Assembly (NCBI GenBank): GCA_023484045.1
Contig: JAMDAA010000018.1
Coordinates: 4-64,003 of the forward strand
Direction: 5' to 3'
Origin: Patescibacteria group bacterium
GTDB lineage: Bacteria; Patescibacteriota; Microgenomatia; Levybacterales; UBA12049
DNA length: 64,000 nucleotides
Below, piece after piece: positions 1 through 64,000 of the stretch. The notes beneath the pieces are model-generated. The model had not been told where the DNA came from and made no database searches. It was given only the letters and a program-made list of their open reading frames with translations. Both the position numbers and the translations under genes were made by a program. How positions within the stretch are numbered: position 1 is the stretch's first letter; each line of letters starts with the position of its first letter.

Positions 1-269
1 GGGACATGAGGAGACACGGGGAATTTTAGCATTTGCAAAAAATGTATATCTGTCCTTGATTTGTTATGCTCTCAAGCTCTTTGACATTGCTATATCAATC
101 TAATGGGAGTATTGCACCAGACTCGTAATTGTCAATATATATGTAAATATATATGTCAACCTTGCAATATCCCAAAATACAGAATAAACTTAATGATAAG
201 GGGAAATGTGTTCCCCGAAGTTTAAAAAAAGAGGGGGGGGCCTGCCCCCCGAAGCTTTAGCGAAGGGGG

Positions 270-470
270 GTGAGAAAAATGTATAAACAAATTTATAATT
301 ACTTTAAAAAACACCCGATGTATAATTCTCTCGTACATGTTACGATCGGCGTTGGGATCGGAATTTTAATAACCTATCCTTTTATCGGAGCGCATCCGTT
401 AAGATGGGGAGGAATAATACTTTTAATCGGAATTATTGGACATATCTATCCGGTTTTCCTGAAAAAATAG
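270..470 (+). CDS. hypothetical small membrane protein (66 aa, 2 predicted TM helices)
   Basis: ORF track; hydrophobic stretches; no recognisable domain. Confidence 0.3.
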   Translation: MRKMYKQIYNYFKKHPMYNSLVHVTIGVGIGILITYPFIGAHPLRWGGIILLIGIIGHIYPVFLKK

Positions 471-480
471 AAATTAAAAG

Positions 481-936
481 TTAAGAAAACATTTGAGAAA
501 TTCTTAATCCTTCTAATTCTGGATTTTTTAATATAGAAACTATATCGGAGGGTTTTAATGTCGTTTTAATAGTATACCTAAACGGATGTTCCGGTGAACA
601 TTTTCCCGATACCCATCCTACATATGTACCACCTTTTATATCAACATAAGTAACATTACCTTTTCCAATATTTACACGGATAAACTCTCCGTCTGATACA
701 ACCAGACATGGTTCCGTATCTGCTGATCCCGTTATTTTATCAAGTCTTTCTGTAGACAAATAAGCAGCAACAGTAATTTTTCTACCTTTTTCACCGATTC
801 CACTTAAAAATTCACCGATCGAAACGTGACCGATAGCCCTGATTGCCCGATCGCTAAATCTATAAGTCTCAATCTCCGGAATTCCCGTTAATGTTTCCAT
901 TCGGGATAATTTAACACAAAAGATCAAATAAGTCAA
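481..936 (-). CDS. hypothetical protein, possibly MOSC-like beta-barrel domain
   Basis: 151 aa ORF; weak resemblance to MOSC/YiiM-type beta-barrel; not secure. Confidence 0.3.
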   Translation of the reverse strand: MTYLIFCVKLSRMETLTGIPEIETYRFSDRAIRAIGHVSIGEFLSGIGEKGRKITVAAYLSTERLDKITGSADTEPCLVVSDGEFIRVNIGKGNVTYVDIKGGTYVGWVSGKCSPEHPFRYTIKTTLKPSDIVSILKNPELEGLRISQMFS

Positions 937-1000
937 TGCTATAGGTTATTTTAATATGATGTTGACTTGTCCGATATAAACCAATAATATAATATTAGGC

Positions 1001-1882
1001 ATGCAAAATAAAAAAGGCCAGCATTATAAGAGTTTAAAAGACAAGTGGGTCGGAAAACACAGAGAGATTCAGAAAAAATTGTGGTCCAAGCATTCTGAAT
1101 CTTTGAATTGGCTCGCGAATAATTCAAAACAACTTGCAGTCGGATCAGCGGCCGCGCTCGCGCTTATGAAACCGATTTCATCGCCCGCCATCCCGCCGAC
1201 AAACCTTTTAGCGTCGGCCGATCAATACAAAAAAGAAATCGATAAAAATGTTTTCTTTATATCCGATCTCCAAAAAGTTTTACCGCAGAATGTAACTCCG
1301 TTAACGCCCGACCAGGAAAAAAATATTTCCGATATTTTTTCGAGATATTTCGGAATAAAAGCGGTCGGAGAGTTACAGGGCATAAGATTGAATCGAAGTT
1401 ATGGCCTTATCGGCGCTGAACAGCATCTTGCGAGATACCCTGGAGACAATATGAGTGTGCATTTTGACACTGAAGATGAAGCCCGAAGGTACGGGCCGGA
1501 GGGAATGGCACCGGGTTTAGGCGGTTGGGGTTATTTTGCAAATTCTAAATCCGAATTTACCGATGTCGAAAAGGAACGGGAAAAATGGTATATCGCGGTG
1601 CAGACATTCTTCGCACCCGGTTACGAAAGTGATGTAAAAAAATATGTCGATTTTTTCGGGATGCGGAAAATGTTAGTTGTTAATCCTGAAAACGGAAAAG
1701 CGGTCGTCGTTGTGATCGGGGATGCGGGACCGGCTGAATGGACAGGAAAACACTTGGGTGGTTCGCCCGAAGTAATGCAGTATCTTGAGCGCGTTGACGG
1801 CCCGGCCAGAGGACCTGTTTTATACTTTTTTGTCGACGATCCGAACAACAAAATTCCGTTAGGACCTGTTAAAATAAAATAA
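1001..1882 (+). CDS. hypothetical protein with C-terminal double-psi beta-barrel (3D/RlpA-like) motif
   Basis: C-terminal 'AVVVVIGDAGPAEWTGKHLGGSPEVMQYL' resembles 3D/DPBB domains of cell-wall lytic proteins. Confidence 0.4.
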   Translation: MQNKKGQHYKSLKDKWVGKHREIQKKLWSKHSESLNWLANNSKQLAVGSAAALALMKPISSPAIPPTNLLASADQYKKEIDKNVFFISDLQKVLPQNVTPLTPDQEKNISDIFSRYFGIKAVGELQGIRLNRSYGLIGAEQHLARYPGDNMSVHFDTEDEARRYGPEGMAPGLGGWGYFANSKSEFTDVEKEREKWYIAVQTFFAPGYESDVKKYVDFFGMRKMLVVNPENGKAVVVVIGDAGPAEWTGKHLGGSPEVMQYLERVDGPARGPVLYFFVDDPNNKIPLGPVKIK

Positions 1883-1885
1883 AAT

Positions 1886-2221
1886 ATGAAAAAGAAAAAA
1901 CATTTTTACAGCGACCTTGTCGAAATCGAATCATTAATTATTGAATTGAACGATTTGGACCTGGAAGAAGGGGAGAAAAAACATCTGGTCGAACTCGCGG
2001 AAAGCAATTTGCACCACGCTATAATCGGTTGTGTTTTATCGGAATTAAACGAAGACGAAAAAAAAGTTTTTTTAGCCCACCTGGGCTCTGACGATCATGA
2101 TCGAATCTGGAAATTACTGAGCGAAAGGGTCGAAAACATCCAAGAGAAAATTAAAAAAACGGCCGAAGCCTTAAAAGACGAGCTCAAGAAAGACATCAAA
2201 GAAATTAAAAAATTAAAATAA
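1886..2221 (+). CDS. hypothetical acidic/Lys-rich small protein
   Basis: 111 aa ORF tightly following previous gene; no recognisable domain. Confidence 0.3.
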   Translation: MKKKKHFYSDLVEIESLIIELNDLDLEEGEKKHLVELAESNLHHAIIGCVLSELNEDEKKVFLAHLGSDDHDRIWKLLSERVENIQEKIKKTAEALKDELKKDIKEIKKLK

Positions 2222-2761
2222 GTGTTCGATCAAAATTTTAATTCCGATTCCGATTAAAATTATCCCGCCGATAATTTCTGTCTTATCTTCGGACACGGAT
2301 GAAAGTTTTTCACCCAGCCAAAAGCCGATAAAACAAAGCAAAAAAGTTACAAAACCGATCACGGAAACCGATATTAAAAGCGGAACTTTTAAAAATTCAA
2401 GGGTTATTCCGGTAATAAGCGCATCGATACTCGTTGCTAACGACATTAAAAATAACATTTTATAATCCAACAAATTTATTTTTTTCTTATTTTTATTTTT
2501 GACAGAATTATAGATCATCTTTAAACCGACAGAAGAAAGAAGAAAAAAAGCGACCCAATGATCATAAGGTCCGATAAATTTATTTAAGCTCTCACCGATA
2601 AACCAACCGATAAGAGGCATAATAGCCTGAAAAAAACCGAAGAAAAAAGCGATTCTGATAACGTGGTGTATTTTGGGTGACTTTACGGCTGCGCCGCCCG
2701 CGATGCTTAAACTAAACGAATCCATCGAAAGACCGATGGCGATAAAAAATAATGACAACAT
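2213..2761 (-). CDS. mntP: manganese efflux pump MntP family membrane protein
   Basis: N-terminal 'GLSMDSFSLSIAGG' and C-terminal 'IIGGIILIGIGIKIL' match the MntP/YebN duplicated motifs; 6 TM helices. Confidence 0.8.
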   Translation of the reverse strand: MLSLFFIAIGLSMDSFSLSIAGGAAVKSPKIHHVIRIAFFFGFFQAIMPLIGWFIGESLNKFIGPYDHWVAFFLLSSVGLKMIYNSVKNKNKKKINLLDYKMLFLMSLATSIDALITGITLEFLKVPLLISVSVIGFVTFLLCFIGFWLGEKLSSVSEDKTEIIGGIILIGIGIKILIEHLF

Positions 2762-2763
2762 TT

Positions 2764-4071
2764 TTAATCTTTTTTATTTCCCCACACGGACTCGATTTTC
2801 TTAAGCGCTAAAATGTAGGACGCCTCACGGAGTGTAACCTTGAACTTTTTACTGGTTTCAAAAACGTTATCGACCGCTTTTTCCATTTTTTGCTTTAACT
2901 TTTTGAATACCTCATCTTTACTCCATTTTTCGTTATGAAGATTTTGATACCATTCAAAGTAGCTTACCGCGACTCCGCCCGAATTAGCCAGAATATCGGG
3001 AATTACTGTAATTCCTTTTTTAGACAAAATTTCATCGGCTTCTAAAGTTGTCGGACCGTTTGCCATCTCAAAAACTATTTTTGCCTGAATTTTGTCCGCG
3101 TTTTCTTTTGTTATAACGTTCTCAAGTGCCGCGGGAATAAGAATGTCTACCGGAAGCTCGAGTAATTCTTTCGGAGAAATATCTTTTCCCCCTCGTTTCT
3201 CGCGGTTATTTATATCGCATACCGAACCTACACAATAACAGCCTGCCAAGAATCCTTTCGATTCTTTATATTTCTCCAGATTTTCTATGTCTGATATTCC
3301 GTCCGGAATATAAATTCCGCCCTTTGAATCGGAAACCGCGACTATTTTAAAACCGTTGCTTTGGAGAAAAGAGGCGATATAACGCCCGACGTTGCCAAAG
3401 CCAGAAACAGCAACCGTCGGATTTTTTTTGTCAAATTCCAGTTTTTTAAGTGCTGCGGCAAGCGCGTACATTCCGCCCATTCCGGTCGCTTCTTTGCGGC
3501 CCTCTGATCCGCCTTTTTCAACCGGTTTCCCCGTAACGACTGCTAAGGCATCTTTACCGTTTAATTTCGAGTATTCGTCCGCGATCCACGCCATAATTTT
3601 GGAATTTGTGTTAACGTCGGGCGCCGGAACGTCTTTATGGGGCCCGATCACGTCTTTTATTCTCTTTGTAAAAAGCCTTGTTAATTTTTCGAGTTCTCCT
3701 TCTGACAAAGTTTTTGGATCGACCTTGATTCCGCCTTTCCCGCCGCCGAACGGAACATCGATCAGGGCGTTTTTCATCGTCATCCAAAAAGCCAAAGCTT
3801 TTATTTCATCCAAGTTTACATTTTTATGATACCTGATTCCGCCTTTATACGGACCCAAAATATTATTGTGCTGAACTCTAAAACCTTTAAAAATTTTTAT
3901 TTCGCCGTTGTCCATTTTTAAGGGAAGCGAAACCTCGACGATTCTGTCCGGCGCTTTTAGCACCGAAAAAAGCATCACGTTAAGCGATATTTTTTCGCCG
4001 ATCGTTTTTAATTCATTTAGCGATCTTTTCCAGGGATTATTATTATTTTCCATAGCAAAATATTTTACCAC
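2764..4071 (-). CDS. gdhA: glutamate dehydrogenase (Glu/Leu/Phe/Val dehydrogenase family)
   Basis: 'KGGIRYH', 'PFGGGKGG' and 'GFGNVG' Rossmann motifs, 435 aa. Confidence 0.9.
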   Translation of the reverse strand: MVKYFAMENNNNPWKRSLNELKTIGEKISLNVMLFSVLKAPDRIVEVSLPLKMDNGEIKIFKGFRVQHNNILGPYKGGIRYHKNVNLDEIKALAFWMTMKNALIDVPFGGGKGGIKVDPKTLSEGELEKLTRLFTKRIKDVIGPHKDVPAPDVNTNSKIMAWIADEYSKLNGKDALAVVTGKPVEKGGSEGRKEATGMGGMYALAAALKKLEFDKKNPTVAVSGFGNVGRYIASFLQSNGFKIVAVSDSKGGIYIPDGISDIENLEKYKESKGFLAGCYCVGSVCDINNREKRGGKDISPKELLELPVDILIPAALENVITKENADKIQAKIVFEMANGPTTLEADEILSKKGITVIPDILANSGGVAVSYFEWYQNLHNEKWSKDEVFKKLKQKMEKAVDNVFETSKKFKVTLREASYILALKKIESVWGNKKD

Positions 4072-4091
4072 AAAAAAACCTTAAATCCTAT

Positions 4092-5756
4092 TTAATTCGA
4101 AGGAGTACAGCGAAGCGTCGGGTCTTGACCCGTAGCTATACATTGACTCGTTTCAACACAACAGTCGCTTCCGAGCACGCATATGCCGGCATCCGGGATG
4201 CAAACCGGTGTAGGCGTAGGAGTTTGCGTCGGCGTTGAGGTGGGTGTCGGGATCGGAGTATTTGTAGGAGTCGGTGTATTGGTCAGAACAGGTGTGTTCG
4301 TAGGGATCGGGGTAAGCGTTGGTGTATTCGTTGGAGGAGGGGTGTTGCAATAAAACTGCAGACTCGGAGAGAACGGGGAAAATGTGTTGCACGATGTACA
4401 GGTCGAATACGCCCATTGTGCGTAATAACTTTGTCCTTCGCTGAATATAAACCCACTCGTATAGGATTGGGTTCCGGGATTATTCGGATTGGAAGGAGTT
4501 ACTGTGTTATTAACCATCTGGTTTCCGCCGCCCGACGTTCCAACCGTAAACGCAAATTGTTGAGCACTTTTAATAACGGAATTATTATTATATAAAAACT
4601 GCACTTGCCATAAGCCGTTGCTTTTACCGACGCACGTGTTTGTCATGCTGTTTGCGGGCGGGACCGGCGGAACGTTCTGCGCGTTAATCGTTAAAATTTC
4701 GTTAACCGCAGGCGCCGCGACGGTTATTATTTGAGACGAGGTCGTGGTGTTTCCGTTTGTTATTAAATAAGCTTGTATATCGTATGTAACTCCGTTTGTC
4801 GCCTGATTCCAATTCCAGGAAACGTCATCTGCGACCGGAATCCCGCTTAATACCGTATTGAACTGAGATGTTCCACTCTGGCGCGTCGCGATCGAATAAG
4901 TGCTATTTTGCGGGATAATTCCGTTATGGTCTATCGTCCCTGAAATCGAAACTAATGTCGGTCCTCCGGGCGGAACGGCGGTTGAATTTATTCTTAATGT
5001 TTCATTGTATGCCGGCGCCGCTGTTGTTAAAATTTTGGATTGGGAGATCGTCGCATTGTTTAAAATAAGATAAGCCTGAACATCATAGGTTGCACCACTA
5101 TCTGCTTCGTTCCAGCTCCAGGTAATACCGTCTTTTGCGGAAAGACTGCTTACAATCGGGTTAAACTGGGACACGCCGCTTTTTCTCGCCGATATATTAA
5201 TCGTTGCTCCAACCGGCACATATCCGTTTAAATCGATCGATCCGGAAAGTGTCGACTTTTGCGGCTTCTGGGGAGTCGCCTTAGAATTAATTCTTATAAC
5301 CTCACTGTCTGCCGGAGCGACGATTATTTGAGAGTCTGACTGTCCGATTTTATTCCCATTTTGCATTAAAAAACCTTGAATTTCGTACGCGACGCCCGAC
5401 TGAGATCCATCCCAACTCCAAACCGCGCCGTCGATCGGGGAAATATTTGTGATAACCGTGTTGAAATTTGACTCGCCGACTTTTCGCGCGAGAACCGAAA
5501 TCGTGGAATCACTCGGCGCGACCCCGTTAAAATCGATCGTACCCGAAATCGAAGATAAACCGATCGATTCCGATCCGCCCGAAGAACTATTTTTGTTATT
5601 TCTGTTTTGAAAATAAAAAATTCCGAAGACAAGCTGTATCAGTATAAGCACGAAAACCGCGATACCGATCACAGTTATATATTTTTGGTTCACACCAGCA
5701 CTACCAGAATTTTCGTCCATTAATAAAAGTATTAATCCAAAAACATGTTTTGTCAA
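4092..5756 (-). CDS. cell-surface protein with four ~90-aa tandem Ig-like repeats, Pro/Thr linker and Cys-rich C-terminal knot
   Basis: N-terminal TM/signal; repeat unit 'SISGTIDxNG..P..ST.S..ARK.G.SQFN.V.S......WSW...' x4; '[24 protein letters not shown]' linker; C-terminal '[21 protein letters not shown]'. Confidence 0.6.
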
Positions 5757-5774
5757 TAAAGACTATTTCATGCT

Positions 5775-6546
5775 ACACCCTCCAGGTGTTATGACTTTAC
5801 ACCTATTCTTACCCAATTCCTACTCTAGAGTTAAATGTTTAACGTGCTCTAATTCTTTTGCGTAGCTAATTTGATCCATAACAAACCTCTTATAATCTAT
5901 GTTTGACTTAAACATTCTCAATACCAATTCTTTTTCTGCTATATTTTCGTTTAATAAAGAAATATATTCCGGATATGAGGACCAGAGATAACTATCAAGT
6001 TGCTCTATTTTTATAATACTAGAAACTACTGGATTTAAATGAATATAACGAGATAAATGAATCAGTTGCTCATCGCTTTCCACATAGACTGCTTTAAAAG
6101 TTCCTTCAAATAATGGTCCAGCCCTTTGAATCTTAGTATTGAAATACCTCGTGTACGCATTTGTAAAATTTGCCACGAAAGTGGTTATTCCTTTATCTAC
6201 GTTTTGTTTTAATATAAAATGAAAATGGTTAGGCATTAAACAATAGCTTAATATATCAACCAATTTTTCGCTTTTATATAGTTTTTCCAACATATTCTTT
6301 TTTGCCTCTTCTGGTTGTTGGATTAATTGAGAAAATCTTATTGGAATATCTTTATGCCTATAAAATTTAATAAGTTTTTGAGCTCTGTCAAATTCTCTTT
6401 TATTACTAAAGATAGATTTTCTTTCTATGCCTCGATTAAATATGTGGTAAATTTCTGCATTTCTAAATACTAACTTTCTGTTTGTTGCCATAAAATAATA
6501 ATAAAGGGGAAAAGAAGACGTGTCAAGCTAAAACACCCTAAGGGTG
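5775..6546 (-). mobile_element. REP-like palindrome / RAYT-like transposase / REP-like palindrome unit
   Basis: ACACC-CTCCA-GGTGT at 5775..5789 and ACACCC-TAA-GGGTG at 6533..6546 bracket the transposase gene. Confidence 0.55.
5820..6491 (-). CDS. IS200-like Y1 (HUH) transposase, RAYT-like
   Basis: HUH motif 'MPNHFHFIL' and catalytic-Tyr region 'SRYIHLNPV'; paralog at 32579..33244. Confidence 0.75.
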   Translation of the reverse strand: MATNRKLVFRNAEIYHIFNRGIERKSIFSNKREFDRAQKLIKFYRHKDIPIRFSQLIQQPEEAKKNMLEKLYKSEKLVDILSYCLMPNHFHFILKQNVDKGITTFVANFTNAYTRYFNTKIQRAGPLFEGTFKAVYVESDEQLIHLSRYIHLNPVVSSIIKIEQLDSYLWSSYPEYISLLNENIAEKELVLRMFKSNIDYKRFVMDQISYAKELEHVKHLTLE

Positions 6547-6632
6547 ATAAAAGTATTTTTGCTTATAAATCATTGTCTTATTTTTGGTATAATTGGGTAT
6601 AATTGTGTTACCGCTTGAGGCGGTTTTTTATT

Positions 6633-8477
6633 ATGACAGATATACGAAACGTTGCGATTATAGCGCACGTCGACCACGGAAAAACAACGCTCGTCGACGC
6701 GCTTTTAAAGCAATCTAAAACAAAATTACATAAGGACACGACCGAAACGCTCATTATGGATAGTAATGAGCTCGAACAGGAGCGGGGAATTACAATTTTT
6801 TCCAAAAACGCCTCTGTTGTCTGGAATCCTTCGTCCGGCTCAGCCGGATCAGGACAAGTTATAAAGATAAATATTATCGACACTCCGGGTCACGCCGATT
6901 TCGGCGGGGAAGTCGAAAGGGTCTTAAAAATGGCCGACGGATGTCTTTTGTTAATCGACGCTAAAGAAGGACCGATGCCAAGAACCCGGTTTGTTTTGAA
7001 AAAGGCGCTCGAGATGAAACTTAAAATCATCGTCGTTATAAATAAAATTGACCGGCCCGATGCGAGAATTCCTTATGTGTTGGATAAAACCCTCGATTTA
7101 TTTTTTGAACTCGGTGCAGACGACACGACTGCTGATTTTCCGATCGTTTACGCAAGCGCAAAAATGGGAGTCGCCGGTCTTGATGAGAATATAAATGAAA
7201 TGGAAGATATTTCTCCTGTTTTTAACGCTATTATAGAACACATTCCCAGACCCTCCGGAGATATTAATAAACCTTTACAAATGATGGTCGCGTCGATCGG
7301 AAGCGATCTACATAAAGGAAGGATCGCGATCGGACGAATCTACAACGGTAGTATCAAAAACGGGCAGGAAATCATGTATATAAATAGAACCGGACACAGA
7401 GAAAAATACAAATTAACATCTCTAATGACGTATCAGGGACTCGATCGGGTCGAAACACAGGATGCGCCCGTCGGAGATATCGTGGCAGTAACCGGAATTC
7501 CCGATGCGACTATCGGAGAAACAATCGCAGACAGCATAAATCCTATTGCTTTACCCGTTATCGATATCGAGGAACCGACGATGCAGATAAAATTTATCGT
7601 TAATGATTCCCCGTTTGCCGGAAGGGAAGGGGAATTTAAAACCGGAAGAGAAATCAGGGCAAGATTGTATAAAGAACTTGAAACCGATGTCGCGCTAAGA
7701 GTCGAAGACGATACCGAAGGCGGCGGCTGGATCGTCTCGGGCAGGGGAGAATTACACTTGGCAATACTTATCGAAAGACTAAGACGGGAAGGCTATGAGT
7801 TCCAGGTCGGACGGCCAAAAGTTATCGATAAAGCCGTAGGCGGTGAAAAATTGACGCCTTATGAACGCGTGTTTATCGAGGTTCCCGAAGAATTTAGCGG
7901 AATCGTCATGCAGAAAATGGGCGCAAGGCACGCCGAGCTTCAGGATATGAAAGCCGACGGCAGTATTACATATATGGAATTTATCTCCGCGACAAAAACA
8001 TTGTTTGGATACAGAAGCGAATTTACAACCGACACACGGGGCTTGGGAATTATGAATATAAGTTTTTATAAATACGACGTTGATAAAGGTTTTACGAGTC
8101 AAAAAGAACAGGGATCGCTCGTTGCCCACGAATCAGGCGTTACAAATCTCTACGGATTAATAAATACCCAAGGTCGGGGAACTCTTTTTATCGGCCCGGC
8201 TGTTGAAGTTTATAAAGGTGAAGTAATCGGGCAAAACGCGAGAGAAGAAGACATAAAGGTAAACGTGTGTAAAACAAAACAGCTCACCAACAACCGCTCA
8301 AAAGGAGAAGGAGTTTCAGAACATTTTAACACCCCAAAGATCATGGATTTAGAAGACGCACTCGAATACATCGGAGACGATGAGCTGGTCGAAGTTACCC
8401 CAAAAAATATCCGTATCAGAAAAAAAATATTAGACGAGATCGAAGAAAGGAGAAAAAGATCCCAGGGAATCCGATAA
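6633..8477 (+). CDS. typA: translational GTPase TypA/BipA
   Basis: '[17 protein letters not shown]', '[17 protein letters not shown]' and EF-G-like C-terminal domains; start placed at MTDIRN (6633) rather than the ORF-track start. Confidence 0.9.
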
Positions 8478-8484
8478 ATAAATC

Positions 8485-9663
8485 TTATTCAACAAAAGTC
8501 AACGCGACGCCTTTTTTGTTTACCCGGCCTGTTCTTCCGATTCTATGAATGTAGTCCTCGTAAGTTGCGGGCATGTCGTAATTAATAACGTGGCTAACAT
8601 TTTCGATATCCAAACCGCGCGACGCTACGTCCGTCGCCAAAAGTATCTTAATTTCGTCTTTTTTAAATTTATCAAGCGTCTTTTGTCTCTGGTTCTGATT
8701 TTTATTTCCGTGAATCGCCCCCGCCTTAAAACCCCTCTTGACAAGCTCGTTTGTGAGCCGTTGAATTCCCCATTTTGTCCTGCCAAAAATAAGAACTTTA
8801 TTAAAACCTTCTTTTATTAATAAATCGTGCAGTTGATCCACTTTTTTATGCTTGTCCAAAACTTTAACCACGCCTTGATCGATATTTTCGGTTATATCCT
8901 GCTCCTTAACAGAAACCGTAACCGGATCGTTAACAAATCCTCGGATAATTTCTTTAACTTTTTGCGAAATAGTCGCAGAGAAAAAAAGCGATTGACGGTC
9001 ACTTGGAAGAAGAGAAATAAAATATTTAATATCATTAATAAAACCGATGTCGACCATGCGGTCTGCCTCGTCGAGAACAACGCTTTTAAATTGCGACAGA
9101 TACAAATTTCTTTTTTGAACAAGGTCTTTTATCCTTCCTGGAGTACCGATAACAAAATTAAAATTCTGTTTTAGTTCGTTTTGCTGTCTTGTCATACTCA
9201 TTCCGCCGATACAAAGAACCGTGCGGATTCCCAAACCCTTTGCGAAACCGCGTAATTCTTCGTATATCTGCAACGCCAATTCACGAGTTGGAGTAACGAT
9301 TAAGACTTTTTCGGTATTGTTGCTAAAAACCTTATTAACAAGAGGAATAAGAAAAGCCGCGGTTTTTCCCGTTCCGGTGTTTGCGATTCCGATTACGTCT
9401 CTTCCGGCAATAATACTTGGGATCGCCTTATCCTGAATCGGCATCGGGGATGTATACCCTTTATATAAAATATTATCCTGTAATTGCTTAACGAGCGGAA
9501 AATCGATAAATCCGTTACTCGGAATATATTGCTCTTCCGCATATACTTCTTTTCCTTTTTTTATGACCTCCACCGAACGGATCTGCCGGGCAAGCGCAAT
9601 ATTTGACTGCGCAGGGCGAAACGGCTTTCTTTTAAATTTTCTGTGAGTATTATATCTGTACAT
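8485..9663 (-). CDS. DEAD-box ATP-dependent RNA helicase
   Basis: Q-motif, 'GTGKTAAF', 'DEAD', 'SAT' and 'HRIGRTGR' motifs. Confidence 0.85.
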   Translation of the reverse strand: MYRYNTHRKFKRKPFRPAQSNIALARQIRSVEVIKKGKEVYAEEQYIPSNGFIDFPLVKQLQDNILYKGYTSPMPIQDKAIPSIIAGRDVIGIANTGTGKTAAFLIPLVNKVFSNNTEKVLIVTPTRELALQIYEELRGFAKGLGIRTVLCIGGMSMTRQQNELKQNFNFVIGTPGRIKDLVQKRNLYLSQFKSVVLDEADRMVDIGFINDIKYFISLLPSDRQSLFFSATISQKVKEIIRGFVNDPVTVSVKEQDITENIDQGVVKVLDKHKKVDQLHDLLIKEGFNKVLIFGRTKWGIQRLTNELVKRGFKAGAIHGNKNQNQRQKTLDKFKKDEIKILLATDVASRGLDIENVSHVINYDMPATYEDYIHRIGRTGRVNKKGVALTFVE

Positions 9664-9964
9664 GATATTTTGAAATGATTAAAGAAACAAAACTGCTTAA
9701 ATAAATGTGGATGTTGTAAGAGGGAAAAGATACCTTTTTAAAAATGAATTTCTGAAGTTATTTATCTTTTGTCTAAACAAAACTGTCCAAAATTAAGCAG
9801 ATTTATTACTTCAATCTGCAAACTAATGATGAGTATAACACAAACGGTAAGTGAAAGCAAATAACTATAGGTTAAATAAGTAAGTAATATTAATAGTCTC
9901 GTAAGGACTTGACAAATGGATAAAAAAAGGTTATAATACCGAACACTTTGATTGACTAACTATT

Positions 9965-10405
9965 ATGGAATCAAATATACACAATAAATTAATCGAAGTC
10001 GTGTTTAAAATATCACGCCTCGCAAGAGGATCCATGAATTTTAATTCGACGAGTTCACACTTAACATTCCTCCAATTACAAACTTTGAGTTTTTTGAAAA
10101 AAAAGGGCAGATCCCAAATGGGAGAAATCGCCGACGAATTTTCAATAACTATGCCTACAGCTACAACACTCTTAGACAAATTAGCCGATATGAAACTCGT
10201 TTCGCGGGAAGAAGATTTAAGAGACAGAAGAATGGTAATCATTTCATTAACTCCGTTTGGAATCAAACTTTTTCGGGAAGCGATGAAAACGCGCGACGAA
10301 AAAATCGAAAAAATGTTGACTTATATAAATTCGTCTGACAAAAAACAATTGCTCCGGATTATGAAACATTTAGTTAAAGTACTTGAAAAAAATTATGAAA
10401 AATAA
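9965..10405 (+). CDS. MarR family transcriptional regulator
   Basis: winged-HTH pattern 'LTFLQLQTLSFL...GEIADEF.ITMPTATTLLDKL...LV.R..D..DRR'. Confidence 0.8.
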   Translation: MESNIHNKLIEVVFKISRLARGSMNFNSTSSHLTFLQLQTLSFLKKKGRSQMGEIADEFSITMPTATTLLDKLADMKLVSREEDLRDRRMVIISLTPFGIKLFREAMKTRDEKIEKMLTYINSSDKKQLLRIMKHLVKVLEKNYEK

Positions 10406-11489
10406 AAAATTTTTGATTATACCGATGTTATTTGTTGCTTTAGTGATCGGAACTTTTGTGTTCACGAGAAAAACAGGGACAAATATTTCCGACGTTCAAA
10501 CAGTCGAAGTAAAAAAAGCAAACAGTCAAACTCTTATTGAAGGAGATGTCGAGTCACAAAACCAGGCGACTTTGCATTTTCAAACCGGCGGAAAACTTAC
10601 CTATCTTCCTTTTAAAGAAGGAGACGCCGTGTACCAGGGCCAAACGATTGCCCAGCTTGACACATATACTTTACAAAGACAGTTAACAAGCGCTTTGAAT
10701 AATTATAGGTCGACACGCGATACATTTGATCAAACAAAACAAAACAGCGACACCGGTGTTTTACAGGGCCAACAGCGTTATGGTCTTGAAATCACAAACA
10801 AAGTTGCAAAATCAGGTCAAGACGAAGTCGATGTTGTTAATGATATTGTAAAAAGAATTCTCGACCAAAATCAGGCAAACTTAGATAATTCTGTCATAAA
10901 TGTTGAACTCGCAAATTACGCGTTGCAATTCGCAACTTTAACTTCTCCGATAAACGGAGTCATAACACACGAAGACGTTACTGTACCAAACCAAAACATT
11001 ACAACCCAGACTTCGTTTGTTGTCTCTGATCCAAACTTGATCGTGTTTACAGGCTATATACCGGAAAGCGAAATTTCTCTTATAAGAATCGGCGCTAAAG
11101 CGGCTATAAGACTTTCGGGTCTTTCTGATAACCCGATATCGGGTGTCGTAGATAAAATCTACCCGCAAAAAATCCAAACTTCAAACGGAAAGACCGCATA
11201 CAAAGTTGATATTAAATCGGGCGATCTTACAGCTCTTGGAAAATTCGGGCAAACAGGATCCGTTCTTATCGAGAATAATGTCGATAGCGACTCGGTCTTG
11301 ATCCCAAACTGGACAGTTTTACAAAATAAATATGTCTGGGTACTAAATAATGACAAACCGGAACTCAGAACAATCGAAGCCGGTAAAACGATCGGGGAAT
11401 ACACCGAAGTTAAAAGCGGACTGACAAATGACGAAAAGATTATTTTAGACCCGAAATCTATTGTTTCAAAATATTACATATATGAATAA
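10383..11489 (+). CDS. efflux transporter periplasmic adaptor (membrane fusion protein, HlyD/RND-MFP family)
   Basis: N-terminal TM anchor, biotinyl-lipoyl-like and beta-barrel segments ('LTSPINGVITHEDVTVPNQ'); operon context with the MFS pump. Confidence 0.6.
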   Translation: MKKIMKNKKFLIIPMLFVALVIGTFVFTRKTGTNISDVQTVEVKKANSQTLIEGDVESQNQATLHFQTGGKLTYLPFKEGDAVYQGQTIAQLDTYTLQRQLTSALNNYRSTRDTFDQTKQNSDTGVLQGQQRYGLEITNKVAKSGQDEVDVVNDIVKRILDQNQANLDNSVINVELANYALQFATLTSPINGVITHEDVTVPNQNITTQTSFVVSDPNLIVFTGYIPESEISLIRIGAKAAIRLSGLSDNPISGVVDKIYPQKIQTSNGKTAYKVDIKSGDLTALGKFGQTGSVLIENNVDSDSVLIPNWTVLQNKYVWVLNNDKPELRTIEAGKTIGEYTEVKSGLTNDEKIILDPKSIVSKYYIYE

Positions 11490-12132
11490 AGTTAAAAAAC
11501 TATTTACCAAAATATTAAAGTCAAAAAGACTTTTAGCGATTATAATCTGTGTGATCGCAATCGCAGGTGGAACTTTTTATTATATAACGACCGTGAATCG
11601 TGTTTACACGGATTCTGCCCAAGTTTCTGCGCCGATAATAAATGTTTCGCCATCTGTTTCGGGAAAACTGTTGAGTGTTAACGTCTACGAAGAAGAAAAA
11701 GTAAAAAAGGGCGACGAACTCGCGGTTTTTGATTCCGATACGGTCAAAGCCTACACCGACGGAATAATAATCACTGTTAATAAAACAATCGGTACGATCA
11801 TGAATGCACAAACACCGGCAGTACAGATGATTGATCCGAATGAAATAAGAATCGTTGCGACTATCGACGAAAATAAAGGCTTAAACAACGTAAGAGTAGG
11901 ACAACCCGCATCGTTTACGATCGACGCTCTCCCCGGAAAAACATTTTGGGGATATGTCGACGAGGTCGCCCCGTCAGCAAAACAGACACAGATGTCGTTT
12001 TCGATATCGAGTGAAAGACCTGTTCAGCAATTTAACGTGTACATAAAATTTAATGTAAACGCAAATCCCGAAATCAAAAACGGGATGTCTGCAAAAGTTA
12101 CAATCTACACAAAAAATATTCCATCTAAATAA
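11461..12132 (+). CDS. HlyD/EmrA-family membrane fusion protein
   Basis: N-terminal anchor; 'VSAPIINVSPSVSGKLLSVNVYEEEKVKKGDELAVFDS' lipoyl-like motif; overlaps neighbours (operon). Confidence 0.6.
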   Translation: MFQNITYMNKVKKLFTKILKSKRLLAIIICVIAIAGGTFYYITTVNRVYTDSAQVSAPIINVSPSVSGKLLSVNVYEEEKVKKGDELAVFDSDTVKAYTDGIIITVNKTIGTIMNAQTPAVQMIDPNEIRIVATIDENKGLNNVRVGQPASFTIDALPGKTFWGYVDEVAPSAKQTQMSFSISSERPVQQFNVYIKFNVNANPEIKNGMSAKVTIYTKNIPSK

Positions 12133-13632
12133 ATGAAAAAAGGCAAATTCGAAACCCACCAATGGATCGTTTTGGCAACTGTCATGATCGCGAGTTTCTT
12201 AGGACGGCTCGACGGAACGATCGTAAATTTAGCACTCCCCGATATTATCAAAGATTTCGGAATAACGATTTCGCAGGCGAGCTGGATCTCGACCGCGTAT
12301 ATTATCGCAAACGCAATTTTTGTCCCGATTTTTGGAAAACTCGGGGATTTGATCGGACGAAAACCGTTGTATCTTTTTGGTATCGTCGGATTTACTTTAA
12401 CTTCGGCTTTGGCCGGACTTTCATTTAACCTTTCGTCGATGATTGTTTTTAGAATTCTCCAGGCGGTCACTGTTTCGATCGATTATCCTCTCGCTTTATC
12501 GATTCTTGCGTACACATTTAAAGATCAAAAACAGAGAACTCAGGCGATGGGTCTTTGGTCTGCGGTTTTTGCCGTCGCGGCGGTTTTCGGACCGTTAATC
12601 GGTGGGCCTTTGGTCGATAATTTTTCCTGGAGAGCAGTATTTTATATAAACATTCCGTTTGGAATTTTAGGGACTTTAATGGCGTGGAGATTTATAAAAG
12701 AACCCGTCGAAAAAATTAAAGGAATTAAAAACTTTGATGTGATCGGATCGCTCCTTTTGGGTGTGACGCTTGGAACACTCGTTTTGGTTTTGGATCAGGG
12801 ACAAGCTTGGGGCTGGACGAGTTTGACAAGCATTATTTATTACGCAATCTCGATTATTTCCTTAATTGTTTTTATCTTTGTCGAAAAAACCCAAAAAGAA
12901 CCGGTCGTCGATCTAAAATTTTTCAAATTGAGAACTTTCACTGCATCCATAATTTCTTCCTTTATCTCGTTTACCGGAATGATGGGTGGAATGTTTATTT
13001 TACCGATTTTTGTTCAAACGTATCTTGGATATTCAGTTACAAAAACAGGTTATCTATTTATTCCGATGGCAACGGGCATGATGATTTCGGCGCAAATCGG
13101 AGCGCGGCTTTCGACAAAAATACAGCCGCGATATGTAATTGCCCTTGGGATGTTTTGGGGTGCTTTTTCGATGTTTATGTTTTCGGGGATCGATATAAAA
13201 TGGACTTTTTGGGACATGGGTTATAGACTTTTCTTTTTTGCTTTCGGTTTAGGTCTTGGAATCGCACCTTTGACAAACGCCGCGACATCTTCTGTTCCGT
13301 TAAATGAGATCGGAATCGCGTCATCTGTTTTGGCCCTGGCAAGAAATATCGCAGGCGCTTTTGGTATCGCGATTTTTGCGACGATACTGTCTGACAGCAT
13401 AACGTCAAATATGCTTTCGATTAAAATTAATTCTATCGTGAACACCAGTAATCCGAATTTAATCCAGACGATATTTGGGCTCATGGCGATAAAAGCGAAT
13501 ATCGTCGCGTTTCAAACAGTGTTTAAAAGCGCCGTCTGGGTAATGATTATTGGTGGAATATCAGCATTTTTTATAAAAGACGGGAAACACGATACTGCGG
13601 CAAAAAAAGAATTCGCCGTTCCTGAACTATAG
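12133..13632 (+). CDS. MFS transporter, DHA2 (EmrB/QacA) family, 14 TM
   Basis: 'GRLDGTIVNLALPDI', 'GKLGDLIGRK' motifs; ~14 hydrophobic helices. Confidence 0.8.
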   Translation: MKKGKFETHQWIVLATVMIASFLGRLDGTIVNLALPDIIKDFGITISQASWISTAYIIANAIFVPIFGKLGDLIGRKPLYLFGIVGFTLTSALAGLSFNLSSMIVFRILQAVTVSIDYPLALSILAYTFKDQKQRTQAMGLWSAVFAVAAVFGPLIGGPLVDNFSWRAVFYINIPFGILGTLMAWRFIKEPVEKIKGIKNFDVIGSLLLGVTLGTLVLVLDQGQAWGWTSLTSIIYYAISIISLIVFIFVEKTQKEPVVDLKFFKLRTFTASIISSFISFTGMMGGMFILPIFVQTYLGYSVTKTGYLFIPMATGMMISAQIGARLSTKIQPRYVIALGMFWGAFSMFMFSGIDIKWTFWDMGYRLFFFAFGLGLGIAPLTNAATSSVPLNEIGIASSVLALARNIAGAFGIAIFATILSDSITSNMLSIKINSIVNTSNPNLIQTIFGLMAIKANIVAFQTVFKSAVWVMIIGGISAFFIKDGKHDTAAKKEFAVPEL

Positions 13633-13650
13633 TATAATTAATATTAAACT

Positions 13651-14586
13651 GTGAACGCTTATAAAATAAAAGTGAACGGGAAAATATTAGATTATCGTTT
13701 AGGAAATAATTTGAATCTCGACGATGTTAAATCGTATTTCGAGAAAGAATATAAAGTCGAAAAACTTTGGCAGGAGACACGACACGTTGTCGGTTATCTT
13801 AAGAAAGTTGATCGCGAACTGTTTTTAAAACTTTCAACAACCGAAGGGATTAGCGCGGTTACCAAAATTGAAGAGAGTTGGAACGAAGAATTTAATAAAC
13901 GAGTTTCGCGAACACAAAAATTTTGGGTTCCGAAAAACTTTGGCAGCGGATACTATAAGGATAATCTTTTTTATTTAATAACCGATCTATTTAACGGGAA
14001 CAAGCTTTGCGAAAGAGTCGATGATAAAACAATCACTGATGAACTAAAAACAAGCATCGAAGATATTATCGAATTTTCCGAAATTATACAAAATTTGAAT
14101 CTTAATATTTTAAATTATGACAAAAACTTAAATTACAAAGACCGATTTATAAATAAAACTAATTCCTGGTTTAACGCGATCCCAAAAGACGTAAAAGAAA
14201 AATATTTACTTTCCAAACTTTTAGATGCAGTAAAAAACGGTGCAAATAATCTTTCAGCGAAAGCCCGACACGGAGACTTTACCCCCTGGCATATGATAAG
14301 ACTAAAGACCGGACAACTCGGGCTAATCGACGGAGAACACGCCTTATCAAAAAGTGTTGAGTATTACGATATAGCGTATTTTATACAGAGAGTGTTTTCT
14401 GTTTTAAAAAATCCTGAATTTGCCCAAAAATCAATAAACTTACTCATTAAAAAAAATTACGATTTAAACAAACTGAAAGTTCTTCTCGCAGCGCGCGCCG
14501 TAGGTGGATTCTTGGACGAATCCCTAACATCTTCCCCGGATTATACTTTTAGTGAAAGGTTTAAGAATTGGGTTATTCATCTTTAA
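13651..14586 (+). CDS. aminoglycoside/choline-kinase-like phosphotransferase family protein
   Basis: catalytic loop 'HGDFTPWHM' and 'LIDGEHA' resemble the APH/ChoK HGDxxxxN and IDxE motifs. Confidence 0.45.
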   Translation: MNAYKIKVNGKILDYRLGNNLNLDDVKSYFEKEYKVEKLWQETRHVVGYLKKVDRELFLKLSTTEGISAVTKIEESWNEEFNKRVSRTQKFWVPKNFGSGYYKDNLFYLITDLFNGNKLCERVDDKTITDELKTSIEDIIEFSEIIQNLNLNILNYDKNLNYKDRFINKTNSWFNAIPKDVKEKYLLSKLLDAVKNGANNLSAKARHGDFTPWHMIRLKTGQLGLIDGEHALSKSVEYYDIAYFIQRVFSVLKNPEFAQKSINLLIKKNYDLNKLKVLLAARAVGGFLDESLTSSPDYTFSERFKNWVIHL

Positions 14587-14917
14587 TTTGATGATTAAAC
14601 TAAAAGTAAAAATACTCAGAAGTTTTAAAGAAAAAACGATCGGGCTTTTAAACGCCAAGAAAGCAATTCCTGTTTTTATCAAAACGCGGTTTGGGATTCA
14701 CACTTTTGGTCTTAAATTTTCGATCGACGTTTTGGTTTTAGACAAAAACGATAAAGTGGTCAAAATTTCGAAGAATTTAAGACCGGACAGAATTTTTCTT
14801 TGGAATCCGGTTTTTAACAAAATCGTTGAACTCCCATCCGGCGAAATTAATAAGAACAAGATAAAAATCGGGGATAAAATTAGAATTATTAGTTATAATA
14901 CAGTCCATGAAAAATAA
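14552..14917 (+). CDS. DUF192-family protein
   Basis: 'GLLNAKKAIPVFIKTRFGIHTFGLKFSIDVLVLDKNDKVV...VELPSGEI' matches the DUF192 (COG1430) pattern; true start probably the internal Met at ~14591. Confidence 0.55.
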   Translation: MKGLRIGLFIFNLMIKLKVKILRSFKEKTIGLLNAKKAIPVFIKTRFGIHTFGLKFSIDVLVLDKNDKVVKISKNLRPDRIFLWNPVFNKIVELPSGEINKNKIKIGDKIRIISYNTVHEK

Positions 14918-15374
14918 ACTAACAATAATAAAGCCCGATCCTTTGGGCATATTGAAATCGACAAAAAAAATATTAGATGGTGCGAGCTTTGTTTTTTTAA
15001 AAACCGATGAGATACCCAAAATCTCAGGCAAAATCAAAAAATTGATGACAAGAAAGTTCGACAAAACAGAACAATTTCACCTTACCGGAAATTACAAAAA
15101 CGACGTACAACTAATTTTTCTCGAGGATGTTGTCAATTTCTGTTATTGGCCGGACCCGGGAAATCCCAAATGGGGCGTTGAGTGGCCAAAAGGAAAAATT
15201 GTAAAAGGCGGGTGGTTCTCCCTTACTGCGTGTCTTGCACGAGCCTTAAAAGAAAATCCAGATATCCTCGACGCAGTTTATTTAAAAAATCTTTCCTTAA
15301 ATGACGCGAGAAAAATATTCGGCAACAGAAATCGACGAAGCATTATGGGTTTTAAGCCAAAACTCCCAAGATAG
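14907..15374 (+). CDS. hypothetical protein
   Basis: 155 aa ORF; no secure domain. Confidence 0.35.
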   Translation: MKNKLTIIKPDPLGILKSTKKILDGASFVFLKTDEIPKISGKIKKLMTRKFDKTEQFHLTGNYKNDVQLIFLEDVVNFCYWPDPGNPKWGVEWPKGKIVKGGWFSLTACLARALKENPDILDAVYLKNLSLNDARKIFGNRNRRSIMGFKPKLPR

Positions 15375-15428
15375 AACTAAACCTTACCATCGTACGCGCA
15401 CGATTTTTTATTAAAAATACTAGTAGTA

Positions 15429-15566
15429 TTATTTTCCAAGGTGTTTAAAAAATTCGACTTGTCTTAGTCTTTTTTTTGCCTCTTCTTCTGTTTTATACGG
15501 CCCGCCCAAATTTCGACGCGTTTTTTCGGATAAAACAAAATACCCGGCTTTTCGTTTTACGATCAT
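15429..15566 (-). CDS. possible unannotated small protein (45 aa, MIVKRKAGYFVLSEKTRRNLGGPYKTEEEAKKRLRQVEFFKHLGK)
   Basis: hand translation of the minus strand in an otherwise empty 320-nt gap; TATAAT-like box about 25 nt upstream; weak SD. Confidence 0.2.
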   Translation of the reverse strand: MIVKRKAGYFVLSEKTRRNLGGPYKTEEEAKKRLRQVEFFKHLGK

Positions 15567-15696
15567 ACGAAACCCTGTGAGTAAACTCGCGGTATTATTA
15601 TACCACTTCTTTTTTAAAAGAAAATCCAGAAAATTGAATTATGGACTTTTCTTGCGTTAATACTTAAAATGAGATGTTAACAGAGTTTCATTTAAA

Positions 15697-17424
15697 ATGA
15701 AGAAAATTTATTTGCACATTATTATTCTGGTAATACTTTCGAGCTTACTGAGGTTTATTTTTTTAGACAGAACCCCAATCGGCATAAGCGGGGACGAACT
15801 TGATTATGTTTTAAACGCAAAAGCGGTTGCGCTAACCGGAAAAGACATCAGCGGCCTATGGTCTCCTTTTTCTTTATCAACTCCTCCCCACGAAGTTCCC
15901 AAAGCAGAACTTCCGTATCTTTTTGTCACACCATTTATGAAATTTTTACCTCTTAATTTGCTTTCAGCGCGTCTGCCTTACGCTTTTTTTAGCGTACTTT
16001 TTGTTGTTTTAATTTATCTTATCGGGAGGCGTTTATTTTCTTCTTCTCAAGCTTTCATAATCGGTCTTATCGCCGCAATAAATCCGTGGTTTATATATTT
16101 TGGCCGAACGGCATTTGACGCGCCACTCGCTGTTTACTTATATTTTCTTGCTTTTTATATTCTTTTAAAACTTAAAAAAAATAAAATATTTATCGCATTT
16201 CCATTTTTTTTCTTTGCGTTTTTTTCTTATATCGGAACAAAAATTATCTATCTTCCGTTTTTATTTATATCCGTATTTTATGTTTGGAATCGAAATAAAA
16301 AAAGAGACACAAAAAAATACGTATTGTTTACTCTTTTATGTTTAATTCCGTTTTTATTTTTTGTCATCACGTTAAGTCAAAGGCCCGCGGTTTTTCGCAT
16401 ATCGGATCTTAGCTCCTTTAATAGACCGGAAATCGCGCGCGCAGTCGACGAGGAAAGAAAGCTATCAATACAAACCCCCCTCACCCTAATTTTCTCGAAT
16501 AAATTATTTGTATTTTTTAAACAACTTGTTAATAATTATTTAGGTTCTTTTTCGGAAAATTATCTTTTTTTATACGGAGAAAACAGTCCTTTTATTTCTC
16601 TTTGGTATCATGGAATATTTTATTATATAGACTCTATATTTCTGCTTATTGGACTGTGCGCGCTTTTTAAAAAAAATCCAAAAATATTTCTTTTGTTTCT
16701 AGCTATTATACTTATAGCTCCCATTCCGTCTATGGCAAGCGTTGTCGGGATTTCTTACTCAATCCGCGCTTCTCTTATGTTTCCCGTAATGGTTTTTATC
16801 ATCGGATACGGTATTTCTTATGTTCTTTCTTTTTATAAATCGTTCACATATAAAATTACAATCTCCTGTTTTATTTCCGGATTGTATTTACTGCTTTTGC
16901 TGAATTTTTTAAACATTCTTCTTTTTAGAAATCCTATATACGCTTCGGAAACATTTGGATTTAGCGGAAGAGAGGTGGTTAAATATATTCTTCTTGCGGA
17001 AAAAGAAAATAAAAACGTTATTTTTTTGAATAAACCGAGTGAATTTATTCCTTATTTTTTTAAACAATATCTATTTTATTCAGACGGATACAAAATAACT
17101 AATGCACGACAAATTTCTAAAATAATAAAGTCCGGTAATTATTCTATCAACAATTTTAGAATCAGCGACTGCCGGGAAAACATCGACAAAAACAGCATAA
17201 TTATCGCCGAACCCGATTCAAAATGCGCGACGCTTAGTAAATTTAATCATCCCCTAAGCATTTCGCGGCTTGCAGACGGAGGAACTATTTATAAGATTTA
17301 TAACGACGACATTTGCAGCAAATATAAACTGGAGAGATATCCGTCGTCGATTAGTCTTAACGATTTGCAGATCGAGAAGCTTTCCGAAAAACAATTTTGC
17401 GAAACATTTATTTCAGATTTGTAG
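15697..17424 (+). CDS. GT-C fold glycosyltransferase (PMT/ArnT-like, family 39/83-like), polytopic membrane protein
   Basis: N-terminal 'LRFIFLDRTPIGISGDELDY' DE-motif loop typical of PMT/ArnT mannosyl/arabinosyl transferases; >10 TM helices. Confidence 0.5.
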   Translation: MKKIYLHIIILVILSSLLRFIFLDRTPIGISGDELDYVLNAKAVALTGKDISGLWSPFSLSTPPHEVPKAELPYLFVTPFMKFLPLNLLSARLPYAFFSVLFVVLIYLIGRRLFSSSQAFIIGLIAAINPWFIYFGRTAFDAPLAVYLYFLAFYILLKLKKNKIFIAFPFFFFAFFSYIGTKIIYLPFLFISVFYVWNRNKKRDTKKYVLFTLLCLIPFLFFVITLSQRPAVFRISDLSSFNRPEIARAVDEERKLSIQTPLTLIFSNKLFVFFKQLVNNYLGSFSENYLFLYGENSPFISLWYHGIFYYIDSIFLLIGLCALFKKNPKIFLLFLAIILIAPIPSMASVVGISYSIRASLMFPVMVFIIGYGISYVLSFYKSFTYKITISCFISGLYLLLLLNFLNILLFRNPIYASETFGFSGREVVKYILLAEKENKNVIFLNKPSEFIPYFFKQYLFYSDGYKITNARQISKIIKSGNYSINNFRISDCRENIDKNSIIIAEPDSKCATLSKFNHPLSISRLADGGTIYKIYNDDICSKYKLERYPSSISLNDLQIEKLSEKQFCETFISDL

Positions 17425-17485
17425 ACGATTAAATTATTATAAATTCTTCATCCAATCGTGGGCAAACATTTCGGCTTTTTCGTTA

Positions 17486-17656
17486 TCAATTACCTTCAAT
17501 ATTTTCTTTGCGACGTATTCGGCTGTATCGGGCGAACGGAGCGGTTAAACTTATTCCGACCAACGCCCGTTTTAAAGAAGAATAGGCACTCATATTGGGT
17601 AGATGCATTAAGGCTGTTCCGGAATTAATATTAACGATTACGCCTTTTCCCTCGAG
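17486..17656 (-). pseudogene. remnant of a short-chain dehydrogenase/reductase (SDR) gene
   Basis: minus-strand translation 'LEGKGVIVNINSGTALMHLPNMSAYSSLKRALVGISLT' contains the SDR NNAG-region and YxxxK motif, but the fragment is ~57 aa with an in-frame stop upstream. Confidence 0.4.
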
Positions 17657-17735
17657 TGAATTTGGATGATTATATCACTAGACCACAAAAAAACGCCCTT
17701 CCTCTCGAGCGCTTTAAATTTTTGGCAGATATTAA

Positions 17736-18110
17736 TTAATGCATCGGAGCAGTCTGCATCTGTTTTATCCCGAGTAAGTGTTCTTTATTATTGTAATCTA
17801 CTGCCGCTACGTCATATGTATAAAGTGTGTTCGGCTTCAAATATTGAATCGTGTAGCTGTACGAGTTCGCAGATAAATCCTTACACCTAACCGCGTGCTG
17901 CCAAGTTTTCGAACTGCTCTCCTTGTAGTAAATTCTGTAACACCTTGTGCCCGCAGAATTTTGCCAATTTATAGTAGCTTTATTATAGTTATCGTTCGTC
18001 TGGGCAAACGCGCTTCCTGCAAACAAGAAACCGAGGATCGTTGCTGTTGCGGCCGAAACTAAAAACTTGTCCATGGAAATATTATTGCGATAATTATCAC
18101 AGGTTGTCAA
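17736..18110 (-). CDS. small secreted protein with fibronectin-III-like domain
   Basis: signal peptide 'MDKFLVSAATATILGFLFAGSAFA' (true start likely 18065), 'YRIYYKESSS..W....C.DLS...YSYTIQYLKPNTLYTYDVAAVD'. Confidence 0.45.
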   Translation of the reverse strand: MTTCDNYRNNISMDKFLVSAATATILGFLFAGSAFAQTNDNYNKATINWQNSAGTRCYRIYYKESSSKTWQHAVRCKDLSANSYSYTIQYLKPNTLYTYDVAAVDYNNKEHLLGIKQMQTAPMH

Positions 18111-18130
18111 GAGGGGAAATTATTATAGGG

Positions 18131-18666
18131 CTAATTTTTGCCTTTTAAGTATTTATTTACAGATGAAATCTGATTATAAGCTTGATAAACACGACTAATT
18201 AATAATGACGTTTCTTTTGTTCCGTAAAGCATATGAATTTGTTTTGCTTTTATTCGTTTTGCCAAGATAATACAATGCAAACTTGAAAAATCCTGCATCA
18301 TTACCGGCGAAATCCAACGATCTTTTAATTTTGACAAATCTTCTTTAAAATACGGAGACAAAGAGCAAAGTATTAGTCCGTTAACTTTTACTTTTGTCGA
18401 TGCGATAAACGCGATCATCGCGCCGAACGAAAAACCGAGTATATATTTCTCCTTTGTATTTATTTTTTTGTACTCTTTTAAAAAATACTCTGTATTTTCA
18501 GAATTTTAGCAATTTTCTTATACGCCTTATTCGTTGGCAAATGTTTATAGCCTGGAATGACGAAAATAGTTTTTTTCTGAAGCATGGGGGAGATTAGTAA
18601 AGGAGAGCCTAAAACTCCAAATCCGACGTTTCTGTATCCTTTTTTTTCTTTTTGACCAAATACCAA
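18131..18666 (-). pseudogene. alpha/beta-hydrolase (esterase) gene split by a frameshift
   Basis: N-terminal part (18478..18666, '...TIFVIPGY...') and C-terminal part (18131..18418) are in different frames; the nucleophile-elbow 'GFSFGA' lies in the gap frame contiguous with the downstream ORF. Confidence 0.45.
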
Positions 18667-19646
18667 ATTATTCCAAAAGTTCCGGATATGACGACTAGAA
18701 TCGCCGGGATTAAAACGACATAATTTATGTCGGAAGCTGATTCCTGATTTGCCGGCTGGTATTGTTCGGAAGTTATTTGCGGCTCGGGAGTTTGTGTCGG
18801 CGAAGGCGTATTCATATCCTGTTCTGTGTTATTTCTTATTGAATTATCAAACGGGTTCACAATTTCTGTCGGTGTCGGAGTTAGAGTCGCGCTCACAGTC
18901 GCAACTGTGGTCGCAGTCGGAACTACGATCGGATTTACTAAAGAGACGTTTGCCGATAATTCGTTTGAAAAATCTCCCGGCGTGCAACCATTAACCGCCC
19001 GAACAACAAAATAGTATTTTACGTTTTTTTGTAATCCGCCGACTGTATAAGATATCGTGTCTTTTCCGCCGACATTTGGATTACCGTATATATATTGGCT
19101 GGACACAACGCCATAAGCCACTAAATAGTGTGACACCGGATCTAAAGCCTTTGTCCATGTTAATGTAATTTGATTTGATCCGCTTACAACAGTCGATATT
19201 AATTTCGGCGCACCGACCGGTTTCGGATCGGGACAGGACGGCGCCGAGTGCGGAGAAGCTGTAAAAGTTATCTGTCCGAATTTTACAAGCGTAGTCGATG
19301 TCGAGTTATCAACAACATTAACATAATCTGTATTAGGACTCGGAGACGTTACACTAAACGTTGCTTTTCCCGAAGCGTCAAGAATTGCCGAACTCGGGCT
19401 AATTGCGACGTTATTTGGGATCGACAAACTCACAGTATCACCGTTCAATGCTGTTCCCGCGCTATCTTTTAAAGTCACCGTAATCGTAACAACAGTTGTT
19501 CCATCGGCCGGGACAGAAGAAGGACTCACGGAGATACTCGAATGGCTCGCATCCGGTTGACTCCCTGCGAGGGAAGGGTTGAAAAAAGAACTTACAAAAA
19601 AAGAAATAAAAAAGGCGACAAAAGTCAAAAACAACCTATGTCTCAC
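18609..19646 (-). CDS. cell-surface protein: signal peptide, Big/Ig-like and FN3-like domains, Thr/Pro linker, C-terminal TM anchor
   Basis: 'MRHRLFLTFVAFFISFFVSS' signal; 'PSCPDPKPVGAPKLISTVVSGSNQITLTWTKALDPVSHYLVAYG' FN3-like; C-terminal 'VVLIPAILVVISGTFGIIWYLVKKKKK'. Confidence 0.6.
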   Translation of the reverse strand: MRHRLFLTFVAFFISFFVSSFFNPSLAGSQPDASHSSISVSPSSVPADGTTVVTITVTLKDSAGTALNGDTVSLSIPNNVAISPSSAILDASGKATFSVTSPSPNTDYVNVVDNSTSTTLVKFGQITFTASPHSAPSCPDPKPVGAPKLISTVVSGSNQITLTWTKALDPVSHYLVAYGVVSSQYIYGNPNVGGKDTISYTVGGLQKNVKYYFVVRAVNGCTPGDFSNELSANVSLVNPIVVPTATTVATVSATLTPTPTEIVNPFDNSIRNNTEQDMNTPSPTQTPEPQITSEQYQPANQESASDINYVVLIPAILVVISGTFGIIWYLVKKKKKDTETSDLEF

Positions 19647-20011
19647 AATATAAGAATATCACTAATCCAAATATAAAATAAAAAATTGCTGTCATCAAAT
19701 GGCCGCAGAACGTGAGTAATGGTGAAAGTAATCGGAGCTTTTTATTTATTCAAAATATTTACTGATCTTTTAATCGCCACAAATCCGTAACCCCACAAGA
19801 AAGGCAACCATAAAGGCATTAAGCCGAATAAACTATTTCTGCTAAAAGTTTCTGCACCTGTAGATACAAATAAATATTCAAAAATTACCATTACGCAAAA
19901 ACCAAAAATAAAAAATAAAATATCTTTTGATTCAAATTTTATAATCAACGATATTATAAGACTATTCTTTTTTCCATTTTTTCCCTTCGATTCGCTTCGC
20001 TCACTCAGGGT

Positions 20012-20281
20012 TTACAACTTTTTTAATAGTGCTTTATCTCCTTTAATTAAAGCTTCTTTTTTAGATCGCGACCAACTCTTTAATTGATATTCTCTTTGCA
20101 TTGCTTCTTTTCTTGAATTATAAGTTTCTGAGTAAGCCAATTCAAAAGAGTAAAAATTCCTAATATATTTTGCGGATTTCGAATTTTTAGCTTTATGCTC
20201 TTTCAGTCTTTTCTTTAAATTATTAGTTTGTCCAATATATAAAGTGTTTGAAGAGGTTCGAAGAATATAGACGTAGAACAT
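20012..20281 (-). CDS. GIY-YIG nuclease family protein (small, homing-endonuclease-like), copy 1
   Basis: 'MFYVYILRTSSNTLYIGQTNNLKKRLKEH' GIY-(10)-YIG motif; 89 aa. Confidence 0.8.
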   Translation of the reverse strand: MFYVYILRTSSNTLYIGQTNNLKKRLKEHKAKNSKSAKYIRNFYSFELAYSETYNSRKEAMQREYQLKSWSRSKKEALIKGDKALLKKL

Positions 20282-20450
20282 GGTTCGACTACGCGCTCAC
20301 CACACTCGACTCAAGTGCTATAGCCATGAGCGAACGAAGTGAGTCGAATGGCTGCTGGGCTTGGATTCCCCGCCTGCGGTCGCCTGAGGCGACAGCCGAT
20401 GGCGGGCAGGGAACCAAAATAAACGGATCCCCGCCTTGCCAAAGCCTGAG

Positions 20451-20521
20451 CTGCGGGACATGGATTCGAACCATGATACTGGGATCCAAAGTCCCATGTC
20501 CTACCATTAGACGATCCCGCA
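20451..20521 (-). tRNA. tRNA-Gln (anticodon TTG)
   Basis: manual cloverleaf: acceptor TGCGGGA/TCCCGCA, 3-bp D stem, anticodon stem TGGGA/TCCCA with loop CTTTGGA, T arm CATGG-TTCGAAT-CCATG. Confidence 0.8.
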
Positions 20522-20676
20522 GCACAAACTTCAGCGATGGCGGGCAGGCAAAGTCCCGCCTGCGGCCTACCATTAGACGACCCAGCAATACTCCTTAATG
20601 ATACCAAATTAGGCTTCGCGCTTCAATCCGATCAACATATATTGACTTAGTTTGATAGCTGTGTTTTAATCTGAAC

Positions 20677-21450
20677 ATGGACCAGGAACAAAACAAAATA
20701 GAGGAAAAGGAAGGGAAACAGGAAAACAAAAATTATGTCAAAATTCCGACACAGCTTTTTATATTTATAGGACTGGCTGTATTATTAATTATAATTTTAA
20801 TCGTCGGATTTTATCTTGGTTCAAATTACGGAAAAAATAATCAAAAAAGCGCACAACCAACTCCTGTTACGAAAGTCTCTCCGACGATTCAAGTAACACT
20901 GACGTCGACTCAAATTACACCAACTGTGTCTTTGCCCGAAAGTTCAAATCCAAACGTAAAAAGATTTATATCAGACATTTTGGGGATTTCGTTTACATAC
21001 CTTGAGAATCAGGACAACGGGAAAATATTAGCAAAAGAAGTCGGAAACAAAGTTTATGTTTATCCTTCAAATCTCCCTGAAACAACCGGACAATACGTAG
21101 AGGTAATGAGTAAAGACAAAAATAATACGCTCGAGCAGGCGCTCAGAAAATCGATTTTAAAAGGTTATTCCCAAGCTAATTGTCTTTTAAAACCGGTTAA
21201 TTTAAATAATGGCAATCCAGATTATGTTACGATCGAAATCGTCGTCCCGATAACCGATAATGATGATTTGTCAACGATCGATGAAAAGGCAAAAAAATGT
21301 CCGCCAAAATACACAGCGACTAATGGACAAGCCTATTTTCTGGAAGATAAAAATCATCCCGATAGAATGCTTTTCTTTTCGATCGGTCAATACGCGATAA
21401 TGTCCGAAGGCGGCAAAACGTGGCAGGAAACTATAAAAATATTTAAATAA
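20677..21450 (+). CDS. hypothetical membrane-anchored protein (N-terminal TM, extracytoplasmic)
   Basis: 257 aa ORF, TM helix residues ~25-47, Cys pair near C-terminus. Confidence 0.45.
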   Translation: MDQEQNKIEEKEGKQENKNYVKIPTQLFIFIGLAVLLIIILIVGFYLGSNYGKNNQKSAQPTPVTKVSPTIQVTLTSTQITPTVSLPESSNPNVKRFISDILGISFTYLENQDNGKILAKEVGNKVYVYPSNLPETTGQYVEVMSKDKNNTLEQALRKSILKGYSQANCLLKPVNLNNGNPDYVTIEIVVPITDNDDLSTIDEKAKKCPPKYTATNGQAYFLEDKNHPDRMLFFSIGQYAIMSEGGKTWQETIKIFK

Positions 21451-21453
21451 AAA

Positions 21454-21702
21454 TTATTTTAAGTAAACTAGTGTTCCTTCTTTGGCTTTTTGATTAATTT
21501 TTATTCCGACTTCGTCGCCAGACTTTCCGGCTTCGATCTGTGCATGTTCGACTTGCATCGATTCGACAACCTGCTCGAAAGTGTTATCGCCTTTAACAAA
21601 TTTGATTTTATCTCCAACCTTTAAAGGTTTTGTGAGTTTTATGATCGCGACTCCGACTTTATCGTAATAATGCGTTACTTTACCCAATGCGTCTTTATCC
21701 AA
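21454..21702 (-). CDS. small beta-barrel protein (EF-Tu domain-2 / KOW-like)
   Basis: 82 aa; strong SD 'gaggaggtgaaac' 8 nt upstream; 'GDKIKFVKGDNTFEQVVESMQVEH..IEAGKSGDEVGIKI' resembles translation-factor beta-barrel domain. Confidence 0.4.
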   Translation of the reverse strand: MDKDALGKVTHYYDKVGVAIIKLTKPLKVGDKIKFVKGDNTFEQVVESMQVEHAQIEAGKSGDEVGIKINQKAKEGTLVYLK

Positions 21703-21847
21703 AAAGTTTCACCTCCTCTCGCTAGAAACTCTTAACGAGTTTCATCGAGTATTAGAGTTTCTTGCGTCCGCCTTAAAACGCTCCGTGAGCCGTGTACGAA
21801 TAGTACAAGAAGACGAACGGCAAGTTTAGGCGGGCATATCAATAATA

Positions 21848-22417
21848 TTATTTTCGCCAGTACAAACCTATTATCTGTGCCTGATCGATTATGTGTCCCG
21901 TCATCGCCTTTTCGATTTCCGACCTTCGGGGCGCGCTTTTTAGATTCAACATCGTGTCCAAAGCGAATAATTTGAATACATAGTGATGAGCACCACTTGG
22001 TGGACACGGGGCAACATAACCTGCGTTCCCGATCGACGTTTTTCCTTCATACGCGCCTTTTGACGTAGAATTTTCCTGAATTTCTCTGACCGAGGGATTG
22101 ATATCGTAAACAACCCAATGAGTAAATGTTCCGCTCGGTGCGTCCGGGTCTTCGACAAATAAAACAAAACTTTTAGTATTTTGCGGCACATCTGAAATTA
22201 CTAGCGGGGGATTAATACCGCGTCCGTCACAAGAATATTGAACGGGTAAATTTGAGTTATCCTGAAAAGCAGGACTAGTAATTTTCATATTTGTTTTCTG
22301 TAGATTTTGAGTTTCTGAACTTTCTTTATTAATTATAGAACCAAAATAAAATTTTACAATAAGAAGGATTACAAAAATTAAGAGAAGAAAAACACCAATT
22401 AAAATTACGCGTTTCAT
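21848..22417 (-). CDS. YbhB/YbcL family phosphatidylethanolamine-binding (PEBP) protein, membrane-anchored
   Basis: 'DPDAPSGTFTHWVVYDI', 'GYVAPCPPSGAHHYVFKLFALD' PEBP signature. Confidence 0.8.
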   Translation of the reverse strand: MKRVILIGVFLLLIFVILLIVKFYFGSIINKESSETQNLQKTNMKITSPAFQDNSNLPVQYSCDGRGINPPLVISDVPQNTKSFVLFVEDPDAPSGTFTHWVVYDINPSVREIQENSTSKGAYEGKTSIGNAGYVAPCPPSGAHHYVFKLFALDTMLNLKSAPRRSEIEKAMTGHIIDQAQIIGLYWRK

Positions 22418-22420
22418 TAC

Positions 22421-22487
22421 GAGGTGAGCGGGTGACCGTACTTCGCTCGAACCTATATAAGTATATCACGTCAGAATTAATATCACA
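22421..22487. repeat. dispersed repeat module B, copy 1 (ggtgaccgtacYtYgctcgaacc ... gtatatcacgYcagaattaat)
   Basis: near-identical to 25927..26019, partial copy at 25375..25415. Confidence 0.6.
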
Positions 22488-22543
22488 GCTAAATGCCTTA
22501 AAAAAGCATTTTGCAAGTAAAAAGCTTTAAGAAAATCAAATTG

Positions 22544-23560
22544 TCAAAGTTTCCTTACGGTAACATCTTTTAGGTACTGATTTTGGAAATTTGTTTTATC
22601 TCCAATTTTAGCTTTACCATCAGAAACAAATCTCACTGATAAAGACTTCTGATATTTATTTGATAATCCTTGTACAAGCCGTAAAATTTGAGCAACTCTT
22701 TGAGGATCCTCATTAATACCAATAGGATAAGTGTCAATTCCTAAACCGGAATGTAAAGATAAAAATACATTTCTTTCTACAAAAAAATTCCCTTGTTCAT
22801 ATTCTTCAGCTAATTCGAAATCCTCAAGACAGGGCAACATTAAACCGCACAAGCCAACTGGTTTAGGATTATGTTTTTTGAGAAATTCTGTTATTTGTAT
22901 GTATGTATCTGTAGTTACTGATTGATCGAAGGAGAAGCCAAGTCTTTTTATGAAATTTACTAAACTTCCTTTTCCATCAAATATAGGCGCAATCGAAGAA
23001 TCAATGCCTAGAAAATCAGGATGACTACCAAACATTTTATACAATTTATCCCAACTCGCTTTAACTTTTTGCAACCACTCATCCAGAGTTGTGCAGCCTT
23101 CTGAAAGATCGGTTGCCTGCAGGCCTATCGCAAATCCGTTTCTTTCATATGCCGACGAAGGAAAATAGGGACTTGATGGTTTATTGTTAAACACATACGC
23201 AAAATTAAATGTTAAACCGGGCTTATTTTTTAATAGTTCAAATAAAACTTGACTGTGAGAAGCGCCTATTGATTCGGTTGTAAGATCAATGTTAAAAGAT
23301 ACCGTCTCGGTTTCATAAAAATCTGGTAAATTATTTAAAGTTTGCTGAAGTAATAATGGACCTACACCCAAAAGAATAGTCATATCACCAATACGATCTT
23401 CTAATTCTCTTGGATTTTTAAACGGAGAACAAATTCTTCTTGTTTGCACTTCATATCCCTGTTCGGTTATTTTCGCAGCTAACTCATTAACCTTGCTAAC
23501 CGCTTGCTGATCGGGTGTACTTGTAAAATAACAGACCGATCTGACCACTTCATTGCTCAT
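22544..23560 (-). CDS. hypothetical protein (338 aa)
   Basis: long ORF, AT-rich codon usage consistent with host; no domain recognised. Confidence 0.45.
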   Translation of the reverse strand: MSNEVVRSVCYFTSTPDQQAVSKVNELAAKITEQGYEVQTRRICSPFKNPRELEDRIGDMTILLGVGPLLLQQTLNNLPDFYETETVSFNIDLTTESIGASHSQVLFELLKNKPGLTFNFAYVFNNKPSSPYFPSSAYERNGFAIGLQATDLSEGCTTLDEWLQKVKASWDKLYKMFGSHPDFLGIDSSIAPIFDGKGSLVNFIKRLGFSFDQSVTTDTYIQITEFLKKHNPKPVGLCGLMLPCLEDFELAEEYEQGNFFVERNVFLSLHSGLGIDTYPIGINEDPQRVAQILRLVQGLSNKYQKSLSVRFVSDGKAKIGDKTNFQNQYLKDVTVRKL

Positions 23561-23686
23561 GGTTTATTGTCCCAGATTTTAAATAATCTTTATTTTCCCA
23601 ATGTTTTTCGCCATAATAATTCGCCCAGGTTCCTTAGCCGATAATTTGAGCAGGTTTTTGGACAACCTAATAGATTTAAATGATTT

Positions 23687-24520
23687 CTATTTACTTTCAA
23701 TAAGTTTTAGCTCTTTTGCATTTTTCTTTGTTATTACCTTTTTACCACTTTTTGATTCAATTTGCCTTCTGGCATTTCCAGCAATAGTTCCGCCTTCTTT
23801 AGCAACTTTTCTATTCTCTGGAAAGGTTTTTGGTTTACGTTTTTGAGAAATTTCTGTAGTAGCGGTTTCTGCCAACATATTAAGAACCAGTTCTAAATTT
23901 GTCATGTTATCCCGCAGGTTTTCTTTCTTCATTCCTTTGAGATTTTTATACTGTTTCGTGGTCATGCCTGTCCAAGCAATAGTAATATCGTCTGTTAAAA
24001 TGGCAAATTCGCTGGTTTCTTTTACTCCTCGCATTTCCCATTCATCCGTTAGAGCTTTCCTTATCTCAATACTTTTTAGGCGTTGATTGATCCAATCTTT
24101 ACTATAACCTTTTCTTAGATATGTTTGTAAGGCACGGTTAATTGCTAATTCGGGATCATGGGCTTCTTCGATACGCTCATATCCAACTCGAGCTAGCCAT
24201 AATTTAAAAGGCTCTGCATTAGGGGATGGAATAGATTGGATTATACGAAGCATGACTTCGGTATCGGCCACGTCTGTTAGATAAAACTTTCCATCAGCTG
24301 CCTGCATTTTTAGTTGTCCGATTTTTTCGGACAACTCACTTCCTTCCATCTTAAGCTTCCTCTTCAAATCATCCCAATACTTCCTAGGCCTTGAGGTTTG
24401 TGCTAAAACCTCCACTACGTCTACAACTGAAAAATACCACTTCTCCTCTTTGTCATTCCAGTGGCGACGGATCCTTCTCCCCTCAAAAATGGCAATTTTG
24501 GAAACCTTAGTCACAGCCAT
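23687..24520 (-). CDS. Bro-N domain protein (phage antirepressor-like N-terminal domain)
   Basis: N-terminal 'IAIFEGRRIRRHWNDKEEKWYFSVVDVVEVL' fits the Bro-N consensus; Lys-rich C-terminus. Confidence 0.65.
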   Translation of the reverse strand: MAVTKVSKIAIFEGRRIRRHWNDKEEKWYFSVVDVVEVLAQTSRPRKYWDDLKRKLKMEGSELSEKIGQLKMQAADGKFYLTDVADTEVMLRIIQSIPSPNAEPFKLWLARVGYERIEEAHDPELAINRALQTYLRKGYSKDWINQRLKSIEIRKALTDEWEMRGVKETSEFAILTDDITIAWTGMTTKQYKNLKGMKKENLRDNMTNLELVLNMLAETATTEISQKRKPKTFPENRKVAKEGGTIAGNARRQIESKSGKKVITKKNAKELKLIESK

Positions 24521-24701
24521 ATTTTAGCAGATTCTTTGGTGGATAATTACACGGATTTTTGCTATAGTCAGGATACCGAATGATCCCTGTAGTGAAAGTA
24601 CCTTATTATTAGGGAGCGCATGTCGGCACTGGCAACAGATGACCGTCTTGGCTACAGGGATCTCCTTTTATTTTGTTCCATCCTTATAGTATCATTTATT
24701 T

Positions 24702-25220
24702 ATGAGCAAATATGTTTTCAAACCCTATGATCCTATTTTCCCTATTCTTTTTGAGAATGAAAAGAAACGATTATTATCTTATCTGACGGGTAATTATAGG
24801 ATTGAACATATTGGAAGTACTGCTATACCAAACTTAGGTGGCAAAGGAATTATTGATATTGCAATTGCTATACGTAAAGAACAAATGCAGAATTTTTGTC
24901 AGAATTTGCAAAAAGCAGGATATACTTATGAACCTGAAGACGGGACAAATGAGAGAATGTTCTTCTGGCAAGACTTATTAGATACGTTAGAAAGTAACAG
25001 AAGATACCATATACATTTAACTTTTCCAGAAAGTGACGAATGGAAGCGAGTATTATTGTTTAGAGACTACTTAAAAAAGCATCCGAGTGAAGCAAAAAAG
25101 TACGCTGATATTAAGAAGAAAGCTGTAAACGAAATTAATGTTAATAAAGAAAAATATATGGCTGCAAAATCACCTCTAATGGAAGAACTATTAAAAAAAG
25201 CATCTACCGAAAAATTCTAA
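24702..25220 (+). CDS. GrpB family protein (UPF0157, nucleotidyltransferase-like)
   Basis: 'RIEHIGSTAIPNLGGKGIIDIAIAI' GrpB signature. Confidence 0.75.
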   Translation: MSKYVFKPYDPIFPILFENEKKRLLSYLTGNYRIEHIGSTAIPNLGGKGIIDIAIAIRKEQMQNFCQNLQKAGYTYEPEDGTNERMFFWQDLLDTLESNRRYHIHLTFPESDEWKRVLLFRDYLKKHPSEAKKYADIKKKAVNEINVNKEKYMAAKSPLMEELLKKASTEKF

Positions 25221-25486
25221 AAGGTCCGATTCTTGCCTCACGGTATGTTTTTCTTGAGGCTAGCAAAATTCCTCTAAAAATTTAGGCTCGAACCCTTCGG
25301 CAAACTCAGGGCTGTAGCTAGAAAATGTTGCTTTGAAGGGTAAAATTGGAAGGTTTCAAAAACCATTTCGGTCTGGAGCCGGTGACCGTACTTTGCTCGA
25401 ACCTGCGAGGTTTAATTACTCCAGATCTAATTTTACAACTTAATGTTCTTAAAGCCCATATAAAAATTAAAAGCTTTACTGATTTT

Positions 25487-25894
25487 TTAAATGATTTCTA
25501 AAATTGCGTCTTTATAAAACTGTGGCATCCGCAGCTCTTTTAGCTCTTGTTTGCTAAAAGCTTTAAATTCTGAAATGCCTGCTTCACCATTGAGCTCAAA
25601 AGAGTCTGATTTATTTTCTAAAAGACAATTATAAATAAGCACCAAAACACCATTCACTTCGTCATGAGTTCTTTCTCCACCCAAAAGATATGCTTTTATC
25701 AAGCTTTGAGGCTTAACATCAAACCCTAATTCTTCAAGAAGTTCTCGGGTCACTGTTAGTTCTGGTTGTTCACCAGCATCTAACTTTCCTCCAGGTAATT
25801 CCCATTCATTTCTTTCATTTTTTCTCAGCCAAACTTTGTTATTTTCAATAACAATGCCTTTAACCGAGATGGGAATAAGGTAAGATTTATACAT
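25487..25894 (-). CDS. NUDIX hydrolase
   Basis: Nudix box 'GGKLDAGEQPELTVTRELLEELGFDV'. Confidence 0.75.
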   Translation of the reverse strand: MYKSYLIPISVKGIVIENNKVWLRKNERNEWELPGGKLDAGEQPELTVTRELLEELGFDVKPQSLIKAYLLGGERTHDEVNGVLVLIYNCLLENKSDSFELNGEAGISEFKAFSKQELKELRMPQFYKDAILEII

Positions 25895-25926
25895 TAATGT
25901 AATTTTCTATACATTTCTGTCACTTT

Positions 25927-26019
25927 TGGAGCTGGTAACCGTACCTCGCTCGAACTCGCCTCGCTTCGCGGTCGAAGCGGGCCTATCAAAGTATATCACG
26001 CCAGAATTAATCCTACAGT
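25927..26019. repeat. dispersed repeat module B, copy 3 (full)
   Basis: see 22421..22487. Confidence 0.6.
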
Positions 26020-26054
26020 TAGTTACCCTTAAAGAACATTTAAAGATTAAAGTT

Positions 26055-26399
26055 TTATTGGGTACCAAAAGCTGGTTGATTAACTATTATGGCTTTGAAT
26101 GTACCCTTCATTTCGTATTTAGTTCCTTTTTCTACATAACAAACATCACCGACATTTAGTGTAACTTCCTCATTATTGAATACCAAAATTAAATTTCCCT
26201 CAAGAACATAATAAATCCGATTGTAATAAGCTGTCTCTTTTTCGTAATAATCTGTGGCTTCTGTTGTGGCCAAGGAAACATCTTTGGAAATATCTTTAGT
26301 AATAAAGCTTATTGCGATTTTATTGTCGGCAATTTTTCTTATTGTTACCTCGGACTTTCTAACAACTTTAAACATGTTTATAATTTTCTCCTTCCCCAA
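26055..26399 (-). CDS. cupin domain protein
   Basis: 'YYVLEGNLILVFNNEEVTLNVGDVCYVEKGTKYEMKG' cupin motifs. Confidence 0.65.
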   Translation of the reverse strand: MGKEKIINMFKVVRKSEVTIRKIADNKIAISFITKDISKDVSLATTEATDYYEKETAYYNRIYYVLEGNLILVFNNEEVTLNVGDVCYVEKGTKYEMKGTFKAIIVNQPAFGTQ

Positions 26400-26667
26400 G
26401 GGTTCTTTTTAAAGCTTTCTTGAGATTGTCTCTTCCAAACCCGCTTTTTAGAAAAACTTCGCGAGCTTTTGCGTCTTTTTCGTTGATAAAATATTCATAA
26501 TGAACAAGCTTAAGCGGTCTTCTGTTGGCTGTGGAACTTACTTCGCCTCGAGCATGTCTCAAAAGTCGATCTTTTAAATCAGCAGTATAACCAGTGTAAA
26601 ACTTTTTGTCTTTAAGACTAATAAGATTGTACACGTAGTATTTATTATTAGAACGTCTAACGTTCAT
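26368..26667 (-). CDS. GIY-YIG nuclease family protein, copy 3
   Basis: 'YYVYNLISLKDKKFYTGYTADLKDRLLRH' GIY-YIG motif; 99 aa. Confidence 0.75.
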   Translation of the reverse strand: MNVRRSNNKYYVYNLISLKDKKFYTGYTADLKDRLLRHARGEVSSTANRRPLKLVHYEYFINEKDAKAREVFLKSGFGRDNLKKALKRTLGEGENYKHV

Positions 26668-26741
26668 TAACTTTATATAATGATTTGCCCAGTCTGACTG
26701 GGCTCCTCGTCATCCTCGGTGAAACCGAGTTTGACTCGGTG

Positions 26742-26813
26742 AGCGGTGGACCGGATTCGAACCGGCGACATCTTCCTTGGCAAGGAAGCATTCTACCACT
26801 GAATTACCACCGC
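26742..26813 (-). tRNA. tRNA-Gly (anticodon GCC)
   Basis: manual fold: acceptor GCGGTGG/CCACCGC, anticodon stem CTTCC/GGAAG with loop TTGCCAA, T arm GCCGG-TTCGAAT-CCGGT. Confidence 0.8.
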
Positions 26814-26902
26814 GATTCGATCAAATAATACCAATTTCGCATCTCATTGTCAAAAAGTATCTAGCTCAGCAAAATCTCAGTTTGCTATAATTAAATTAAT
26901 TT

Positions 26903-27703
26903 ATGGACAATAATATCATTCAGGTTAAAAACCTCACGAAAAAATTTAAAGAATTCATCGCTGTTAATAACGTTTCGTTCGAAGTAAAAAAGAATGAGAT
27001 TTTCGCATTTTTGGGCCCAAACGGTGCCGGAAAAACTACAACAATAAAAATGCTTACAACTCTTCTTGATCCGACGAGCGGCGAAATTTTTTTGAATGGA
27101 TTCGACGCGCTAAAAGAGAAGAACGAAGCGCGCAAGTCTTTTGGAATCGTTTTTCAGGATCCGAGTCTCGACGACGAATTAACAGCTTTTGAAAACATGC
27201 AGTTTCACGCGGTTTTATACAATGTTAAAACAAATTCGCTCAGACAAAAGATAATCGAACTTTTGGATTTCGTCGAACTTCAAGACCGAAAAGATGCGCT
27301 TGTTAAAACTTTTTCGGGCGGAATGAAAAGAAGGCTCGAAATCGCAAGGGGATTATTGCATCACCCTAAAATTTTGTTTTTGGATGAACCGACGCTGGGT
27401 CTTGATCCACAAACGAGGAACAAAATCTGGGACTACATTAAAAATCTGAATAAAACAGAAGGAATAACCGTTTTTTTTACGACCCATTACATGGAAGAGG
27501 CAGAAAACATCGCGCAAAGGGTTGCGATAATCGACCACGGAAAAATTGTCGCAAAGGAAACTCCAGAGCAGCTTAAAAAATTGACAAAAAGTACTTCGCT
27601 TGAGAAAGCGTTTTTGGCGCTAACCGGAAAAAAAATTCGAGACGAAGAAGTAACCGGACAGGATATAATGAGAAACCACCGGAGAATGTGGAGGCATCGT
27701 TAA
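26903..27703 (+). CDS. ABC transporter ATP-binding protein (ABC-2 type)
   Basis: Walker A 'GPNGAGKTT', signature 'FSGGMKRRLEIA', Walker B 'ILFLDEPT'. Confidence 0.85.
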   Translation: MDNNIIQVKNLTKKFKEFIAVNNVSFEVKKNEIFAFLGPNGAGKTTTIKMLTTLLDPTSGEIFLNGFDALKEKNEARKSFGIVFQDPSLDDELTAFENMQFHAVLYNVKTNSLRQKIIELLDFVELQDRKDALVKTFSGGMKRRLEIARGLLHHPKILFLDEPTLGLDPQTRNKIWDYIKNLNKTEGITVFFTTHYMEEAENIAQRVAIIDHGKIVAKETPEQLKKLTKSTSLEKAFLALTGKKIRDEEVTGQDIMRNHRRMWRHR

Positions 27704-27704
27704 T

Positions 27705-28451
27705 ATGAACGCGATTTATATTTTGTGGCTTCGTCAACTCAAAAGATATTTCAGGGCAAAAGCGCGAATTATCGGGTCGCTCGGTCAACCGCTACTTTTT
27801 TTGATCGCTTTGGGTTTTGGTTTCGGCCCGATTTACCAAAAAGCAGGGCAGGGGAATTATCTCGATTTTATCACGCCCGGAATTATCGCGATGAGTATCC
27901 TTTTTACATCGGTATTTTTCGGTATCGAAATTATTTGGGATAAACAATTCGGGTTTTTAAAAGAGACTTTAGTCGCGCCTGTATCGAGATTTAATATTAT
28001 GCTCGGAAGAACATTGGGTGGGGCGACTGTTTCAACGCTTCAAGGAGTGATCGTTTTAGTGCTTTCGACAATTTTTGGTTTTAGATTTCATAATCTTGCG
28101 ATGTTACCAGTCGCGCTTCTTTTTATGTTTTTAATCGCGCTCGTTTTTACGGGTCTTGGGACCGCGATCGGGTCAAAACTCGATGACATGCAGGGATTTC
28201 AGTTAATTATGAATTTTTTGATAATGCCACTTTTTTTCTTGTCGGGCGCGCTTTTCCCGCTGAGTGGATTGCCAAAAGCGTTAGTAATTGTCGCGTCGAT
28301 CGATCCATTGAGCTACGGGATCGACGGAATCCGCGGGGCCTTGGTCGGCGCTTCCCATTTTAATATGTTTGTCGATTTCGGGGTTTTAGGAATTTTGACT
28401 GTAATACTTTTGGCGCTTGGCGCTTATTTTTTCTCCAAGGTTCAGATATAG
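27705..28451 (+). CDS. ABC-2 family transporter permease
   Basis: 6 TM helices, adjacent to and overlapping the ATPase gene. Confidence 0.75.
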   Translation: MNAIYILWLRQLKRYFRAKARIIGSLGQPLLFLIALGFGFGPIYQKAGQGNYLDFITPGIIAMSILFTSVFFGIEIIWDKQFGFLKETLVAPVSRFNIMLGRTLGGATVSTLQGVIVLVLSTIFGFRFHNLAMLPVALLFMFLIALVFTGLGTAIGSKLDDMQGFQLIMNFLIMPLFFLSGALFPLSGLPKALVIVASIDPLSYGIDGIRGALVGASHFNMFVDFGVLGILTVILLALGAYFFSKVQI

Positions 28452-28885
28452 TCGTTTACTCTGAACGAACATTGTTCCGTTTCACGGGATGCCTTGAACA
28501 CTTAAACCCTCTGCATTGTGTCGAAGCGGTGAATCGAACACCGATAACGTGTTCTTCAGACACGCGCCTTGACCACGTTGGCAACTTCGACAGATTCGAC
28601 TCCGCTCACTGTCTAGCGGAATCAATCAGGCTCCATGCTAATTCGTATGGTCAACCCTGAGCCCGTCGAAGGGTGACCACGTTGGCAACTTCGACAATCA
28701 ACTAATTATACCAAATGAACTCAAAAATTCCTATACGAAGAGGGAAGAGAAATACATGTCTCATAAGGAGTATCCTTATATGCGTAAACATCTGATCGCA
28801 CAGGGATACTCCTTGTTGAATTTGTTGAATTATTTTATCCCTTCGTCCCAAAAATTTCCCAAATTTTTGGTATACTAACCCAAAT

Positions 28886-29920
28886 ATGAAAAAATCAAAC
28901 ATGTATGAAAAATTATTGTCCAGGGATTTTTCTCTTCCTTCAGTTGAAGCATGGGTTAATGGCGAAGTAGCAAGTGCCAAGAAGTGGATGAAAAACGAAC
29001 AGTCATTACTTCCATACATTATTGCTGAAAGATCTGATAATACTGTCCATTTTTATTATGATTTAGGAGGACCCATTTCGCTCCCAGGCTATTTGATTAA
29101 ACGAGCTCGAGAAGATAAGGCTTTCATTCCCCAAATTGCAAAAACTGTTGTAAGCAATATACCTTTTATTAGGTCTGTCTACGAAAAAGAACAAGCGGTT
29201 GACTTGGATCAATTAAAAAGATTTATGAGACAACTTAAAGAAGCATACTTCTATTGTAATGCAATGTGGCTATTTGCTGACATGGACGAAGATAAGGTTA
29301 AAGGATTAAATTTGGAAAGGTTAAATACAGTAAGAAAGATGACAGAAAGATTATGCGACAGTTCCGATATGGTTATTCGGAAATCCCTTCTCAAGATATA
29401 TCCGCAACTTGGAGAGCTATCTTCAGTTTTACTGACTGATGAAATCGACTCAAGAACTGTTCCAACAGTAAAAATACTTGAGGGCCGATATAACGGTTAT
29501 TTCTATACGAATAATCAATTATTTGCAAGTGTTGATAAGTCATTTGTTTCAAAAAAGTTTCGTCTTCATTTCAAGAATATAAAAGTTAAAAAAACAAAAG
29601 AACTTAAAGGGAACGTTGCTCAACGGGGAATAGCGAAAGGATTTGTCCGAATACTTATGGGACACCGACAAATTACTGAAGTTCAAAAAGGCGAGATAAT
29701 TATTTCACCAATGACAATACCCGACTTTTTACCGGCCATGAAAAAAGCCTCGGCATTTGTAACAGATGAGGGTGGAATCCTTTGTCACGCCGCAATTGTT
29801 GCCAGAGAACTTCGAAAACCATGCATAGTAGGAACACGAATTGCCACTGAAGTTTTCAAAAATGGCGATTATGTAGAAGTAGACGCTTATAGAGGAATTA
29901 TAAAACTAATCGAACATTAG
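28886..29920 (+). CDS. PEP-utilising enzyme mobile-domain protein (PEP synthase / PPDK-like C-terminal phospho-histidine domain)
   Basis: C-terminal 'GIAKGFVRIL.....TEVQKGEIIISPMTIPDFLPAMKKASAFVTDEGGILCHAAIVARELRKPCIVG' matches PF00391-type domain; N-terminal 240 aa unknown. Confidence 0.6.
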   Translation: MKKSNMYEKLLSRDFSLPSVEAWVNGEVASAKKWMKNEQSLLPYIIAERSDNTVHFYYDLGGPISLPGYLIKRAREDKAFIPQIAKTVVSNIPFIRSVYEKEQAVDLDQLKRFMRQLKEAYFYCNAMWLFADMDEDKVKGLNLERLNTVRKMTERLCDSSDMVIRKSLLKIYPQLGELSSVLLTDEIDSRTVPTVKILEGRYNGYFYTNNQLFASVDKSFVSKKFRLHFKNIKVKKTKELKGNVAQRGIAKGFVRILMGHRQITEVQKGEIIISPMTIPDFLPAMKKASAFVTDEGGILCHAAIVARELRKPCIVGTRIATEVFKNGDYVEVDAYRGIIKLIEH

Positions 29921-29926
29921 ACTGGT

Positions 29927-32130
<2,204 letters not shown>

Positions 32131-32166
32131 AAAAAAGTGTCGACATGTGCATTATTATATCAAATG

Positions 32167-32238
32167 TGGGTACTGAGGGATTTGAACCCCCGACATCTTC
32201 GATGTAAACGAAGCGCTCTACCACTGAGCTAAGTACCC
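32167..32238 (-). tRNA. tRNA-Val (anticodon TAC)
   Basis: manual fold: GGGTACT-TA-GCTC-AGTGGTA-GAGC-G-CTTCG-TTTACAT-CGAAG-ATGTC-GGGGG-TTCAAAT-CCCTC-AGTACCC-A. Confidence 0.8.
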
Positions 32239-32354
32239 CAAACAGAATGGGTGCGGACGAGAGGACTTTCTTCGACTTCGCTCAGAATAAACTTCTCGTC
32301 CTCTCTTATCCTTCCGTTCAACAAACTCAAGCAACCCTGAGCTCGCCGAATGGG

Positions 32355-32438
32355 TGCGGACGAGAGGACTCGAACCTCCACGCTTTTTAGGGCACAGCCA
32401 CCTCAAGGCTGCGTGTATACCAGTTTCACCACGTCCGC
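32355..32438 (-). tRNA. tRNA-Leu (anticodon GAG), long variable arm
   Basis: manual fold: acceptor GCGGACG/CGTCCGC, anticodon stem CAGCC/GGCTG loop TTGAGGT, 16-nt variable arm. Confidence 0.8.
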
Positions 32439-32523
32439 ATGTAAACATTATATCAAAAAAGAGACAAGAAAATAATTATTTAGCATTTAGCGTCAGTCAC
32501 ATTGCTTCACTTATTTCATATTT

Positions 32524-33301
32524 CACCCCTGGGGTGATCTAGCTTGGCACCCCAGCAAGGATTTTATATTTTAGATATTTATTCAATAATCATTTTTTTT
32601 ATTAAACCAAGATTTCTTTGATAATCGACTTGATCAGCAACAAACTCAAAATATTTTTCTTTAGATTTGAACATACCGAGTAAAAAATCGGAGAAAACAA
32701 ACCTGTTAATGTTTACGTCTACATACCAAGAAAGTGAACTCCAAGGATAAGAAGCTAAGTATTTAAATTCGATAAGAAAAGAGGTAACAGGGTTTAAATG
32801 GATATATCGGGAAAGATGCAAAAATTCTTCATCGGTTTCTACCCATCTTGCTTTAAAAGAGTTTTCGAACAAAGTACCATGACGACCGTTTATTAGATTA
32901 TGGTTTTTGGCAAAACTGTTTTGAAAATTTGAAACAAACCTTAAAATACCACTATCTTGAAGTTGTTTAAGAAGAAAGTGGTAATGGTTAGGCATCAAAA
33001 CAAAAGCATAAATTTCAACTAAAGGGGTTTTACCCTTAATATTTATTGCATATTCTTCCCTAAGATTTCTTGGGAGTGTTTTAAATTTTGAATATCTTAA
33101 TTCTTGAGAAAAACGATAGTAGTCAATAATATCAAGAGCTTTATTTAAGGCTTTTTTATTAGCAAAAATTTCTTCCTTGCCAACTGAACGATTAAACACA
33201 TGGTATATTTCATTTGATGCGAAAATGAGATTTCTTCGAGGCATAAAATAAATTTATTATGAATTTCCTGGAGTGTCAATAGTCAAACACCCCAGGGGTG
33301 T
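32524..33301 (-). mobile_element. REP-like palindrome / RAYT-like transposase / REP-like palindrome unit
   Basis: CACCCC-T-GGGGTG at 32524..32536 and ACACCCC-A-GGGGTGT at 33287..33301 bracket the gene. Confidence 0.55.
32579..33244 (-). CDS. IS200-like Y1 (HUH) transposase, RAYT-like, paralog 2
   Basis: 'MPNHYHFLL' HUH motif, 'SRYIHLNPV'; ~35-40% identical to 5820..6491 product. Confidence 0.75.
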   Translation of the reverse strand: MPRRNLIFASNEIYHVFNRSVGKEEIFANKKALNKALDIIDYYRFSQELRYSKFKTLPRNLREEYAINIKGKTPLVEIYAFVLMPNHYHFLLKQLQDSGILRFVSNFQNSFAKNHNLINGRHGTLFENSFKARWVETDEEFLHLSRYIHLNPVTSFLIEFKYLASYPWSSLSWYVDVNINRFVFSDFLLGMFKSKEKYFEFVADQVDYQRNLGLIKKMIIE

Positions 33302-33322
33302 CTTTGTCTTTATCTTATCTAG

Positions 33323-33406
33323 TGCCGAGAGAGGGATTCGAACCCTCAATCCGTTACCGGAACACGGCCCTGAACCGTGCGCGTCTACCAGTTTCGCCAT
33401 CTCGGC
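33323..33406 (-). tRNA. tRNA-Leu (anticodon CAG), long variable arm
   Basis: manual fold: acceptor GCCGAGA/TCTCGGC, anticodon stem CACGG/CCGTG loop TTCAGGG, T arm GAGGG-TTCGAAT-CCCTC. Confidence 0.8.
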
Positions 33407-33517
33407 AAGGCAAGGCGGGTCTGCCAATTCCAGCACCAAAGCATGTTATTCTTACTTGATTGTATCAAATGCGCACAAAACTTGACAACATTTTTAAAAT
33501 ATGCAACATTTAAAGCA

Positions 33518-34120
33518 ATGCGAAAGTTAATCCTAACTACGGTTTTTTTTGTGGGATGCTTTTTGTTTTTGGCATTTAATATCGTTTTATTGTCTTACCT
33601 CAAATATCATAAGCAAACGATTTCGATCCCGCTTTTCTCATCGACATCTGCACAAACGGTTGCTTACGCCGCGCTTCCGACGGCCCAAAACAATTTCAGT
33701 GATGAAATAACTCAAGAAGACGCGAGGGTCGAAAAAATCAGAGAATTTTTAGTAAAATATAAATCGCCGCTTGCTCCATACGCCGAAAAAATCGTTAATG
33801 AAGCCGACAAAAATAATATCGATCACAGACTGCTGCCCGCGATCGCGATGCAGGAATCTAATCTCTGTGTAAAAGCCCCGAAAGATTCATACAATTGCTG
33901 GGGGTTCGGAATATACGAAAAAAAAGTAACGAGGTTTTCCGGCTTTGAAGAGGCGATCGAAACAGTAACTAAAACGCTTGCCCGCGACTACATAAACCAA
34001 GGATTGCAAACACCCGAGGACATACAAAAAAAATACACTCCTTCGAACAATGGAGATTGGGCAAAATCGGTAAATCACTTCATGGCTAGCCTCGATTTAA
34101 CCCTACCTTCGACCTTATAG
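33518..34120 (+). CDS. membrane-anchored peptidoglycan-hydrolase-like protein (glucosaminidase/lysozyme-like fold), paralog A
   Basis: 'LLPAIAMQESNLC...YNCWGFG' resembles the FlgJ/glucosaminidase ESxxG...NNxFG motif; start moved to Met at 33518 because the upstream part of the ORF overlaps tRNA-Leu. Confidence 0.4.
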   Translation: MRKLILTTVFFVGCFLFLAFNIVLLSYLKYHKQTISIPLFSSTSAQTVAYAALPTAQNNFSDEITQEDARVEKIREFLVKYKSPLAPYAEKIVNEADKNNIDHRLLPAIAMQESNLCVKAPKDSYNCWGFGIYEKKVTRFSGFEEAIETVTKTLARDYINQGLQTPEDIQKKYTPSNNGDWAKSVNHFMASLDLTLPSTL

Positions 34121-34211
34121 CCTTTGACTTGACAAACCTATAGTTGCTTGATATAATACCCCACAGATCCTAAGGTATGTCGCTAAAACCGCCATACGTT
34201 AGGATTTTTTT

Positions 34212-34790
34212 ATGGCCCAGCAATTTGCTGGACAAAAATTTATGAAAAGAATATTACTTATAGTAATGTCCTTAATAATCCTTTCACTTCCCCAAAAAAT
34301 ATACGCTGATCAAATCCCCGCTAAATCCACATCTGCTAACCTTATAACAACTCAAGTAAAAATTGAGAAAGACAATCGTGTGGCGATTTTAAAAGAATTC
34401 TTGGAAACATACAATTCTCCGCTTGCCGAAAACTCTGAGGATTTTGTTAAGTCGGCGGATAAATACGATATCGACTGGAAATTGGTCGCGGCGATATCGG
34501 GTGTTGAATCGACGTTTGGTAAGCAAATTCCCAATAATTCCTATAACGGTTGGGGGTGGGGAGTTTATGGAGATAACGTAATTTACTTTAAGTCGTGGAG
34601 TGACGCGATCGAAACGATCTCAAAAGGACTTAGAGAAAACTATATAGACCGCGGCGCGACAAATATTTATGCGATCGGACGAATCTACGCCGCGTCACAA
34701 ACGTGGGCGCAAAGGGTCGAATATTTTATGAACCGGATCAAAGACTATGAGCTAAGAAATCCGGAAGATACTCTTTCGCTCTCGATCTGA
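34212..34790 (+). CDS. membrane-anchored peptidoglycan-hydrolase-like protein, paralog B
   Basis: 'LVAAISGVESTFG...YNGWGWG' same motif as 33518..34120; N-terminal TM. Confidence 0.4.
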   Translation: MAQQFAGQKFMKRILLIVMSLIILSLPQKIYADQIPAKSTSANLITTQVKIEKDNRVAILKEFLETYNSPLAENSEDFVKSADKYDIDWKLVAAISGVESTFGKQIPNNSYNGWGWGVYGDNVIYFKSWSDAIETISKGLRENYIDRGATNIYAIGRIYAASQTWAQRVEYFMNRIKDYELRNPEDTLSLSI

Positions 34791-34852
34791 ATAAGATATA
34801 ATAAGCTTTGGAGAGGCGGGTGTCTCGATGTAATATCGGGATGGGCGGTCTC

Positions 34853-34936
34853 GCCCAGGTGGCGAAATTGGTAGACGCGATAGGTTTAGGACCTATTGTC
34901 CATAAGGACTTGGGAGTTCGAGTCTCCCCTTGGGCA
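34853..34936 (+). tRNA. tRNA-Leu (anticodon TAG), long variable arm
   Basis: manual fold: acceptor GCCCAGG/CTTGGGC, anticodon stem ATAGG/CCTAT loop TTTAGGA, T arm GGGAG-TTCGAGT-CTCCC. Confidence 0.8.
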
Positions 34937-35023
34937 CAGTCCTCCCTGTCCTCCGAAGCCTCTCGCCACGCGAAGCCTTGGCGAAGTGCGGTGGCGAAGG
35001 AGGATCCCGGCTACTCGAAATTT

Positions 35024-35896
35024 ATGATATCAGCAATCGAAAAATTACAAGACGGAACAATAAAACTGACTCTTACGATCCCTTTTTCTGACGTTACCAA
35101 GACAAAAGAAGAAGTGATCGGTTTATTTGTTGCAGAATCCGAACTACCGGGGTTTAGAAAAGGAAAAGCTCCAAAAAAGCTCGTCGAGGAAAAAATCGAC
35201 CAAGAAAAAGTTCGGGAAGAAATTCTAAAACGATTATTACCAAAGGCTTATTCAGAAGCAGTCAAAGATCACAATTTGAGACCGATTATCAATCCGCAAA
35301 TACATATTCATCAGATTGAAGAGAGTAAAGACTGGATCTTTGTTGCGCTAACCTGCGAAGCTCCGGAAATAAATTTAGGCAATTATAAAGACGAAATTAA
35401 AAAATTAACTGCTAAAAGTAAAATTATTGTTCCGGACAGAGAACCCTTCGACAAGCTCAGGGCAAGACCCTTCGACAAAGCTCAGGGCAAGCAGGAAGTA
35501 AATTTCGACGAAATCGTAAAAGAACTTTTGACAAACGCAACCGTTAAAATCCCAAAAATTATTGTCGATCAGGAGACCGACAGACTACTTGCACAAACTC
35601 TGGATGAAGTAAAAAAACTCGGTTTAACTCTTGAACAATATCTCTCTTCAACCCAAAGAACTCCGCAGGACTTAAGAGCAGAATACGTGAAAAAAGCCGA
35701 AGACGATATAAAACTCGAGTTTGTTCTTCAAAAAGTAGCACAGGATGAAAAAATATCGGTTTCGGAAAAAGAAATCGATGAGGCGATCCAAAAGGCAAAA
35801 GACGAAAACGAGCGAAAAAATCTTGAAGCAAACAGATATTTACTCGCAAGTATTTTAAGACAGCAAAAAACACTTGATTTCCTAAGGAATTTGTGA
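35024..35896 (+). CDS. tig: trigger factor, short form lacking the PPIase domain
   Basis: ribosome-binding signature 'GFRKGKAP' in N-terminal domain plus C-terminal chaperone-arm-like region; only ~290 aa; start set at MISAIEKL (35024) because the upstream ORF extension runs through tRNA-Leu(TAG). Confidence 0.7.
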   Translation: MISAIEKLQDGTIKLTLTIPFSDVTKTKEEVIGLFVAESELPGFRKGKAPKKLVEEKIDQEKVREEILKRLLPKAYSEAVKDHNLRPIINPQIHIHQIEESKDWIFVALTCEAPEINLGNYKDEIKKLTAKSKIIVPDREPFDKLRARPFDKAQGKQEVNFDEIVKELLTNATVKIPKIIVDQETDRLLAQTLDEVKKLGLTLEQYLSSTQRTPQDLRAEYVKKAEDDIKLEFVLQKVAQDEKISVSEKEIDEAIQKAKDENERKNLEANRYLLASILRQQKTLDFLRNL

Positions 35897-35912
35897 TAGG
35901 TTTGAGGCTAAC

Positions 35913-36560
35913 ATGAAAGCCAGAAAAGATAAGGCACACTCAAAGCAACTTTTAAACCAGAACCTCATCGAAGCAGGAAGAGACCTCGGCGACGATGTCG
36001 CAAAAACGATGTTTAGTGATCTTGCCCTCGGATCGGCATCTGACGCCTGGGAACAGTTTTTCGGAAGCGGAAAATCCGAAAAGGACAACAAACAATTAAG
36101 CGGAGACCTCTCGGAAGGAGAAGAATTAAATCTTAAAAAGACAAAAGAGCCCAAAAAAACCGTTCGGCCCGATATTTTACCAAACATCGATTACCGGCGC
36201 GAAATTATCCACGCGGAAACACTCGGACAAAACGAAGTAAGCCGCGAGATTACTGTTAAAATTCAGGAAATCAGGGTAGAAATCCAAAAACTCACTCAGA
36301 CTTCTAAAGAACTTCAAGTGCAATTTAAAGATGTTGTAGTTGCCCAGCTTCCAAAAAAAGCCGGAAAATACCATTTATTCTTTTTCGAGTGGGTATTGTC
36401 TGCGATAAAAATCGCGCGACAAAAGGTTGAAGAATCACAATCTTGGCTCAATACTTTCCAAAATAAAAAATCCAAGAGAAATTACTGGGCGATGGAGAAA
36501 AAACACGGCACAAGCTTCAGTCTTTCAAACGAGCGTGTTGTCTCAACGCAGACAGGATAA
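35913..36560 (+). CDS. hypothetical protein
   Basis: 215 aa ORF 16 nt after tig; no recognisable domain. Confidence 0.4.
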   Translation: MKARKDKAHSKQLLNQNLIEAGRDLGDDVAKTMFSDLALGSASDAWEQFFGSGKSEKDNKQLSGDLSEGEELNLKKTKEPKKTVRPDILPNIDYRREIIHAETLGQNEVSREITVKIQEIRVEIQKLTQTSKELQVQFKDVVVAQLPKKAGKYHLFFFEWVLSAIKIARQKVEESQSWLNTFQNKKSKRNYWAMEKKHGTSFSLSNERVVSTQTG

Positions 36561-36562
36561 CT

Positions 36563-36850
36563 ATGTCTATTGCCGAACAACCAAATCTGAAAGGTTCATT
36601 CGAAGCCGCCCGACCCACAGCGATTCAGAAAGAACGAAGTCTCGAAGTGCTAAGTTTCTGCAGAGAATTGGAACAGAAAGGACTCTGTATTATCGTGGAA
36701 GGAGATCACGAGTACTGCCGACAAATGACTGGAAAGATAGGAACTAATGGAAAACAAGAAACTATTCTGACAGGAGGAATATTTTTACCAGGCGAGCTGA
36801 CAGACGAGACAACAAGAACCGTAATTTTTAGAAAGATCTTTGACTTTTAA
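36563..36850 (+). CDS. hypothetical protein
   Basis: 95 aa ORF 2 nt after the previous stop (operonic). Confidence 0.35.
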   Translation: MSIAEQPNLKGSFEAARPTAIQKERSLEVLSFCRELEQKGLCIIVEGDHEYCRQMTGKIGTNGKQETILTGGIFLPGELTDETTRTVIFRKIFDF

Positions 36851-36978
36851 CAAAATAGTTTTATAATTAAAAAAATGAACAAATCTTTACTTATCCTTAA
36901 CCTTATTGTCCTTATCCGGGACGGTATTGGTTTGGGAGAGCAAAGATGACCTGAACAAACTTAAATAGAAAAAAAATA

Positions 36979-37005
36979 ATCTCCCAAACCGAGGGAGATT
37001 TTTTT
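36979..37005 (+). terminator. rho-independent terminator
   Basis: ATCTCCC-AAACC-GAGGGAGAT stem-loop followed by TTTTTTT. Confidence 0.6.
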
Positions 37006-37048
37006 ATGGTTCGGCAGGCTCACCATAAATCGGAAAGGGGGTGAAAAT

Positions 37049-37255
37049 ATGAGCTGTGAGATGAGAAATTTGCAAAGAGGATTACAGCAAAATAAAGAAA
37101 CATTGACACGATTACAATCAAAAATAGTATTCTTAAAGATGACTAGACAAAAGGGTGATCAAGAATATGGAGAAACGTTGCGTGCTTTAAGAAAAGCGGC
37201 AAAAAGTCAAAAACATACCCGAAGAGAGTACCATTCTCGAGCCGGTAGGTATTAA
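37049..37255 (+). CDS. hypothetical basic coiled-coil protein
   Basis: 68 aa ORF with 'gggggtgaaaat' SD; lies in a GC-elevated island. Confidence 0.3.
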   Translation: MSCEMRNLQRGLQQNKETLTRLQSKIVFLKMTRQKGDQEYGETLRALRKAAKSQKHTRREYHSRAGRY

Positions 37256-37293
37256 ACACAAAAAGTTAATTTATGATAAAATACTGAATTTAT

Positions 37294-37854
37294 ATGGTTG
37301 AAGCAGATCTGATTGAGCTATCATGTCAACCCGAACGTAGGGTTTTAATAGGAAGAGACGACTATGCAGTAGTTCCTGTATTAAGTGACCAAGCAAATGC
37401 TTTTTTGCTTGAGTCACAAGAAAGAATTGCTTTGGTAAAAAAACATGCTCGCGCATTAGAATTTAAATTTAATAATAATTCTGCCGAAGACTTGCACAAC
37501 CAGTTTCGGGGAGGACGCCCGAAATCAGCCTATTTTACATTGCTTGACGGAAGACTTATTGTCGAGTGGGGAGAAATTAGCGCAGACGGCAATGCAAAAC
37601 TCCACGATTATTTAAATCGCAACCTTGATTACAATAGAAGGGTAAAATCGGGCGGAGTATTGCGATCAGGTCACATAGGAGCTATTCACTTCAGGAAATG
37701 TCCGGCAGAAATTAGACTTGCGCTTATCGATTCTCTTTGGAGCGGACAACAAATCGTAGAATCTTCTCCGGAATATAAAATTACCACAACGCTCTTACAT
37801 AATGGAATTTTACCTATAACTACGGATGCTATCCCCGCAATCCCGTCTGAATAA
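37294..37854 (+). CDS. hypothetical protein (compositionally atypical)
   Basis: 186 aa ORF; local GC ~43% vs ~25-35% in flanking genes; GC-rich codon choices. Confidence 0.4.
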   Translation: MVEADLIELSCQPERRVLIGRDDYAVVPVLSDQANAFLLESQERIALVKKHARALEFKFNNNSAEDLHNQFRGGRPKSAYFTLLDGRLIVEWGEISADGNAKLHDYLNRNLDYNRRVKSGGVLRSGHIGAIHFRKCPAEIRLALIDSLWSGQQIVESSPEYKITTTLLHNGILPITTDAIPAIPSE

Positions 37855-37932
37855 TTGTTTTATCAGCCTCGATCTGCTAAAATTTAACTCAGAGTGAGGA
37901 GGATCGAAGATCCTGAGTAACGAAGTTGTGAT

Positions 37933-37991
37933 GGACTCTTAGCTCAGTTGGTTAGAGCGGTCGCCTTAGGCGACAGGTCGCAGGTTCGAAT
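37933..37991 (+). pseudogene. tRNA-Val-like 5' fragment (acceptor-5', D arm, aberrant anticodon arm, T stem-5' and T loop; 3' part replaced)
   Basis: identical to tRNA-Val(GAC) at 38237 over positions 1-25 and 44-60 but with anticodon arm GTCGCC-TTA-GGCGAC and no 3' acceptor strand. Confidence 0.5.
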
Positions 37992-38000
37992 AGTACATAA

Positions 38001-38246
38001 ATGTGGTACGTATATGTTTTGAAAAGTATAGTAAATTCGAGATTTTATACAGGATCAACAAATAACTTGGAAAGAAGATTAAAAGAACATAATTCAGGGC
38101 ATAGTAAATATACAAGGTTAACTAAACCTTTTGAAATTATATACCAAGAAACTTACAAAAAGAGACTTGAGGCACGGAGGAGAGAATTATTTTTAAAAAC
38201 TGGTAAGGGAAGAGAGTTATTGAAAAGTTTAATCATGGACTCTTAG
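38001..38246 (+). CDS. GIY-YIG nuclease family protein, copy 2 (embedded between tRNA-Val fragment and intact tRNA-Val)
   Basis: 'MWYVYVLKSIVNSRFYTGSTNNLERRLKEH'; stop codon TAG lies at positions 8-10 of the downstream tRNA. Confidence 0.75.
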   Translation: MWYVYVLKSIVNSRFYTGSTNNLERRLKEHNSGHSKYTRLTKPFEIIYQETYKKRLEARRRELFLKTGKGRELLKSLIMDS

Positions 38247-38310
38247 CTCAGTTGGTTAGAGCGCGTCGTTGACATCGACGAGGTCGCAGGTTCGAATCCT
38301 ACAGAGTCCA
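38237..38310 (+). tRNA. tRNA-Val (anticodon GAC)
   Basis: manual fold: GGACTCT-TA-GCTC-AGTTGGTTA-GAGC-G-CGTCG-TTGACAT-CGACG-AGGTC-GCAGG-TTCGAAT-CCTAC-AGAGTCC-A (one C-A mismatch in T stem). Confidence 0.75.
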
Positions 38311-38377
38311 CTTAGCTAAGTTTGTTAGAGCGGTCGCCTTAGGCGACAGGTCACAAGTTCGACTCTTGTCGAGCCCA
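38311..38377 (+). pseudogene. tRNA-like 3' fragment with degenerate D arm, same aberrant anticodon hairpin, distinct T arm and CGAGCCC-A 3' end
   Basis: 'GTTAGAGCGGTCGCCTTAGGCGACAGGTC' shared with 37951..37979; no matching 5' acceptor strand. Confidence 0.4.
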
Positions 38378-38534
38378 CTTGTTTTATTGCTCTATCTTAA
38401 AGCACGATCGCAAGGACACCTCGGAGTGTAGTGTAAAGAGTGAATGCAAAAATCCACGACGAAGAATGGTAGCGTCCTAAAAATAATACTATAGTCCGAT
38501 TATTTTTAATCCATTATTATCCATTTTGTCATTC

Positions 38535-38565
38535 TTGACAGTTATTGAAGATCTTAATTTATAAT
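38535..38565 (+). promoter_or_regulatory. sigma70-like promoter (TTGACA ... TATAAT) for the tasA-like/sipW operon
   Basis: TTGACA at 38535..38540, TATAAT at 38560..38565 (19-nt spacer, slightly long). Confidence 0.35.
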
Positions 38566-38671
38566 CTTTGTGCATCTTCTGAAACTGCCCACTCAGAGGA
38601 ATCGTTTCCGAATTAAATTTTAATTATGAGTATACCTGCCCTTAAAATACGCTTGTATTGTAATAAAATCG

Positions 38672-38704
38672 AACCAGCCTCTAGAAAAATGGGCTGGTTT
38701 TTTT
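38672..38704 (+). promoter_or_regulatory. terminator-like hairpin + U-run inside the 5' leader, 25 nt before the tasA-like start (possible attenuator)
   Basis: AACCAGCC-(12 nt)-GGCTGGTT followed by TTTTTTT, then SD 'aggaggtg'. Confidence 0.4.
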
Positions 38705-38729
38705 GATAAAAATATTTAAAAGATAGGAG

Positions 38730-39293
38730 GTGAAAAATAAAATGAATAGAAAAATCGCGATGAGTATGATGTCTATTTTTTCAGTATTAACGCTTATGAG
38801 CGGAGCAGCATACGCAGCTTTTAGCTCGACTGCTTCTAATAATGGTAATACATTTGGAGCCGGAAGTATTTCGCTCACAATCAATGGCTCATCTGGTTCA
38901 GGTTCATCGCCGGTATTTAATGTTCCAGGTGCTGCACCGGGCCAAATATTTACTCAACCAATTATTTTGGCAAATGCTGGTTCTGATGCATCTAATAAGA
39001 CAAAGCTGGTAAATATTAATCATGGAACGGGAACAAGTCCTGATCTAGGAAACAAGCTAACATTACAGATATACGACGACGTGGATGGTAATGGAATACT
39101 TGATGGATCGGATCCGTTAAGAGGAAGTGCACATGTAACAGATGGTGCATGGAGCAATATCGATCTTGGATTTGGATTATCAGCTGGCGGAGCTCACAGA
39201 ATATTCGCAGTAATTACATTTGATAGTGATGCAGACAATACGTATCAAGGAGCGAATTCAAACTTTAATCTAAATTTCGAGACAAGCCAATAA
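38730..39293 (+). CDS. TasA/CalY/camelysin-family secreted protein (peptidase M73-like fibre subunit) with SipW-cognate signal peptide
   Basis: '...LMSGAAYAAFSSTASNNGNTFGAGSISLTINGS...FNVPGAAPGQIFTQPIILANAGS' aligns with B. subtilis TasA 'TWAAFNDIKSKDATFASGTLDLSA...LKPGDKLTKDFQFENNGS'. Confidence 0.7.
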   Translation: MKNKMNRKIAMSMMSIFSVLTLMSGAAYAAFSSTASNNGNTFGAGSISLTINGSSGSGSSPVFNVPGAAPGQIFTQPIILANAGSDASNKTKLVNINHGTGTSPDLGNKLTLQIYDDVDGNGILDGSDPLRGSAHVTDGAWSNIDLGFGLSAGGAHRIFAVITFDSDADNTYQGANSNFNLNFETSQ

Positions 39294-39363
39294 GCATTGA
39301 CAGGAATACCGGTAGCGGGAAATTGCATCCTCTCGTTACCGGTAGAAAAGGAGAATTTAAAAT

Positions 39364-39903
39364 ATGAAAATAATAAAAATAGTTCAAAATATATTAATAG
39401 TATTAGTTCTTGTAATCCTTCCTCTAATATTTTTTATTTTAATAACTTCTAAATGGCCAATTATTTTGGGGATTCGCTCTTACACTGTCTTAACCGGCAG
39501 TATGCAACCTTCTATTCCAATTGGAGCGATTGTGTTCACAAAACCTACTGACTACAAAATAGGCGATATAATCTCGTTTCAAAGAAATAGCATCGTTGTC
39601 ACTCATAGAGTAGTTAATGTTCTAGAAAAACAAAATAATAAAATATCTTATCGAACAAAAGGTGATGCGAATGACTCAAAAGATAGTGAATTAGTTTCAA
39701 ATTCTCTAGTCGTCGGAAAAGTCATGTTTACACTACCTTTTCTAGGCAGATTTATTTCTTATCTAAAAACTGTGCCTGGATTTATAATATTTATTGTTTT
39801 ACCAACTATCATATTTGTTGGATTCGAGTTGTATGAAATTAAAAAAGAATTCGAAAAACAGATCGAGAAAAAACTTCTTAAAAAATTGCAAGGGAATATA
39901 TGA
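39364..39903 (+). CDS. sipW: signal peptidase I, SipW/archaeal type (S26B)
   Basis: 'VLTGSMQPSIPIGAIV' (Ser box), 'HRV', 'TKGDANDSKD' boxes, N- and C-terminal TM helices. Confidence 0.8.
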   Translation: MKIIKIVQNILIVLVLVILPLIFFILITSKWPIILGIRSYTVLTGSMQPSIPIGAIVFTKPTDYKIGDIISFQRNSIVVTHRVVNVLEKQNNKISYRTKGDANDSKDSELVSNSLVVGKVMFTLPFLGRFISYLKTVPGFIIFIVLPTIIFVGFELYEIKKEFEKQIEKKLLKKLQGNI

Positions 39904-40205
39904 AAAAAAGACTTATCGTTTTATTAGGATTAATTATTGTGATCGAAGGACTACTTTCTTACAAAATCACTTATGCATTATTTAAATCATCGGCAAGCAA
40001 TAAAAATAACTCCATCTCTGCCGCAATTAGTTTTCAAACACCAACTCCAACACCAACAGGGACGACGGTTATAATTTCAGGTGATGGCCAAGGGTCGCAA
40101 AATTCGGTCGATGTAATAAATATAAATAATCAAACAACGACTCAGGAAAATAATACGACGACAATAACCGAAATTCAGTCAGTCACAAATACTGATAATA
40201 ATTAA
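39900..40205 (+). CDS. small secreted protein with SipW-cognate signal peptide (TapA-like accessory candidate)
   Basis: 'LLSYKITYALFKSSASN' matches the xTYAxFxD/S cognate signal; Thr/Asn-rich tail. Confidence 0.5.
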   Translation: MKKRLIVLLGLIIVIEGLLSYKITYALFKSSASNKNNSISAAISFQTPTPTPTGTTVIISGDGQGSQNSVDVININNQTTTQENNTTTITEIQSVTNTDNN

Positions 40206-40239
40206 AATGAATTTTACCATGAAAGGAGGTGAATAAAAA

Positions 40240-40839
40240 ATGAATTTAAAGAAAAGAATTGCGGCAGGAATCGTAACAGTTTCCATATTGGCAACCGTAT
40301 TGCCTGCGGCTGTATTCGCTGACACGACCATTAAAATCGATAAAAACGGTAAAAACTCAAAAAATACCGTGACTGTAACAAATAACACCACGTCCAAAAA
40401 AATACAAAAGAATTACTCTCTTGTATTTACCGGTGTGTTGTCTGCAGCCGGAACCGGTGGAAACACAATTGCGGATACAACTGGCGGAACAGGCGACCCT
40501 TCGATCAAAACTGGCAGTGCCACCTCTAAAGTAGATGTAACTGTCGGTGGAAGCTCAAACAAGGGATCTGAAGGCCAATGTCCGTGTGATTTAGGAAAAA
40601 CCGATGTAACCATTTCTGGAAACGGAGACAACTCGACAAATAAAGTTGACGTTAAAAATTCTAGTGGGTCTGTAGTCGTCCAGAAAAACATTTTTACGGT
40701 TGGGACATTAGTCGGTTCGTTCGCGGGAACCGGTGAAAACACGATAAGTGGAACAACAGGAGGCGATTCATCGATTACTTCTGGAAGCGCAAACTCTGAA
40801 GTAACAATAAAAGTTGATGGATCATCTAATAGCTTGTAG
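40240..40839 (+). CDS. secreted Gly/Thr/Asn repeat protein (shares repeat family with the minus-strand giant proteins)
   Basis: signal peptide ending 'AAVFADTTIKI'; repeats 'TGGNTIADTTGGTGDPSIKTGSATSKVDVTV' / 'TGENTISGTTGGDSSITSGSANSEVTIKV'. Confidence 0.6.
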   Translation: MNLKKRIAAGIVTVSILATVLPAAVFADTTIKIDKNGKNSKNTVTVTNNTTSKKIQKNYSLVFTGVLSAAGTGGNTIADTTGGTGDPSIKTGSATSKVDVTVGGSSNKGSEGQCPCDLGKTDVTISGNGDNSTNKVDVKNSSGSVVVQKNIFTVGTLVGSFAGTGENTISGTTGGDSSITSGSANSEVTIKVDGSSNSL

Positions 40840-40862
40840 AACAATCTACTTGCTAAATTTGA

Positions 40863-40907
40863 AAAGCCCTGTTTTCTGGTATACAAAACCCAGAAAGCGG
40901 GGCTTTA
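40863..40907. terminator. bidirectional terminator hairpin between the convergent surface operons
   Basis: long imperfect stem AAGCCCTGTTTTCTGG / CCAGAAAGCGGGGCTT. Confidence 0.45.
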
Positions 40908-40961
40908 GTTATAGAATTCAGAACCTAGAATATAATGTAAAGTAATGTAAAGGTGTAACCT

Positions 40962-41516
40962 TTACATTGGGCGGGCGAAAATGAGGAGACGTTGGAGGGC
41001 TGTGCCGATTGGTGTACAAGTTTGGAGGATTAATTCATTATTTTTGTTTTGGGTAAGATATTTTATATCACCCGGCCAAACGATTTTTTTGTCAAAAACC
41101 GTATACTTATATTCTTTTCCGTCTTTCCTAATAATTACTGAATCGCCGTTATTTAATTCTCCGATCCTTAAAAAAATTGTGTTGTAACGCGTTAGATTCC
41201 ATGGATAATCAGATGAGTGGCCGAAAATATAAATTAATCCTTTTTGTCCCGGATCGACCGTTCCTTTTGCCCTCGCGACACCTTTCTTTAAAACTTCGCG
41301 ATATTCTTTTTCGTTAAACGGATCGACATTTTTGATAATCGGGGAGATGAGTTTAATCTTTGGAATTTCTATGACATAAGATTTACTATCGATTTTAATC
41401 TGGGGCGGGGGCAAAAGATAGGCTGAAATAACCGGATAATAAATAAAAAGAATAATAGTTATCGAAAGGGTTATAAAAATTTCTCCGAGCCGTTTTTTAA
41501 TTTGGATTGATTTCAT
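40962..41516 (-). CDS. sortase family transpeptidase
   Basis: N-terminal TM, catalytic His 'IFGHSS', Cys in 'LILQTCTP' (TLxTC), Arg near C-terminus. Confidence 0.75.
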   Translation of the reverse strand: MKSIQIKKRLGEIFITLSITIILFIYYPVISAYLLPPPQIKIDSKSYVIEIPKIKLISPIIKNVDPFNEKEYREVLKKGVARAKGTVDPGQKGLIYIFGHSSDYPWNLTRYNTIFLRIGELNNGDSVIIRKDGKEYKYTVFDKKIVWPGDIKYLTQNKNNELILQTCTPIGTALQRLLIFARPM

Positions 41517-41587
41517 AATCCGATTTTAACAGAACAGTTAATTTTATTCAAAAAAAATCCTGGCAATGCCAGGACAACAACTTCTAT

Positions 41588-42733
41588 TTACGCTAAAACT
41601 GGAGGAGACACACCAGAGTTAAATCGCAGATACACCCCGGCAAAGAAGAACATTATCGCAAGTATTATTCCAAAAAGCGTCAGGAAATTTCCGGTTGTCG
41701 GAAGACTCGTAACAGATCCCGAAACCGATCCGTTTCCACTGCCGCCTCCACCGATACTTGGTCTTGGATTACCGTCACCGTCTCCCGGTTTTGGTCCCGG
41801 TGGAGGCGGAGGAGGTGGCAGAACAGGAGGTGGATTTTCACCGCCACCTGTGGGTGGAGGCGGAGTTACTTTTTCACAGCAAGTTTTGATTTCCGCTTTT
41901 GATCCATTAATATTCTCGTTTTTAATTGTTACTACGCCAAAAATATTTCCGGTCGCGATTAAAACACTTCCTAAATTTCCGTTTGCCGAGTTACCGCCCG
42001 TGTTTAAATTTTGATAAGCGTTATTTAATATATTCGCGAAATTCGTTTCATTAACTTTAATATTATTTTGGGATAGAAAATTTACATTATTTTGTGAATT
42101 ACTTCCGTTCCCGCCGACAAAAATCGAGAGCGATCCACCCGATCTCTGAGGATCCACATTAATATTAACATTTTTGTTTTCAATACTTGTGACTGCCGTT
42201 ACATTCCCGGTTGTTGTCGAAACGTTTCCGTTATTATCGTTTACAGAATTATTTCCGGTATTAGCGTTTGTAATCACATTGTTAATAATGTTTGCGTAAT
42301 TTGTTTGGTTAATATTTACATTACCTATCACATTTGTAATAACACTATTCGTTGTATCCGAACCGTTATTATTTATTTGAACATTTGTGTTTGTTAGACA
42401 ACACGGATTTTCGGCCGAATTTCGATTTATATTTTGATTATTTATATTCGTCGAAGAGTTTACATTGCCTGCTTGAATATTAGTTTCTGATCCGGTATTT
42501 CCCGACGCCTGATTATTTCCGGTATCGGCATTATTTTGAACATTGTTTTGAATATCTGCCTGATTTGATTGCTGAATGCTTGTATTTTGAGAAACATTAA
42601 CATTAAGCCGAGATTGAGAAGCATCTCCATTCCCCGTAATCGAAAGGTTAATTCCCTCAGCACTTGTCGCGCCAGTAAAACCAAGCACAAAAGGTAAAAT
42701 GATCGATATCGATGCCAATATTTTTCTTAACAT
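41588..42733 (-). CDS. LPXTG-anchored Asn-rich repeat surface protein
   Basis: signal peptide; Asn-rich repeats; Pro-rich stalk 'PPPPTGGGENPPPVLPPPPPPPGPKPG'; C-terminal 'LPTTG' + hydrophobic helix + 'LRFNS' tail. Confidence 0.65.
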   Translation of the reverse strand: MLRKILASISIILPFVLGFTGATSAEGINLSITGNGDASQSRLNVNVSQNTSIQQSNQADIQNNVQNNADTGNNQASGNTGSETNIQAGNVNSSTNINNQNINRNSAENPCCLTNTNVQINNNGSDTTNSVITNVIGNVNINQTNYANIINNVITNANTGNNSVNDNNGNVSTTTGNVTAVTSIENKNVNINVDPQRSGGSLSIFVGGNGSNSQNNVNFLSQNNIKVNETNFANILNNAYQNLNTGGNSANGNLGSVLIATGNIFGVVTIKNENINGSKAEIKTCCEKVTPPPPTGGGENPPPVLPPPPPPPGPKPGDGDGNPRPSIGGGGSGNGSVSGSVTSLPTTGNFLTLFGIILAIMFFFAGVYLRFNSGVSPPVLA

Positions 42734-42788
42734 ACTTTTTATTTATAAACTGCGGCAGAATTTTTCGAAGTGTCCCGCTAAGCGGGAC

Positions 42789-45023
42789 TCAACGGGGCAG
42801 GTTAACATCGCTTTTTAAACGATGTGAAATTTTGAGAAAAGACAATCTTTTTCTAAAAATTACGAATACGATTATCAATGGCAATAATATTAATAACCAT
42901 GCAAGATTTACAGACACTTTTCCGCTTTGTCCACCTACTGTTGTCGACATTCCGAATACACTACTCAAATTTGCGTGATTAGAAACTCCGGCAATTTTCA
43001 CGTCGGCAGTCGTGTATGAATCGCCCAAAGACGAATCGTTGCTGTTTGAACCCGCAACAACCGCTGCTGCTGTCGGAGTAGGCGAAGACGCAGTACCGGA
43101 ATTACCATTATTGTTATTATTATTGTTGTTTGTAGGACTTTGTCCGCCGACCGGATGATTTTCTGGCGCAGATGTTGGATTTTGGGCTAACTTTATGTCA
43201 TCTGCTTTCGGTTGTTTTTCTTGTCCCGGTGTCACAAAATCTCCGAGCCAACTTCCGAAAACATTAACAACCGTCACCATTAATTTTCCGCCTTTTATAT
43301 TGTTGTTAACAAAATTTACGAGGTTTGCGATTACTTTCGCGTCGCCGGTTTTGATCGTCGAATCTCCGCCTGTATTTTTAGACGCATCGTTTCCGCCGGT
43401 ATTTGCCGTTAGGTTAATATTATTGACGACTTTACCCGTGTTTGTCTGAACAGTCGTATTGTTTGTGTTTTGTGAAACATCGGTCGTATTCGTTGAATTA
43501 CTGCCGTTTCCAGAATTTACCGCGGTAATCGTGCCGTCTGCTCCTACTTTAAATTCTGTTCCGTCCGATCCGGCAAAATTACTGCCTGTTGGCGCACCCA
43601 ATAACTTTCCAACCCAGTTTCCTGCTTCATTAACAACCACTAACCACCAATTGACGCCGTCAACATTGCTGTTTGCGATGTTTAAAACATTCGCATCAAC
43701 CGATGTGTTTCCGGTTGTAACAGATGAATTACCATTCGTATTTCCACTGACACTGTTATCTCCCGATATCGCATTAAGAGTTAGGTTATTTTCTATGTTA
43801 GCGTCGTTCTTTTGGAAAGAGTTATTATTTGTTGTCTTGTCATAATTTACAGTATTATCCGAACCCGTTCCGTTTCCTGCATTAGCCAAAGTTGTACTTG
43901 CCCCCGAATTTGCAAATGCCTTGTCAACCTCGCTTTGCGGCAAAATTATGTCGCCGACCAAATTCCCAAAAACATTAACAACTCCGTAAACTACATTTCC
44001 GGCCATATTATTATTAACAAAGTTCAGTACGTTTGCTGCAACATTTGCGTCACCGGTTGTAATCGATGAATTCCCGTCGGTATTTTTAGACGCTGTGTTA
44101 TTTCCGGAGTCGGAAAGAAGCGTCATGTTGTTTCCGACAGTCCCGTCGTTATTTTGAAAAGTCGTGTTATTCGTGTTTTGTGAAAGATTGGCATTATTTG
44201 TGGTATCAGCACCGTTATTTGCGTTTGCGACCATCGCGTTTCCGGATGTTCCACACCCCGAAACACAACTTGCGCCAAAATCCAAAACTATATCGCCGAC
44301 ATGATCGTCTGCGACATTAAATTCAGAAACCGCAACACCCGCAACATTCGTATTTAATCCGGTTATAATCGTACCCGTTGTGTTGGCATTTCCGCTATTA
44401 ATAGTCGAGTCTCCACCTGTATTTTTGGAAGCAGAATTTTGTCCGGATATCGAATCCTGATTAAGATTATTAGAAACTACACCGCTGTTATTTTGAACTA
44501 CAGTACTACCGTCTGTAATATTTGCTGTTCCGTTATTTTCTGACCCAGTTCCATTACTGCTGTTTGCTACCAAAACTCCGCCCGAAACATTGGCCGGATC
44601 AATCGCAGATAAATTACTGTTTCCGAGACTGTTAATAACTCCACTATTTGTTATATCCCCGCTATTAATAGTATTGTCACCGACTTTACCATCTGATGTC
44701 GTCCCGGAAGTCGTAGGAACATTTGTTGCAGTAACTGTTGGGGTCGGAGTCGGATCATCTGAATGATGGCGACGTGGTTTTTCCGTCGGAGTAGGGGTTG
44801 GTGTCGAACTAAGTATTTCATTCAAAGTCGGTGTTGTGGGCGCGGCTGGAACGTCTGGCGCTGTTGGAGCCTGGGGCACATCTGGCGCTGTAGGGGCAGC
44901 AGACGGTACAATCGGCGCATCGGGAGGCGTAGGAATATCAAACGCTCTTACAGGCGGCGCCTGCATTAATAAAAGTACCGCTATCGAAAGTATCGCTAAA
45001 TATTTTTTAATTTTTTTAATCAT
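42789..45023 (-). CDS. giant (744 aa) Asn/Thr/Gly repeat surface protein with Pro/Ala/Thr N-terminal linker and C-terminal TM anchor
   Basis: signal peptide; 'APTAPDVPQAPTAPDVPAAPTTPT' linker; >8 repeats 'SG.N.ASKNTGG.S.I.TG.A.V.AN.LN..N.N..G'; C-terminal 'LLILLPLIIVFVIFRKR'. Confidence 0.65.
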   Translation of the reverse strand: MIKKIKKYLAILSIAVLLLMQAPPVRAFDIPTPPDAPIVPSAAPTAPDVPQAPTAPDVPAAPTTPTLNEILSSTPTPTPTEKPRRHHSDDPTPTPTVTATNVPTTSGTTSDGKVGDNTINSGDITNSGVINSLGNSNLSAIDPANVSGGVLVANSSNGTGSENNGTANITDGSTVVQNNSGVVSNNLNQDSISGQNSASKNTGGDSTINSGNANTTGTIITGLNTNVAGVAVSEFNVADDHVGDIVLDFGASCVSGCGTSGNAMVANANNGADTTNNANLSQNTNNTTFQNNDGTVGNNMTLLSDSGNNTASKNTDGNSSITTGDANVAANVLNFVNNNMAGNVVYGVVNVFGNLVGDIILPQSEVDKAFANSGASTTLANAGNGTGSDNTVNYDKTTNNNSFQKNDANIENNLTLNAISGDNSVSGNTNGNSSVTTGNTSVDANVLNIANSNVDGVNWWLVVVNEAGNWVGKLLGAPTGSNFAGSDGTEFKVGADGTITAVNSGNGSNSTNTTDVSQNTNNTTVQTNTGKVVNNINLTANTGGNDASKNTGGDSTIKTGDAKVIANLVNFVNNNIKGGKLMVTVVNVFGSWLGDFVTPGQEKQPKADDIKLAQNPTSAPENHPVGGQSPTNNNNNNNNGNSGTASSPTPTAAAVVAGSNSNDSSLGDSYTTADVKIAGVSNHANLSSVFGMSTTVGGQSGKVSVNLAWLLILLPLIIVFVIFRKRLSFLKISHRLKSDVNLPR

Positions 45024-45133
45024 GTCTATTTTCCTTTAATTCTTAATTCTGAACTCTAAATTCTAAATTTTTTTCCTGGTGTTTGTAGGGGTTTCGAGGA
45101 AGTGCTCTCGAAACGCCCTACAAACTTACCAAA

Positions 45134-46393
45134 CTAGACTGAAAGACCAAGGCTCAATAATAAATCGTGCAAATTAATAGTTAAATTAACTCCGCCCCAA
45201 TTTAATTCTGGCCAAGTTATTTCGTCTCCAACCTGGTTAACGTTTACAGAATTTTGGATGTCTGTCTTAACGTCTGCATTGCCGGATTCGACTTTTGGAT
45301 CTCCTTTTGGATTTCCAGTATTGTCATCTGCTTCGTTGTTTCCGGTTTTTGCGTCTAAATCGTAAAGATTGTTGTTAAGATAGGCACCATTTGCTTGGAA
45401 AACACCGTCGTCTTGAAGATCTCCAATTTTTCCATCGGATGATAGTGTCGCATCGATTGTGTTATCCGAATCTGTACCGTTTCCTTCGATTGTGGCATTA
45501 ACCTTACCTAGAAGGCATCCGCCGCAATCTATGTCAGCTGCGTTAAAGTTAACTTTATTGTCAACTTTTGCCGTAACATCTGCGTTGCCGCTTTTAATTT
45601 CGACAGCTCCGCCGGTGTTATCATCGGCTTCGTTGTTTCCGGTTTTTGCGTCAACGTTAACATTATTGTCTACGTATGCGCTATTATCCTGAGAAACAAC
45701 TACAGCGCTCGAGTGAGTAAGATCAATCGTATTGTCTGATTCCTCACCGTTACTTATAATGCCGAGGCTCAAATCTCCACCTTTTCCAAGACCATTGCCT
45801 ACTTTTGCAAAATTTGCATTAGCCATTGTCGAAAGCGAGGTATTTACCTTTGCATTTCCGGAGGTGATTTTAACATCTCCGCCTGTATTGTCTTCTGCGC
45901 TGTTATTACCGGTTTTTGCGTCAACATTGACGTCGTTATTAACGTCAGCATTGTTTGTCTGGAAAACAGTCGTTACGTTATTTTTATCAAGATTAACGGT
46001 ATTGTCTGATTCTGTCCCATTTTTCTTGATTTCAACTGTTGTATTTCCAGATGCGCAACAATCAATACTTGCTTGATTGCTGTTAACTTCATTCGTTACG
46101 TTTGCCGTAACATTCGAATTTCCGGATTTTATGGTAACGTTTCCGCCCGTGTTATCATCGGCTGTATTATTACCAGTTTTTGCGTCAACATTAACATTAT
46201 TTGTTATATTGGCGGTGTTGTTTTGTACAACAACTCTTGTCTGGTTCATGGTAACATTCGCGGTATTATTTGTGTCGCTACCGTTTCCGGAAATTTTTAT
46301 TGTCGTATCTGCAAACGCTAATGGCATAAAACCATTAAGCAATAAAGCTCCGGTCGCTATACCTGTTACTAATTTCTTTGTAAATTTTGTCAT
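45134..46393 (-). CDS. secreted Asn-rich repeat protein (419 aa), first gene of minus-strand surface operon
   Basis: signal peptide 'LLLNGFMPLAFADTTIKI'; repeats 'NVNVDAKTGNN.A.DNTGG.V.I.SGNA.V'; paired Cys 'IDCC'/'IDCGGC'. Confidence 0.65.
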   Translation of the reverse strand: MTKFTKKLVTGIATGALLLNGFMPLAFADTTIKISGNGSDTNNTANVTMNQTRVVVQNNTANITNNVNVDAKTGNNTADDNTGGNVTIKSGNSNVTANVTNEVNSNQASIDCCASGNTTVEIKKNGTESDNTVNLDKNNVTTVFQTNNADVNNDVNVDAKTGNNSAEDNTGGDVKITSGNAKVNTSLSTMANANFAKVGNGLGKGGDLSLGIISNGEESDNTIDLTHSSAVVVSQDNSAYVDNNVNVDAKTGNNEADDNTGGAVEIKSGNADVTAKVDNKVNFNAADIDCGGCLLGKVNATIEGNGTDSDNTIDATLSSDGKIGDLQDDGVFQANGAYLNNNLYDLDAKTGNNEADDNTGNPKGDPKVESGNADVKTDIQNSVNVNQVGDEITWPELNWGGVNLTINLHDLLLSLGLSV

Positions 46394-46518
46394 TTATATT
46401 TTCACCTCCCTTCCGATCTGAATTTCCTTCAAAAAATTTTGAAAGATGGCACTTCTTTGCCCCGCTTTAGCGGGACATCTGCCGCATTTTGTTTTTTCTG
46501 CCTAAGCTTGAAAAACAA

Positions 46519-46579
46519 AAAACGGAGGCTCCTTCATTCCATTCTGCAATGCAGAATCGAGTGAAAAAGCCTCCGTTTG
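46519..46579 (-). promoter_or_regulatory. leader terminator-like hairpin (AAACGGAGGCT ... AGCCTCCGTTT + U-run) within ~200-nt 5' UTR of the minus-strand surface operon
   Basis: perfect 11-bp outer stem, inner hairpin TTCTGCATTGCAGAA, followed by TTTTTTGTTTTT on the transcript strand. Confidence 0.4.
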
Positions 46580-46606
46580 CGGTCAGCCTTTTAACTTTGT
46601 AAATAA

Positions 46607-46635
46607 TTTATATAATGTTAAATTTTGTTTGTCAA
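46607..46635 (-). promoter_or_regulatory. sigma70-like promoter (TTGACA-17-TATAAA) for the minus-strand surface operon
   Basis: TTGACA = revcomp of 46630..46635; -10 TATAAA 17 nt downstream. Confidence 0.35.
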
Positions 46636-46691
46636 GGACCAATTTTTAAAAATTGGTCCGCAGACCCGACTTAAATCGCTCTTCGGGTAAG

Positions 46692-46946
46692 TCAAGATTT
46701 CGTTTTAATATTTATTCTATTTCTTATAGTACTTTGAACAATTTGTTGAGCACTCGTCGTCTGAGTTCCTTGTGTTAGGGATTGATCCGTTATCGTGATA
46801 TTTGTTTTTTGAATACTTCTTTTGGAGATCTGAACGACTTTTCCATCCTGGACGTAAATTTCGACACTCCCAAAAATTACACCGTCTAATGCCTTTTCGA
46901 TTTCACCCAAGAGTTTTGAGGAATCCTTCTTCAAAGGGTAACTCAT
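46692..46946 (-). CDS. YezD/DUF2292-family small protein
   Basis: 'GEIEKALDGVIFGSVEIYVQDGKVVQISKRSIQKT' matches the DUF2292 'GSVxIxIQDGKVVQI' core. Confidence 0.5.
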   Translation of the reverse strand: MSYPLKKDSSKLLGEIEKALDGVIFGSVEIYVQDGKVVQISKRSIQKTNITITDQSLTQGTQTTSAQQIVQSTIRNRINIKTKS

Positions 46947-46962
46947 AAATTATAGAATCTTT

Positions 46963-47676
46963 TTATATCTTTTTAAGACTGAGTTTTATCGTTTCTTTTT
47001 TACCGTTAATTTCTCCGACCTGCAATGTTAAAGTCTTGTAATTATCGTCGATCGGAAAACCGAGCCTCGTGAGTTTTGTCGAAATCGCCTGGATTTGAAC
47101 CGGGTCGTTATGAATATCAGCCGCGAGCATTTCAGAATTTCCATTAACCGAAAGCCTTACATAATCTTTACTGTTTATTTCGATCGCTTGTTTATAATCG
47201 TTTGTGATTTTTAGATTAACTATAAGAAAAGTTCTGCCTTTAACAGCGTTTGCTTTTTGACCTTTTATTATAATCGCGTCCTGAAGATCTACGCCTTCGA
47301 CAAGGTATTTAATTTTTGTAACCTCATCGCCTTTACTGTTTTTGATCGGGAATAATAATTCTTTATTAATTGTCTGCGATGCCTTAGTCTGAGGAGCTTG
47401 AACTCTTGTGTCGACGTATTTTGTTTTTCCGGCAAATTTTGTTCCCAAAAAGAACACGCCCACCAAAAGCACAATAACAACGATTGCTCCAATGATAATC
47501 GCAATTATTAAATTATCTTTTTTACTCGTTCGTGGATTAAATTCTGGTCTTTTAATATCTGCGACATGTTCGTTTATTGCAGTACTTATTTTATGAGATG
47601 TGTCGCTGACTGCGTCAAAAAATGTCGTAAGAAAAGTAGGTAACAGTGCTGGCATCGATAATATTCTGTCTCTCAT
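46963..47676 (-). CDS. membrane-anchored DUF4352-like (Ig-fold) protein
   Basis: single N-terminal TM; 'RTFLIVNLKITNDYKQAIEINSKDYVRLSVNGNSEMLAAD' pattern typical of DUF4352 lipoprotein domains. Confidence 0.4.
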   Translation of the reverse strand: MRDRILSMPALLPTFLTTFFDAVSDTSHKISTAINEHVADIKRPEFNPRTSKKDNLIIAIIIGAIVVIVLLVGVFFLGTKFAGKTKYVDTRVQAPQTKASQTINKELLFPIKNSKGDEVTKIKYLVEGVDLQDAIIIKGQKANAVKGRTFLIVNLKITNDYKQAIEINSKDYVRLSVNGNSEMLAADIHNDPVQIQAISTKLTRLGFPIDDNYKTLTLQVGEINGKKETIKLSLKKI

Positions 47677-47802
47677 AGTTAAAATTTTGAAGGCAGAAAA
47701 ATACTCGAGTGCGGACTATGTTAACATAGCGTTTTTTTCTAGTCAAGCCCCAAAAAGATAATTGATTAAATATGATATACTCTAGGATGTTTTCAGACAA
47801 AA

Positions 47803-49257
47803 ATGAACGTTTTCAAAAAAAATTTCATCAATTTATTGCCTTTTGTTATTGTATTTATAAGTTCTTTATACGTTCCGACCGACGCGGATTTAGGATGGCA
47901 TTTAAAATATGGGGAACACTTTTTTAAAACCGGAAAAATTCTGCGTGATAATATTTTTTCAACACAGATGGCCAATTATAAGTGGGTAAATCACTCTTGG
48001 GGAACAGATCTAATTTCGTATTCTATCTTTAATAATTTTGGCTTTCTTGGCTTAACGATTTTAGGAGCGTTAATTGTAACTTTAACTTTTTATTTCTTTT
48101 CGAAAGCGTATAAATTATCGCTTTGGAATAAAACTCTAATTTTCCCTTTGATGCTGTATTTCGTGAACCCGGTAAACTTAATATCGTTTAGATCACAACT
48201 TATCTCAATTCTTTTTACCGGTATTCTGTTTTTCGTTTTATCTAAGCAGGATGAAAACAAAAAATATCTATATTTCCTGCCGCTGATTTTTCTGACTTGG
48301 GCCAATTTGCATGGCGGATTCATTATCGGATTTGCGATATACGCTCTTTGGGTTTTTATCAAAGTAGCAATAGGAATAATTTTAAAAAATAAAGATTTTA
48401 AACGGGAAATATTTTTTTTATTGAGCATTCTTATATTAAGCATAATTGCGTGTTTAATAAATCCGTTCGGAATCGGCGTATTTAAAGAGTCATTTAATCA
48501 TTTTGGAAATCCGGCGTTAAAATATATTATGGAATGGACAAGTTTTGAAGATTTTTCCGATCTTTGGTGGAATCAAATAATAATTATAAATTTGATATTA
48601 ATCGGAACAATTTTTATGTTTTTCAGCGGGAAAATTAGGCAAAATTTACCGTTTATAATTATCGCAATCATCCTTTTTTTAATGTCTTTTACAGAAAGAA
48701 GATACGCGTGGACTGCCTATTATTCGATAATCGTTTTTATTAAGCCGGTCGCAGATTTTTTTAAACCCGACAGTAAAAAATACACAAATTTAGCATCTAC
48801 AATAATTTTAGGAATAACTTTAATCATTGTTATTTTCATAAAAAGTCCGTTTGATCAATATTCGACAATGTCATGGGACAGATATTGTAAGGATTATATT
48901 GGATGTTCTTCAAAATCAGCTGAATTTTTACAAAATTATAAATACGATAAAGAAAAATTATTAACGCTCTACAATTGGGGAGGATGGCTTATCTGGAATT
49001 ACCCAGAAATTAAACCAACGGTCGACGGAAGAATGACGTTGTGGAAAGGAGAAAACGGATATAGTGGATTTTTAGATTATTATTCTTACGAACAAAACTG
49101 GAAAGACATCAATAAGTCGAAATACAACATCGTTTATGTTTCACCTTATAAATCGATTTATAATCGGCTAATTCAATTAACTAAAGAAAAAAAATGGAAA
49201 TTAGTTTACAAAGATAAATATTCCGGAATTTTTGTGAGGAATTCTGTTACGGATTGA
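47803..49257 (+). CDS. polytopic membrane protein, possible GT-C glycosyltransferase/oligosaccharyl-transferase-like
   Basis: ~12 TM helices; N-terminal loop 'DADLGWHLKYGEHFFKTGKILRDNIFS'; no secure family. Confidence 0.4.
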   Translation: MNVFKKNFINLLPFVIVFISSLYVPTDADLGWHLKYGEHFFKTGKILRDNIFSTQMANYKWVNHSWGTDLISYSIFNNFGFLGLTILGALIVTLTFYFFSKAYKLSLWNKTLIFPLMLYFVNPVNLISFRSQLISILFTGILFFVLSKQDENKKYLYFLPLIFLTWANLHGGFIIGFAIYALWVFIKVAIGIILKNKDFKREIFFLLSILILSIIACLINPFGIGVFKESFNHFGNPALKYIMEWTSFEDFSDLWWNQIIIINLILIGTIFMFFSGKIRQNLPFIIIAIILFLMSFTERRYAWTAYYSIIVFIKPVADFFKPDSKKYTNLASTIILGITLIIVIFIKSPFDQYSTMSWDRYCKDYIGCSSKSAEFLQNYKYDKEKLLTLYNWGGWLIWNYPEIKPTVDGRMTLWKGENGYSGFLDYYSYEQNWKDINKSKYNIVYVSPYKSIYNRLIQLTKEKKWKLVYKDKYSGIFVRNSVTD

Positions 49258-49723
49258 TTACAATAACAAAAATTTTAACTGTCGACTGGTTGTTTTCTTT
49301 ACTGATTTCGACTCTGACTTCTTTTTTTCCGTTTGACCCGACAAGCTTATTTAAAACTTTATCGTTCGCTTTAGTCTGGACAAAAGATTTTGCATTCATT
49401 CCCATCCCTTTTATTTTTTCTTTATACCAATCTGTTATTTTTTGTGCATCGTCTAAACTTTCAAGCTCTAAATTGCCATTGTCATTTTTTATTTTTACCG
49501 AACCGGGGTAAATTAAATCTTCATTTTGTTTACTGTTTTGATTTTTATTGATTATCGGGGCCGGAGTATTTGATGGCTGGTTTTGCTCTTCTTTAAAAAC
49601 CGTCGGAGTAGGAGAGATCAGTGTTTTTTGTCTTTTTTCGATCGGATTCAAAAAATATTTTTGTCCCAAAATTACTATTATAAGAAGCGTAACTAGAATT
49701 CCTAAAACCCTAATGCTATTCAT
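49247..49723 (-). CDS. hypothetical secreted/membrane-anchored protein
   Basis: N-terminal TM 'VLGILVTLLIIVILG'; 158 aa. Confidence 0.4.
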   Translation of the reverse strand: MNSIRVLGILVTLLIIVILGQKYFLNPIEKRQKTLISPTPTVFKEEQNQPSNTPAPIINKNQNSKQNEDLIYPGSVKIKNDNGNLELESLDDAQKITDWYKEKIKGMGMNAKSFVQTKANDKVLNKLVGSNGKKEVRVEISKENNQSTVKIFVIVINP

Positions 49724-49783
49724 GCACCAATATTATACTCCCGTTGTCAACCCTTCGATTTTAAAAACTACTCTATATATGGT

Positions 49784-51130
49784 CTATTGACATGAAGAGT
49801 TATTGGGGATGTATTTACACCACCATGGTTTTGGTGTAGAAGTCGGTTCTGGTGTCAAATTTGCAGATTGCGTAGAAACTGGTGTCGGAGTTATCGTTGG
49901 GGCAGGAGTCGATGTGGGTGTAGGACTTGGTGTTGGCGTCGGAGTTAAAGTCGGCGTTGGACTAATTAAACTACAATCAACCGCTCTACATGCATTAATC
50001 CTTCCGTATGTCCAATACTTTCCGGTCCCTAAAACCTTATCTGTTGTAGACTCGATTTTATTTCTGACTTGGGAATTAGTCCAGTTAGTATGCAAACCAA
50101 AAACAAGACCTGCAAGACCCGAAACAAAAGGTGCTGCCATCGAGGTTCCCGAAAGATACGTGTAATCACCCTTATAAGTTGAAACTATCGAAACTCCGGG
50201 CGCTGCAACATCAACCCATAAACCATAATTCGAAAAACTCGCTTTGCTATCGTTTTGATCAGTCGCGGCTGTAGCAATTATGTTTGAATAATACGCCGGA
50301 TAAAATCTTTGTTTGCTGTTATTGTTGCCCGCTGCCGCAACAACCACAACTCCCTTATTCCATGCATAATTTACTGCATCTTGTAAAGTCCTTGAAGATG
50401 ATGTTCCCCCCAAACTCAGATTTATTACTTTTGCATTATTATCTGCCGCCCAAATAATCCCATTGGCAACCCATGAATAATATCCGCTACCCGTGTTGTC
50501 GAGTACTTTTACCGAAAGAAGTCGAGTATCGTATCCTACTCCCGCAACTCCCAAACTATTGTTCGTAATACTGGCCGTAATTCCGGCAACGTGAGTTCCG
50601 TGTCCGTCTCCATCGATATCAGGATCAGATGTAAAATTGGCGCGGCCGGCGATTTTTGTGGACAGATCAGGATGAACCGAATCTATTCCCGTATCAACAA
50701 TGGCGACGTTGATTGTTGAAAGCCCGTGCGTCGAATTCCAAGCATACTCTGCCTGGATTTTTTTTAAACCCCATTGATTTGGATAATAAGGATCGTTTGG
50801 GGTCTCGAGTTTTGTTGCGACAAAATCGGGTTCTGCATATTCGACAATATTGCTTTGGATGAATTTATTAGCAAATTCATAAGATCGTCCTTCTGGTATC
50901 TTTACTACAAGCGCATCAGTAAGTTTTAACCGTTCTTCTTTAAACGCGCCAAAACTTTTTATGAGAGTATTTTGTAGATTCTCAGGTGTAGCGGGACGAA
51001 ACTTTACAATGATCCTGTCTGGTTTTAATACTGCTTTAAAAGAGGATGAGGCAGAGAAAACCGGAGACTTTATAATAAACAACAAAATCGGTAATAAAAG
51101 TATTGCGAGAAGAAAGAAAAACCTTTTCAC
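49784..51130 (-). CDS. subtilisin-like serine protease (peptidase S8) with Pro/Thr linker and C-terminal Cys pair
   Basis: 'VAIVDTGID' (Asp), 'HGTHVAG' (His), 'GTSMAAPFVSG' (Ser); C-terminal 'TPTPTPSPTPTSTPAPTITPTP...CKYIPNNSSC'. Confidence 0.85.
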   Translation of the reverse strand: MKRFFFLLAILLLPILLFIIKSPVFSASSSFKAVLKPDRIIVKFRPATPENLQNTLIKSFGAFKEERLKLTDALVVKIPEGRSYEFANKFIQSNIVEYAEPDFVATKLETPNDPYYPNQWGLKKIQAEYAWNSTHGLSTINVAIVDTGIDSVHPDLSTKIAGRANFTSDPDIDGDGHGTHVAGITASITNNSLGVAGVGYDTRLLSVKVLDNTGSGYYSWVANGIIWAADNNAKVINLSLGGTSSSRTLQDAVNYAWNKGVVVVAAAGNNNSKQRFYPAYYSNIIATAATDQNDSKASFSNYGLWVDVAAPGVSIVSTYKGDYTYLSGTSMAAPFVSGLAGLVFGLHTNWTNSQVRNKIESTTDKVLGTGKYWTYGRINACRAVDCSLISPTPTLTPTPTPSPTPTSTPAPTITPTPVSTQSANLTPEPTSTPKPWWCKYIPNNSSCQ

Positions 51131-51214
51131 CTATTTTCTTTATAACACCGGCTTTTACTTTTTGTCAATAACTTATGTTTTTTATAAATCTTTGATACAA
51201 TAAAATAGACATTC

Positions 51215-51856
51215 ATGAATCGGGAAGAAGCGTATCAAATTTTATTTGAGCTTGTAAAAAATCCCAGTCTTATAAAACATCATTTAGCTTGTGAAGCCGT
51301 GATGAAGGCTTTGTATCGCAGATTAAATAATCAGATAAATCAACAGGACGAAGAAAAATGGGGACTAGTAGGATTATTGCATGATGCCGATTATGAATTA
51401 TCGCACGATCACCCGGAAAAACATTCTTTGATTTTAGAAGAAAAGTACGGAAACGTAATTCCGCAAGATGTTATGTACGCGATAAAATGCCACGATTTCG
51501 AAAACACAAAAGTCGAGCCAAAAAGTCTTATGGATTGGAGTATTTATTGTTGTGACGAATTAACCGGAATAATAATCGCTTCAACTCTTATTCACCCTGC
51601 CTCGCCAGACGGCTCGCCTCGACTCGCCTCGCGAAGCGGGTTCGGCGAAGCGGGCGGGCAAGGCGGGCTCGACAAAAAATTAGTATCTGTTACTCCCGAT
51701 TTTGTCTTAAACCGTTTTAACGAAAAATCTTTTGCCAGAAGCGCAAATCGCAATTCCGTAAAAAGGTGCGAAGACAAACTCGGCATTCCGCTTTTGGAAT
51801 TTATTGCTATTTGCTTAAACGCGATGAAGATGATAAGTAACGAGCTTGGATTGTAA
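51215..51856 (+). CDS. HD-domain phosphohydrolase with GC-rich in-frame insertion
   Basis: 'HLACEAVMKAL', 'LLHDADYE' HD motif; residues ~128-150 ('PASPDGSPRLASRSGFGEAGGQGG') encoded by an ~80-nt GC-rich segment. Confidence 0.6.
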   Translation: MNREEAYQILFELVKNPSLIKHHLACEAVMKALYRRLNNQINQQDEEKWGLVGLLHDADYELSHDHPEKHSLILEEKYGNVIPQDVMYAIKCHDFENTKVEPKSLMDWSIYCCDELTGIIIASTLIHPASPDGSPRLASRSGFGEAGGQGGLDKKLVSVTPDFVLNRFNEKSFARSANRNSVKRCEDKLGIPLLEFIAICLNAMKMISNELGL

Positions 51857-51945
51857 TCACAATCCGAATAGGGGTTAAACCCCTAAAACAGATTATTAGG
51901 ACAATAAATTTTACAAAATGGAAGTCATTTGATAGAATAGCTTTA

Positions 51946-53169
51946 ATGGATAAACCAAAAAGTCACCAACAAATCGGGCAGGAACAAGATTTATTTGTCT
52001 TATCAGACCTGGTCGGATCGGGCCTTCCGATGTTCACCCCGAAAGGCGCCACTGTTAGAAGAATCATCGAAGAATACATGTTCGATCTTTTATCTAAATA
52101 CGGATACGACCATGTATGGATTCCCCATCTAGCGAGAAAAGAACTTTACGAAATTTCGGGACATCTCGAAAAATTCGGCGAAGACATATTTCCGGAAATG
52201 AAAACAAAAGGAAGAAGCTATATTCTAAAGGCAATGAATTGTCCTCACCACATTCAGATATTTGGGCGGAAACCCATAAGCTACAAAGAAATGCCTCAGC
52301 GATACGCTGAAACAACAACCGTTTACAGATCAGAGCAATCTGGTGAACTTGGTGGTTTAACTCGAGTTCTGTCGATTACACAAGACGATGCACACGTCTT
52401 TTGTACAAAAGAGCAGCTTAAGGACGAATTTAAAAAAGCCATTGAAATCAACAAGCAAGTGTTAAAAGATTTTGGATTTCACGAGAACTGGATTAGACTT
52501 TCTTTATGGGACAAGGGCCAAAAGGAAAAGTATCTGGGAGATGAAAAAGTCTGGGAAGAAATGCAAAATTTAATGAGAGAAATTCTCACGGAAACAAAAA
52601 CTCGCTTTAAGGAAGCGGCTGGAGAGGCAGCTTTTTATGGGCCAAAGATGGATCTTATGGTGATTGACTCACATTGTAGAGAATGGCAGGTTTCCACAAT
52701 TCAGCTCGATTTTAATCTTCCGGAAAGATTTAATATTTCCTATATTGATGAAAAGGGAGAGAAGGAGAGACCATATATGATTCATAGGGCAACGCTCGGA
52801 TCTGTCGAAAGGTTTTTAGGAGTTTATATCGAACACGTTCAAGGGGCGTTTCCGCTTTGGCTTTCTCCGGTTCAGGCGGCAGTAATTCCGGTTTCTGATA
52901 AATTTATTGAGGCTGCAAAAAAAGTTTTTGAGGTACTTAAAAACGAAGGAATAAGAGTTGAGCTAAACGACAAAAACGACACGCTGTCGGCCAAAATCCG
53001 CGACTGCACTTTGCAAAAAATACCCTACATGTGTATAATAGGAGGTAAAGAAGCGGAAAACGAAAGGCTCGTTGTTTCCGTAAGAACCCGGGAAGGAAAA
53101 GATTTGGGACAACTCGATGTTCCAAATTTTTTAAAGGATTTAAAAGAACAAATTGATAAAAAGATTTAG
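51946..53169 (+). CDS. thrS: threonine--tRNA ligase, catalytic-core form lacking N-terminal TGS/editing domains
   Basis: 'HQQIGQEQDLF' (ThrRS 'HRKIGKELDLF'), class II motifs 'MNCPHHIQIF', 'FYGPKMDL', 'HRATLGSVERF', anticodon-binding C-terminus; 407 aa. Confidence 0.85.
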   Translation: MDKPKSHQQIGQEQDLFVLSDLVGSGLPMFTPKGATVRRIIEEYMFDLLSKYGYDHVWIPHLARKELYEISGHLEKFGEDIFPEMKTKGRSYILKAMNCPHHIQIFGRKPISYKEMPQRYAETTTVYRSEQSGELGGLTRVLSITQDDAHVFCTKEQLKDEFKKAIEINKQVLKDFGFHENWIRLSLWDKGQKEKYLGDEKVWEEMQNLMREILTETKTRFKEAAGEAAFYGPKMDLMVIDSHCREWQVSTIQLDFNLPERFNISYIDEKGEKERPYMIHRATLGSVERFLGVYIEHVQGAFPLWLSPVQAAVIPVSDKFIEAAKKVFEVLKNEGIRVELNDKNDTLSAKIRDCTLQKIPYMCIIGGKEAENERLVVSVRTREGKDLGQLDVPNFLKDLKEQIDKKI

Positions 53170-53746
53170 AGGAAATCAACAAAGAGTTTTTTACAGGATT
53201 AATGAGCGTATTTATGCGCCCAATCTTCGCGTTTTAGACTCTGAGGGAAAGCAAATCGGTTTATTGAGTCGCTTTGAAGCACTAAGTCGCGCAAAAGACG
53301 AAGGATTGGATTTAGTCGAAATCGCGCCGAAGGCAAACCCACCGGTAGCAAAAATAATCGACTATAATAAATTCCTTTACCAGATGGAGAAGAAAAAACG
53401 CGAGGAAAAGAAAAAAACTAAAAGTTCTGAGACAAAAGAAATAAGACTCGGACCTTTTATGGACGATCACGATTTGCAAGTCGCGATAAGACGGGGACGG
53501 GATTTTTTAGGAGACAATAACAAGGTCAGACTCGTCGTAAAATTTATCGGAAGACAAATCGTCCATCCCGAATTCGGAAAAGAAATATTAAATAAAGTTG
53601 TAACGGCGCTTTCGGACATATCAAAAACCGAAAGAGATCCGCATTTTGAGGGAAAGCAACTGATAACAATGCTTTCTCCGGAAAGGAAAAAGGTAAAACA
53701 AGATGAAGAAGAAAAAAATCAAGAAATCGGTGTCGAAAAGATTTAA
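53153..53746 (+). CDS. infC: translation initiation factor IF-3
   Basis: 'RINERIYAPNLRVLDSEGKQIG...LDLVEIAP.ANPPVAKIIDYNKF' matches IF-3 N/C domains; start uncertain (IF-3 genes often use AUU). Confidence 0.8.
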   Translation: MIKRFRGNQQRVFYRINERIYAPNLRVLDSEGKQIGLLSRFEALSRAKDEGLDLVEIAPKANPPVAKIIDYNKFLYQMEKKKREEKKKTKSSETKEIRLGPFMDDHDLQVAIRRGRDFLGDNNKVRLVVKFIGRQIVHPEFGKEILNKVVTALSDISKTERDPHFEGKQLITMLSPERKKVKQDEEEKNQEIGVEKI

Positions 53747-53900
53747 GATCACAAAAAAGGGGAAAGTACTTTTTGATCACCAATACACTGGTCATTTAAA
53801 AAGACATAAGTCTAAAAGAAGACAAAGAAGACAAAACGAACCCGGAATTTTAAAGGGAAGTTTTGCTAAAAAAATTAAAAAACTCATGGGAAATTTATGA
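53703..53900 (+). CDS. rpmI: 50S ribosomal protein L35
   Basis: 'KKIKKSVSKRFKITKKGKV...HLKRHKSKR' aligns with L35 '[20 protein letters not shown]'; overlaps infC 3' end. Confidence 0.75.
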   Translation: MKKKKIKKSVSKRFKITKKGKVLFDHQYTGHLKRHKSKRRQRRQNEPGILKGSFAKKIKKLMGNL

Positions 53901-54079
53901 AGCTTCTGAAAGAAGCGGAATCCTTCCGAAGCTTCAGCGAAGGTGGATAAATGGGAAAACAAAGAGCGCGAAAAAATTTTAATTTTAGGGAAACAAGGTC
54001 TGAAAGATCGGCGAACCGTTCTTACAGAGATTTCGGAAGATATTTTAAAAAATTATTCCAAATCAGACCTAAATAAAAT

Positions 54080-54424
54080 ATGACAAGAGTTAAAAGAGGG
54101 GTCGTGTCCCGGAGAAAACACAATAAATTAAAAGAGCTGACAAAAGGGTATAGGGGAACTAAGAGTAAGCTCATAAGAGACGCTAAACAAGCCGAACTTC
54201 ATGCCGGCGCTTACGCTTATCATGGAAGAAAAAGAAAAAAGAGAGAATTCCGAAGACTTTGGATTACAAGAATCGGCGAAGCGGTAAAAGTGGAAGGGAT
54301 TTCCTACAGTGTTTTTATCGATAAATTGAAAAAGGGGAATATAGAGCTTGACCGAAAAATTTTAAGCGAATTAGTTGTCGAAGATCCTGCTACTTTTAAA
54401 CAGATCGTAAATAGTGTAAAATGA
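54080..54424 (+). CDS. rplT: 50S ribosomal protein L20
   Basis: 'MTRVKRGVVSRRKHNKLKELTKGYRG...LWITRI' canonical L20. Confidence 0.9.
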   Translation: MTRVKRGVVSRRKHNKLKELTKGYRGTKSKLIRDAKQAELHAGAYAYHGRKRKKREFRRLWITRIGEAVKVEGISYSVFIDKLKKGNIELDRKILSELVVEDPATFKQIVNSVK

Positions 54425-54569
54425 TTATACCCTGAGCGAAGTCGAGGGGTAATACTGAGTGTAATCGAAGTATATGAAAAGAAGTTTGAATTTTTGGTTT
54501 TATTACTTTACTTCCCGGTAGGGGGGACGAAGTTAATGGATTAATATAATCCAAAACCAAAACTTACAG

Positions 54570-54592
54570 CCTCCCAAAAGGGAGGTTTTTTT
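54570..54592 (+). terminator. rho-independent terminator
   Basis: CCTCCC-AAAA-GGGAGG + TTTTTTT. Confidence 0.55.
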
Positions 54593-54606
54593 GTGATAAA
54601 AAGGAG

Positions 54607-54816
54607 GTGATTTTTATGGAAAATGAACAAAGAATAATACGTATTCCAAATCTTGGATCAGAAATATTAGAAAAATTAGGTGTTGGACCAAACAGGGGAG
54701 TTGTTTTAACCAACGAAAGTCCCCGTGAAATTATTAATATGCTGCCACCGATGGATAGACAAAAAATCGGAAAAAAACCAGTCCAGATCGACGGTCGCGG
54801 TCATATATGTTCATAA
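54607..54816 (+). CDS. hypothetical small protein
   Basis: 69 aa ORF with strong SD 'aaggaggtg'; no domain. Confidence 0.3.
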   Translation: MIFMENEQRIIRIPNLGSEILEKLGVGPNRGVVLTNESPREIINMLPPMDRQKIGKKPVQIDGRGHICS

Positions 54817-54843
54817 TGATTTCTTTATGGTATCCTTAAAAAT

Positions 54844-55881
54844 ATGGAAGAAGAATTAGTCGGGATTAAAAATGCGGCGATTTCATTTACTCTGGAATGT
54901 AATTCTTTGGAAGAGCTTGAAGAAGTGAAACTTCAATTTTTGGGTCGAAGCGGAAAATTGACACAGACGATTAAAAATATCGCGACCGTTCCTTTAGAAA
55001 AACGGCCGGAAATCGGGATGCTTGCAAACGAAATAAAAAATATAATCGAAGAAACGATCGAGCAAAAACACGAAACTTTAAAGTCTGAACATTATAAAAA
55101 AAGAAAAGAGGCAATCGATATTACAAAACCCGGAATTAAACCCAAAATCGGACATATTCATCCGATTACCCAAACGATTTTAGAAATGATCGATATTTTT
55201 AAAGGCATCGGATTCCAGGTAGCAGACGGCCCCGAAATCGAAACCGATTATTATAACTTTGAGGCGCTGAATATCCCGAAAGATCATCCATCGCGAGACA
55301 CACAACAAACATTATACCTTGACACAAGAAACAGCAAGGTCGAACCCGGAGAAGTAATTCTTAGAACCCAAACATCAAATATGCAGGGAAGAATAATGCA
55401 AAAAATAAAACCCCCGTTTCGGGTAATCGTTCCCGGAAAAGTTTACCGCTACGAACAGGTCGACGCGTCACACGGATTCGAATTCTGGCAACTCGAAGGA
55501 TTTACTATAGATAAAAATATTACCATGTCAGATCTTTTCGGAACACTCGATTACTTTATAAAGAAATTTTATGGCAATGATACAAAAGTAAAATTTGTTT
55601 GCCATAATTTTCCGTTTGTTGAACCGGGTGCCGAAGCATATATTACTTGCACGGTCTGCAAAGGAAAAGGCTGCACTTTTTGTAAAAGAAGCGGTTGGGT
55701 CGAAATGTTGGGTGCCGGAATGATTCATCCGAATGTTTTAAAAGCCGCAAAGATTGATCCCAATGAGTGGCAAGGTTTTGCTTTCGGAACAGGATTTTCC
55801 AGAATGGCAACATTAAAATATCAGATGGATGATTTAAGACTCTTAACAAACCCTGATCTTAGAATTTTAAATCAATTCTGA
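54844..55881 (+). CDS. pheS: phenylalanine--tRNA ligase alpha subunit
   Basis: class II motifs incl. 'FRVIVPGKVYRYEQVDASHGFEFWQLEG', 'GAGMIHPNVL', C-terminal 'GFAFGTGFSRMATLKY'. Confidence 0.9.
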   Translation: MEEELVGIKNAAISFTLECNSLEELEEVKLQFLGRSGKLTQTIKNIATVPLEKRPEIGMLANEIKNIIEETIEQKHETLKSEHYKKRKEAIDITKPGIKPKIGHIHPITQTILEMIDIFKGIGFQVADGPEIETDYYNFEALNIPKDHPSRDTQQTLYLDTRNSKVEPGEVILRTQTSNMQGRIMQKIKPPFRVIVPGKVYRYEQVDASHGFEFWQLEGFTIDKNITMSDLFGTLDYFIKKFYGNDTKVKFVCHNFPFVEPGAEAYITCTVCKGKGCTFCKRSGWVEMLGAGMIHPNVLKAAKIDPNEWQGFAFGTGFSRMATLKYQMDDLRLLTNPDLRILNQF

Positions 55882-55928
55882 ATTATGAATTCTAAATTTA
55901 AAATGGAAGAATAGGTGTAGCTATAAAA

Positions 55929-55943
55929 ACACCCTAAGGGTGT
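55929..55943. repeat. solo REP-like palindrome ACACCC-TAA-GGGTGT
   Basis: identical core to the palindrome at 6533..6546 flanking RAYT-like gene 1. Confidence 0.5.
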
Positions 55944-55967
55944 AAAGCTGCTCCTGAAAGGATACAG

Positions 55968-56414
55968 ATGTTAATAAAAAATAAGAAGAAACACCGACAT
56001 TTAGCAGTAGTTGCGATTATTTTTAATGACGAGGGAAAGATATTGTTAACTCAACGAGATGAACCAAAGACACATGCTCATAAAAAATGGCATTTCCCGG
56101 GTGGGGGAATCGAATTTGGCGAACACCCAAAACAAACTGCCCTTCGAGAAGTATTAGAAGAAGTGGGAATAAATATCGAATTATTATCGGATGATCCTTT
56201 CGTTCATTCATTCGTTTTTGAAGAAGTGAACGTTCATGCAGTAGTTCTTGCTTATCCCGCAAAATATGTATCGGGTAAAATTGATATAACCAAAGACCTT
56301 CACACGGGAGATGCAAAGTGGTTTAACAGTGAAGAAATTGATTTTTCTATCTGTCTACCAGAAGTAGAAAAACTGATCAATAAAGCCAAAAAATACTCAA
56401 TACTAGATACTTAA
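55968..56414 (+). CDS. NUDIX hydrolase
   Basis: Nudix box 'GGGIEFGEHPKQTALREVLEEVGINI'. Confidence 0.75.
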   Translation: MLIKNKKKHRHLAVVAIIFNDEGKILLTQRDEPKTHAHKKWHFPGGGIEFGEHPKQTALREVLEEVGINIELLSDDPFVHSFVFEEVNVHAVVLAYPAKYVSGKIDITKDLHTGDAKWFNSEEIDFSICLPEVEKLINKAKKYSILDT

Positions 56415-56421
56415 TACTATT

Positions 56422-58308
56422 ATGCTTGCGCCCTTATCTTGGTTAAAAGAATACGTAGATATAACATTAACTCCAAGCGTCCTCGGAGAACGCCTTACCG
56501 AGGTCGGGCTTGGTGTTGAAAAAATCGAAAAAGTCGACGGCGACGTTATTTTCGATTTAGAAATCACCCCTAACAGACCGGATTGCCTTTCAATTTTAGG
56601 AATCGCACGGGAGATCGCGGCGATCGAAGGTAAAAAAATAAAATACCCTAAATTAAAAAATGACTTGGAAAAAATTAAAGCTAAAAAAATATTACCACTT
56701 ACGATTGAAACAGACCACAAAATAAATCCGCGATTCACTGGAATTATAATCGACGGCGTAAAAGTTGAGGAATCTCCGGAATGGTTAAAAGAAAAATTAT
56801 TAAAAATAAATCAACGGCCGATAAACAATATCGTCGACATAACAAACTATGTAATGTTGGAACTCGGTAATCCGATCCATGCTTTTGACTACGACAAAAT
56901 TAAAGATCATATTATGCAGGTAAAACTTACCCGCGGCGGAGAACCGTTTAAATCTGTCGACGGATTAAATTACCGTCTGCCAAAGGATGCTGTTATTATC
57001 ACCGACTCTGAAAAAATTATCGACCTTTGCGGGATAAAAGGCGGTTACAATTCGGGAACTTTCGACAGCACAAAAACAATTTTTATAAGAGTTCCTGTTG
57101 AGGTTTCATTGTTAACAAGAAGATCATCCCAGGCGTTAGGTTTAAGGTCTGAGGCGAGCAGTATTTTCGAAAGGGGAGTAAACGCCGGTGGAACAATCGA
57201 CGCGCTAAAACGATGCGTCGATTTAATTTTGGAACTCGCGGGCGGAGAAGTCGCGAGTAAAATCTACGATTTAAAAAATCAGGAATTTAATCCTTGGAAA
57301 ATAAAATTAAGAATCGAAAAATTAAACAAAATCTTAGGAATCGAAATAAAAGAAACCGAAATCCTAAATATTTTAGAAAGATTAAATTTAAAACCAAAAA
57401 AATCCACTGAAATAATTACAGTAACTGTTCCTACTTACAGAAATGACTTAAAAATTGAAGAAGATATTATCGAAGAAGTCGCACGGCTTTACGGATACAA
57501 CAAATTTCCAAAAACTTTACCTTTTGGCGAAGTTCCAATAACAGAAATTCCGTATTTCAAAAATTACAAAATCGACGAAAAAGTAAAAAATATTTTAAAA
57601 TCTTGCGGATTTTCCGAAATTTATACGTACAGTTTAATTAGCGAAAAGGCTTTAGAAGAAACAGAAATAAGTCCCGAAAAAACACTCCGCATCGATAACC
57701 CCGTGAGCCTCGAGTATGAATACTTGAGGCCGACATTAAAATCAAACTTAATTAAAGCATTAATCCAAAATAAACCGAATTTCGACGAAATAAATCTTTT
57801 CGAACTCGGAAAAGTTTATTTGGGAAAAAATATCGACGACGCAAAAGAGGAGTATTATTTGTCCGGAATTTCAAACAAAAAAAATTATTACGAAATAAAG
57901 GGAATAATCGAAATAATTCTTTTTGAACTCGGAATTGACGAGGACGTGAATAAAAATATTGAGGTCGTAGATGAAGGAATTCTGTTCGAATTGAATTATT
58001 CAAAGCTTTTAGAAAAAATGACAAATAAAAAACTGTTTAAACAATTACCAAAGTATCCACCGGTTATCGAAGATATTGCGTTAATAGTTCCGAACGAAAT
58101 TAAAACGGGCGACATTATCGATGAGGTTAAAAAGCAAAGTGAAGTCATAAAACAAGTCGCACTTCTCGACGAGTTTGGAGAGACGCGAACTTTTCATATT
58201 GTCTATCAGGATATGCAGAAAAATCTGACAAGAGACGATGCTTTTAAAATCCGCGATAAATTCCTAAAAGTCCTCAAAGAAAAATTTGACGCCGAGATCA
58301 AAAAATAG
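56422..58308 (+). CDS. pheT: phenylalanine--tRNA ligase beta subunit (short, 628 aa)
   Basis: N-terminal 'MLAPLSWLKEYVDI', B3/4 and B5 domain patterns, C-terminal FDX-ACB-like region. Confidence 0.85.
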   Translation: MLAPLSWLKEYVDITLTPSVLGERLTEVGLGVEKIEKVDGDVIFDLEITPNRPDCLSILGIAREIAAIEGKKIKYPKLKNDLEKIKAKKILPLTIETDHKINPRFTGIIIDGVKVEESPEWLKEKLLKINQRPINNIVDITNYVMLELGNPIHAFDYDKIKDHIMQVKLTRGGEPFKSVDGLNYRLPKDAVIITDSEKIIDLCGIKGGYNSGTFDSTKTIFIRVPVEVSLLTRRSSQALGLRSEASSIFERGVNAGGTIDALKRCVDLILELAGGEVASKIYDLKNQEFNPWKIKLRIEKLNKILGIEIKETEILNILERLNLKPKKSTEIITVTVPTYRNDLKIEEDIIEEVARLYGYNKFPKTLPFGEVPITEIPYFKNYKIDEKVKNILKSCGFSEIYTYSLISEKALEETEISPEKTLRIDNPVSLEYEYLRPTLKSNLIKALIQNKPNFDEINLFELGKVYLGKNIDDAKEEYYLSGISNKKNYYEIKGIIEIILFELGIDEDVNKNIEVVDEGILFELNYSKLLEKMTNKKLFKQLPKYPPVIEDIALIVPNEIKTGDIIDEVKKQSEVIKQVALLDEFGETRTFHIVYQDMQKNLTRDDAFKIRDKFLKVLKEKFDAEIKK

Positions 58309-58777
58309 TATAAATTCTTGGATGAAAAATAAAAAAATAATCACAATCTGCTCGAGCGCTACTTTTTATAAACAAATACTCGAAATCGAAGAGAAATTAA
58401 AAAAACTCGGCTTTAAAGTAAAAATACCAAAAACTGCGAAAATTATGCAAAGAAATAATAATTTTGACGTTGGCTTTTATAAAACTTGGTTTAATAACAA
58501 AAATGATTATTCAAAAAAAACAAAATTAATGAAAGACCATTTTAAAAAGATTATCGACGCCGATATGATACTTGTTGCAAATTACGAAAAAAACGGCGTT
58601 GCCGGATACATCGGCGGAAGTGTTTTAACGGAAATGGCAATCGCTTTCCACTATAAAAAACCGATTTTTATTTACGATGAAATATCAGAAGATTTAAATA
58701 TTAAAGAAGAAATTTACGGCCTAAACCCTATTTTTATTAAGAAAAACCTCAGAATAATTGCTAGTAAATTTATATGA
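58286..58777 (+). CDS. nucleoside 2-deoxyribosyltransferase-like protein
   Basis: 'IITICSSATFY...ADMILVANYEKNGVAGYIGGSVLTEMAIAFHYKKPIFIY' resembles PF05014-type fold; weak. Confidence 0.4.
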   Translation: MTPRSKNSINSWMKNKKIITICSSATFYKQILEIEEKLKKLGFKVKIPKTAKIMQRNNNFDVGFYKTWFNNKNDYSKKTKLMKDHFKKIIDADMILVANYEKNGVAGYIGGSVLTEMAIAFHYKKPIFIYDEISEDLNIKEEIYGLNPIFIKKNLRIIASKFI

Positions 58778-58816
58778 TTATTGATGAAAAAGTAGATAAG
58801 TATTAGAATAAAGTCT

Positions 58817-59209
58817 ATGGAAAGTTTTAGGGATTTTATGCGACGGATTAAGTCCGAGCGAAAAGAAATCCCGGGCGAACAAATAAGAGCACGTAGGGAA
58901 AACCTGTATACCCCACATTTTCGAAAACTTCTCGAAATAACTTCGCGCGCGATGAAAGAAGAAAAGGTCGGTATTATTAATGTCACTAAAAGCTCAAATC
59001 AAGACTCAGTATCCAAAGATTTGATAAGACTTGTTCTTACCACTTCTGAAGATTTTACTTTATTCGATCAATTGGTTAACCAAAAAGCAGTGGTATTTTT
59101 TGAAAACCATAAAAGGATAGGAGAAAAAGACAAAGATATATATTCCGAACTATATCATCACATGAGGGCCGAGTGCGTTTATATTGCTACTGATGTTCAA
59201 AAAACTTAA
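58817..59209 (+). CDS. hypothetical protein
   Basis: 130 aa ORF; no domain. Confidence 0.35.
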   Translation: MESFRDFMRRIKSERKEIPGEQIRARRENLYTPHFRKLLEITSRAMKEEKVGIINVTKSSNQDSVSKDLIRLVLTTSEDFTLFDQLVNQKAVVFFENHKRIGEKDKDIYSELYHHMRAECVYIATDVQKT

Positions 59210-61542
59210 GGGGTCGGCGTCGGAGTCAGAGTTATAGTTGGGGTTGGAGTGTCGGTAACTTCCCGCGTCGATGTTTCGGTCGGTTTGTGATATAAAGGAT
59301 CGTCTTTATAATTTTCATTTACCCAATCATTGATCCCTTGCTGCCATCTGTTTTCTCCGTCGGTCGAAACAGGATCTTTTTCCAAAAAAACGATGAATTT
59401 ACGTATATCATATTCTCCTTTATCGATTTCTGACTGGCTCGCGAGTTTATTTGTGTCGGCTTTAGAAACTTTAACGTCTTGATAAATCGGACTCGGACCT
59501 TGTGGTTCTGTTCCTTTTATAAAGTATTCCGATCGTGTCGGTTTACCATCAACAGGCGCACCACCGCCGTAAGCATCGATTGTTAGCGAGACAACATTAT
59601 CTGGTTTTTCAAAATCAGTACTCGGAAAATTTTTTAAAGCTTCCATAATAATTCTTCTCCAAATCGGCGCCGCGCCTGTTACACCCGACGCGATATTTCC
59701 CATCGGAGAATTGTCGTTATTCCCAACCCAAGTTAGCACTAAAATATTCGGTGTCCACCCGACTGTCCAGTTATCCCTTTTATCGTCGGTCGTTCCTGTT
59801 TTTACAGCGATCGGTTTTCCGTTAATGTTTAAATAGCTGTTTTCGCCAAAAGTTAAAAGTCTTGCATTGTTATCTAGAAGCATTTGAGAAATTATAAACG
59901 CGACTTCCGAGCTCAAAACTCTCTTTTTCTGAACTTCTTTATTTTCGTATAATACTTTTCCCTTGTAATCCGTAACTTTAAGGATCGATGCTGGTTCTGC
60001 TTCATACCCGCCATTCGCAAAAGCCGTATACGCAGCTGCTAAATCCAACGGTTTTACTTCTCCTCCTCCGAGTGTTAATGATAATCCAAAACGTTTTATG
60101 TTTTCGTCGGTCGGCGCGAGCGTCGTTAATCCCATATTACTTGCTGTTGTCAACATATCTTTTAAACCAACCAGTGCCAAAAGTTTAACCGCAGGAATGT
60201 TTATCGAAGAGGCCAAAGCAGACCTAAGCTGTAACGGCCCGTGAAACTTTCCGTCGTAATTTTGAGGTATATAATCTTTTCCTCCCTGATTCGGAAAAAC
60301 AGTCTTAACATCCATCAAAAGAGTCGCTGCCGTGTATCCCTTAGAAAGCGCTGTCGCGTAAGTAACGGGTTTTATCGCAGATCCAGGCTGTCTTATACCT
60401 TGAGTTATTACATTAAATTGACCTTCAAAAGGGGCTGTTTCTGTTTTTGAAATTTCTGTCTCTTTTGCAAAAAAATCTTTGCTCCCGACCATCACTAAAA
60501 TTTGTCCTGTTTTTGGATCTAAAACAACACTCGCACCATTTTCAACATTTAGATATCTCGCATTCGCGACTTCTTCTTTTACGATCTTTTCTGCTTGTTC
60601 CTGCAATTTGTAATTCAGCGTTGTTGTAACTTGCAAACCTCCGTTTTCAACATAATCTTCGCCGAATTGCTTAACGAGTTGATCTTTAACATAAAAAGAA
60701 AAATGCGGCGCTTTTATCGAAGCCGTTTGTTCTAAAAATTTAACGTAAGGAAGTGCCTTAACCGCATCTTCTTCCTGTCTTTTTGTGATATACCCGTCTT
60801 CTTTCATGCGTCGAAGAACCTGTTTTGTGCGATCCATATAGGCCTTCGGATGAGAACCATATGGGGAATAATACGACGGTAACTGTGGCATTCCGGCCAA
60901 AACTGCCGATTCGACCAAATCTAAATCCTTTGCTTTTTTTCCAAAATAATTTTCCGATGCGACTTCCACACCAACCATCGATCCTCCGTACGGCGCGGCG
61001 TTTAAATAAAGCTCTAAAATTTGATCCTTGTTGTATTTTTGGTCGACCTGAATCGCGAGCATAAACTCTTTAATTTTTCTCGGAATTGTCCTTTCCGATG
61101 TCAAAAGAGTATTTTTAACAAGCTGTTGGGTAAGAGTTGATGCTCCGGTAACTCTTCTAAAAAGAAGAAAATCGCGCGCGGCCCTAAGATATCCACTGAT
61201 CGAAAACCCTTGATTTTTATAGAAATCTTTGTCTTCGACCGCAATCGTGGCCTGTTGCAAGGTTTTCGGAATATCATTGAGAGCAACATACGCCCTGTTC
61301 TGATTTTCGTATATATCATAAAGGACAATACCGTTCCGGTCAAAAATTCGGGTCGACTTGGAAAAATTACTCGCAGAAAGTTTTCCCGGCGTAGGAAGAT
61401 CTTTGCCATACCAGAAAAAAAGGACAACAGTTAAAATGATCAAACCGATAAGCCCGAAAAAAGCAAACTTTGAAATTCTACTGAGGAGAAATATGTTGGC
61501 CGATCCACCAAGTCTTCTACGCCGGCTGCGGTAATATTCCAT
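59206..61542 (-). CDS. class A penicillin-binding protein (PBP1A-type transglycosylase/transpeptidase) with C-terminal Pro/Thr tail
   Basis: GT51 'EDKDFYKNQGFS', 'RKIKE', transpeptidase 'SAIKP', 'SIN', 'KTGTT'; C-terminal 'TPTPTITLTPTPTP'. Confidence 0.85.
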   Translation of the reverse strand: MEYYRSRRRRLGGSANIFLLSRISKFAFFGLIGLIILTVVLFFWYGKDLPTPGKLSASNFSKSTRIFDRNGIVLYDIYENQNRAYVALNDIPKTLQQATIAVEDKDFYKNQGFSISGYLRAARDFLLFRRVTGASTLTQQLVKNTLLTSERTIPRKIKEFMLAIQVDQKYNKDQILELYLNAAPYGGSMVGVEVASENYFGKKAKDLDLVESAVLAGMPQLPSYYSPYGSHPKAYMDRTKQVLRRMKEDGYITKRQEEDAVKALPYVKFLEQTASIKAPHFSFYVKDQLVKQFGEDYVENGGLQVTTTLNYKLQEQAEKIVKEEVANARYLNVENGASVVLDPKTGQILVMVGSKDFFAKETEISKTETAPFEGQFNVITQGIRQPGSAIKPVTYATALSKGYTAATLLMDVKTVFPNQGGKDYIPQNYDGKFHGPLQLRSALASSINIPAVKLLALVGLKDMLTTASNMGLTTLAPTDENIKRFGLSLTLGGGEVKPLDLAAAYTAFANGGYEAEPASILKVTDYKGKVLYENKEVQKKRVLSSEVAFIISQMLLDNNARLLTFGENSYLNINGKPIAVKTGTTDDKRDNWTVGWTPNILVLTWVGNNDNSPMGNIASGVTGAAPIWRRIIMEALKNFPSTDFEKPDNVVSLTIDAYGGGAPVDGKPTRSEYFIKGTEPQGPSPIYQDVKVSKADTNKLASQSEIDKGEYDIRKFIVFLEKDPVSTDGENRWQQGINDWVNENYKDDPLYHKPTETSTREVTDTPTPTITLTPTPTP

Positions 61543-61584
61543 AAGATCAATTATACCAAAATTGAGAAAAAATATGCTATACTT

Positions 61585-62763
61585 GTGCTTATGGACAAGG
61601 TCGAAGAACTTTTAGCGCGCGGAGTCGCGAACATAATCCCAAATAAAAAGAGCTTGGAAGAACTTTTAAAATCCGGAAAGAAACTTAAAATTTATAACGG
61701 AGCTGATCCGACAGCAACCAGACTCCATTTGGGACATGCCGTTCCTTTAAGAAAGCTTCAAAAATTCACGGAATTAGGACACGAAGTCTTTTTTCTTATC
61801 GGAGATTTTACTGCATTAATCGGCGACAACTCGGATAAAGATACGGAAAGACCTGCTCTAACTCCCGATCAGGTTAAGGAAAATTTCCGAACATACAAAC
61901 AGCAGGCGAGCAAAATTTTGGATTTCGATAAAGTAAAAGTTGTTTTTAACAGCGAATGGCTCAATAAATTAAGTTTCGGTGATGTTATAAAACTCTCTCA
62001 ATATTTTTCTGTAAATGATTTTTTAGGAAGAGAGCTAATAAGGAAACGCCTTGATGAAAGAAAAAGAGTAGGACTCCATGAATTCCTCTATCCAATAGCA
62101 CAAGGGTATGATCATTATCATTTAAATGCAGACTTACAAATAGGCGGAACAGAACAAATATTTAATATGCAAGCGGGAAGAACACTTCTTAAAATCCTGA
62201 CAGAAAAAGAATCCTTTTTAATGACATTTGATACTCTGGAAGGAACCGATGGGCGGAAGATGAGTAAAAGCTGGGGGAATGCAATATGGCTAGAAGATTC
62301 TTCTGCCGATATGTTTGCGAAAGTGATGGCGATCAAAGACGAATTGATTGTTCCATATTTTATTCTTGCGACTGATGTTTCTTTTGATGAAGTAAAAAAC
62401 ATTAAATCGAAACTCGAAAATGGCGAAAACCCGATGGGTTTTAAAAAACAACTCGCGACTCAAATCGTGACCGAACTTTATGATAAGGATGAAGCCGAAA
62501 GCGCCGCGCAAAGTTTTAGAAAAACAGTTCAAGAAAAAGCGATTCCCGAAGATATCAAAACGCGAACTTTCACCTCGACCGCAACTATTACGGATATTTT
62601 GCTTGAATCTGAAATCTCGTCGAGTAAATCAGACGCAAAAAGATTGATCGAACAGGGTGGAGTAGCGATCGATGATAAAATAATTACCGATCCAAACGCA
62701 CCCGCGCAAGAAGGAATTATTCGGGCCGGAAAAAGAAGATTTGTAAACATAAAAATTGAATAA
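61585..62763 (+). CDS. tyrS: tyrosine--tRNA ligase
   Basis: HIGH 'RLHLGHAVP', 'KMSKS', S4-like C-terminal domain. Confidence 0.9.
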   Translation: MLMDKVEELLARGVANIIPNKKSLEELLKSGKKLKIYNGADPTATRLHLGHAVPLRKLQKFTELGHEVFFLIGDFTALIGDNSDKDTERPALTPDQVKENFRTYKQQASKILDFDKVKVVFNSEWLNKLSFGDVIKLSQYFSVNDFLGRELIRKRLDERKRVGLHEFLYPIAQGYDHYHLNADLQIGGTEQIFNMQAGRTLLKILTEKESFLMTFDTLEGTDGRKMSKSWGNAIWLEDSSADMFAKVMAIKDELIVPYFILATDVSFDEVKNIKSKLENGENPMGFKKQLATQIVTELYDKDEAESAAQSFRKTVQEKAIPEDIKTRTFTSTATITDILLESEISSSKSDAKRLIEQGGVAIDDKIITDPNAPAQEGIIRAGKRRFVNIKIE

Positions 62764-62775
62764 CTGCTCATAAAA

Positions 62776-64000
62776 ATGGGCATAATAAACGAAAAATACG
62801 CTCTGCTCAGCGTTTACGATAAAACAGGAATTATCGATTTTGCAAAAGTTTTATCCTCTTTAAATTATAAAATTATCTCAACCGGAGGGACTGCAAAAGT
62901 TTTGACCGAAAATGGAATCGGTGTTATCCCGATTCAACAAATAACCGGAAACCCCGAAAGCTTTGACGGAAGAATGAAAACGATTAGTTTCCAAATCGAA
63001 TCCGGAATTTTGTTTAACCGGAATAATCCTTCACACGTAAGACAAGCCAGAAAATTAAAAATAAAACCGATCGATATTGTTGTTTGCAATCTTTATCCAT
63101 TCGAAAAAACGGTTTCGAAAAAATCTGTTTTAATAAATGATGCGATTGAATCGATCGATGTCGGCGGTCCCACGATGATCAGGGCCGCGGCAAAAAATTT
63201 TAAAAATGTTTTAGTCATCGTCGATCCGAATGACTACAAATCTATTAGTCTGTTACTACATAGTGGTGGAGTAAGCGAAAAGGTTAAAAAAGAATTGGCA
63301 GCAAAAGCATTTTCGCATCTCTCTTTTTATGATTCTCAAATCGCGTACTTTTTAAAAGAGGAGTTATTTACAGAGGAGGTAACAATTCCCGGTCGAAAAA
63401 TGCTTGATCTAAGATACGGCGAGAACCCGCATCAAAAATCCGCTTTTTACGTTCAGCCAAACAGTAATTCGATCTTAGAAAATCTTAAGCATCTTTGGGG
63501 AAGAGACCTGTCGCTTGTTAATGTGATCGATATTAACGCCGGAATCGAAGCCGTTAGGCTTTTTAAAGAAAACGCCGCGGCCGTTATTAAACACGCAAAT
63601 CCTTGCGGAATCGCACTCGGAAAAAGTATTGCTGAGGCGCTAAAAAGAGCCATCGACGCCGATCCCGAATCTGCCTTTGGCGGAATTGTTGTTTTAAACA
63701 AAGAAATGGATTTAAATGCGGCAAAAATAATCGGAGAATTTAAGGACGAAAGAAAAAGCAACGTCGATATTGTTGCAATTCCGGAAATTACGAAAGATGC
63801 TTTGGAATATCTTAAAAAATTGCGAAAGTCGATGGGAATATACACGTTTGACTCGATTCATAAATTAGATAAAAAATCATTAAATATAAAATTTGTCGAC
63901 GGAGGATTTATTTTGCAGTCAATCGATAAGGATATTGATCGAAGTTTTTCGAAATGGAGGGTTGTGACAAAGGTAAAACCAGCAAAAAAACAACTCGAGC
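62776..64000 (+). CDS. purH: bifunctional AICAR transformylase/IMP cyclohydrolase (3'-truncated by window end)
   Basis: hand translation: MGS-like 'LSVYDKTGI...KIISTGGTAK', 'RYGENPHQ', 'DPESAFGGIVVLN'; not in ORF track because no stop within window. Confidence 0.8.
   Translation, partial: MGIINEKYALLSVYDKTGIIDFAKVLSSLNYKIISTGGTAKVLTENGIGVIPIQQITGNPESFDGRMKTISFQIESGILFNRNNPSHVRQARKLKIKPIDIVVCNLYPFEKTVSKKSVLINDAIESIDVGGPTMIRAAAKNFKNVLVIVDPNDYKSISLLLHSGGVSEKVKKELAAKAFSHLSFYDSQIAYFLKEELFTEEVTIPGRKMLDLRYGENPHQKSAFYVQPNSNSILENLKHLWGRDLSLVNVIDINAGIEAVRLFKENAAAVIKHANPCGIALGKSIAEALKRAIDADPESAFGGIVVLNKEMDLNAAKIIGEFKDERKSNVDIVAIPEITKDALEYLKKLRKSMGIYTFDSIHKLDKKSLNIKFVDGGFILQSIDKDIDRSFSKWRVVTKVKPAKKQLE

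Follow-up and report, generated by a model that had tools for sequence, protein, structure and literature searches.

Each of the two Y1 HUH nuclease genes in the 64-kb stretch of DNA that was analysed (hereafter the window) is probably the centre of a REPtron/TIRtron-like module, in which a class-2 Y1 nuclease gene (gene A or gene B) is bracketed by its own cognate hairpin units (Table 1). The best reading of these loci, drawn from better known Y1 systems, is that the nuclease would recognise its own hairpin units and occasionally spread them; the mobility is what we infer by analogy, and the arrangement of genes and hairpins is what we describe below.

Both proteins are members of the Y1 HUH superfamily. 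The two ORFs are intact, and so are the catalytic motifs, which can be read directly: protein A carries LMPNHFHFILKQ and SRYIHLNPV, and proteins A and B have L-M-P-N-H-[FY]-H-F and S-R-Y-I-H-L-N-P-V in common. In an alignment of 40 sequences, H89, H91 and Y149 are invariant, as are the Y, H, N and P of the Y-I-H-L-N-P motif, with its I and L nearly so. Both proteins also exceed the gathering threshold of Pfam Y1_Tnp (PF01797, 23 bits), protein A at 37.6 bits and protein B at 23.8 bits. The HUH motif and catalytic tyrosine region that an initial annotation of this DNA had read in the 223-aa protein are thus present. An AF2 model of protein A (pLDDT 89.8, pTM 0.86) found as its top PDB fold match 4ER8, the E. 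coli RAYT-REP complex (E 2.5e-6 over 192 columns), followed by ISDra2, IS608 and IS200 transposases at E values of about 1e-4 to 1e-2; 2XO6 and 2VJV were also matched. When the PDB was searched with a sequence profile, ISDra2 TnpA alone was returned (E 0.013) and RAYT was absent from the matches, the fold search being needed to reach 4ER8. Homolog searches gave 6598 and 2401 homologs, the second figure for gene B. The window is low in GC (38%), and the MAG to which it belongs is Daviesbacteria-like (Patescibacteria).

By sequence, the proteins appear closest to the TIRYTs (subclass 2.1, group 1) and not to the canonical RAYTs. Subclass 2.1 of TnpA-Y1 (Quentin et al. 2018, PMC6006769) corresponds to RAYT group 1 (Bertels et al. 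2017, PMC5581495), which that study counts with the more IS-like of the RAYT groups, and Quentin et al. (PMC6006769) equated it with the TIRYTs of Di Nocera et al. 2013 (PMC3733652). Its signature consists of N-H-[YF]-H, F-Q, Y-[IV]-H-L-N-P and an S-S in the proximal tail (Table 1 of PMC6006769); the family studied here has N-H-[FY]-H, L-F-[EQ]-x-x-F-K, Y-I-H-L-N-P and, in the tail, WSS[YL]. Y-x-x-x-N-P is the class-2 tyrosine motif, whereas IS200 transposases have YxxxQ (PMC6006769). We scored a profile of the family against 26 reference sequences rebuilt from Additional file 5 of Di Nocera et al., which yields a score ranking and not a phylogeny: the top 13 of the 26 references were all TIRYTs, the first 12 of them at 60-89 bits (a range that includes cps 4446, hch 1378, gbm 2474, sml 4509, dau 2153 and rba 2408), and canonical RAYTs scored 12-46 bits (best 45.9; E. 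coli RayT, b228, 19). Among NCBIfam models the only match to the nucleases was REP_Tyr_transpos (NF047646), at 42.4 and 47.0 bits, which is below the RAYT equivalog cutoff of 80 bits. No IS200 NCBIfam model matched at E<=0.1. Nor do the proteins cluster with IS200 TnpA, an outcome that would have spoken against the initial annotation. Of the REP/RAYT system that the initial annotation had proposed, the Y1 HUH assignment, the Y-x-x-x-N-P motif, the REP_Tyr_transpos match and the fold match to 4ER8 hold, but the score falls below the cutoff, the proteins lie closer to TIRYTs and the orientation of the flanking hairpins is mixed.

The five palindromes previously reported are all found in the window, and both Y1 genes are bracketed. 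The pattern CACCC-N(1-7)-GGGTG matches four times in the 64 kb against 0.05 times expected from the mean of 100 dinucleotide-preserving shuffles, in which the maximum was 1 and none reached 4; the palindromes are far above compositional expectation. Three of the four matches, together with the variant at 5775, lie within 60 nt of an end of a Y1 gene, and the two paralogs differ in their hairpins (CACCC-TAA for gene A vs CACCCC-T for gene B). An Rfam scan of the whole window returned tRNAs only, and the hairpins thus match no curated RNA family.

Table 1. Positions of the nuclease genes, hairpin units, palindromes and promoter-like sites in the window.
Feature	Position	Strand	Description	Basis
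Y1 HUH nuclease gene A	5820..6491	-	223 aa; HUH at H89/H91, catalytic Tyr149	ORF, Pfam, conserved columns, AF2
Y1 HUH nuclease gene B	32579..33244	-	221 aa; paralog of A, 41% identical over full length	ORF, Pfam
Downstream unit, gene A	5775..5804	-	ACACC-TGGAG-GGTGT (5775-5789) and gene-proximal third arm CACCT (5800-5804)	
Upstream unit, gene A	6518..6546	-	CACCC-TTA-GGGTG (6534-6546), AGCT spacer, third arm overlapping -35 box	
Downstream unit, gene B	32523..32555	-	CTGGGGTG-ccaAGCTagat-CACCCCAG-GGGTGA	
Upstream unit, gene B	33267..33301	-	ACACCCC-T-GGGGTGT (33287-33301), spacer, third arm ACACTCCAGG	
Solo unit	55913..55955	+	AGGTG-tAGCTataaaa-ACACCC-TAA-GGGTGT-aAAGCTgctcc; no adjacent Y1 gene	
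Palindrome, flanks gene A, downstream	5775-5789		ACACC-CTCCA-GGTGT	sequence
Palindrome, flanks gene A, upstream	6534-6546		CACCC-TAA-GGGTG	sequence
Palindrome, flanks gene B, downstream	32524-32536		CACCCC-T-GGGGTG	sequence
Palindrome, flanks gene B, upstream	33287-33301		ACACCCC-A-GGGGTGT	sequence
Palindrome, solo, intergenic	55929-55943		ACACCC-TAA-GGGTGT	sequence
Promoter-like site, gene A	6498..6526	-	TTGACA-17 nt-TATTAT; 11/12 consensus matches	
Promoter-like site, gene B	33251..33279	-	TTGACA-17 nt-TAAATT	

These palindromes of 13-15 nt are the cores of composite units of 30-45 nt, in which the hairpin is followed by a spacer of 8-11 nt, usually with AGCT or TAGCT, and then by a third stem arm. 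This arm is often followed by loop bases and amounts to a degenerate second hairpin; at two homologous loci, L007 and L025, it is seen directly as a complete second hairpin, inverted, and resembles a REPIN/BIME-like doublet. At gene A the upstream unit (-4.0 kcal/mol when folded as DNA, z -2.9) stands at -55 from the ATG, a position that homologous loci have in common, and the CTCCA/TGGAG loop type of the downstream unit also flanks the orthologs L003, L004 and L050. At gene B the downstream unit is an inverted copy of the upstream unit, with a shared stem of 6 nt. When folded as ssDNA, both gene B units favour an alternative stem of 8-10 bp that takes the AGCT spacer as its loop (-7.8 kcal/mol for the upstream unit, -8.3 kcal/mol for the other), the alternative fold of the upstream unit having a 10-bp stem and a 10-nt loop. 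The solo unit is complete as well: folded as ssDNA (55908-55955), it gives a composite, imperfect palindrome with an energy of -8.6 kcal/mol (z -3.8), which none of 200 shuffles matched. Its reported position was right, but the placement between pheS and pheT needs amending: this intergenic unit is preceded by pheS (54844-55881) and followed by a NUDIX gene (55968-56414), after which comes pheT (56422-58308).

The initial annotation had also suggested a search for the characteristic 5' tetranucleotide beside each palindrome. No GT[AG]G tetranucleotide was found at the foot of the hairpins; on one side the stems adjoin gct, aaaa, attt, caaa or aaaaa and on the other A/T-rich sequence, and the sole GTAG lies 12 nt from the solo hairpin. 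We also weighed whether the hairpins act as intrinsic terminators and discarded the idea, since no T-run accompanies the downstream ones and the 'terminator' that a scan called at 6534-6546 lies upstream of gene A.

The same layout recurs well beyond the window. A protein-alignment scan of the GTDB genome collection gave 79 homologous loci, mostly in Microgenomates-type Patescibacteria, with a few in Saccharibacteria, Paceibacterota, Omnitrophota, Planctomycetaceae, Poribacteria, Anaerolineae and one cyanobacterium; the comparison of flanks covers 77 loci from other genomes. Typically, one hairpin starts 52-72 nt before the start codon (commonly ~55) and a second lies 10-60 nt after the stop, with matched pairs standing at about -55 and +20 to +45. 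The two flanks of the same gene share their innermost five stem bases at 61% of the loci (47/77) and their innermost six at 48%, against 1.5% and 0.36%, respectively, for non-cognate pairings of upstream and downstream flanks and 0.47% and 0.10% for random pseudo-genes of 670 bp placed in the same loci. Stems vary by lineage (CACCC, CACCT, CAACC, CACATC, CAACTC, AACCCC, ACGATCC and CCGAGCC), those of the loci outside Patescibacteria being long, and despite these differences the two flanks of one gene agree. This co-variation is a direct observation, and it extends to paralogs within a genome, which are 39-48% identical and each have their own hairpin type: CACCCT vs TTCCAC at L021, GCAACCT vs AAGGT at L041 and ACGAT vs TGAGGTG at L043. 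The earlier proposal that each paralog has its cognate palindromes and that solo copies exist is thereby upheld, with flank hairpins that agree and types that differ between paralogs. The relative orientation of the two flanks, judged by the loop, is inverted at 24 and direct at 21 of the 45 loci that could be scored.

Cognate hairpins away from the gene are few. We counted one in the 64-kb window, and the 790 kb of related loci contributed about 16, against a non-cognate rate for 6-nt stems of ~0-0.05 per 20 kb; 16 of these 17 solo copies are intergenic. A density of about one per 50 kb extrapolates, from 64 kb of this genome and at most 20 kb per relative, to tens of copies per 1-Mb genome, which by that extrapolation is far below the density of classical REP families. 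With so low a copy number, the 'active REP system' of the initial annotation is an overstatement. Several solo copies retain the complete unit. The solo at L021 7623 matches the copy beside the gene without a mismatch for 29 nt. L025 holds at least four extra copies; three of these repeat a gene-flanking copy exactly for ~40 nt, and some form pairs at a distance of ~70 nt. Units also occur in frame within coding sequence, with one solo copy in an rsmI-like ORF (L031) and, at L043, a palindrome with a 12-bp stem in a variable loop of the Y1 gene itself. A search of JGI metagenomes with a 21-base version of the window unit found one further solo, a near-identical unit (L081 821-855) that lies 60 nt upstream of a tRNA-Gln gene on a contig with no Y1 gene; a single such case is too few for a copy-number estimate from metagenomes. 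The unit at L035 5956 is likewise upstream of a tRNA gene.

The upstream unit is closely associated with a candidate promoter. In genes A and B alike, 6 nt lie between the end of the -10 box and the ATG, and a leaderless or near-leaderless mRNA is predicted for this reason; the third arm of the upstream copy overlaps the TTGACA box. An exact TTGACA in the same geometry was found at 11 of the 17 loci for which the start codon is known. The consensus matches therefore predict a leaderless transcript from a promoter that abuts the hairpin.

The data fit a gene that is mostly vertically inherited and kept at low copy. At 90% identity, almost every homolog cluster is a single protein on a single contig. 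Near-identical paralogs were absent from the contigs and loci covered, where no pair within one genome or locus exceeded 48% identity (repeats can drop out of MAGs). Neighbouring genes are shared among loci whose Y1 proteins are 66-90% identical, namely L012/L014/L019, L031/L041 and L074/L077. Gene A and its orthologs at 60-70% identity (L050, L002, L003 and L004) all sit in unrelated neighbourhoods, for which reason the gene cassette itself may move. Synteny is thus mixed, kept in three clades and not in that of gene A, so that it does not separate cassette mobility from genome rearrangement, and occasional movement of the whole cassette would be compatible with the same data. Gene B and five other loci (L028, L032, L042, L049 and L052) have a tRNA gene no more than 250 bp away, where a rough estimate gives ~1.4 per 60 as expected; the upstream unit of gene B is 20 nt downstream of tRNA-Leu(cag).

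Three other explanations were weighed against a module of nuclease and cognate hairpins. Chance in a low-GC genome might be suspected as the source of the palindromes, as the stems measure only 5-7 bp and any 5-bp palindrome is common, but it is refuted by the four matches where 0.05 were expected and by the return of the pattern, at matching positions, in 47 of the 77 independent loci. It is very improbable that the hairpins are only cis-regulatory and immobile, serving as a promoter-side operator and, at the 3' end, as a stabiliser or terminator, with the solo copies left as decayed gene sites. This would account for the fixed position of the upstream hairpin directly 5' of a conserved TTGACA-17-TAnnnT promoter and for the scarcity of solo copies; the existence of the solo units makes a purely regulatory role unlikely, however, as they keep the full hairpin, spacer and arm at unrelated intergenic sites that hold no gene remnant. 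The occurrence of doublets and of several identical copies of 40 nt inside 10 kb at L025, the in-frame copies inside coding regions and the downstream hairpins without a T-run speak against it too, and independent regulatory hairpins would have no need of a 5'/3' co-variation that is specific to each paralog.

It is unlikely, although with a modest chance of being right, that the whole hairpin-gene-hairpin cassette of ~770 bp is an autonomous IS200-like IS with a class-2 Y1 transposase, of which the hairpins are the ends and the solo copies remnants or miniatures. In its dimensions and layout the cassette is similar to IS200, its subterminal hairpins keeping a constant spacing to the ORF, and the differing neighbourhoods of the gene A orthologs, the several copies that abut tRNA genes and the place of group 1 among the more IS-like RAYT groups (PMC5581495) all agree with such an element. 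Against this, near-identical copies were not seen (same-genome paralogs are 39-48% identical and the 90% clusters almost all single-contig), synteny is kept in the three clades with 66-90% Y1 identity, the orientation of the ends is mixed (24 inverted vs 21 direct), the tyrosine motif is YxxxNP and not YxxxQ (PMC6006769), and the IS200 NCBIfam models gave no match at E<=0.1. We give a slimmer chance to a bolder pair of possibilities, according to which the Patescibacteria clade would go beyond a passive TIRtron, the loci being either an autonomous IS of ~770 bp with a RAYT-class (Y-x-x-x-N-P) transposase or the source of TTGACA-bearing units that the nuclease disperses as portable promoter or regulatory modules. 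If true, the cassette would constitute a new IS type, and the portable modules would imply a host-level role in genomes that are otherwise almost free of repeats. Candidate portable modules include the units around gene B and two that precede tRNA genes, at L035 5956 and L081 821-855.

Under the preferred reading, that of a nuclease with its own cognate hairpin units, a mechanism can be proposed by analogy with E. coli TnpA-REP and with the TnpA proteins of IS608 and ISDra2 (PMC3479197, PMC3333891, PMC6006769). The protein would bind the folded hairpin on single-stranded DNA, cleave near it through Tyr149 with the HUH-bound metal and then rejoin the DNA, and in this way units might occasionally be copied or moved in trans, at a low rate. 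Binding at the upstream unit would probably also autoregulate the leaderless transcript, because this unit abuts and overlaps the -35 box of the gene. The known mechanism is left unchanged by our findings.

Patescibacteria genomes are very small and poor in repeats, and our analysis shows that co-evolving hairpin repeats are maintained in them by a large clade of class-2 Y1 nucleases. The host phylum is new: our literature search found no paper linking Patescibacteria to RAYT or REP, and the REP/RAYT-TIRYT continuum is extended to a new phylum. Also new are the hairpin-AGCT-arm unit, the conserved geometry of a hairpin beside the promoter, and the clear co-variation of hairpins in a subclass, 2.1, that had been reported without REP-like sequences (PMC6006769). 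With its short stems, its stem co-variation and its paralog specificity, the system offers a compact setting in which to ask how hairpins are read by Y1 nucleases, and it could show whether such elements are selfish, regulatory or both.

Compared with IS200 (IS200/IS605, TnpA subclass 1.1), the loci are alike in having ~0.7-0.8 kb and one Y1 gene between subterminal hairpins, and alike in catalytic fold, the TnpA proteins of IS608 and ISDra2 matching the AF2 model at E ~1e-4. They differ in the tyrosine motif (Y-x-x-x-N-P instead of Y-x-x-x-Q), in a length of 221-223 aa as opposed to a core-only ~150 aa, and in having no identical copies, a mixed orientation of hairpins and no tnpB partner. 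With the canonical REP/RAYT systems (E. coli RayT/YafM, PDB 4ER8; Pseudomonas REPIN-RAYT) they share the Y1 HUH fold and the Y-x-x-x-N-P motif, a single-copy gene between cognate palindromes, a separate repeat family for each paralog, REPIN/BIME-like inverted doublets in some genomes and solo copies that are mostly intergenic. The family departs in two defining features from canonical RAYT/REP systems, since its NCBIfam score is below the equivalog cutoff and the foot of its hairpins has no GT[AG]G. Moreover, it has an extra C-terminal region of ~70 aa, and its copies number tens (by extrapolation) and not hundreds, whereas a usual REP family exceeds 100 per genome. The REPs of classical REPtrons are inverted, but the flanks are direct here in 21 of 45 scorable loci.

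The closest likeness is to the TIRYTs, the genes of which are flanked by repeats, some of them self-complementary, that form moderately abundant families (PMC3733652). Of the TIRYT features, the loci have the motif signature (including F-[QE] in place of W-[QE]), the low copy number with divergent paralogs, and gene-flanking repeats at fixed distances of which some are self-complementary. One typical feature, the C-terminal HTH, is absent: proteins A and B gave no Pfam match to Bac_DnaA_C, HTH_23 or HTH_28 at E<=0.1, and they end ~70 aa after the tyrosine, without the long HTH-like tail of RGRPRK type found in the references. The flanks differ too, being short hairpin units with an AGCT spacer that are about as often direct as inverted, and their arms (GGGGTGA, GGGGTGT) resemble the TIRYT motif GGGGWSAS without fitting it. 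The surveys of these families covered phyla other than Patescibacteria (PMC3733652, PMC6006769, PMC5581495). Altogether, because repeat-flanked TIRYT genes had already been described by Di Nocera et al. (PMC3733652), the kind is a known one, and the layout is that of a low-copy relative of REP/RAYT and TIR/TIRYT, not a new kind of element.

Each of the two paralogous Y1 HUH nuclease genes of the window, genes A and B, is preceded by a near-consensus promoter-like site. In both genes the -10 box ends 6 nt from the ATG and there is no space for a Shine-Dalgarno sequence between the two, a layout which implies that the predicted mRNAs are leaderless. Matching TTGACA-17-TAnnnT/start-codon geometry was found at 11 of 17 homologous loci. 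For gene B (32579-33244 (-)), the public annotation (P0121, 206 aa) leaves out the first 15 codons counted from the ATG at 33244; because the 221-aa form recovers the conserved N-terminus common to homologs (MPRRNLIF...YHVFNR), the deposited start looks too short.

Promoter-like sites and in-frame cognate hairpin units
Feature	Locus	Position (strand)	Details
Promoter-like site, gene A	window	6498-6526 (-)	TTGACA-17 nt-TAnnnT, near consensus
Promoter-like site, gene B	window	33251-33279 (-)	TTGACA-17 nt-TAnnnT, near consensus
In-frame palindrome	L043	10170-10200	12-bp stem; in the variable loop of this locus's own Y1 gene
In-frame cognate hairpin unit	L055	5532	within the L055 Y1 gene
In-frame cognate hairpin unit	L031	17842	within an rsmI-like methyltransferase ORF

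tRNA genes often lie within 250 bp of Y1 cassettes and solo units (window 32351-33406; L028, L032, L042, L049, L052; L035; L081). In the window, two tRNA-Leu genes enclose gene B (32351-33406). At two solo units, those of L035 (5956) and of the metagenome contig L081 (region 689-855), a TTGACA/TTTACA box faces a downstream tRNA gene (tRNA-Leu and tRNA-Gln, respectively). Either a preference for such targets or a portable promoter may lie behind this tRNA-adjacent placement.

Elsewhere in the window, a weak partial tRNA match (38313-38369 (+); Rfam, 31 bits, model positions 8-63) lies directly 3' of tRNA-Val (38237-38311); ARAGORN called no tRNA at 38313-38369, possibly the site of a tandem tRNA that is truncated or has degenerated. 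The ORF that comes directly downstream of gene A (554 aa, 4092-5756 (-)) has no Pfam match and carries about four tandem repeats of ~95 aa each (SGTIDxNGxxP...YDxQAYL) and a Thr/Pro-rich C-terminus with Cys; it resembles a protein that is secreted or displayed on the cell surface.

At least two Y1 paralogs, which share 48% identity, lie within 10 kb on the near-complete Daviesbacteria contig of L017 (JACPDA010000004.1, 769,731 bp); hairpins with a 10-bp stem flank one of them on both sides, and no flank hairpin was detectable for the other. A third homolog, P0011, is closer to gene A, and its contig is also listed as 769,731 bp. Many GTDB records with Patescibacteria-type Y1 loci (L002, L010, L011, L013 and many others) are TPA_asm binchicken assemblies that bear the title 'uncultured Gammaproteobacteria bacterium'. 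'Nanoarchaeia archaeon' is the title of one record; titles of such records look unreliable as taxonomy.

Cognate hairpin units are also found in-frame within coding sequence, at the homologous loci L043, L055 and L031, and in this they resemble REPs that have been reported inside genes for other subclasses of RAYT.

Follow-up and report, generated by a model that had tools for sequence, protein, structure and literature searches.

GC-rich modules of an AT-rich Patescibacteria genome belong to at least three separate layers of repeated DNA

Why does an AT-rich genome carry GC-rich sequence modules scattered along its length, and do these modules descend from a single element? The DNA in question, a stretch of 64,000 nucleotides that we refer to as the window, was taken from a MAG of the Patescibacteria (CPR) with a small genome. 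The original prediction assigned a module A, a module B, GC-rich stretches of the CGAAGCGGG type and a 22-nt direct repeat to one MITE-like family. The modules are real; however, they are at least three separate things and not one element: module B is a separate coding-like unit and the 22-nt repeat is a piece of tRNA-Phe. We consider it probable that (i) hairpin units, (ii) module B and (iii) tRNA fragments are small selfish or duplicated DNA in three superimposed layers, which are densest in the tRNA-rich variable stretch at 20-38 kb. For all three layers, anatomy, copy numbers, distribution and presence or absence relative to related genomes are direct observations.

The tRNA layer accounts for the 22-nt direct repeat. 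The repeat is exact, as originally described, but the copy placed at 28665-28686 actually lies at 28674..28695 on the minus strand and duplicates bases 1-22 of tRNA-Phe. At 32248-32267, following a pair of A-type hairpin units, 20 nt duplicate the 3' end of tRNA-Leu(gag), and exact tRNA fragments adjoin the tRNA genes for Phe, Leu(gag), Gln and Val(gac). On the minus strand, an old tRNA-Gln (20343..20590) survives as two pieces, the 5' one at 20566-20590 and the 3' one, with a 42-nt palindrome in the T loop, at 20343-20435; an intact tRNA-Gln (20450-20521) is nested between them. Similarly, tRNA-Leu(tag) is nested in the remnants of an allele that the relative L174 retains; the CGAAGCGGG-type GC-rich hairpin stretch that follows it (34938..35015, plus strand) closes with the 3' end of the older tRNA allele, TCCCGGCTAC. 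At 37933..38375 on the plus strand, a truncated tRNA-Val, a GIY-YIG gene (38001-38246), tRNA-Val(gac) (38237-38311) and a 5'-truncated tRNA-like copy follow each other in that order.

Two additional small GIY-YIG genes are located on the minus strand at 20012..20281 (89 aa) and at 26368..26667 (99 aa, 74 nt downstream of tRNA-Gly). The GIY-YIG domain is recognized in three window proteins (Pfam PF01541, E=5e-19, 2.5e-12 and 5.6e-18); the proteins score below the TIGR01453 cut-off and, at 81-99 aa, consist of the catalytic domain alone, without a recognizable DNA-binding module. A same-strand tRNA lies less than 100 nt away from 12 of the 14 small GIY-YIG ORFs sampled, several of which overlap the tRNA 5' end. 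The association of modules with tRNAs and GIY-YIG genes noted in the original prediction is confirmed; only one of the three GIY-YIG genes in the window is, however, flanked by A-type units. We suggest that incoming tRNA copies repeatedly overwrite or nest in tRNA genes, that a small GIY-YIG nuclease gene would often accompany these copies, and that replacement would leave behind tRNA fragments of 15-60 nt that resemble GC-rich repeats. Judging from tRNA adjacency and nested tRNA remnants, the GIY-YIG genes may drive this replacement by homing-like cleavage and repair. Alternatively, the fragments derive from decayed integrative elements that target tRNA genes, or imported DNA recombined illegitimately at anchors of homology. 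Integration at tRNA genes classically leaves inserted DNA bracketed by direct repeats of tRNA ends, and the Phe and Leu(gag) pairs enclose only 84-86 nt and no gene. Yet there is no integrase in or near these tRNA loci, the duplicates include 5' as well as 3' parts of tRNAs, the inserts are tiny, and 12 of 14 sampled tRNA-adjacent sites have a GIY-YIG gene. We therefore regard this alternative as rather unlikely, and favor tRNA replacement driven by GIY-YIG genes.

Module B is a unit of ~125 nt that is present in three copies in the window, each full length and on the plus strand. Copy 1 (B1, 22426..22530) contains a small ORF (E-R-VTVLRSNLYKYITSELISQLNALKKHF..) with its stop codon at 22528-22530, and the start codon of the PEBP gene (22417, minus strand) abuts its 5' edge. 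Copy 2 (B2, 25926..26059), whose 5' edge is 33 nt from the NUDIX start, contains a 27-nt GC hairpin of the CGAAGCGGG type (25955-25981), an in-frame insert encoding the peptide SPRFAVEAG that is also found in other genomes. Copy 3 (25373..25501; L-E-P-VTVLCSNLRGLITPDLILQLNVLKAHIKIKSF..) overlaps the 3' end of the NUDIX gene with its own 3' end; it had been taken for a partial copy at 25375-25415 and is in fact complete. A repeat search recovered the module at 22426, 25376 and 25929 (83-93% over 29 nt), as originally reported, and aligned 22452-22511 with 25982-26041 (77% over 60 nt). A decayed fourth copy may surround the A-type unit at 25293..25311. Genome matches to module B number 53; in 48 of these, which are AT-rich loci of the CPR type, homology extends over ~120 nt. 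The module often forms same-direction arrays, as in loci L007 (five copies), L037 (three copies) and L039, its neighboring genes are diverse, and its 5' edge is sharp, with a neighboring gene commonly beginning just outside on the other strand. Module B probably represents a CPR-wide unit, distinct from the hairpins, that has been copied to many places.

Module B looks protein-coding on the plus strand. The ORF begins at the unit edge with xTG-GAG-CTG-GTG-ACC-GTA-CTT, nearly all copies have an open frame of 33-39 codons, or of 72-81 codons (~78) in a long form, and ORF length is constant over ~48 loci. As in coding sequence, codon position 3 is the most variable and position 2 the least (codon-position entropy 1.18/0.88/1.47; position 3 > position 2, p=2e-4), and indels of 114, 27 and 33 nt are in frame. 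Many copies begin with TTG or CTG, or, as B1, are without a start codon, and no Shine-Dalgarno sequence was found for the module B copies. An AF2 model of the long form (pLDDT 72, moderate) consists of four helices and a disordered N-terminus, with no Foldseek match below E=7 and no PDB sequence match. The long form bears a resemblance to ribbon-helix-helix regulators by eye only, there being no beta-alpha-alpha fold or profile match. Because the model is moderate and matches neither a fold nor a sequence, we can only infer that module B may be translated.

The original prediction read the minus strand of module B as an outward promoter. The TTAATTCTG-N-GTGATATACT motif on which this reading was built is the antisense of the module B codons for YIT(S/P)EL (K-Y-I-T). 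A -10 box (5/6 or better) is present there in 10 of 38 family members, B1 and B2 among them, and nine of the ten boxes have a TG extension; a sigma-70 scan of the window did not call the motif. Taken further, module B would primarily be a non-coding outward promoter with a conserved 5' leader, and its open frame a relic or a coincidence. For 36 of 55 copies, the start of a divergent gene is no more than 250 nt from the module edge, often less than 60 nt away and without a visible Shine-Dalgarno sequence, and conservation of the 30 nt beside the edge extends to copies that the search pattern had no part in finding. However, three quarters of the copies lack the -10 box, promoter-like sites are not enriched in the window (29 versus 21.7±5.4), the codon-position entropy and the constant ORF length point to constraint at the level of protein, and the indels keep the frame. 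A primarily non-coding module B is in our opinion unlikely. The coding and promoter readings are nevertheless compatible and not mutually exclusive.

The third layer comprises module A. An A-type unit consists of a conserved loop of 13-14 nt, TTCGAC-ARG-CTCA or TTCGAC-TNCG-CTCA (TTCGAC-N3-4-CTCA) in either orientation, closed by variable stems of 3-8 complementary bases, the sequence of which is free. Units occur singly (~20-25 nt), in tandem or as inverted pairs of 65-95 nt. A strict scan for the loop motif with at least three complementary flanking bases identified eight units in the window, against an expectation of 0.035 from block shuffles; with less strict units the total is ~12. All module A sites listed originally (19983, 25285, 28653, 32333 and 54429) exist, and additional ones at 20281-20302, 20322-20353, 32268-32287, 28595-28608 and 37003-37029 had been overlooked. 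Three inverted pairs lie on the minus strand: the units at 20322-20353 and 20281-20302 form a pair (20281..20353) directly between the 3' end of the old tRNA-Gln and the GIY-YIG start codon; the unit at 28654-28674 and the core at 28595-28608 form a pair (28590..28674) flanked by tRNA-Phe on one side and its duplicated 5' fragment on the other; and the units at 32333-32352 and 32268-32287 together with the tRNA-Leu(gag) duplicate make up 32248..32352. Also on the minus strand, a unit with an enlarged loop (19983..20013; CCCTGAG-TGAGCGAAGCGAA-TCGAAGGG) is located 1 nt past a GIY-YIG stop codon. On the plus strand are the unit cccTTCGGCAAACTCAggg, which follows GCTCGAACC (25293..25311), a unit with a 7-bp AT-rich stem (37003..37029; tttatggTTCGGCAGGCTCAccataaa) and a variant 5 nt past the rplT stop codon (54429..54450; acccTGAGCGAAGTCGAGgggt). 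By eye only, the CGAAGCGGG-type stretch at 222-275 is a hairpin with a unit-like loop.

The description of module A as dispersed and MITE-like is supported, in that single units and inverted pairs behave as would a non-autonomous hairpin repeat of the REP/MITE kind and are clustered at tRNAs and GIY-YIG genes. A-type arms end the 84-86-nt segments 28590-28674 and 32268-32352, as terminal inverted repeats do in MITEs, and also end the 69-nt segment 20282-20350. In place of a target-site duplication of fixed length, the flanking repeats at two sites are the tRNA fragments of 20-23 nt, and no transposase with A-type ends, as a parent IS would encode, was found in the window or among 150 neighboring ORFs.

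Module A is not always intergenic, as had been claimed, because two tandem units (35444-35462 and 35468-35487; together 35444..35487, plus strand) lie in frame inside the trigger factor ORF, where they encode PFDKLRAR-PFDKAQG. The trigger factor of the window has 290 aa compared to a modal length of 275 aa, and the insert is missing from an orthologue of 80% identity. At the identical site, other orthologues have one or two copies of PFD..AQGK, and a PSTGSGQ-type insert, an A-type unit in another frame, occupies a second site. The empty site in L174 reads ...GAA and then AAACAGGAA, and comparison with it leaves a target duplication of at most AAG. Recurrence at one site in many lineages could reflect old inheritance instead of repeated insertion. 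An HD-domain gene contains an in-frame 72-nt GC-rich hairpin insert of 24 codons (ASPDGSPRLASRSGFGEAGGQGGL; 51599..51670, plus strand), which is missing in eight homologues; this hairpin is a CGAAGCGGG-type stretch, GC-rich and of a type related to A-type units. We suggest that A-type units may persist within a gene if they lie in a surface loop and leave the reading frame intact, as in trigger factor.

Outside the window, the paired pattern TTCGRCNNNCTCAGGG-N35-65-TGAGCGNAGTCGAA (27 fixed bases) matches at least 120 metagenome contigs, with a GC content of 0.31-0.73 among the matches listed, and A-type units are found in unannotated DNA of Sphingobium, Novosphingobium, Comamonas, Polaromonas and Methylotuvimicrobium replicons. 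Proteobacterial megaplasmids also carry them. The paired pattern used to collect the metagenome sample has a fixed GGG behind the F unit, and statistics on unit architecture are therefore biased, only the flanks of R units being unbiased; at least three complementary flanking bases are present in 70% of 135 non-redundant R cores compared to 11% with shuffled flanks, and these cores have 19 different 4-bp stems. Units are mostly at the 3' ends of genes and tRNAs. Among the matches listed, 20 pairs lie between convergent, 29 between tandem and three between divergent genes. The 150 ORFs neighboring A-type pairs represent 174 Pfam families and include no recurrent mobilizer. Near-identical copies of ~90 nt are present in unrelated contexts (L065, L074, L134, L166 and L172), and the order tRNA, A-type pair, copy of the tRNA 3' end recurs in L132 and L146. 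We found no paper in the literature that matches these units. In total, module A and the related CGAAG-rich hairpins would make up a family of REP-like hairpin repeats with a very wide distribution.

The mode of spread is inferred for this layer, as it is for the other two. The hairpin units are likely to spread as DNA, by single-strand hairpin transposition or break repair, although no mobilizing enzyme could be tied to them. Conservation of the loop across phyla, unlike in ordinary REPs, hints at a function of some kind. A-type hairpins could accordingly be functional host elements, i.e. RNA or DNA hairpins with a conserved protein partner, 3'-end stabilizers or terminators, rather than selfish DNA. 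Such a function would explain the conservation of the loop, which is the same in genomes of 31% to 73% GC while the stems covary, and it is in line with the strong placement bias to gene 3' ends, directly after tRNAs and rplT. On the other hand, pairs between tandem genes have no polarity relative to transcription (16 versus 13), the two orientations being equally common; units form tandem arrays and in-frame copies inside genes; near-identical ~90-nt copies recur in the five unrelated contexts; no T run follows the hairpin; and Rfam 15 covariance models matched only tRNAs in the window and 20 unit-bearing loci. A host function of this sort is doubtful, and we favor hairpin repeats spreading as DNA. 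A more specific version, which we find improbable, makes the A-type unit a mini mobile element that is conserved only in its 13-14-nt loop and colonizes essential genes in frame. It would insert centrally into short palindromes that were already there, or arise together with an inverted target duplication, either of which would explain the free stems, the identical loop and the range from CPR to Proteobacteria; its maker could be a structure-specific nuclease such as the ubiquitous stand-alone GIY-YIG proteins of ~90 aa.

That module A, module B, the CGAAGCGGG stretches and the 22-nt repeat are all decayed copies of one MITE-like element is very improbable and already largely refuted, for although the modules share GC-richness and short words, including ACTTCGCTC in module B (GTACTTCGCTCGAAC) and in type-2 units (TTCGACTTCGCTCA), the B2 hairpin has TTCGAC/GTCGAA arms and the modules co-occur at 25.2-26.0 kb, A-type density is 0.94 per 10 kb in the window compared to 0.05 in loci bearing module B (two units in 395 kb), conservation of module B is of the coding type, the 22-nt repeat is a tRNA fragment, and neither the window nor the 150 neighboring ORFs contain a parent IS with matching ends.

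A lineage-specific distribution is the norm for REP-type repeats, and a hairpin repeat with one loop in bacteria of 31% to 73% GC would for that reason be unusual. The loop shared across phyla suggests a common mobilizing or binding factor, or horizontal spread. The repeat also inserts odd peptides (PFDKLRA, LRQAQG, PSTGSGQ) into conserved proteins and creates spurious ORFs, which is relevant to metagenome annotation. Mobile elements of CPR bacteria are, to our knowledge, poorly known; module B and the tRNA-linked GIY-YIG genes mark variable, gene-exchanging parts of these genomes. In AT-rich genomes, a search for tRNA fragments should be the first check on any GC-rich island next to a tRNA.

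Several known systems resemble parts of this picture. GC clusters of fungal mitochondria are GC-rich palindromes that lie in AT-rich DNA beside tRNAs and GIY-YIG homing genes and are sometimes in frame. Compared by description only, the window resembles these clusters and double-hairpin elements in setting, whereas the clusters are organellar and belong to other sequence families. Rickettsia palindromic elements are 100-150 bp long and confined to one lineage; A-type units, at ~20-25 nt (pairs 65-95), occur in many phyla and have no sequence similarity to them. Like the attC sites of integron cassette arrays (Vibrio VCRs), module B is a ~120-nt repeat punctuating unrelated accessory genes of the same direction, here small ones (NUDIX, PEBP, GrpB, cupin and APH). 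In contrast to attC, it has neither an attC-type palindrome (R''/L''/L'/R') nor any palindrome spanning the unit internally, there is no integrase near it in the window, its conservation is of the coding type, and it also adjoins core genes (G6PD, BipA). Free-standing homing endonucleases of the phage T4 SegB type likewise have a GIY-YIG gene between tRNA genes, and their mobility co-converts flanking tRNA sequence (PMC2988022; PMC13096335). The GIY-YIG proteins described here differ in being 81-99 aa long without a recognition domain and in residing in CPR chromosomes, and they are known from sequence only. REP/REPIN elements, short imperfect palindromes rich in GC, are found singly and as spaced inverted doublets, are enriched at gene 3' ends and occasionally lie within genes (PMC3733652; PMC3116915). 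A-type units are similarly short, palindromic, numerous and mainly at gene 3' ends, and the window has two RAYT-like genes (5820-6491 and 32579-33244; 47 bits against NF047646, cut-off 80 bits). These genes are flanked by CACCC(C)-N1-3-(G)GGGTG hairpins and not by A-type units, and the RAYT in locus L142 has its own GTAG repeats, a family separate from the A-type. A-type units carry no GTAG or CGTC tag, conserve the loop and leave the stem free where REPs do the reverse, and have a core common to several phyla whereas REP families are lineage-specific.

The GC-rich repeats dispersed through the window proved to be largely real, with coordinates corrected and several sites added relative to the original prediction. 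The accompanying view that they are MITE-like relics of a single family is only partly supported, in that a 22-nt direct repeat assigned to it is a fragment of tRNA-Phe and module B is an ORF-like unit. The window has a GC content of ~38%, carries housekeeping genes of bacterial type (trigger factor, L20, IF3 and PheS) and contains 8 tRNA genes, 7 of which lie between 20 and 38 kb. Three large ORFs on the minus strand (381, 744 and 419 aa; 41588-46393) contain internal repeats of ~264-340 nt (repeat families D2-D5) and probably encode repetitive surface proteins.

The module A sites, brought into like orientation, have a common core, CCC-TTCG(A/G)C-N2-4-CTCA-GGG or its complement, and form short hairpins around the loop sequence TTCGACAAGCTCA. 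If a strict unit is defined as the loop motif with at least three complementary flanking bases, the window contains 8 units versus 0.035 in shuffles, and the total rises to about 12 when four looser units are counted. Inverted pairs with a spacer of ~50 nt are present at 28590-28674, 32268-32352 and 20281-20353. Two loops recur, each in both orientations (TTCGAC-ARG-CTCA and TTCGAC-TNCG-CTCA), and the stems in the window vary (ccc/ggg, tgg/cca, agcca/tggct, ttc/gaa and tttatgg/ccataaa). The paired pattern with which metagenomes were scanned has 27 fixed bases and leaves the flanks of the R core, one of the two unit orientations, free; at least three complementary bases flank 70% of 135 R cores compared to 11% with shuffled flanks, and 19 different 4-bp stems occur among these cores. 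The loop is therefore the conserved part, and the stem retains its pairing with a free sequence. The predicted folds of the three pairs in the window are mutually discordant, which speaks against one conserved RNA structure, and a hammerhead or K-turn reading of the loop is dismissed by eye on account of unfit core positions.

The paired pattern was found in at least 120 metagenome contigs with a GC content of 0.31-0.73. By BLAST, one pair has multiple copies in unannotated replicon DNA of Sphingobium, Novosphingobium, Sphingomonas, Comamonas, Polaromonas and Methylotuvimicrobium; near-identical copies of ~90 nt occur in unrelated contexts. The pairs are placed at the 3'-ends of genes (20 between convergent, 29 between tandem and 3 between divergent genes), and those between tandem genes have no polarity with respect to transcription (16 versus 13). 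Rfam detected tRNAs only, both at the gathering threshold on the window and 20 unit-bearing loci and in E-value mode on 22380-22560 and 19900-38800. Full-text literature searches with the DNA strings and derived peptides returned nothing relevant, and a broader search returned REP/RAYT and organelle papers only.

The 150 ORFs examined beside A-type units are ordinary and diverse, with no linked mobiliser gene among them, and a search for insertion polymorphism among near-identical metagenome contigs yielded a single complex indel only. We suggest that a Y1/HUH-type enzyme or break repair may disperse A-type units in trans in the form of DNA hairpins, and that the units would persist at harmless positions; that a genuinely new insertion mechanism is involved appears unlikely. 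Mobilisation by a RAYT is unsupported, as the RAYT-like genes carry different flanks. The window encodes two such Y1 transposases on the minus strand (5820-6491 and 32579-33244), which are highly similar and do not reach the NCBIfam cut-off. Hairpins of the form CACCC(C)-N1-3-(G)GGGTG flank both genes (6536, 32526 and 33290), and a solo hairpin lies at 55932; genes and hairpins together make up a small system that resembles REP-RAYT and is separate from module A.

GC-rich hairpins are also present in frame within genes. Two tandem A-type units (35444-35487) lie in the trigger factor gene. In an alignment of 20 orthologues, 275-aa forms, including the closest relative at 80% identity, are without the insert and others have PFD..AQGK once or twice at this site; in the DNA of the relative the empty site reads GAA followed across the junction by AAACAGGAA. 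At a second site, PSTGSGQ-type inserts correspond to the A-type unit in another reading frame. Separately, some database trigger factors (P0091, P0132, P0142 and P0143) have N-terminal extensions such as MAKLADAHGLGP..GSSPL that resemble translated upstream tRNA genes, suggesting that public annotations have some of their start codons wrong. At 51.6 kb, the GC-rich stretch adds 24 codons in frame to an HD-domain gene, an insert that is missing from 8 homologues. Another hairpin (25955-25981) is an in-frame insert in a module B copy and occurs at the same position in three loci from elsewhere (L030, L039 with three copies, and L045), arguing that it was inherited within a module B sub-family. 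These in-gene hairpins have TTCGAC/GTCGAA or CGAAG words in common with A-type units; common descent could not be established from these shared words.

The module B copies originally proposed were recovered by a repeat search of the window, and the third, thought to be partial, is complete (25373-25501). Scanning one genome per species (596 Gb) with the motif GTNACCGTACNTNGCTCGAAC, which has 18 fixed bases, identified 53 loci, with ~17 expected by chance according to our own arithmetic. Five of these are GC-rich and, because they have no similarity beyond the motif, are counted as chance matches; the other 48 are AT-rich, and in all of them homology extends for ~120 nt from the motif in a single direction. 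They are mostly labelled Microgenomates/Patescibacteria, the named groups being Daviesbacteria, Woesebacteria, Gottesmanbacteria, Levyibacteria, Roizmanbacteria, WWE3 and Pacebacteria, and some TPA MAGs are labelled Gammaproteobacteria. Same-direction arrays occur, with five copies spaced 0.9-1.1 kb apart in L007 and three in L037. In 36 of 55 copies a divergent adjoining gene starts no more than 250 nt from the module edge, and the neighbouring genes belong to mutually unrelated families (G6PD, BipA, HAD, APH, HIT, BRO-N and resolvase; PEBP and NUDIX in the window).

Several lines of evidence point to module B being a small ORF on the plus strand. The frame GTN-ACC-GTA (plus orientation of the window) is open over 33-39 codons in nearly all copies and over 72-81 codons in a longer form; the sharp homology edge is a start codon (ATG, TTG or CTG preceding GAGCTG); indels are in frame; and alignment columns at codon positions 1, 2 and 3 have entropies of 1.18/0.88/1.47, with position 3 exceeding position 2 (p=2e-4). 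Replacements in the peptide, (M/L)-E-L-VTVL(R/C)SNLxxL(I/V)TP(D/E)LILQLNALKxHIxI(K/E)SF, are conservative and built from several nucleotide changes. Protein searches with it matched short hypothetical proteins only, none with a Pfam domain, and the long form gave an AF2 model of moderate confidence (pLDDT 72) with four helices and no match by structure or sequence. The outward promoter originally proposed, TTAATTCTG-N-GTGATATACT with TGNTATAAT as the box of this minus-strand reading, is antisense to the codons Y-I-T-S/P-E-L. It was not called in a sigma-70 scan of the window; a -10 box matching at least 5/6 lies at this position in 10 of 38 copies, 9 of these 10 with a TG extension, so that, judged from sequence, a promoter is possible in the sub-family including the copies at 22426-22530 and 25926-26059 and is not a property of the whole family. 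We suggest that module B would be a translated mini-gene, in one sub-family possibly doubling as an outward promoter. A ribbon-helix-helix protein was a pattern seen by eye and supported by no tool, and a tRNA fragment, group II intron domain V, omega-RNA end or attC site is excluded by sequence and ORF orientation.

In L002, L019 and L021 (and L009, L014 and L035) module B is the end piece of a block of >1.4 kb that encodes a 355-aa hydrolase and small membrane proteins and includes an AbrB-like gene; the block is 88-94% identical between MAGs labelled as different candidate phyla, and homology ends exactly at the module B start codon, suggesting a phage-like or horizontally moving block. Between the module edge and the adjoining gene start lies a conserved ACAGAAA-repeat module, GTGACAGAAATGTAYAGAAARTTACAT (25896-25923, minus strand; also in L007, L009, L022, L025 and L028), which the promoter scan of the window calls as GTGACA-16-TACATT. 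Just upstream of the copy at 25373-25501, positions 25277-25360 contain GCTCGAACC followed directly by an A-type unit and a weak B-like sequence; these could be the remains of a fourth copy, into which a unit was inserted at a hotspot shared with P0050 and the copy at 25926-26059. A non-coding element of ~100 nt upstream of the BRO-N gene (24556-24674, minus strand) is conserved in L012, L024, L033, L034 and L050; RNAalifold predicts a long closing helix and two hairpins with compensatory changes at 6 pairs, and Rfam has no match to it.

A BLAST search of the window with its own tRNAs identified exact fragments of Phe (1-22; 28674-28695), Leu(gag) (70-89; 32248-32267), Gln (8-22; 20566-20580) and Val(gac) (1-27 and 45-61; 37933-37991). 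The first of these is the 22-nt direct repeat, which is real and had been placed ~10 nt off. An older tRNA-Gln is split in two around the intact tRNA-Gln, and the T loop of the older gene contains a 42-nt palindrome (z=-4.3). Compared to a relative with an older allele (L174, 2612-2745), tRNA-Leu(tag) (34795-35035) has an extra 38 nt upstream and 73 nt downstream, and its acceptor stem is unlike that of the older allele; the outer ends, GCGGGTG and TCCCGGCTAC, belong to the L174-type allele, and because these terminal 7-10 nt bracket tRNA-Leu(tag), it is nested in the remains of another tRNA gene. The order tRNA, unit pair and tRNA 3'-end copy is seen again in L132 and L146. In addition, tRNA-like copies at 37933-37993, 38313-38375 and 20379-20393 have the anticodon arm swapped for a short perfect hairpin, GTCGCC-NNN-GGCGAC with the loop TTA or TGA, a type also present in an incomplete tRNA from a different CPR genome (L024).

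Small GIY-YIG genes lie beside tRNAs at 20012-20281 and 26368-26667 on the minus strand and at 38001-38246 on the plus strand. In all sequence examined, 12 of 14 such ORFs have a tRNA on the same strand less than 100 nt away, and the 3' end of several of these ORFs overlaps the tRNA 5' end. In our model, GIY-YIG genes would promote replacement of tRNA alleles, carrying flanking hairpins along.

The most interesting remainder is a hairpin unit of pan-bacterial distribution, in which the loop is conserved and the stems are free, and of which we found no published description. By analogy A-type units are REP/RPE-like, although the REP analogy leaves the cross-phylum conservation of the loop unexplained. 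The tRNA-linked GIY-YIG genes, known here from sequence, resemble T4 segB, a free-standing GIY-YIG homing gene in a phage tRNA cluster (PMC2988022), in being free-standing in a tRNA setting; unlike segB, the GIY-YIG proteins of the window consist of the catalytic domain alone.

What the first reader, a model, noticed from the sequence alone, without database searches (positions are those of the whole stretch)
20012..38377. Three paralogous small GIY-YIG nuclease genes, each located immediately 3' of a tRNA gene on the same strand
GIY-YIG ORFs at 20012..20281(-), 26368..26667(-) and 38001..38246(+) are 80-99 aa and share the 'YVY.L......YTG.T.NL..RL..H' core. Each follows a tRNA within 10-170 nt: tRNA-Gln(TTG) 20451..20521, tRNA-Gly(GCC) 26742..26813, and the tRNA-Val 5' fragment 37933..37991. 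Free-standing GIY-YIG genes of this size are typical homing-endonuclease-like selfish elements. Consistent targeting of tRNA 3' flanks implies tRNA-directed insertion and a tRNA-associated mobile gene family in this genome.
Basis: partly seen in the sequence, partly recalled or inferred. Interest (0 to 1): 0.7.

Follow-up and report, generated by a model that had tools for sequence, protein, structure and literature searches.

The report
Tiny nuclease genes embedded in tRNA genes
Three very small GIY-YIG nuclease genes in this candidate-phyla-radiation (CPR) bacterium belong to a large family that sits inside or against tRNA genes, leaving half-copies of the tRNA marked by a characteristic hairpin, which looks like an undescribed kind of tRNA-targeting selfish DNA.

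Summary
The three 81-99 aa GIY-YIG ORFs are real and are the only ones in the window. All three touch a same-strand tRNA. The geometry of the third was misread. GIY3 (38001-38246) lies between a 59-nt pseudo-copy of tRNA-Val(GAC) and the intact tRNA-Val(GAC), and its stop codon is tRNA nucleotides 8-10.

The proteins are minimal UPF0213/Slx1-like nucleases, not I-TevI-like enzymes.

Among 180 homologous ORFs in 161 sequences, 31 end at a same-strand tRNA 5' end (1.5 expected) and 39 start within 250 nt of a tRNA 3' end (5.6 expected).

ORFs that lie upstream of a tRNA are preceded by a copy of that tRNA (positions 1 to about 57). In that copy the anticodon arm is precisely replaced by a clade-specific hairpin, GTCGCC-NNN-GGCGAC in the GIY3 clade. 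ORFs that lie downstream of a tRNA are often followed by a T-loop-to-3'-end remnant.

Protein clades track tRNA identity: GIY1 with Gln, GIY2 with Gly, GIY3 with Val/Ile/Gly/Arg.

Distant relatives with the same synteny have an unoccupied tRNA-Val(GAC).

Best reading: these are long-lived selfish cassettes that insert into tRNA loops with compensating partial duplication and are transcribed with the tRNA. The closest analogue is phage T4 SegB. Cleavage activity, the mode of transfer and the role of the hairpin are inferred, not shown.

The parts
37933..37991 (+). Pseudo-copy of tRNA-Val(GAC), positions 1 to about 59. Its anticodon arm is replaced by the hairpin GTCGCC-TTA-GGCGAC (37960-37974). 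It ends in the T-loop, 9 nt before the GIY3 start codon.
   Evidence: 29-nt exact repeat D1; alignment to the tRNA.
38001..38246 (+). GIY3, an 81-aa UPF0213/Slx1-like GIY-YIG ORF. Its stop codon TAG (38244-38246) is nucleotides 8-10 of the following tRNA.
   Evidence: The same stop-in-tRNA arrangement occurs in 13 of 31 ORFs that lie upstream of a tRNA.
38237..38311 (+). Intact tRNA-Val(GAC), the functional copy downstream of GIY3.
   Evidence: ARAGORN; Rfam tRNA, 67.3 bits.
38312..38378 (+). Second tRNA-like copy (positions about 8-76). It has the same hairpin (38333-38347) in place of the anticodon arm and lacks a 5' acceptor strand.
   Evidence: 31 bits, partial match; repeat D4.
20566..20587 (-). 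Outer 5' fragment (positions 1-22) of a disrupted tRNA-Gln-like gene, upstream of the intact tRNA-Gln. A promoter-like site lies at 20626-20598.
20450..20521 (-). Intact tRNA-Gln(TTG), nested between the outer 5' fragment and a matching 3' acceptor strand (CCCAGCA, 20359-20353).
20349..20449 (-). GC-rich spacer. It holds the direct repeat CCTGCCCGCCATCG (also found at 20535-20551), the hairpin GTCGCC-TCA-GGCGAC (20393-20379) and the outer tRNA 3' end ...CCCAGCAGCCA.
   Evidence: (repeats D6, D13).
20283..20348 (-). Long leader hairpin of the GIY1 clade. The 5' arm TTCGACTCACTTCGTTCGCTCA pairs with ...GCGTAGTCGAACC just before the ATG.
   Evidence: MFE -24 kcal/mol, z -2.35; the same element occurs in more than 20 loci.
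20012..20281 (-). GIY1, an 89-aa GIY-YIG ORF of the tRNA-Gln-linked clade.
19982..20010 (-). Solitary extra copy of the 3' hairpin arm (CCCTGAGTGAGCGAAGCGAATCGAAGGGA), directly after the GIY1 stop codon.
26741..26813 (-). tRNA-Gly(GCC). A strong promoter-like site (TTGACA-17-TATTAT) lies at 26853-26825.
26651..26740 (-). Spacer between tRNA-Gly and GIY2 with three 3-nt-loop hairpins: ACCGAGT-CAA-ACTCGGT (26740-26724), GCCCAGT-CAG-ACTGGGC (26703-26687) and GAACGT-TAG-ACGTTC (26665-26651, overlapping the start codon).
   Evidence: Homologous hairpins with covarying outer stems occur in L167, L176 and L183.
26368..26667 (-). GIY2, a 99-aa GIY-YIG ORF of the tRNA-Gly-linked clade.
28592..28695 (-). 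ORF-less relic: a 5' duplicate (positions 1-22) of tRNA-Phe plus an insert of about 80 nt carrying CCCTTCGACGGGCTCAGGG, directly upstream of the intact tRNA-Phe (28518-28591).
32248..32350 (-). ORF-less relic: an insert of about 85 nt with hairpin-arm motifs, followed by a 20-nt duplicate of the tRNA-Leu(GAG) 3' end (positions 70-89). It lies directly after the intact tRNA-Leu(GAG) (32351-32439).

Best explanation
The three genes belong to three clades of a CPR-wide family of minimal (80-100 aa) UPF0213/Slx1-like GIY-YIG nuclease cassettes that live inside tRNA transcription units.

Shown:
1. A cassette is inserted at a loop of a tRNA gene, usually the T-loop and in some clades the anticodon loop or D-loop. 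The tRNA is kept whole by a partial duplication.
2. In one architecture the order is [dead 5' copy, positions 1 to about 57] - ORF - [intact tRNA], as for GIY3. In the mirror architecture it is [intact tRNA] - spacer - ORF - [dead 3' remnant]. GIY1 and GIY2 lie downstream of their tRNA in this second orientation.
3. Wherever the dead copy spans the anticodon region, that arm is replaced by a clade-specific GC hairpin with a 3-nt loop.
4. The ORFs lie on the tRNA strand, directly against the tRNA.
5. No promoter-like site separates tRNA-Gly from GIY2, and the candidate promoter at the GIY1 locus lies upstream of the tRNA.

Inferred:
1. The ORF is co-transcribed with the tRNA. In 13 of 31 ORFs upstream of a tRNA the stop codon lies in tRNA nucleotides 8-10, so RNase P processing and translation should compete.
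2. The nuclease, probably acting as a dimer, recognises the inverted-repeat arms of tRNA genes. Phage T4 SegB similarly recognises the T-psi-C stem-loop motif.
3. The break stimulates recombination between a cassette-bearing allele, or a circular or linear copy of it, and a naive tRNA gene, using the conserved tRNA sequence as portable homology.
4. The hairpin heterology determines which of the two resulting copies keeps the anticodon.
5. The hairpin may also be the cognate binding site of the protein.

The cassettes are old and persistent, and they change tRNA target only occasionally.
For: Association:
- 31 ORFs end at a same-strand tRNA 5' end (1.5 expected, maximum 6 in 300 permutations).
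- 39 ORFs start at most 250 nt after a same-strand tRNA (5.6 expected).
- Only 2 lie next to an opposite-strand tRNA.

Insertion signature:
- 23 of 31 ORFs upstream of a tRNA have a significant upstream copy of the very tRNA that follows them.
- ORFs downstream of a tRNA have 3' remnants running from the T-loop to the 3' end (L003, L127-129, L137, L158, L096, L123).
- In the window, 4 of 8 tRNAs carry such partial duplicates, two of them without an ORF.

Hairpin:
- GTCGCC-NNN-GGCGAC occurs 35 times in 0.94 Mb (my estimate of the chance expectation is about 0.1). Nearly all copies sit exactly at the anticodon-arm position of dead tRNA copies.
- 25 of 31 ORFs upstream of a tRNA have a GC hairpin 12-26 nt before the ATG, against 8% in control windows.
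- Other clades carry other, perfectly complementary arms.

Mobility:
- GIY3-clade proteins sit at Val-GAC, Val-CAC, Ile-GAT (inside rRNA operons), Gly-TCC, Gly-GCC and Arg-GCG.
- GIY2 homologs sit at Gly-GCC, Gly-TCC and Gly-CCC, with unrelated neighbouring genes.
- Syntenic relatives have a tRNA-Val(GAC) with no cassette.
- Decayed ORF fragments occur in L004, L027, L056 and L076.
- The copy number of a hairpin-bounded 70-nt unit differs among otherwise identical contigs.

Precedent and expression:
- Promoter-like sites lie upstream of the tRNA, or of the outer pseudo-tRNA, and not between tRNA-Gly and GIY2.
Against: - No nuclease activity or target is known for any of these proteins.
- They lack any DNA-binding module, so site specificity is hypothetical.
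- The intact tRNA in an occupied locus still carries the presumed target, and self-immunity is unexplained.
- Synonymous sites are saturated (pS 0.65-0.9) while pN is 0.11-0.33. This shows long residence and strong purifying selection, and gives no sign of recent transfer.
- The GIY1 and GIY2 clades are very faithful to one amino-acid class of tRNA, which vertical inheritance would also produce.
- The empty tRNA-Val site comes from distant relatives (about 48% identity in the neighbouring protein) and the tRNA is on the other strand there.
- No remnant or duplicate was detected at the window's GIY2 locus.
- The GIY1 leader hairpin looks like an RNA element, with UUCG tetraloops and a Shine-Dalgarno sequence in the 3' arm. 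This fits a regulated host gene as well as a parasite.
- Outside CPR the family is a single-copy gene in an operon with a putative methyltransferase gene (NPPY motif, assigned by eye).
Confidence: 0.55

Rival explanations
1. The genes are resident host genes, not mobile elements. In CPR the UPF0213 nuclease is a conserved, vertically inherited passenger of tRNA operons. It acts on RNA, for example in processing or quality control of the neighbouring tRNA precursor or its hairpins. The partial tRNA copies are by-products of unrelated rearrangements.
For: - Strong purifying selection with saturated synonymous sites.
- GIY1 is linked to tRNA-Gln in 41 of 80 loci across many CPR phyla, and GIY2 is always found after tRNA-Gly.
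- The leader hairpins have RNA hallmarks: UUCG tetraloops, covarying stems and a Shine-Dalgarno sequence inside the stem.
- In Firmicutes the homolog sits in a conserved operon after a putative methyltransferase gene carrying an NPPY motif (assigned by eye, not scanned).
- Fusions of this family to COG4123 and TrmH methyltransferases are reported in PMC1564403.
Against: - The ORF lies inside a duplication of the tRNA in 23 of 31 upstream cases, and 3' remnants follow the ORF in downstream cases. That is an insertion signature centred on the ORF.
- One protein clade occupies Val, Ile, Gly and Arg tRNAs, including rRNA spacers.
- The neighbouring genes differ completely between loci.
- Syntenic relatives lack the gene at tRNA-Val.
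- Several paralogs occur per genome, alongside decayed copies.
Confidence: 0.2
2. The protein and its hairpin are a cognate pair in which the hairpin, not the tRNA, is the substrate. One version is a GIY-YIG counterpart of the REP/RAYT system, in which the nuclease spreads its own short palindromes into the hairpin tips of structured-RNA genes. Another version is a type-III-like toxin-antitoxin pair, with hairpin RNA upstream of a small nuclease. In either case tRNA genes are simply the preferred landing or expression sites.
For: - The hairpin arms are invariant within a protein clade while the 3-nt loop varies freely, and the arms differ between clades.
- The hairpin lies at a fixed 12-26 nt before the start codon.
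- The GIY3-clade hairpin also sits inside the 16S and 23S rRNA genes of L085, and at the junctions of a variable tandem unit.
- ORF-less hairpin relics occur at tRNA-Phe and tRNA-Leu in the window.
- An element of about 85 nt with hairpin arms is present in L161 and absent in L165 at the same site.
Against: - Hairpins are few per genome: 3 copies of the GIY3-type motif in 64 kb, all at GIY loci. REPs number in the hundreds.
- The long-hairpin arms are concentrated in the 250 nt upstream of the ORF and are not dispersed.
- No toxin-antitoxin or defence family matches.
- This reading does not by itself explain the tRNA duplications.
Confidence: 0.15
3. The cassettes are cargo of integrase-driven integrative elements, or are cis-mobilisable mini-elements. 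The direct repeats of tRNA ends are att sites made by a tyrosine recombinase acting in trans.
For: - Remnants running from the T-loop to the 3' end, and junctions in the anticodon loop or T-loop, resemble the sublocations used by tRNA-targeting integrases (established knowledge, recalled from memory).
- In several GIY1 loci 1.7-3.8 kb of other genes separate the intact tRNA-Gln from a remnant-plus-GIY1 unit.
Against: - The units are only about 300-400 bp and contain only the GIY ORF.
- No integrase-like ORF is evident between or beside the repeats in the window, and none in the gene tables of the loci returned with them.
- The architecture with the ORF upstream of the tRNA duplicates the 5' 57 nt, not the 3' end.
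- The hairpin substitution has no counterpart in att sites.
Confidence: 0.05

Closest known systems
Phage T4 SegB, a free-standing GIY-YIG homing endonuclease in the tRNA gene cluster (PMC2330249)
   Same: - It has a GIY-YIG catalytic domain.
- The gene sits among tRNA genes with no intron.
[quoted passage not shown]
- It promotes inheritance of itself together with the adjacent tRNA genes.
   Different: - SegB is a phage protein. From my own knowledge of Seg-family enzymes it is much larger and carries a separate DNA-binding region.
- It does not create partial tRNA duplications or hairpin-substituted copies.
- The proteins here are 81-99 aa bare UPF0213/Slx1-like domains in cellular CPR genomes.
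Prokaryotic Slx1-like / UPF0213 proteins (PDB 1ywl EF2693, 1zg2 BH0048; PMC1564403)
   Same: - They are the best sequence matches (E 3e-8 and 1.5e-7).
- They have the same minimal size, with no auxiliary domain and no conserved C-terminal Asn.
   Different: - The family is described as vertically inherited and repair-related, and as a single-copy gene in operons or fusions with methyltransferases.
- Searches show that operon arrangement in two Firmicutes.
- Here the family is multi-copy, linked to tRNA genes and flanked by tRNA duplications.
Free-standing endonuclease ORFs in fungal mitochondria that arrive with a replacement gene end and leave the resident end as a pseudogene (for example the Allomyces atp6 element), and the GC-rich hairpin elements of AT-rich mitochondrial DNA. 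Recalled from memory, not checked here.
   Same: - A GIY-YIG ORF is inserted in an essential gene.
- Gene function is rescued by a duplicated gene part.
- The genome is AT-rich and carries mobile GC-rich hairpins.
   Different: - The targets there are protein-coding genes in organelles.
- There is no tRNA cloverleaf logic and no precise arm-for-hairpin substitution.
tRNA-targeting integrative elements driven by tyrosine integrases (established knowledge)
   Same: - Insertion occurs in the anticodon loop or T-loop region.
- The tRNA is restored by an element-borne copy, and a displaced remnant is left as a direct repeat.
   Different: - There is no integrase.
- The elements are about 100 times smaller.
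- The 5' part of the tRNA can be the duplicated part.
- A nuclease is the only gene.
REP sequences and their RAYT transposases
   Same: Short GC-rich palindromes are associated with one small nuclease-type gene whose clade matches the palindrome sequence.
   Different: - RAYTs are HUH Y1 enzymes, and REPs are dispersed in hundreds of copies.
- Here the hairpins are few and sit at tRNA or rRNA hairpin positions.
- A RAYT-like ORF exists in the window (32579-33244) but is not adjacent to the GIY loci.

Membership tests
GIY-YIG nuclease superfamily (PF01541) | Match to the Pfam model above its gathering score | tested here: met
   68.8, 47.4 and 65.4 bits against a cut-off of 22.6.
GIY-YIG nuclease superfamily (PF01541) | Catalytic residues present: the GIY Tyr, the YIG Tyr, Arg, His and the metal-binding Glu | tested here: met
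   Y3/Y5, Y15-x-G17, R25, H29 and R63-E64 are invariant in the three proteins and align to 1ywl and 1zg2. Assignment to catalytic roles is by homology only.
Prokaryotic Slx1-like / UPF0213 | Closest relatives are UPF0213 proteins, and the protein is a stand-alone minimal domain | tested here: met
   The only PDB hits are 1ywl and 1zg2. The proteins are 81-99 aa with no second Pfam domain above its cut-off.
Prokaryotic Slx1-like / UPF0213 | Absence of the conserved C-terminal Asn that marks the UvrC/homing-endonuclease lineage (PMC1564403) | tested here: met
   There is no invariant Asn after E64 in alignment A1. This rests on three sequences only.
I-TevI/Seg-type GIY-YIG homing endonucleases | A C-terminal DNA-binding module (NUMOD, IENR1 or helix-turn-helix) joined to the catalytic domain | tested here: not met
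   The proteins end right after the catalytic domain. TIGR01453 scores 22-26 bits against a cut-off of 56 and matches only the N-terminal motif.
Homing endonuclease (functional class) | Site-specific cleavage of the allele that lacks the gene | not testable with these tools
   This needs purified protein and tRNA-gene substrates.
Homing endonuclease (functional class) | Occupied and empty alleles of the same site in related genomes | tested here: inconclusive
   An unoccupied tRNA-Val(GAC) exists in syntenic but distant relatives. No close-relative pair was found. The relatives found through the ABC ATPase gene next to tRNA-Gly/GIY2 share no synteny with the window.
Group I intron-encoded endonuclease in a tRNA gene | The ORF lies inside a group I intron that interrupts the tRNA | tested here: not met
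   Rfam finds only tRNAs in the window and no intron. The tRNA next to each ORF is uninterrupted.
Integrase-driven tRNA-integrating island | A tyrosine or serine recombinase gene within the element bounded by the tRNA repeats | tested here: not met
   The repeat-bounded units are about 300-400 bp and hold only the GIY ORF.
REP/RAYT system | An HUH Y1 transposase flanked by its REPs, with many dispersed REP copies | tested here: not met
   The nuclease is a GIY-YIG protein. The GIY3-type hairpin occurs 3 times in 64 kb, all at GIY loci.
Known anti-phage defence systems | Match to a PADLOC model | tested here: not met
   Only motif-length matches were found (E 1.6e-5 to 4e-3, about 25-40 residues each); GIY2 had none.

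The most novel reading that the evidence does not exclude
A bare 80-100 aa GIY-YIG domain plus a cognate 3-nt-loop hairpin forms a new type of structure-guided mobile element. The dimeric nuclease reads the inverted-repeat arms of cloverleaf genes. The cassette enters tRNA loops using tRNA sequence as universal homology arms. Its hairpin is written in place of native hairpins, namely the anticodon arms of the disabled tRNA copies and helix tips of 16S and 23S rRNA. This would be a GIY-YIG counterpart of REP/RAYT or of integrase-free tRNA islands. It would also give the widespread, function-unknown UPF0213 family a role.
Probability: 0.25. Interest if true: 0.85.

Novelty: new variant of a known kind. 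Interest (0 to 1): 0.72.

Why it matters
- CPR (Patescibacteria) genomes are about 1 Mb. I assume each tRNA is usually a single-copy gene; this was not checked here. A family of elements that repeatedly enters these essential genes and repairs the damage with a partial duplicate would be a distinctive way for selfish DNA to persist in streamlined genomes.
- It would give a testable function to the minimal Slx1-like/UPF0213 nucleases, whose role in bacteria is unknown.
- It would show that a catalytic domain with no DNA-binding module can be target-specific, perhaps by dimer recognition of tRNA arms.
- It would explain tRNA-like fragments and odd hairpins that tRNA and rRNA annotators miss or miscall in CPR genomes.
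- The precise arm-for-hairpin substitution has no described mechanism.

Tried and rejected
- **Exact look-ups:** the window's own proteins (the 186-aa neighbour and GIY3) are not on record. Only a 100%-identical entry from a 64,989-nt Patescibacteria MAG contig appeared, with no further context.
- **Empty-site search at GIY2:** homologs of the ABC ATPase gene next to tRNA-Gly were fetched at 74-77% identity, but the relatives share no synteny and have no tRNA-Gly there. This is uninformative.
- **Group I intron idea for the split tRNA-Val:** rejected. Rfam finds no intron and the tRNA is intact. The Patescibacteria tRNA-intron paper concerns position 35/36 introns and does not mention GIY-YIG.
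- **Phage origin:** 21 viral-contig homologs (36-63% identity) were found. None has a tRNA within about 2 kb of the match.
- **Defence-system idea:** no meaningful PADLOC match.
- **Recent horizontal spread as the reason for the roughly 80% identity of GIY2 homologs:** rejected, because synonymous sites are saturated.
- **Long hairpin arms as dispersed MITE-like (short, non-coding mobile) repeats around GIY genes:** rejected for the sampled loci. The arms are concentrated in the 250 nt before the ORF, although a few ORF-less copies exist.
- **Hammerhead-like reading of CUGAGCGA:** rejected by eye, because the core motif does not fit, and by the empty Rfam scan.
- **Literature:** seven full-text searches found no description of GIY-YIG genes embedded at CPR tRNA genes.

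Full report
**1. Observation**

ARAGORN finds eight tRNA genes in the window, all between 20.4 and 38.4 kb. Rfam confirms them and finds no other RNA family. They match Pfam GIY-YIG well above the cut-off and share the catalytic-type residues Y3/Y5, Y15-x-G17, R25, H29 and R63-E64. A six-frame HMM scan finds no other GIY-YIG ORF in the 64 kb.

GIY1 (20281-20012, minus strand) lies 168 nt after tRNA-Gln(TTG). GIY2 (26667-26368, minus strand) lies 73 nt after tRNA-Gly(GCC).

The third locus was misread. GIY3 (38001-38246) is followed by an intact tRNA-Val(GAC) at 38237-38311, and is overlapped by it. The ORF's stop codon TAG is tRNA nucleotides 8-10. The "5' fragment" at 37933-37991 is a copy of that same tRNA from position 1 to the T-loop. 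In it the 17-nt anticodon arm is replaced by the 15-nt hairpin GTCGCC-TTA-GGCGAC. A further tRNA-like copy with the same hairpin follows the tRNA at 38312-38378.

**2. Protein family**

The only solved relatives are the UPF0213 proteins EF2693 (1ywl) and BH0048 (1zg2). These are the "prokaryotic Slx1-like" minimal GIY-YIG domains of Dunin-Horkawicz et al. (PMC1564403).

There is no DNA-binding module. The group I intron endonuclease model TIGR01453 scores far below its cut-off. The three proteins are 32-51% identical to one another and fall in three separate clades.

**3. The association is general and specific**

A scan of species-representative genomes with the three-protein alignment, ranked by similarity to GIY1, returned 80 loci. 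Most are labelled Patescibacteria or a named candidate division; about 20 carry other labels. In 41 of them tRNA-Gln (TTG or CTG) lies upstream, almost always on the same strand, at 7 to 3757 nt. Almost no other tRNA type is the nearest one.

A metagenome scan with GIY3 returned 80 loci. Most homologs abut a same-strand tRNA. The ORF end is typically 0-30 nt before the tRNA 5' end, or overlaps it. The tRNA differs even among proteins 63-74% identical to GIY3: Val-GAC, Val-CAC, Ile-GAT, Gly-TCC, Gly-GCC and Arg-GCG. Further tRNAs occur at lower identity: Tyr, Lys, Gln, Ser, Leu and other Arg isoacceptors.

Over all 180 GIY ORFs in 161 sequences:

| Arrangement | Observed | Expected (300 permutations) | Maximum in permutations |
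|---|---|---|---|
| ORF ends at a same-strand tRNA 5' end | 31 | 1.5 | 6 |
| ORF starts at most 250 nt after a same-strand tRNA | 39 | 5.6 | 11 |
| ORF next to an opposite-strand tRNA | 2 | not computed | not computed |

After removing identical proteins the first two counts are 25 and 35.

GIY2 has 730 homologs at E <= 1e-8, and the top 120 are at least 71% identical. Every context fetched shows tRNA-Gly (TCC, CCC, or GCC in the window) directly upstream, with unrelated neighbouring genes.

A neighbour-joining tree shows that clades follow tRNA type and architecture:
- a clade downstream of tRNA-Gln, which contains GIY1;
- a clade downstream of tRNA-Ser;
- a clade downstream of tRNA-Cys;
- a clade upstream of tRNA-Lys;
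- a clade carrying the GTCGCC hairpin at Val, Ile and Gly tRNAs, which contains GIY3. Within it, Val-GAC is polyphyletic.

**4. Insertion anatomy**

For ORFs upstream of a tRNA, 23 of 31 testable loci carry, upstream of the ORF, a significant copy of the very tRNA that follows the ORF.

In the GIY3 clade the copy runs from position 1 to the T-loop. The segments on both sides of the anticodon arm match the cognate tRNA, including tRNA-specific variable-loop and T-stem bases. The arm itself is replaced by GTCGCC-NNN-GGCGAC. The loop varies (TTA, TTG, GCA, TAA, TGA, TCA, GAA, GGC, ACA) while the arms do not vary.

In other clades the ORF junction is in the anticodon loop or after the D-arm, and different perfect palindromes sit in the D-loop. 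Examples are CCGCC-TCA-GGCGG, CCTGCCTG-CCGG-CAGGCAGG, CCCCGC-TGA-GCGGGG and GGGACGT-TTG-ACGTCCC.

A GC-rich hairpin lies 12-26 nt before the start codon in 25 of 31 ORFs upstream of a tRNA, against 8% of control windows. In 13 of 31 the stop codon is the tRNA's T8-A9-G10.

For ORFs downstream of a tRNA the mirror image is seen. An intact tRNA is followed by a spacer, the ORF, and then a remnant from the T-loop to the 3' end (L003, L127-129, L137, L158, L052). In L096 and L123 the remnant is a longer copy that again carries a hairpin in place of the anticodon arm.

Nested forms also exist. L041 has a complete tRNA-Gln, flanked by a 12-bp stem, inside the D-loop of another tRNA-Gln. The window's GIY1 locus is of this nested kind: an outer 5' part at 20587-20566 and an outer 3' acceptor strand at 20359-20353, with the intact tRNA-Gln between them.

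In the window, 4 of 8 tRNAs have such partial duplicates. Two of them, at tRNA-Phe and tRNA-Leu-GAG, have no ORF and look like relics. No duplicate was detected at the window's GIY2 locus.

**5. The hairpins**

The exact motif GTCGCC-NNN-GGCGAC occurs 35 times in 0.94 Mb. My estimate of the chance expectation is about 0.1. It is absent from the 80 GIY1-clade loci.

Besides dead tRNA copies, the motif occurs in two other settings:
- inside the 16S and 23S rRNA genes of L085, whose internal spacer carries a GIY3-clade cassette before tRNA-Ile;
- at the junction of a 70-nt unit after tRNA-Val whose copy number is the only difference among four otherwise identical contigs.

GIY2-clade spacers carry two or three hairpins of the form [stem]-AGT-CWG-ACT-[stem']. 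The outer stems covary: GCCC/GGGC, GGGA/TCCC and GGCCA/TGGCC. Complementarity kept through sequence change argues for real pairing. Invariant loop-proximal arms within a clade argue for sequence-specific recognition.

GIY1-clade genes have a different, long leader hairpin right after the tRNA-Gln 3' end or its remnant:
- The 5' arm TTCGACTC... pairs with ...GAGTCGAAGGA, which contains the likely Shine-Dalgarno sequence.
- The apex is GGC-UAUA-GCC or GGCC-UUCG-GGCC.
- Folding z-scores are -2 to -4.7 in most loci.
- The arms are 10-20 times enriched in the 250 nt before the ORF.

UUCG tetraloops suggest that this leader acts as RNA.

**6. Expression**

Promoter-like sites lie upstream of tRNA-Gly (11 of 12 consensus positions) and upstream of the outer pseudo-tRNA-Gln. 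None lies between tRNA-Gly and GIY2. At the GIY1 locus the scan also flags a weaker 9-of-12 match that lies inside the tRNA-Gln gene itself.

By eye, a TTGTTT-17-TGcTAAAAT site lies about 45 nt before the pseudo-tRNA-Val; the scan did not call it.

Co-transcription with the tRNA is therefore inferred, not shown.

**7. Age and selection**

Within each clade pN is 0.11-0.33 while pS is 0.65-0.90, which is saturated. The proteins are under strong purifying selection and the copies are old. The roughly 80% identity of GIY2 homologs reflects constraint, not recent transfer. For comparison, the best relatives of the adjacent ABC ATPase are 74-79% identical.

**8. Empty sites**

The window's own genome is absent from the look-up collection apart from one identical protein record.

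Relatives with the same gene order (tRNA-Leu(TAG), trigger factor, DUF5660, and the 186-aa protein) carry tRNA-Val(GAC) nearby. There is no GIY ORF and no pseudo-copy in those loci. However, they are distant (about 48% identity in the neighbouring protein) and the tRNA is on the other strand.

Decayed GIY fragments next to tRNAs occur in L004, L027, L056 and L076.

**9. Interpretation**

What is shown:
- a CPR-wide family of minimal GIY-YIG genes placed on the tRNA strand, at tRNA loops, inside partial tRNA duplications;
- clade-specific hairpins;
- fidelity of each clade to a tRNA type, with occasional switches.

What is inferred:
- The nuclease targets tRNA-gene arms.
- It thereby stimulates recombination that copies the cassette into naive tRNA genes.

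One recombination scheme accounts for both architectures. Suppose a cassette carries a tRNA-homologous segment with the hairpin in place of the anticodon arm.
- If it recombines with a chromosomal tRNA on the 5' side of the hairpin, the result is [hairpin copy]-ORF-[intact tRNA].
- A mirror-image cassette crossing over on the 3' side gives [intact tRNA]-ORF-[hairpin copy or remnant].
- Crossovers on the wrong side would leave no functional tRNA and would be lost.

This scheme also explains why the ORF reads into the first 10 nt of the tRNA.

T4 SegB is a direct precedent. It is a GIY-YIG homing endonuclease in a tRNA cluster whose site includes the T-psi-C stem-loop motif.

Unexplained points:
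- how the intact tRNA escapes cleavage;
- how an 81-aa domain achieves specificity (a dimer on inverted-repeat arms is my guess);
- why the hairpin is so conserved, and how it reached the rRNA genes.

**10. Rivals**

- A resident host gene acting on RNA fits the purifying selection, the RNA-like leaders and the methyltransferase-linked operon seen in Firmicutes. It does not fit the ORF-centred duplications or the target switches.
- A hairpin-centred system (REP/RAYT-like, or toxin-antitoxin-like) fits the co-variation of protein and hairpin and the hairpins in rRNA. It does not fit the low copy number.
- Integrase-driven islands are unlikely, because the repeat-bounded units contain only the GIY ORF.

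**11. Novelty**

Seven full-text searches found no description of this arrangement. [quoted passage not shown] That observation is compatible with what is seen here.

I rate this as a new variant of a known kind: a free-standing GIY-YIG element that targets tRNA genes. The hairpin-substitution feature has no known counterpart.

Noticed in passing
L085:2488-2502 and L085:4989-5003: The GIY3-clade hairpin GTCGCC-NNN-GGCGAC sits inside the 16S (1354-2856) and 23S (from 3876) rRNA genes of a contig whose 16S-23S spacer carries a GIY3-clade cassette before tRNA-Ile. This suggests the hairpin can replace helix tips in functional rRNA genes.
   Followed up: partly
L081, L083, L084, L106 (about 3320-3460): Four otherwise identical metagenome contigs differ only in the copy number (1 or 2, plus a 19-nt partial copy) of a 70-nt unit after tRNA-Val. 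The unit consists of 21 nt of 3' flank, the hairpin, and tRNA positions 44-76.
   Followed up: partly
window:32579-33244 (-): A 221-aa ORF with a weak IS200-like Y1 transposase match (PF01797, 23.8 bits). HUH-like (NHYH) and Tyr motifs are visible by eye. It lies between tRNA-Leu(GAG) and tRNA-Leu(CAG) on their strand and resembles a REP-associated (RAYT) transposase. Its relation to the hairpins was not examined.
   Followed up: no
window:35443-35490 (+): Two tandem copies of the motif CCCTTCGAC(N)GCTCAGGG lie in frame inside the trigger-factor gene, encoding ...PFDKLRARPFDKAQGK.... The same motif family is found in the tRNA-Phe relic and in the GIY1 leader arms.
   Followed up: no
window:22426-22511, 25376-25404, 25929-26041: A repeat family of about 90 nt with three copies. 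On the minus strand each ends in a tRNA-3'-end-like GGTTCGAGC...GGTCACCCGCTC. The copies lie downstream of tRNA-Gly/GIY2 and bracket NUDIX, GrpB-like and Bro-N genes. They may be att-like remnants of islands, but similarity to tRNA-Gly is weak.
   Followed up: partly
L041:3700-4000: A complete tRNA-Gln(CTG), flanked by a 12-bp stem, is nested in the D-loop of a second, otherwise intact tRNA-Gln(CTG). This is followed by the GIY1-type leader and ORF.
   Followed up: partly
L161:about 4220-4320 vs L165:about 2220-2315: An element of about 85 nt with complementary end arms (CCTTCGAC...GTCGAAGG) is present 20 nt downstream of tRNA-Val(GAC) in L161 and absent at the same point in L165. This is a presence/absence polymorphism of an ORF-less element.
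   Followed up: partly
window:34938-35015 (+): A GC-rich long hairpin (CCTCCGAAGCC...GGCGAAGGAGG) fills the gap between tRNA-Leu(TAG) and the trigger-factor start codon.
   Followed up: no
L077:3238-4255 and L080:3268-4243: In two Firmicutes the UPF0213 homolog is a single gene directly after, and slightly overlapping, a methyltransferase-like ORF with an NPPY motif. By recall this looks like the yabA-yabB-yazA-yabC arrangement of Bacillus subtilis; the flanking ORFs were not scanned. No tRNA gene is nearby.
   Followed up: partly
window:23687-24520 (-): A 277-aa ORF with a Bro-N domain (PF02498), a phage-type protein, lies in the stretch between the repeat copies noted above.
   Followed up: no
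L073:about 3560-3760 and L075:about 3900-4000: Homologs of the GIY genes in a Brocadiaceae MAG and a Treponema MAG are also preceded by motifs of the form TTCGACAGGCTCA / CCCTGAGCCTGTCGAAGGG. The link between this hairpin arm and GIY genes may therefore extend beyond CPR.
   Followed up: no
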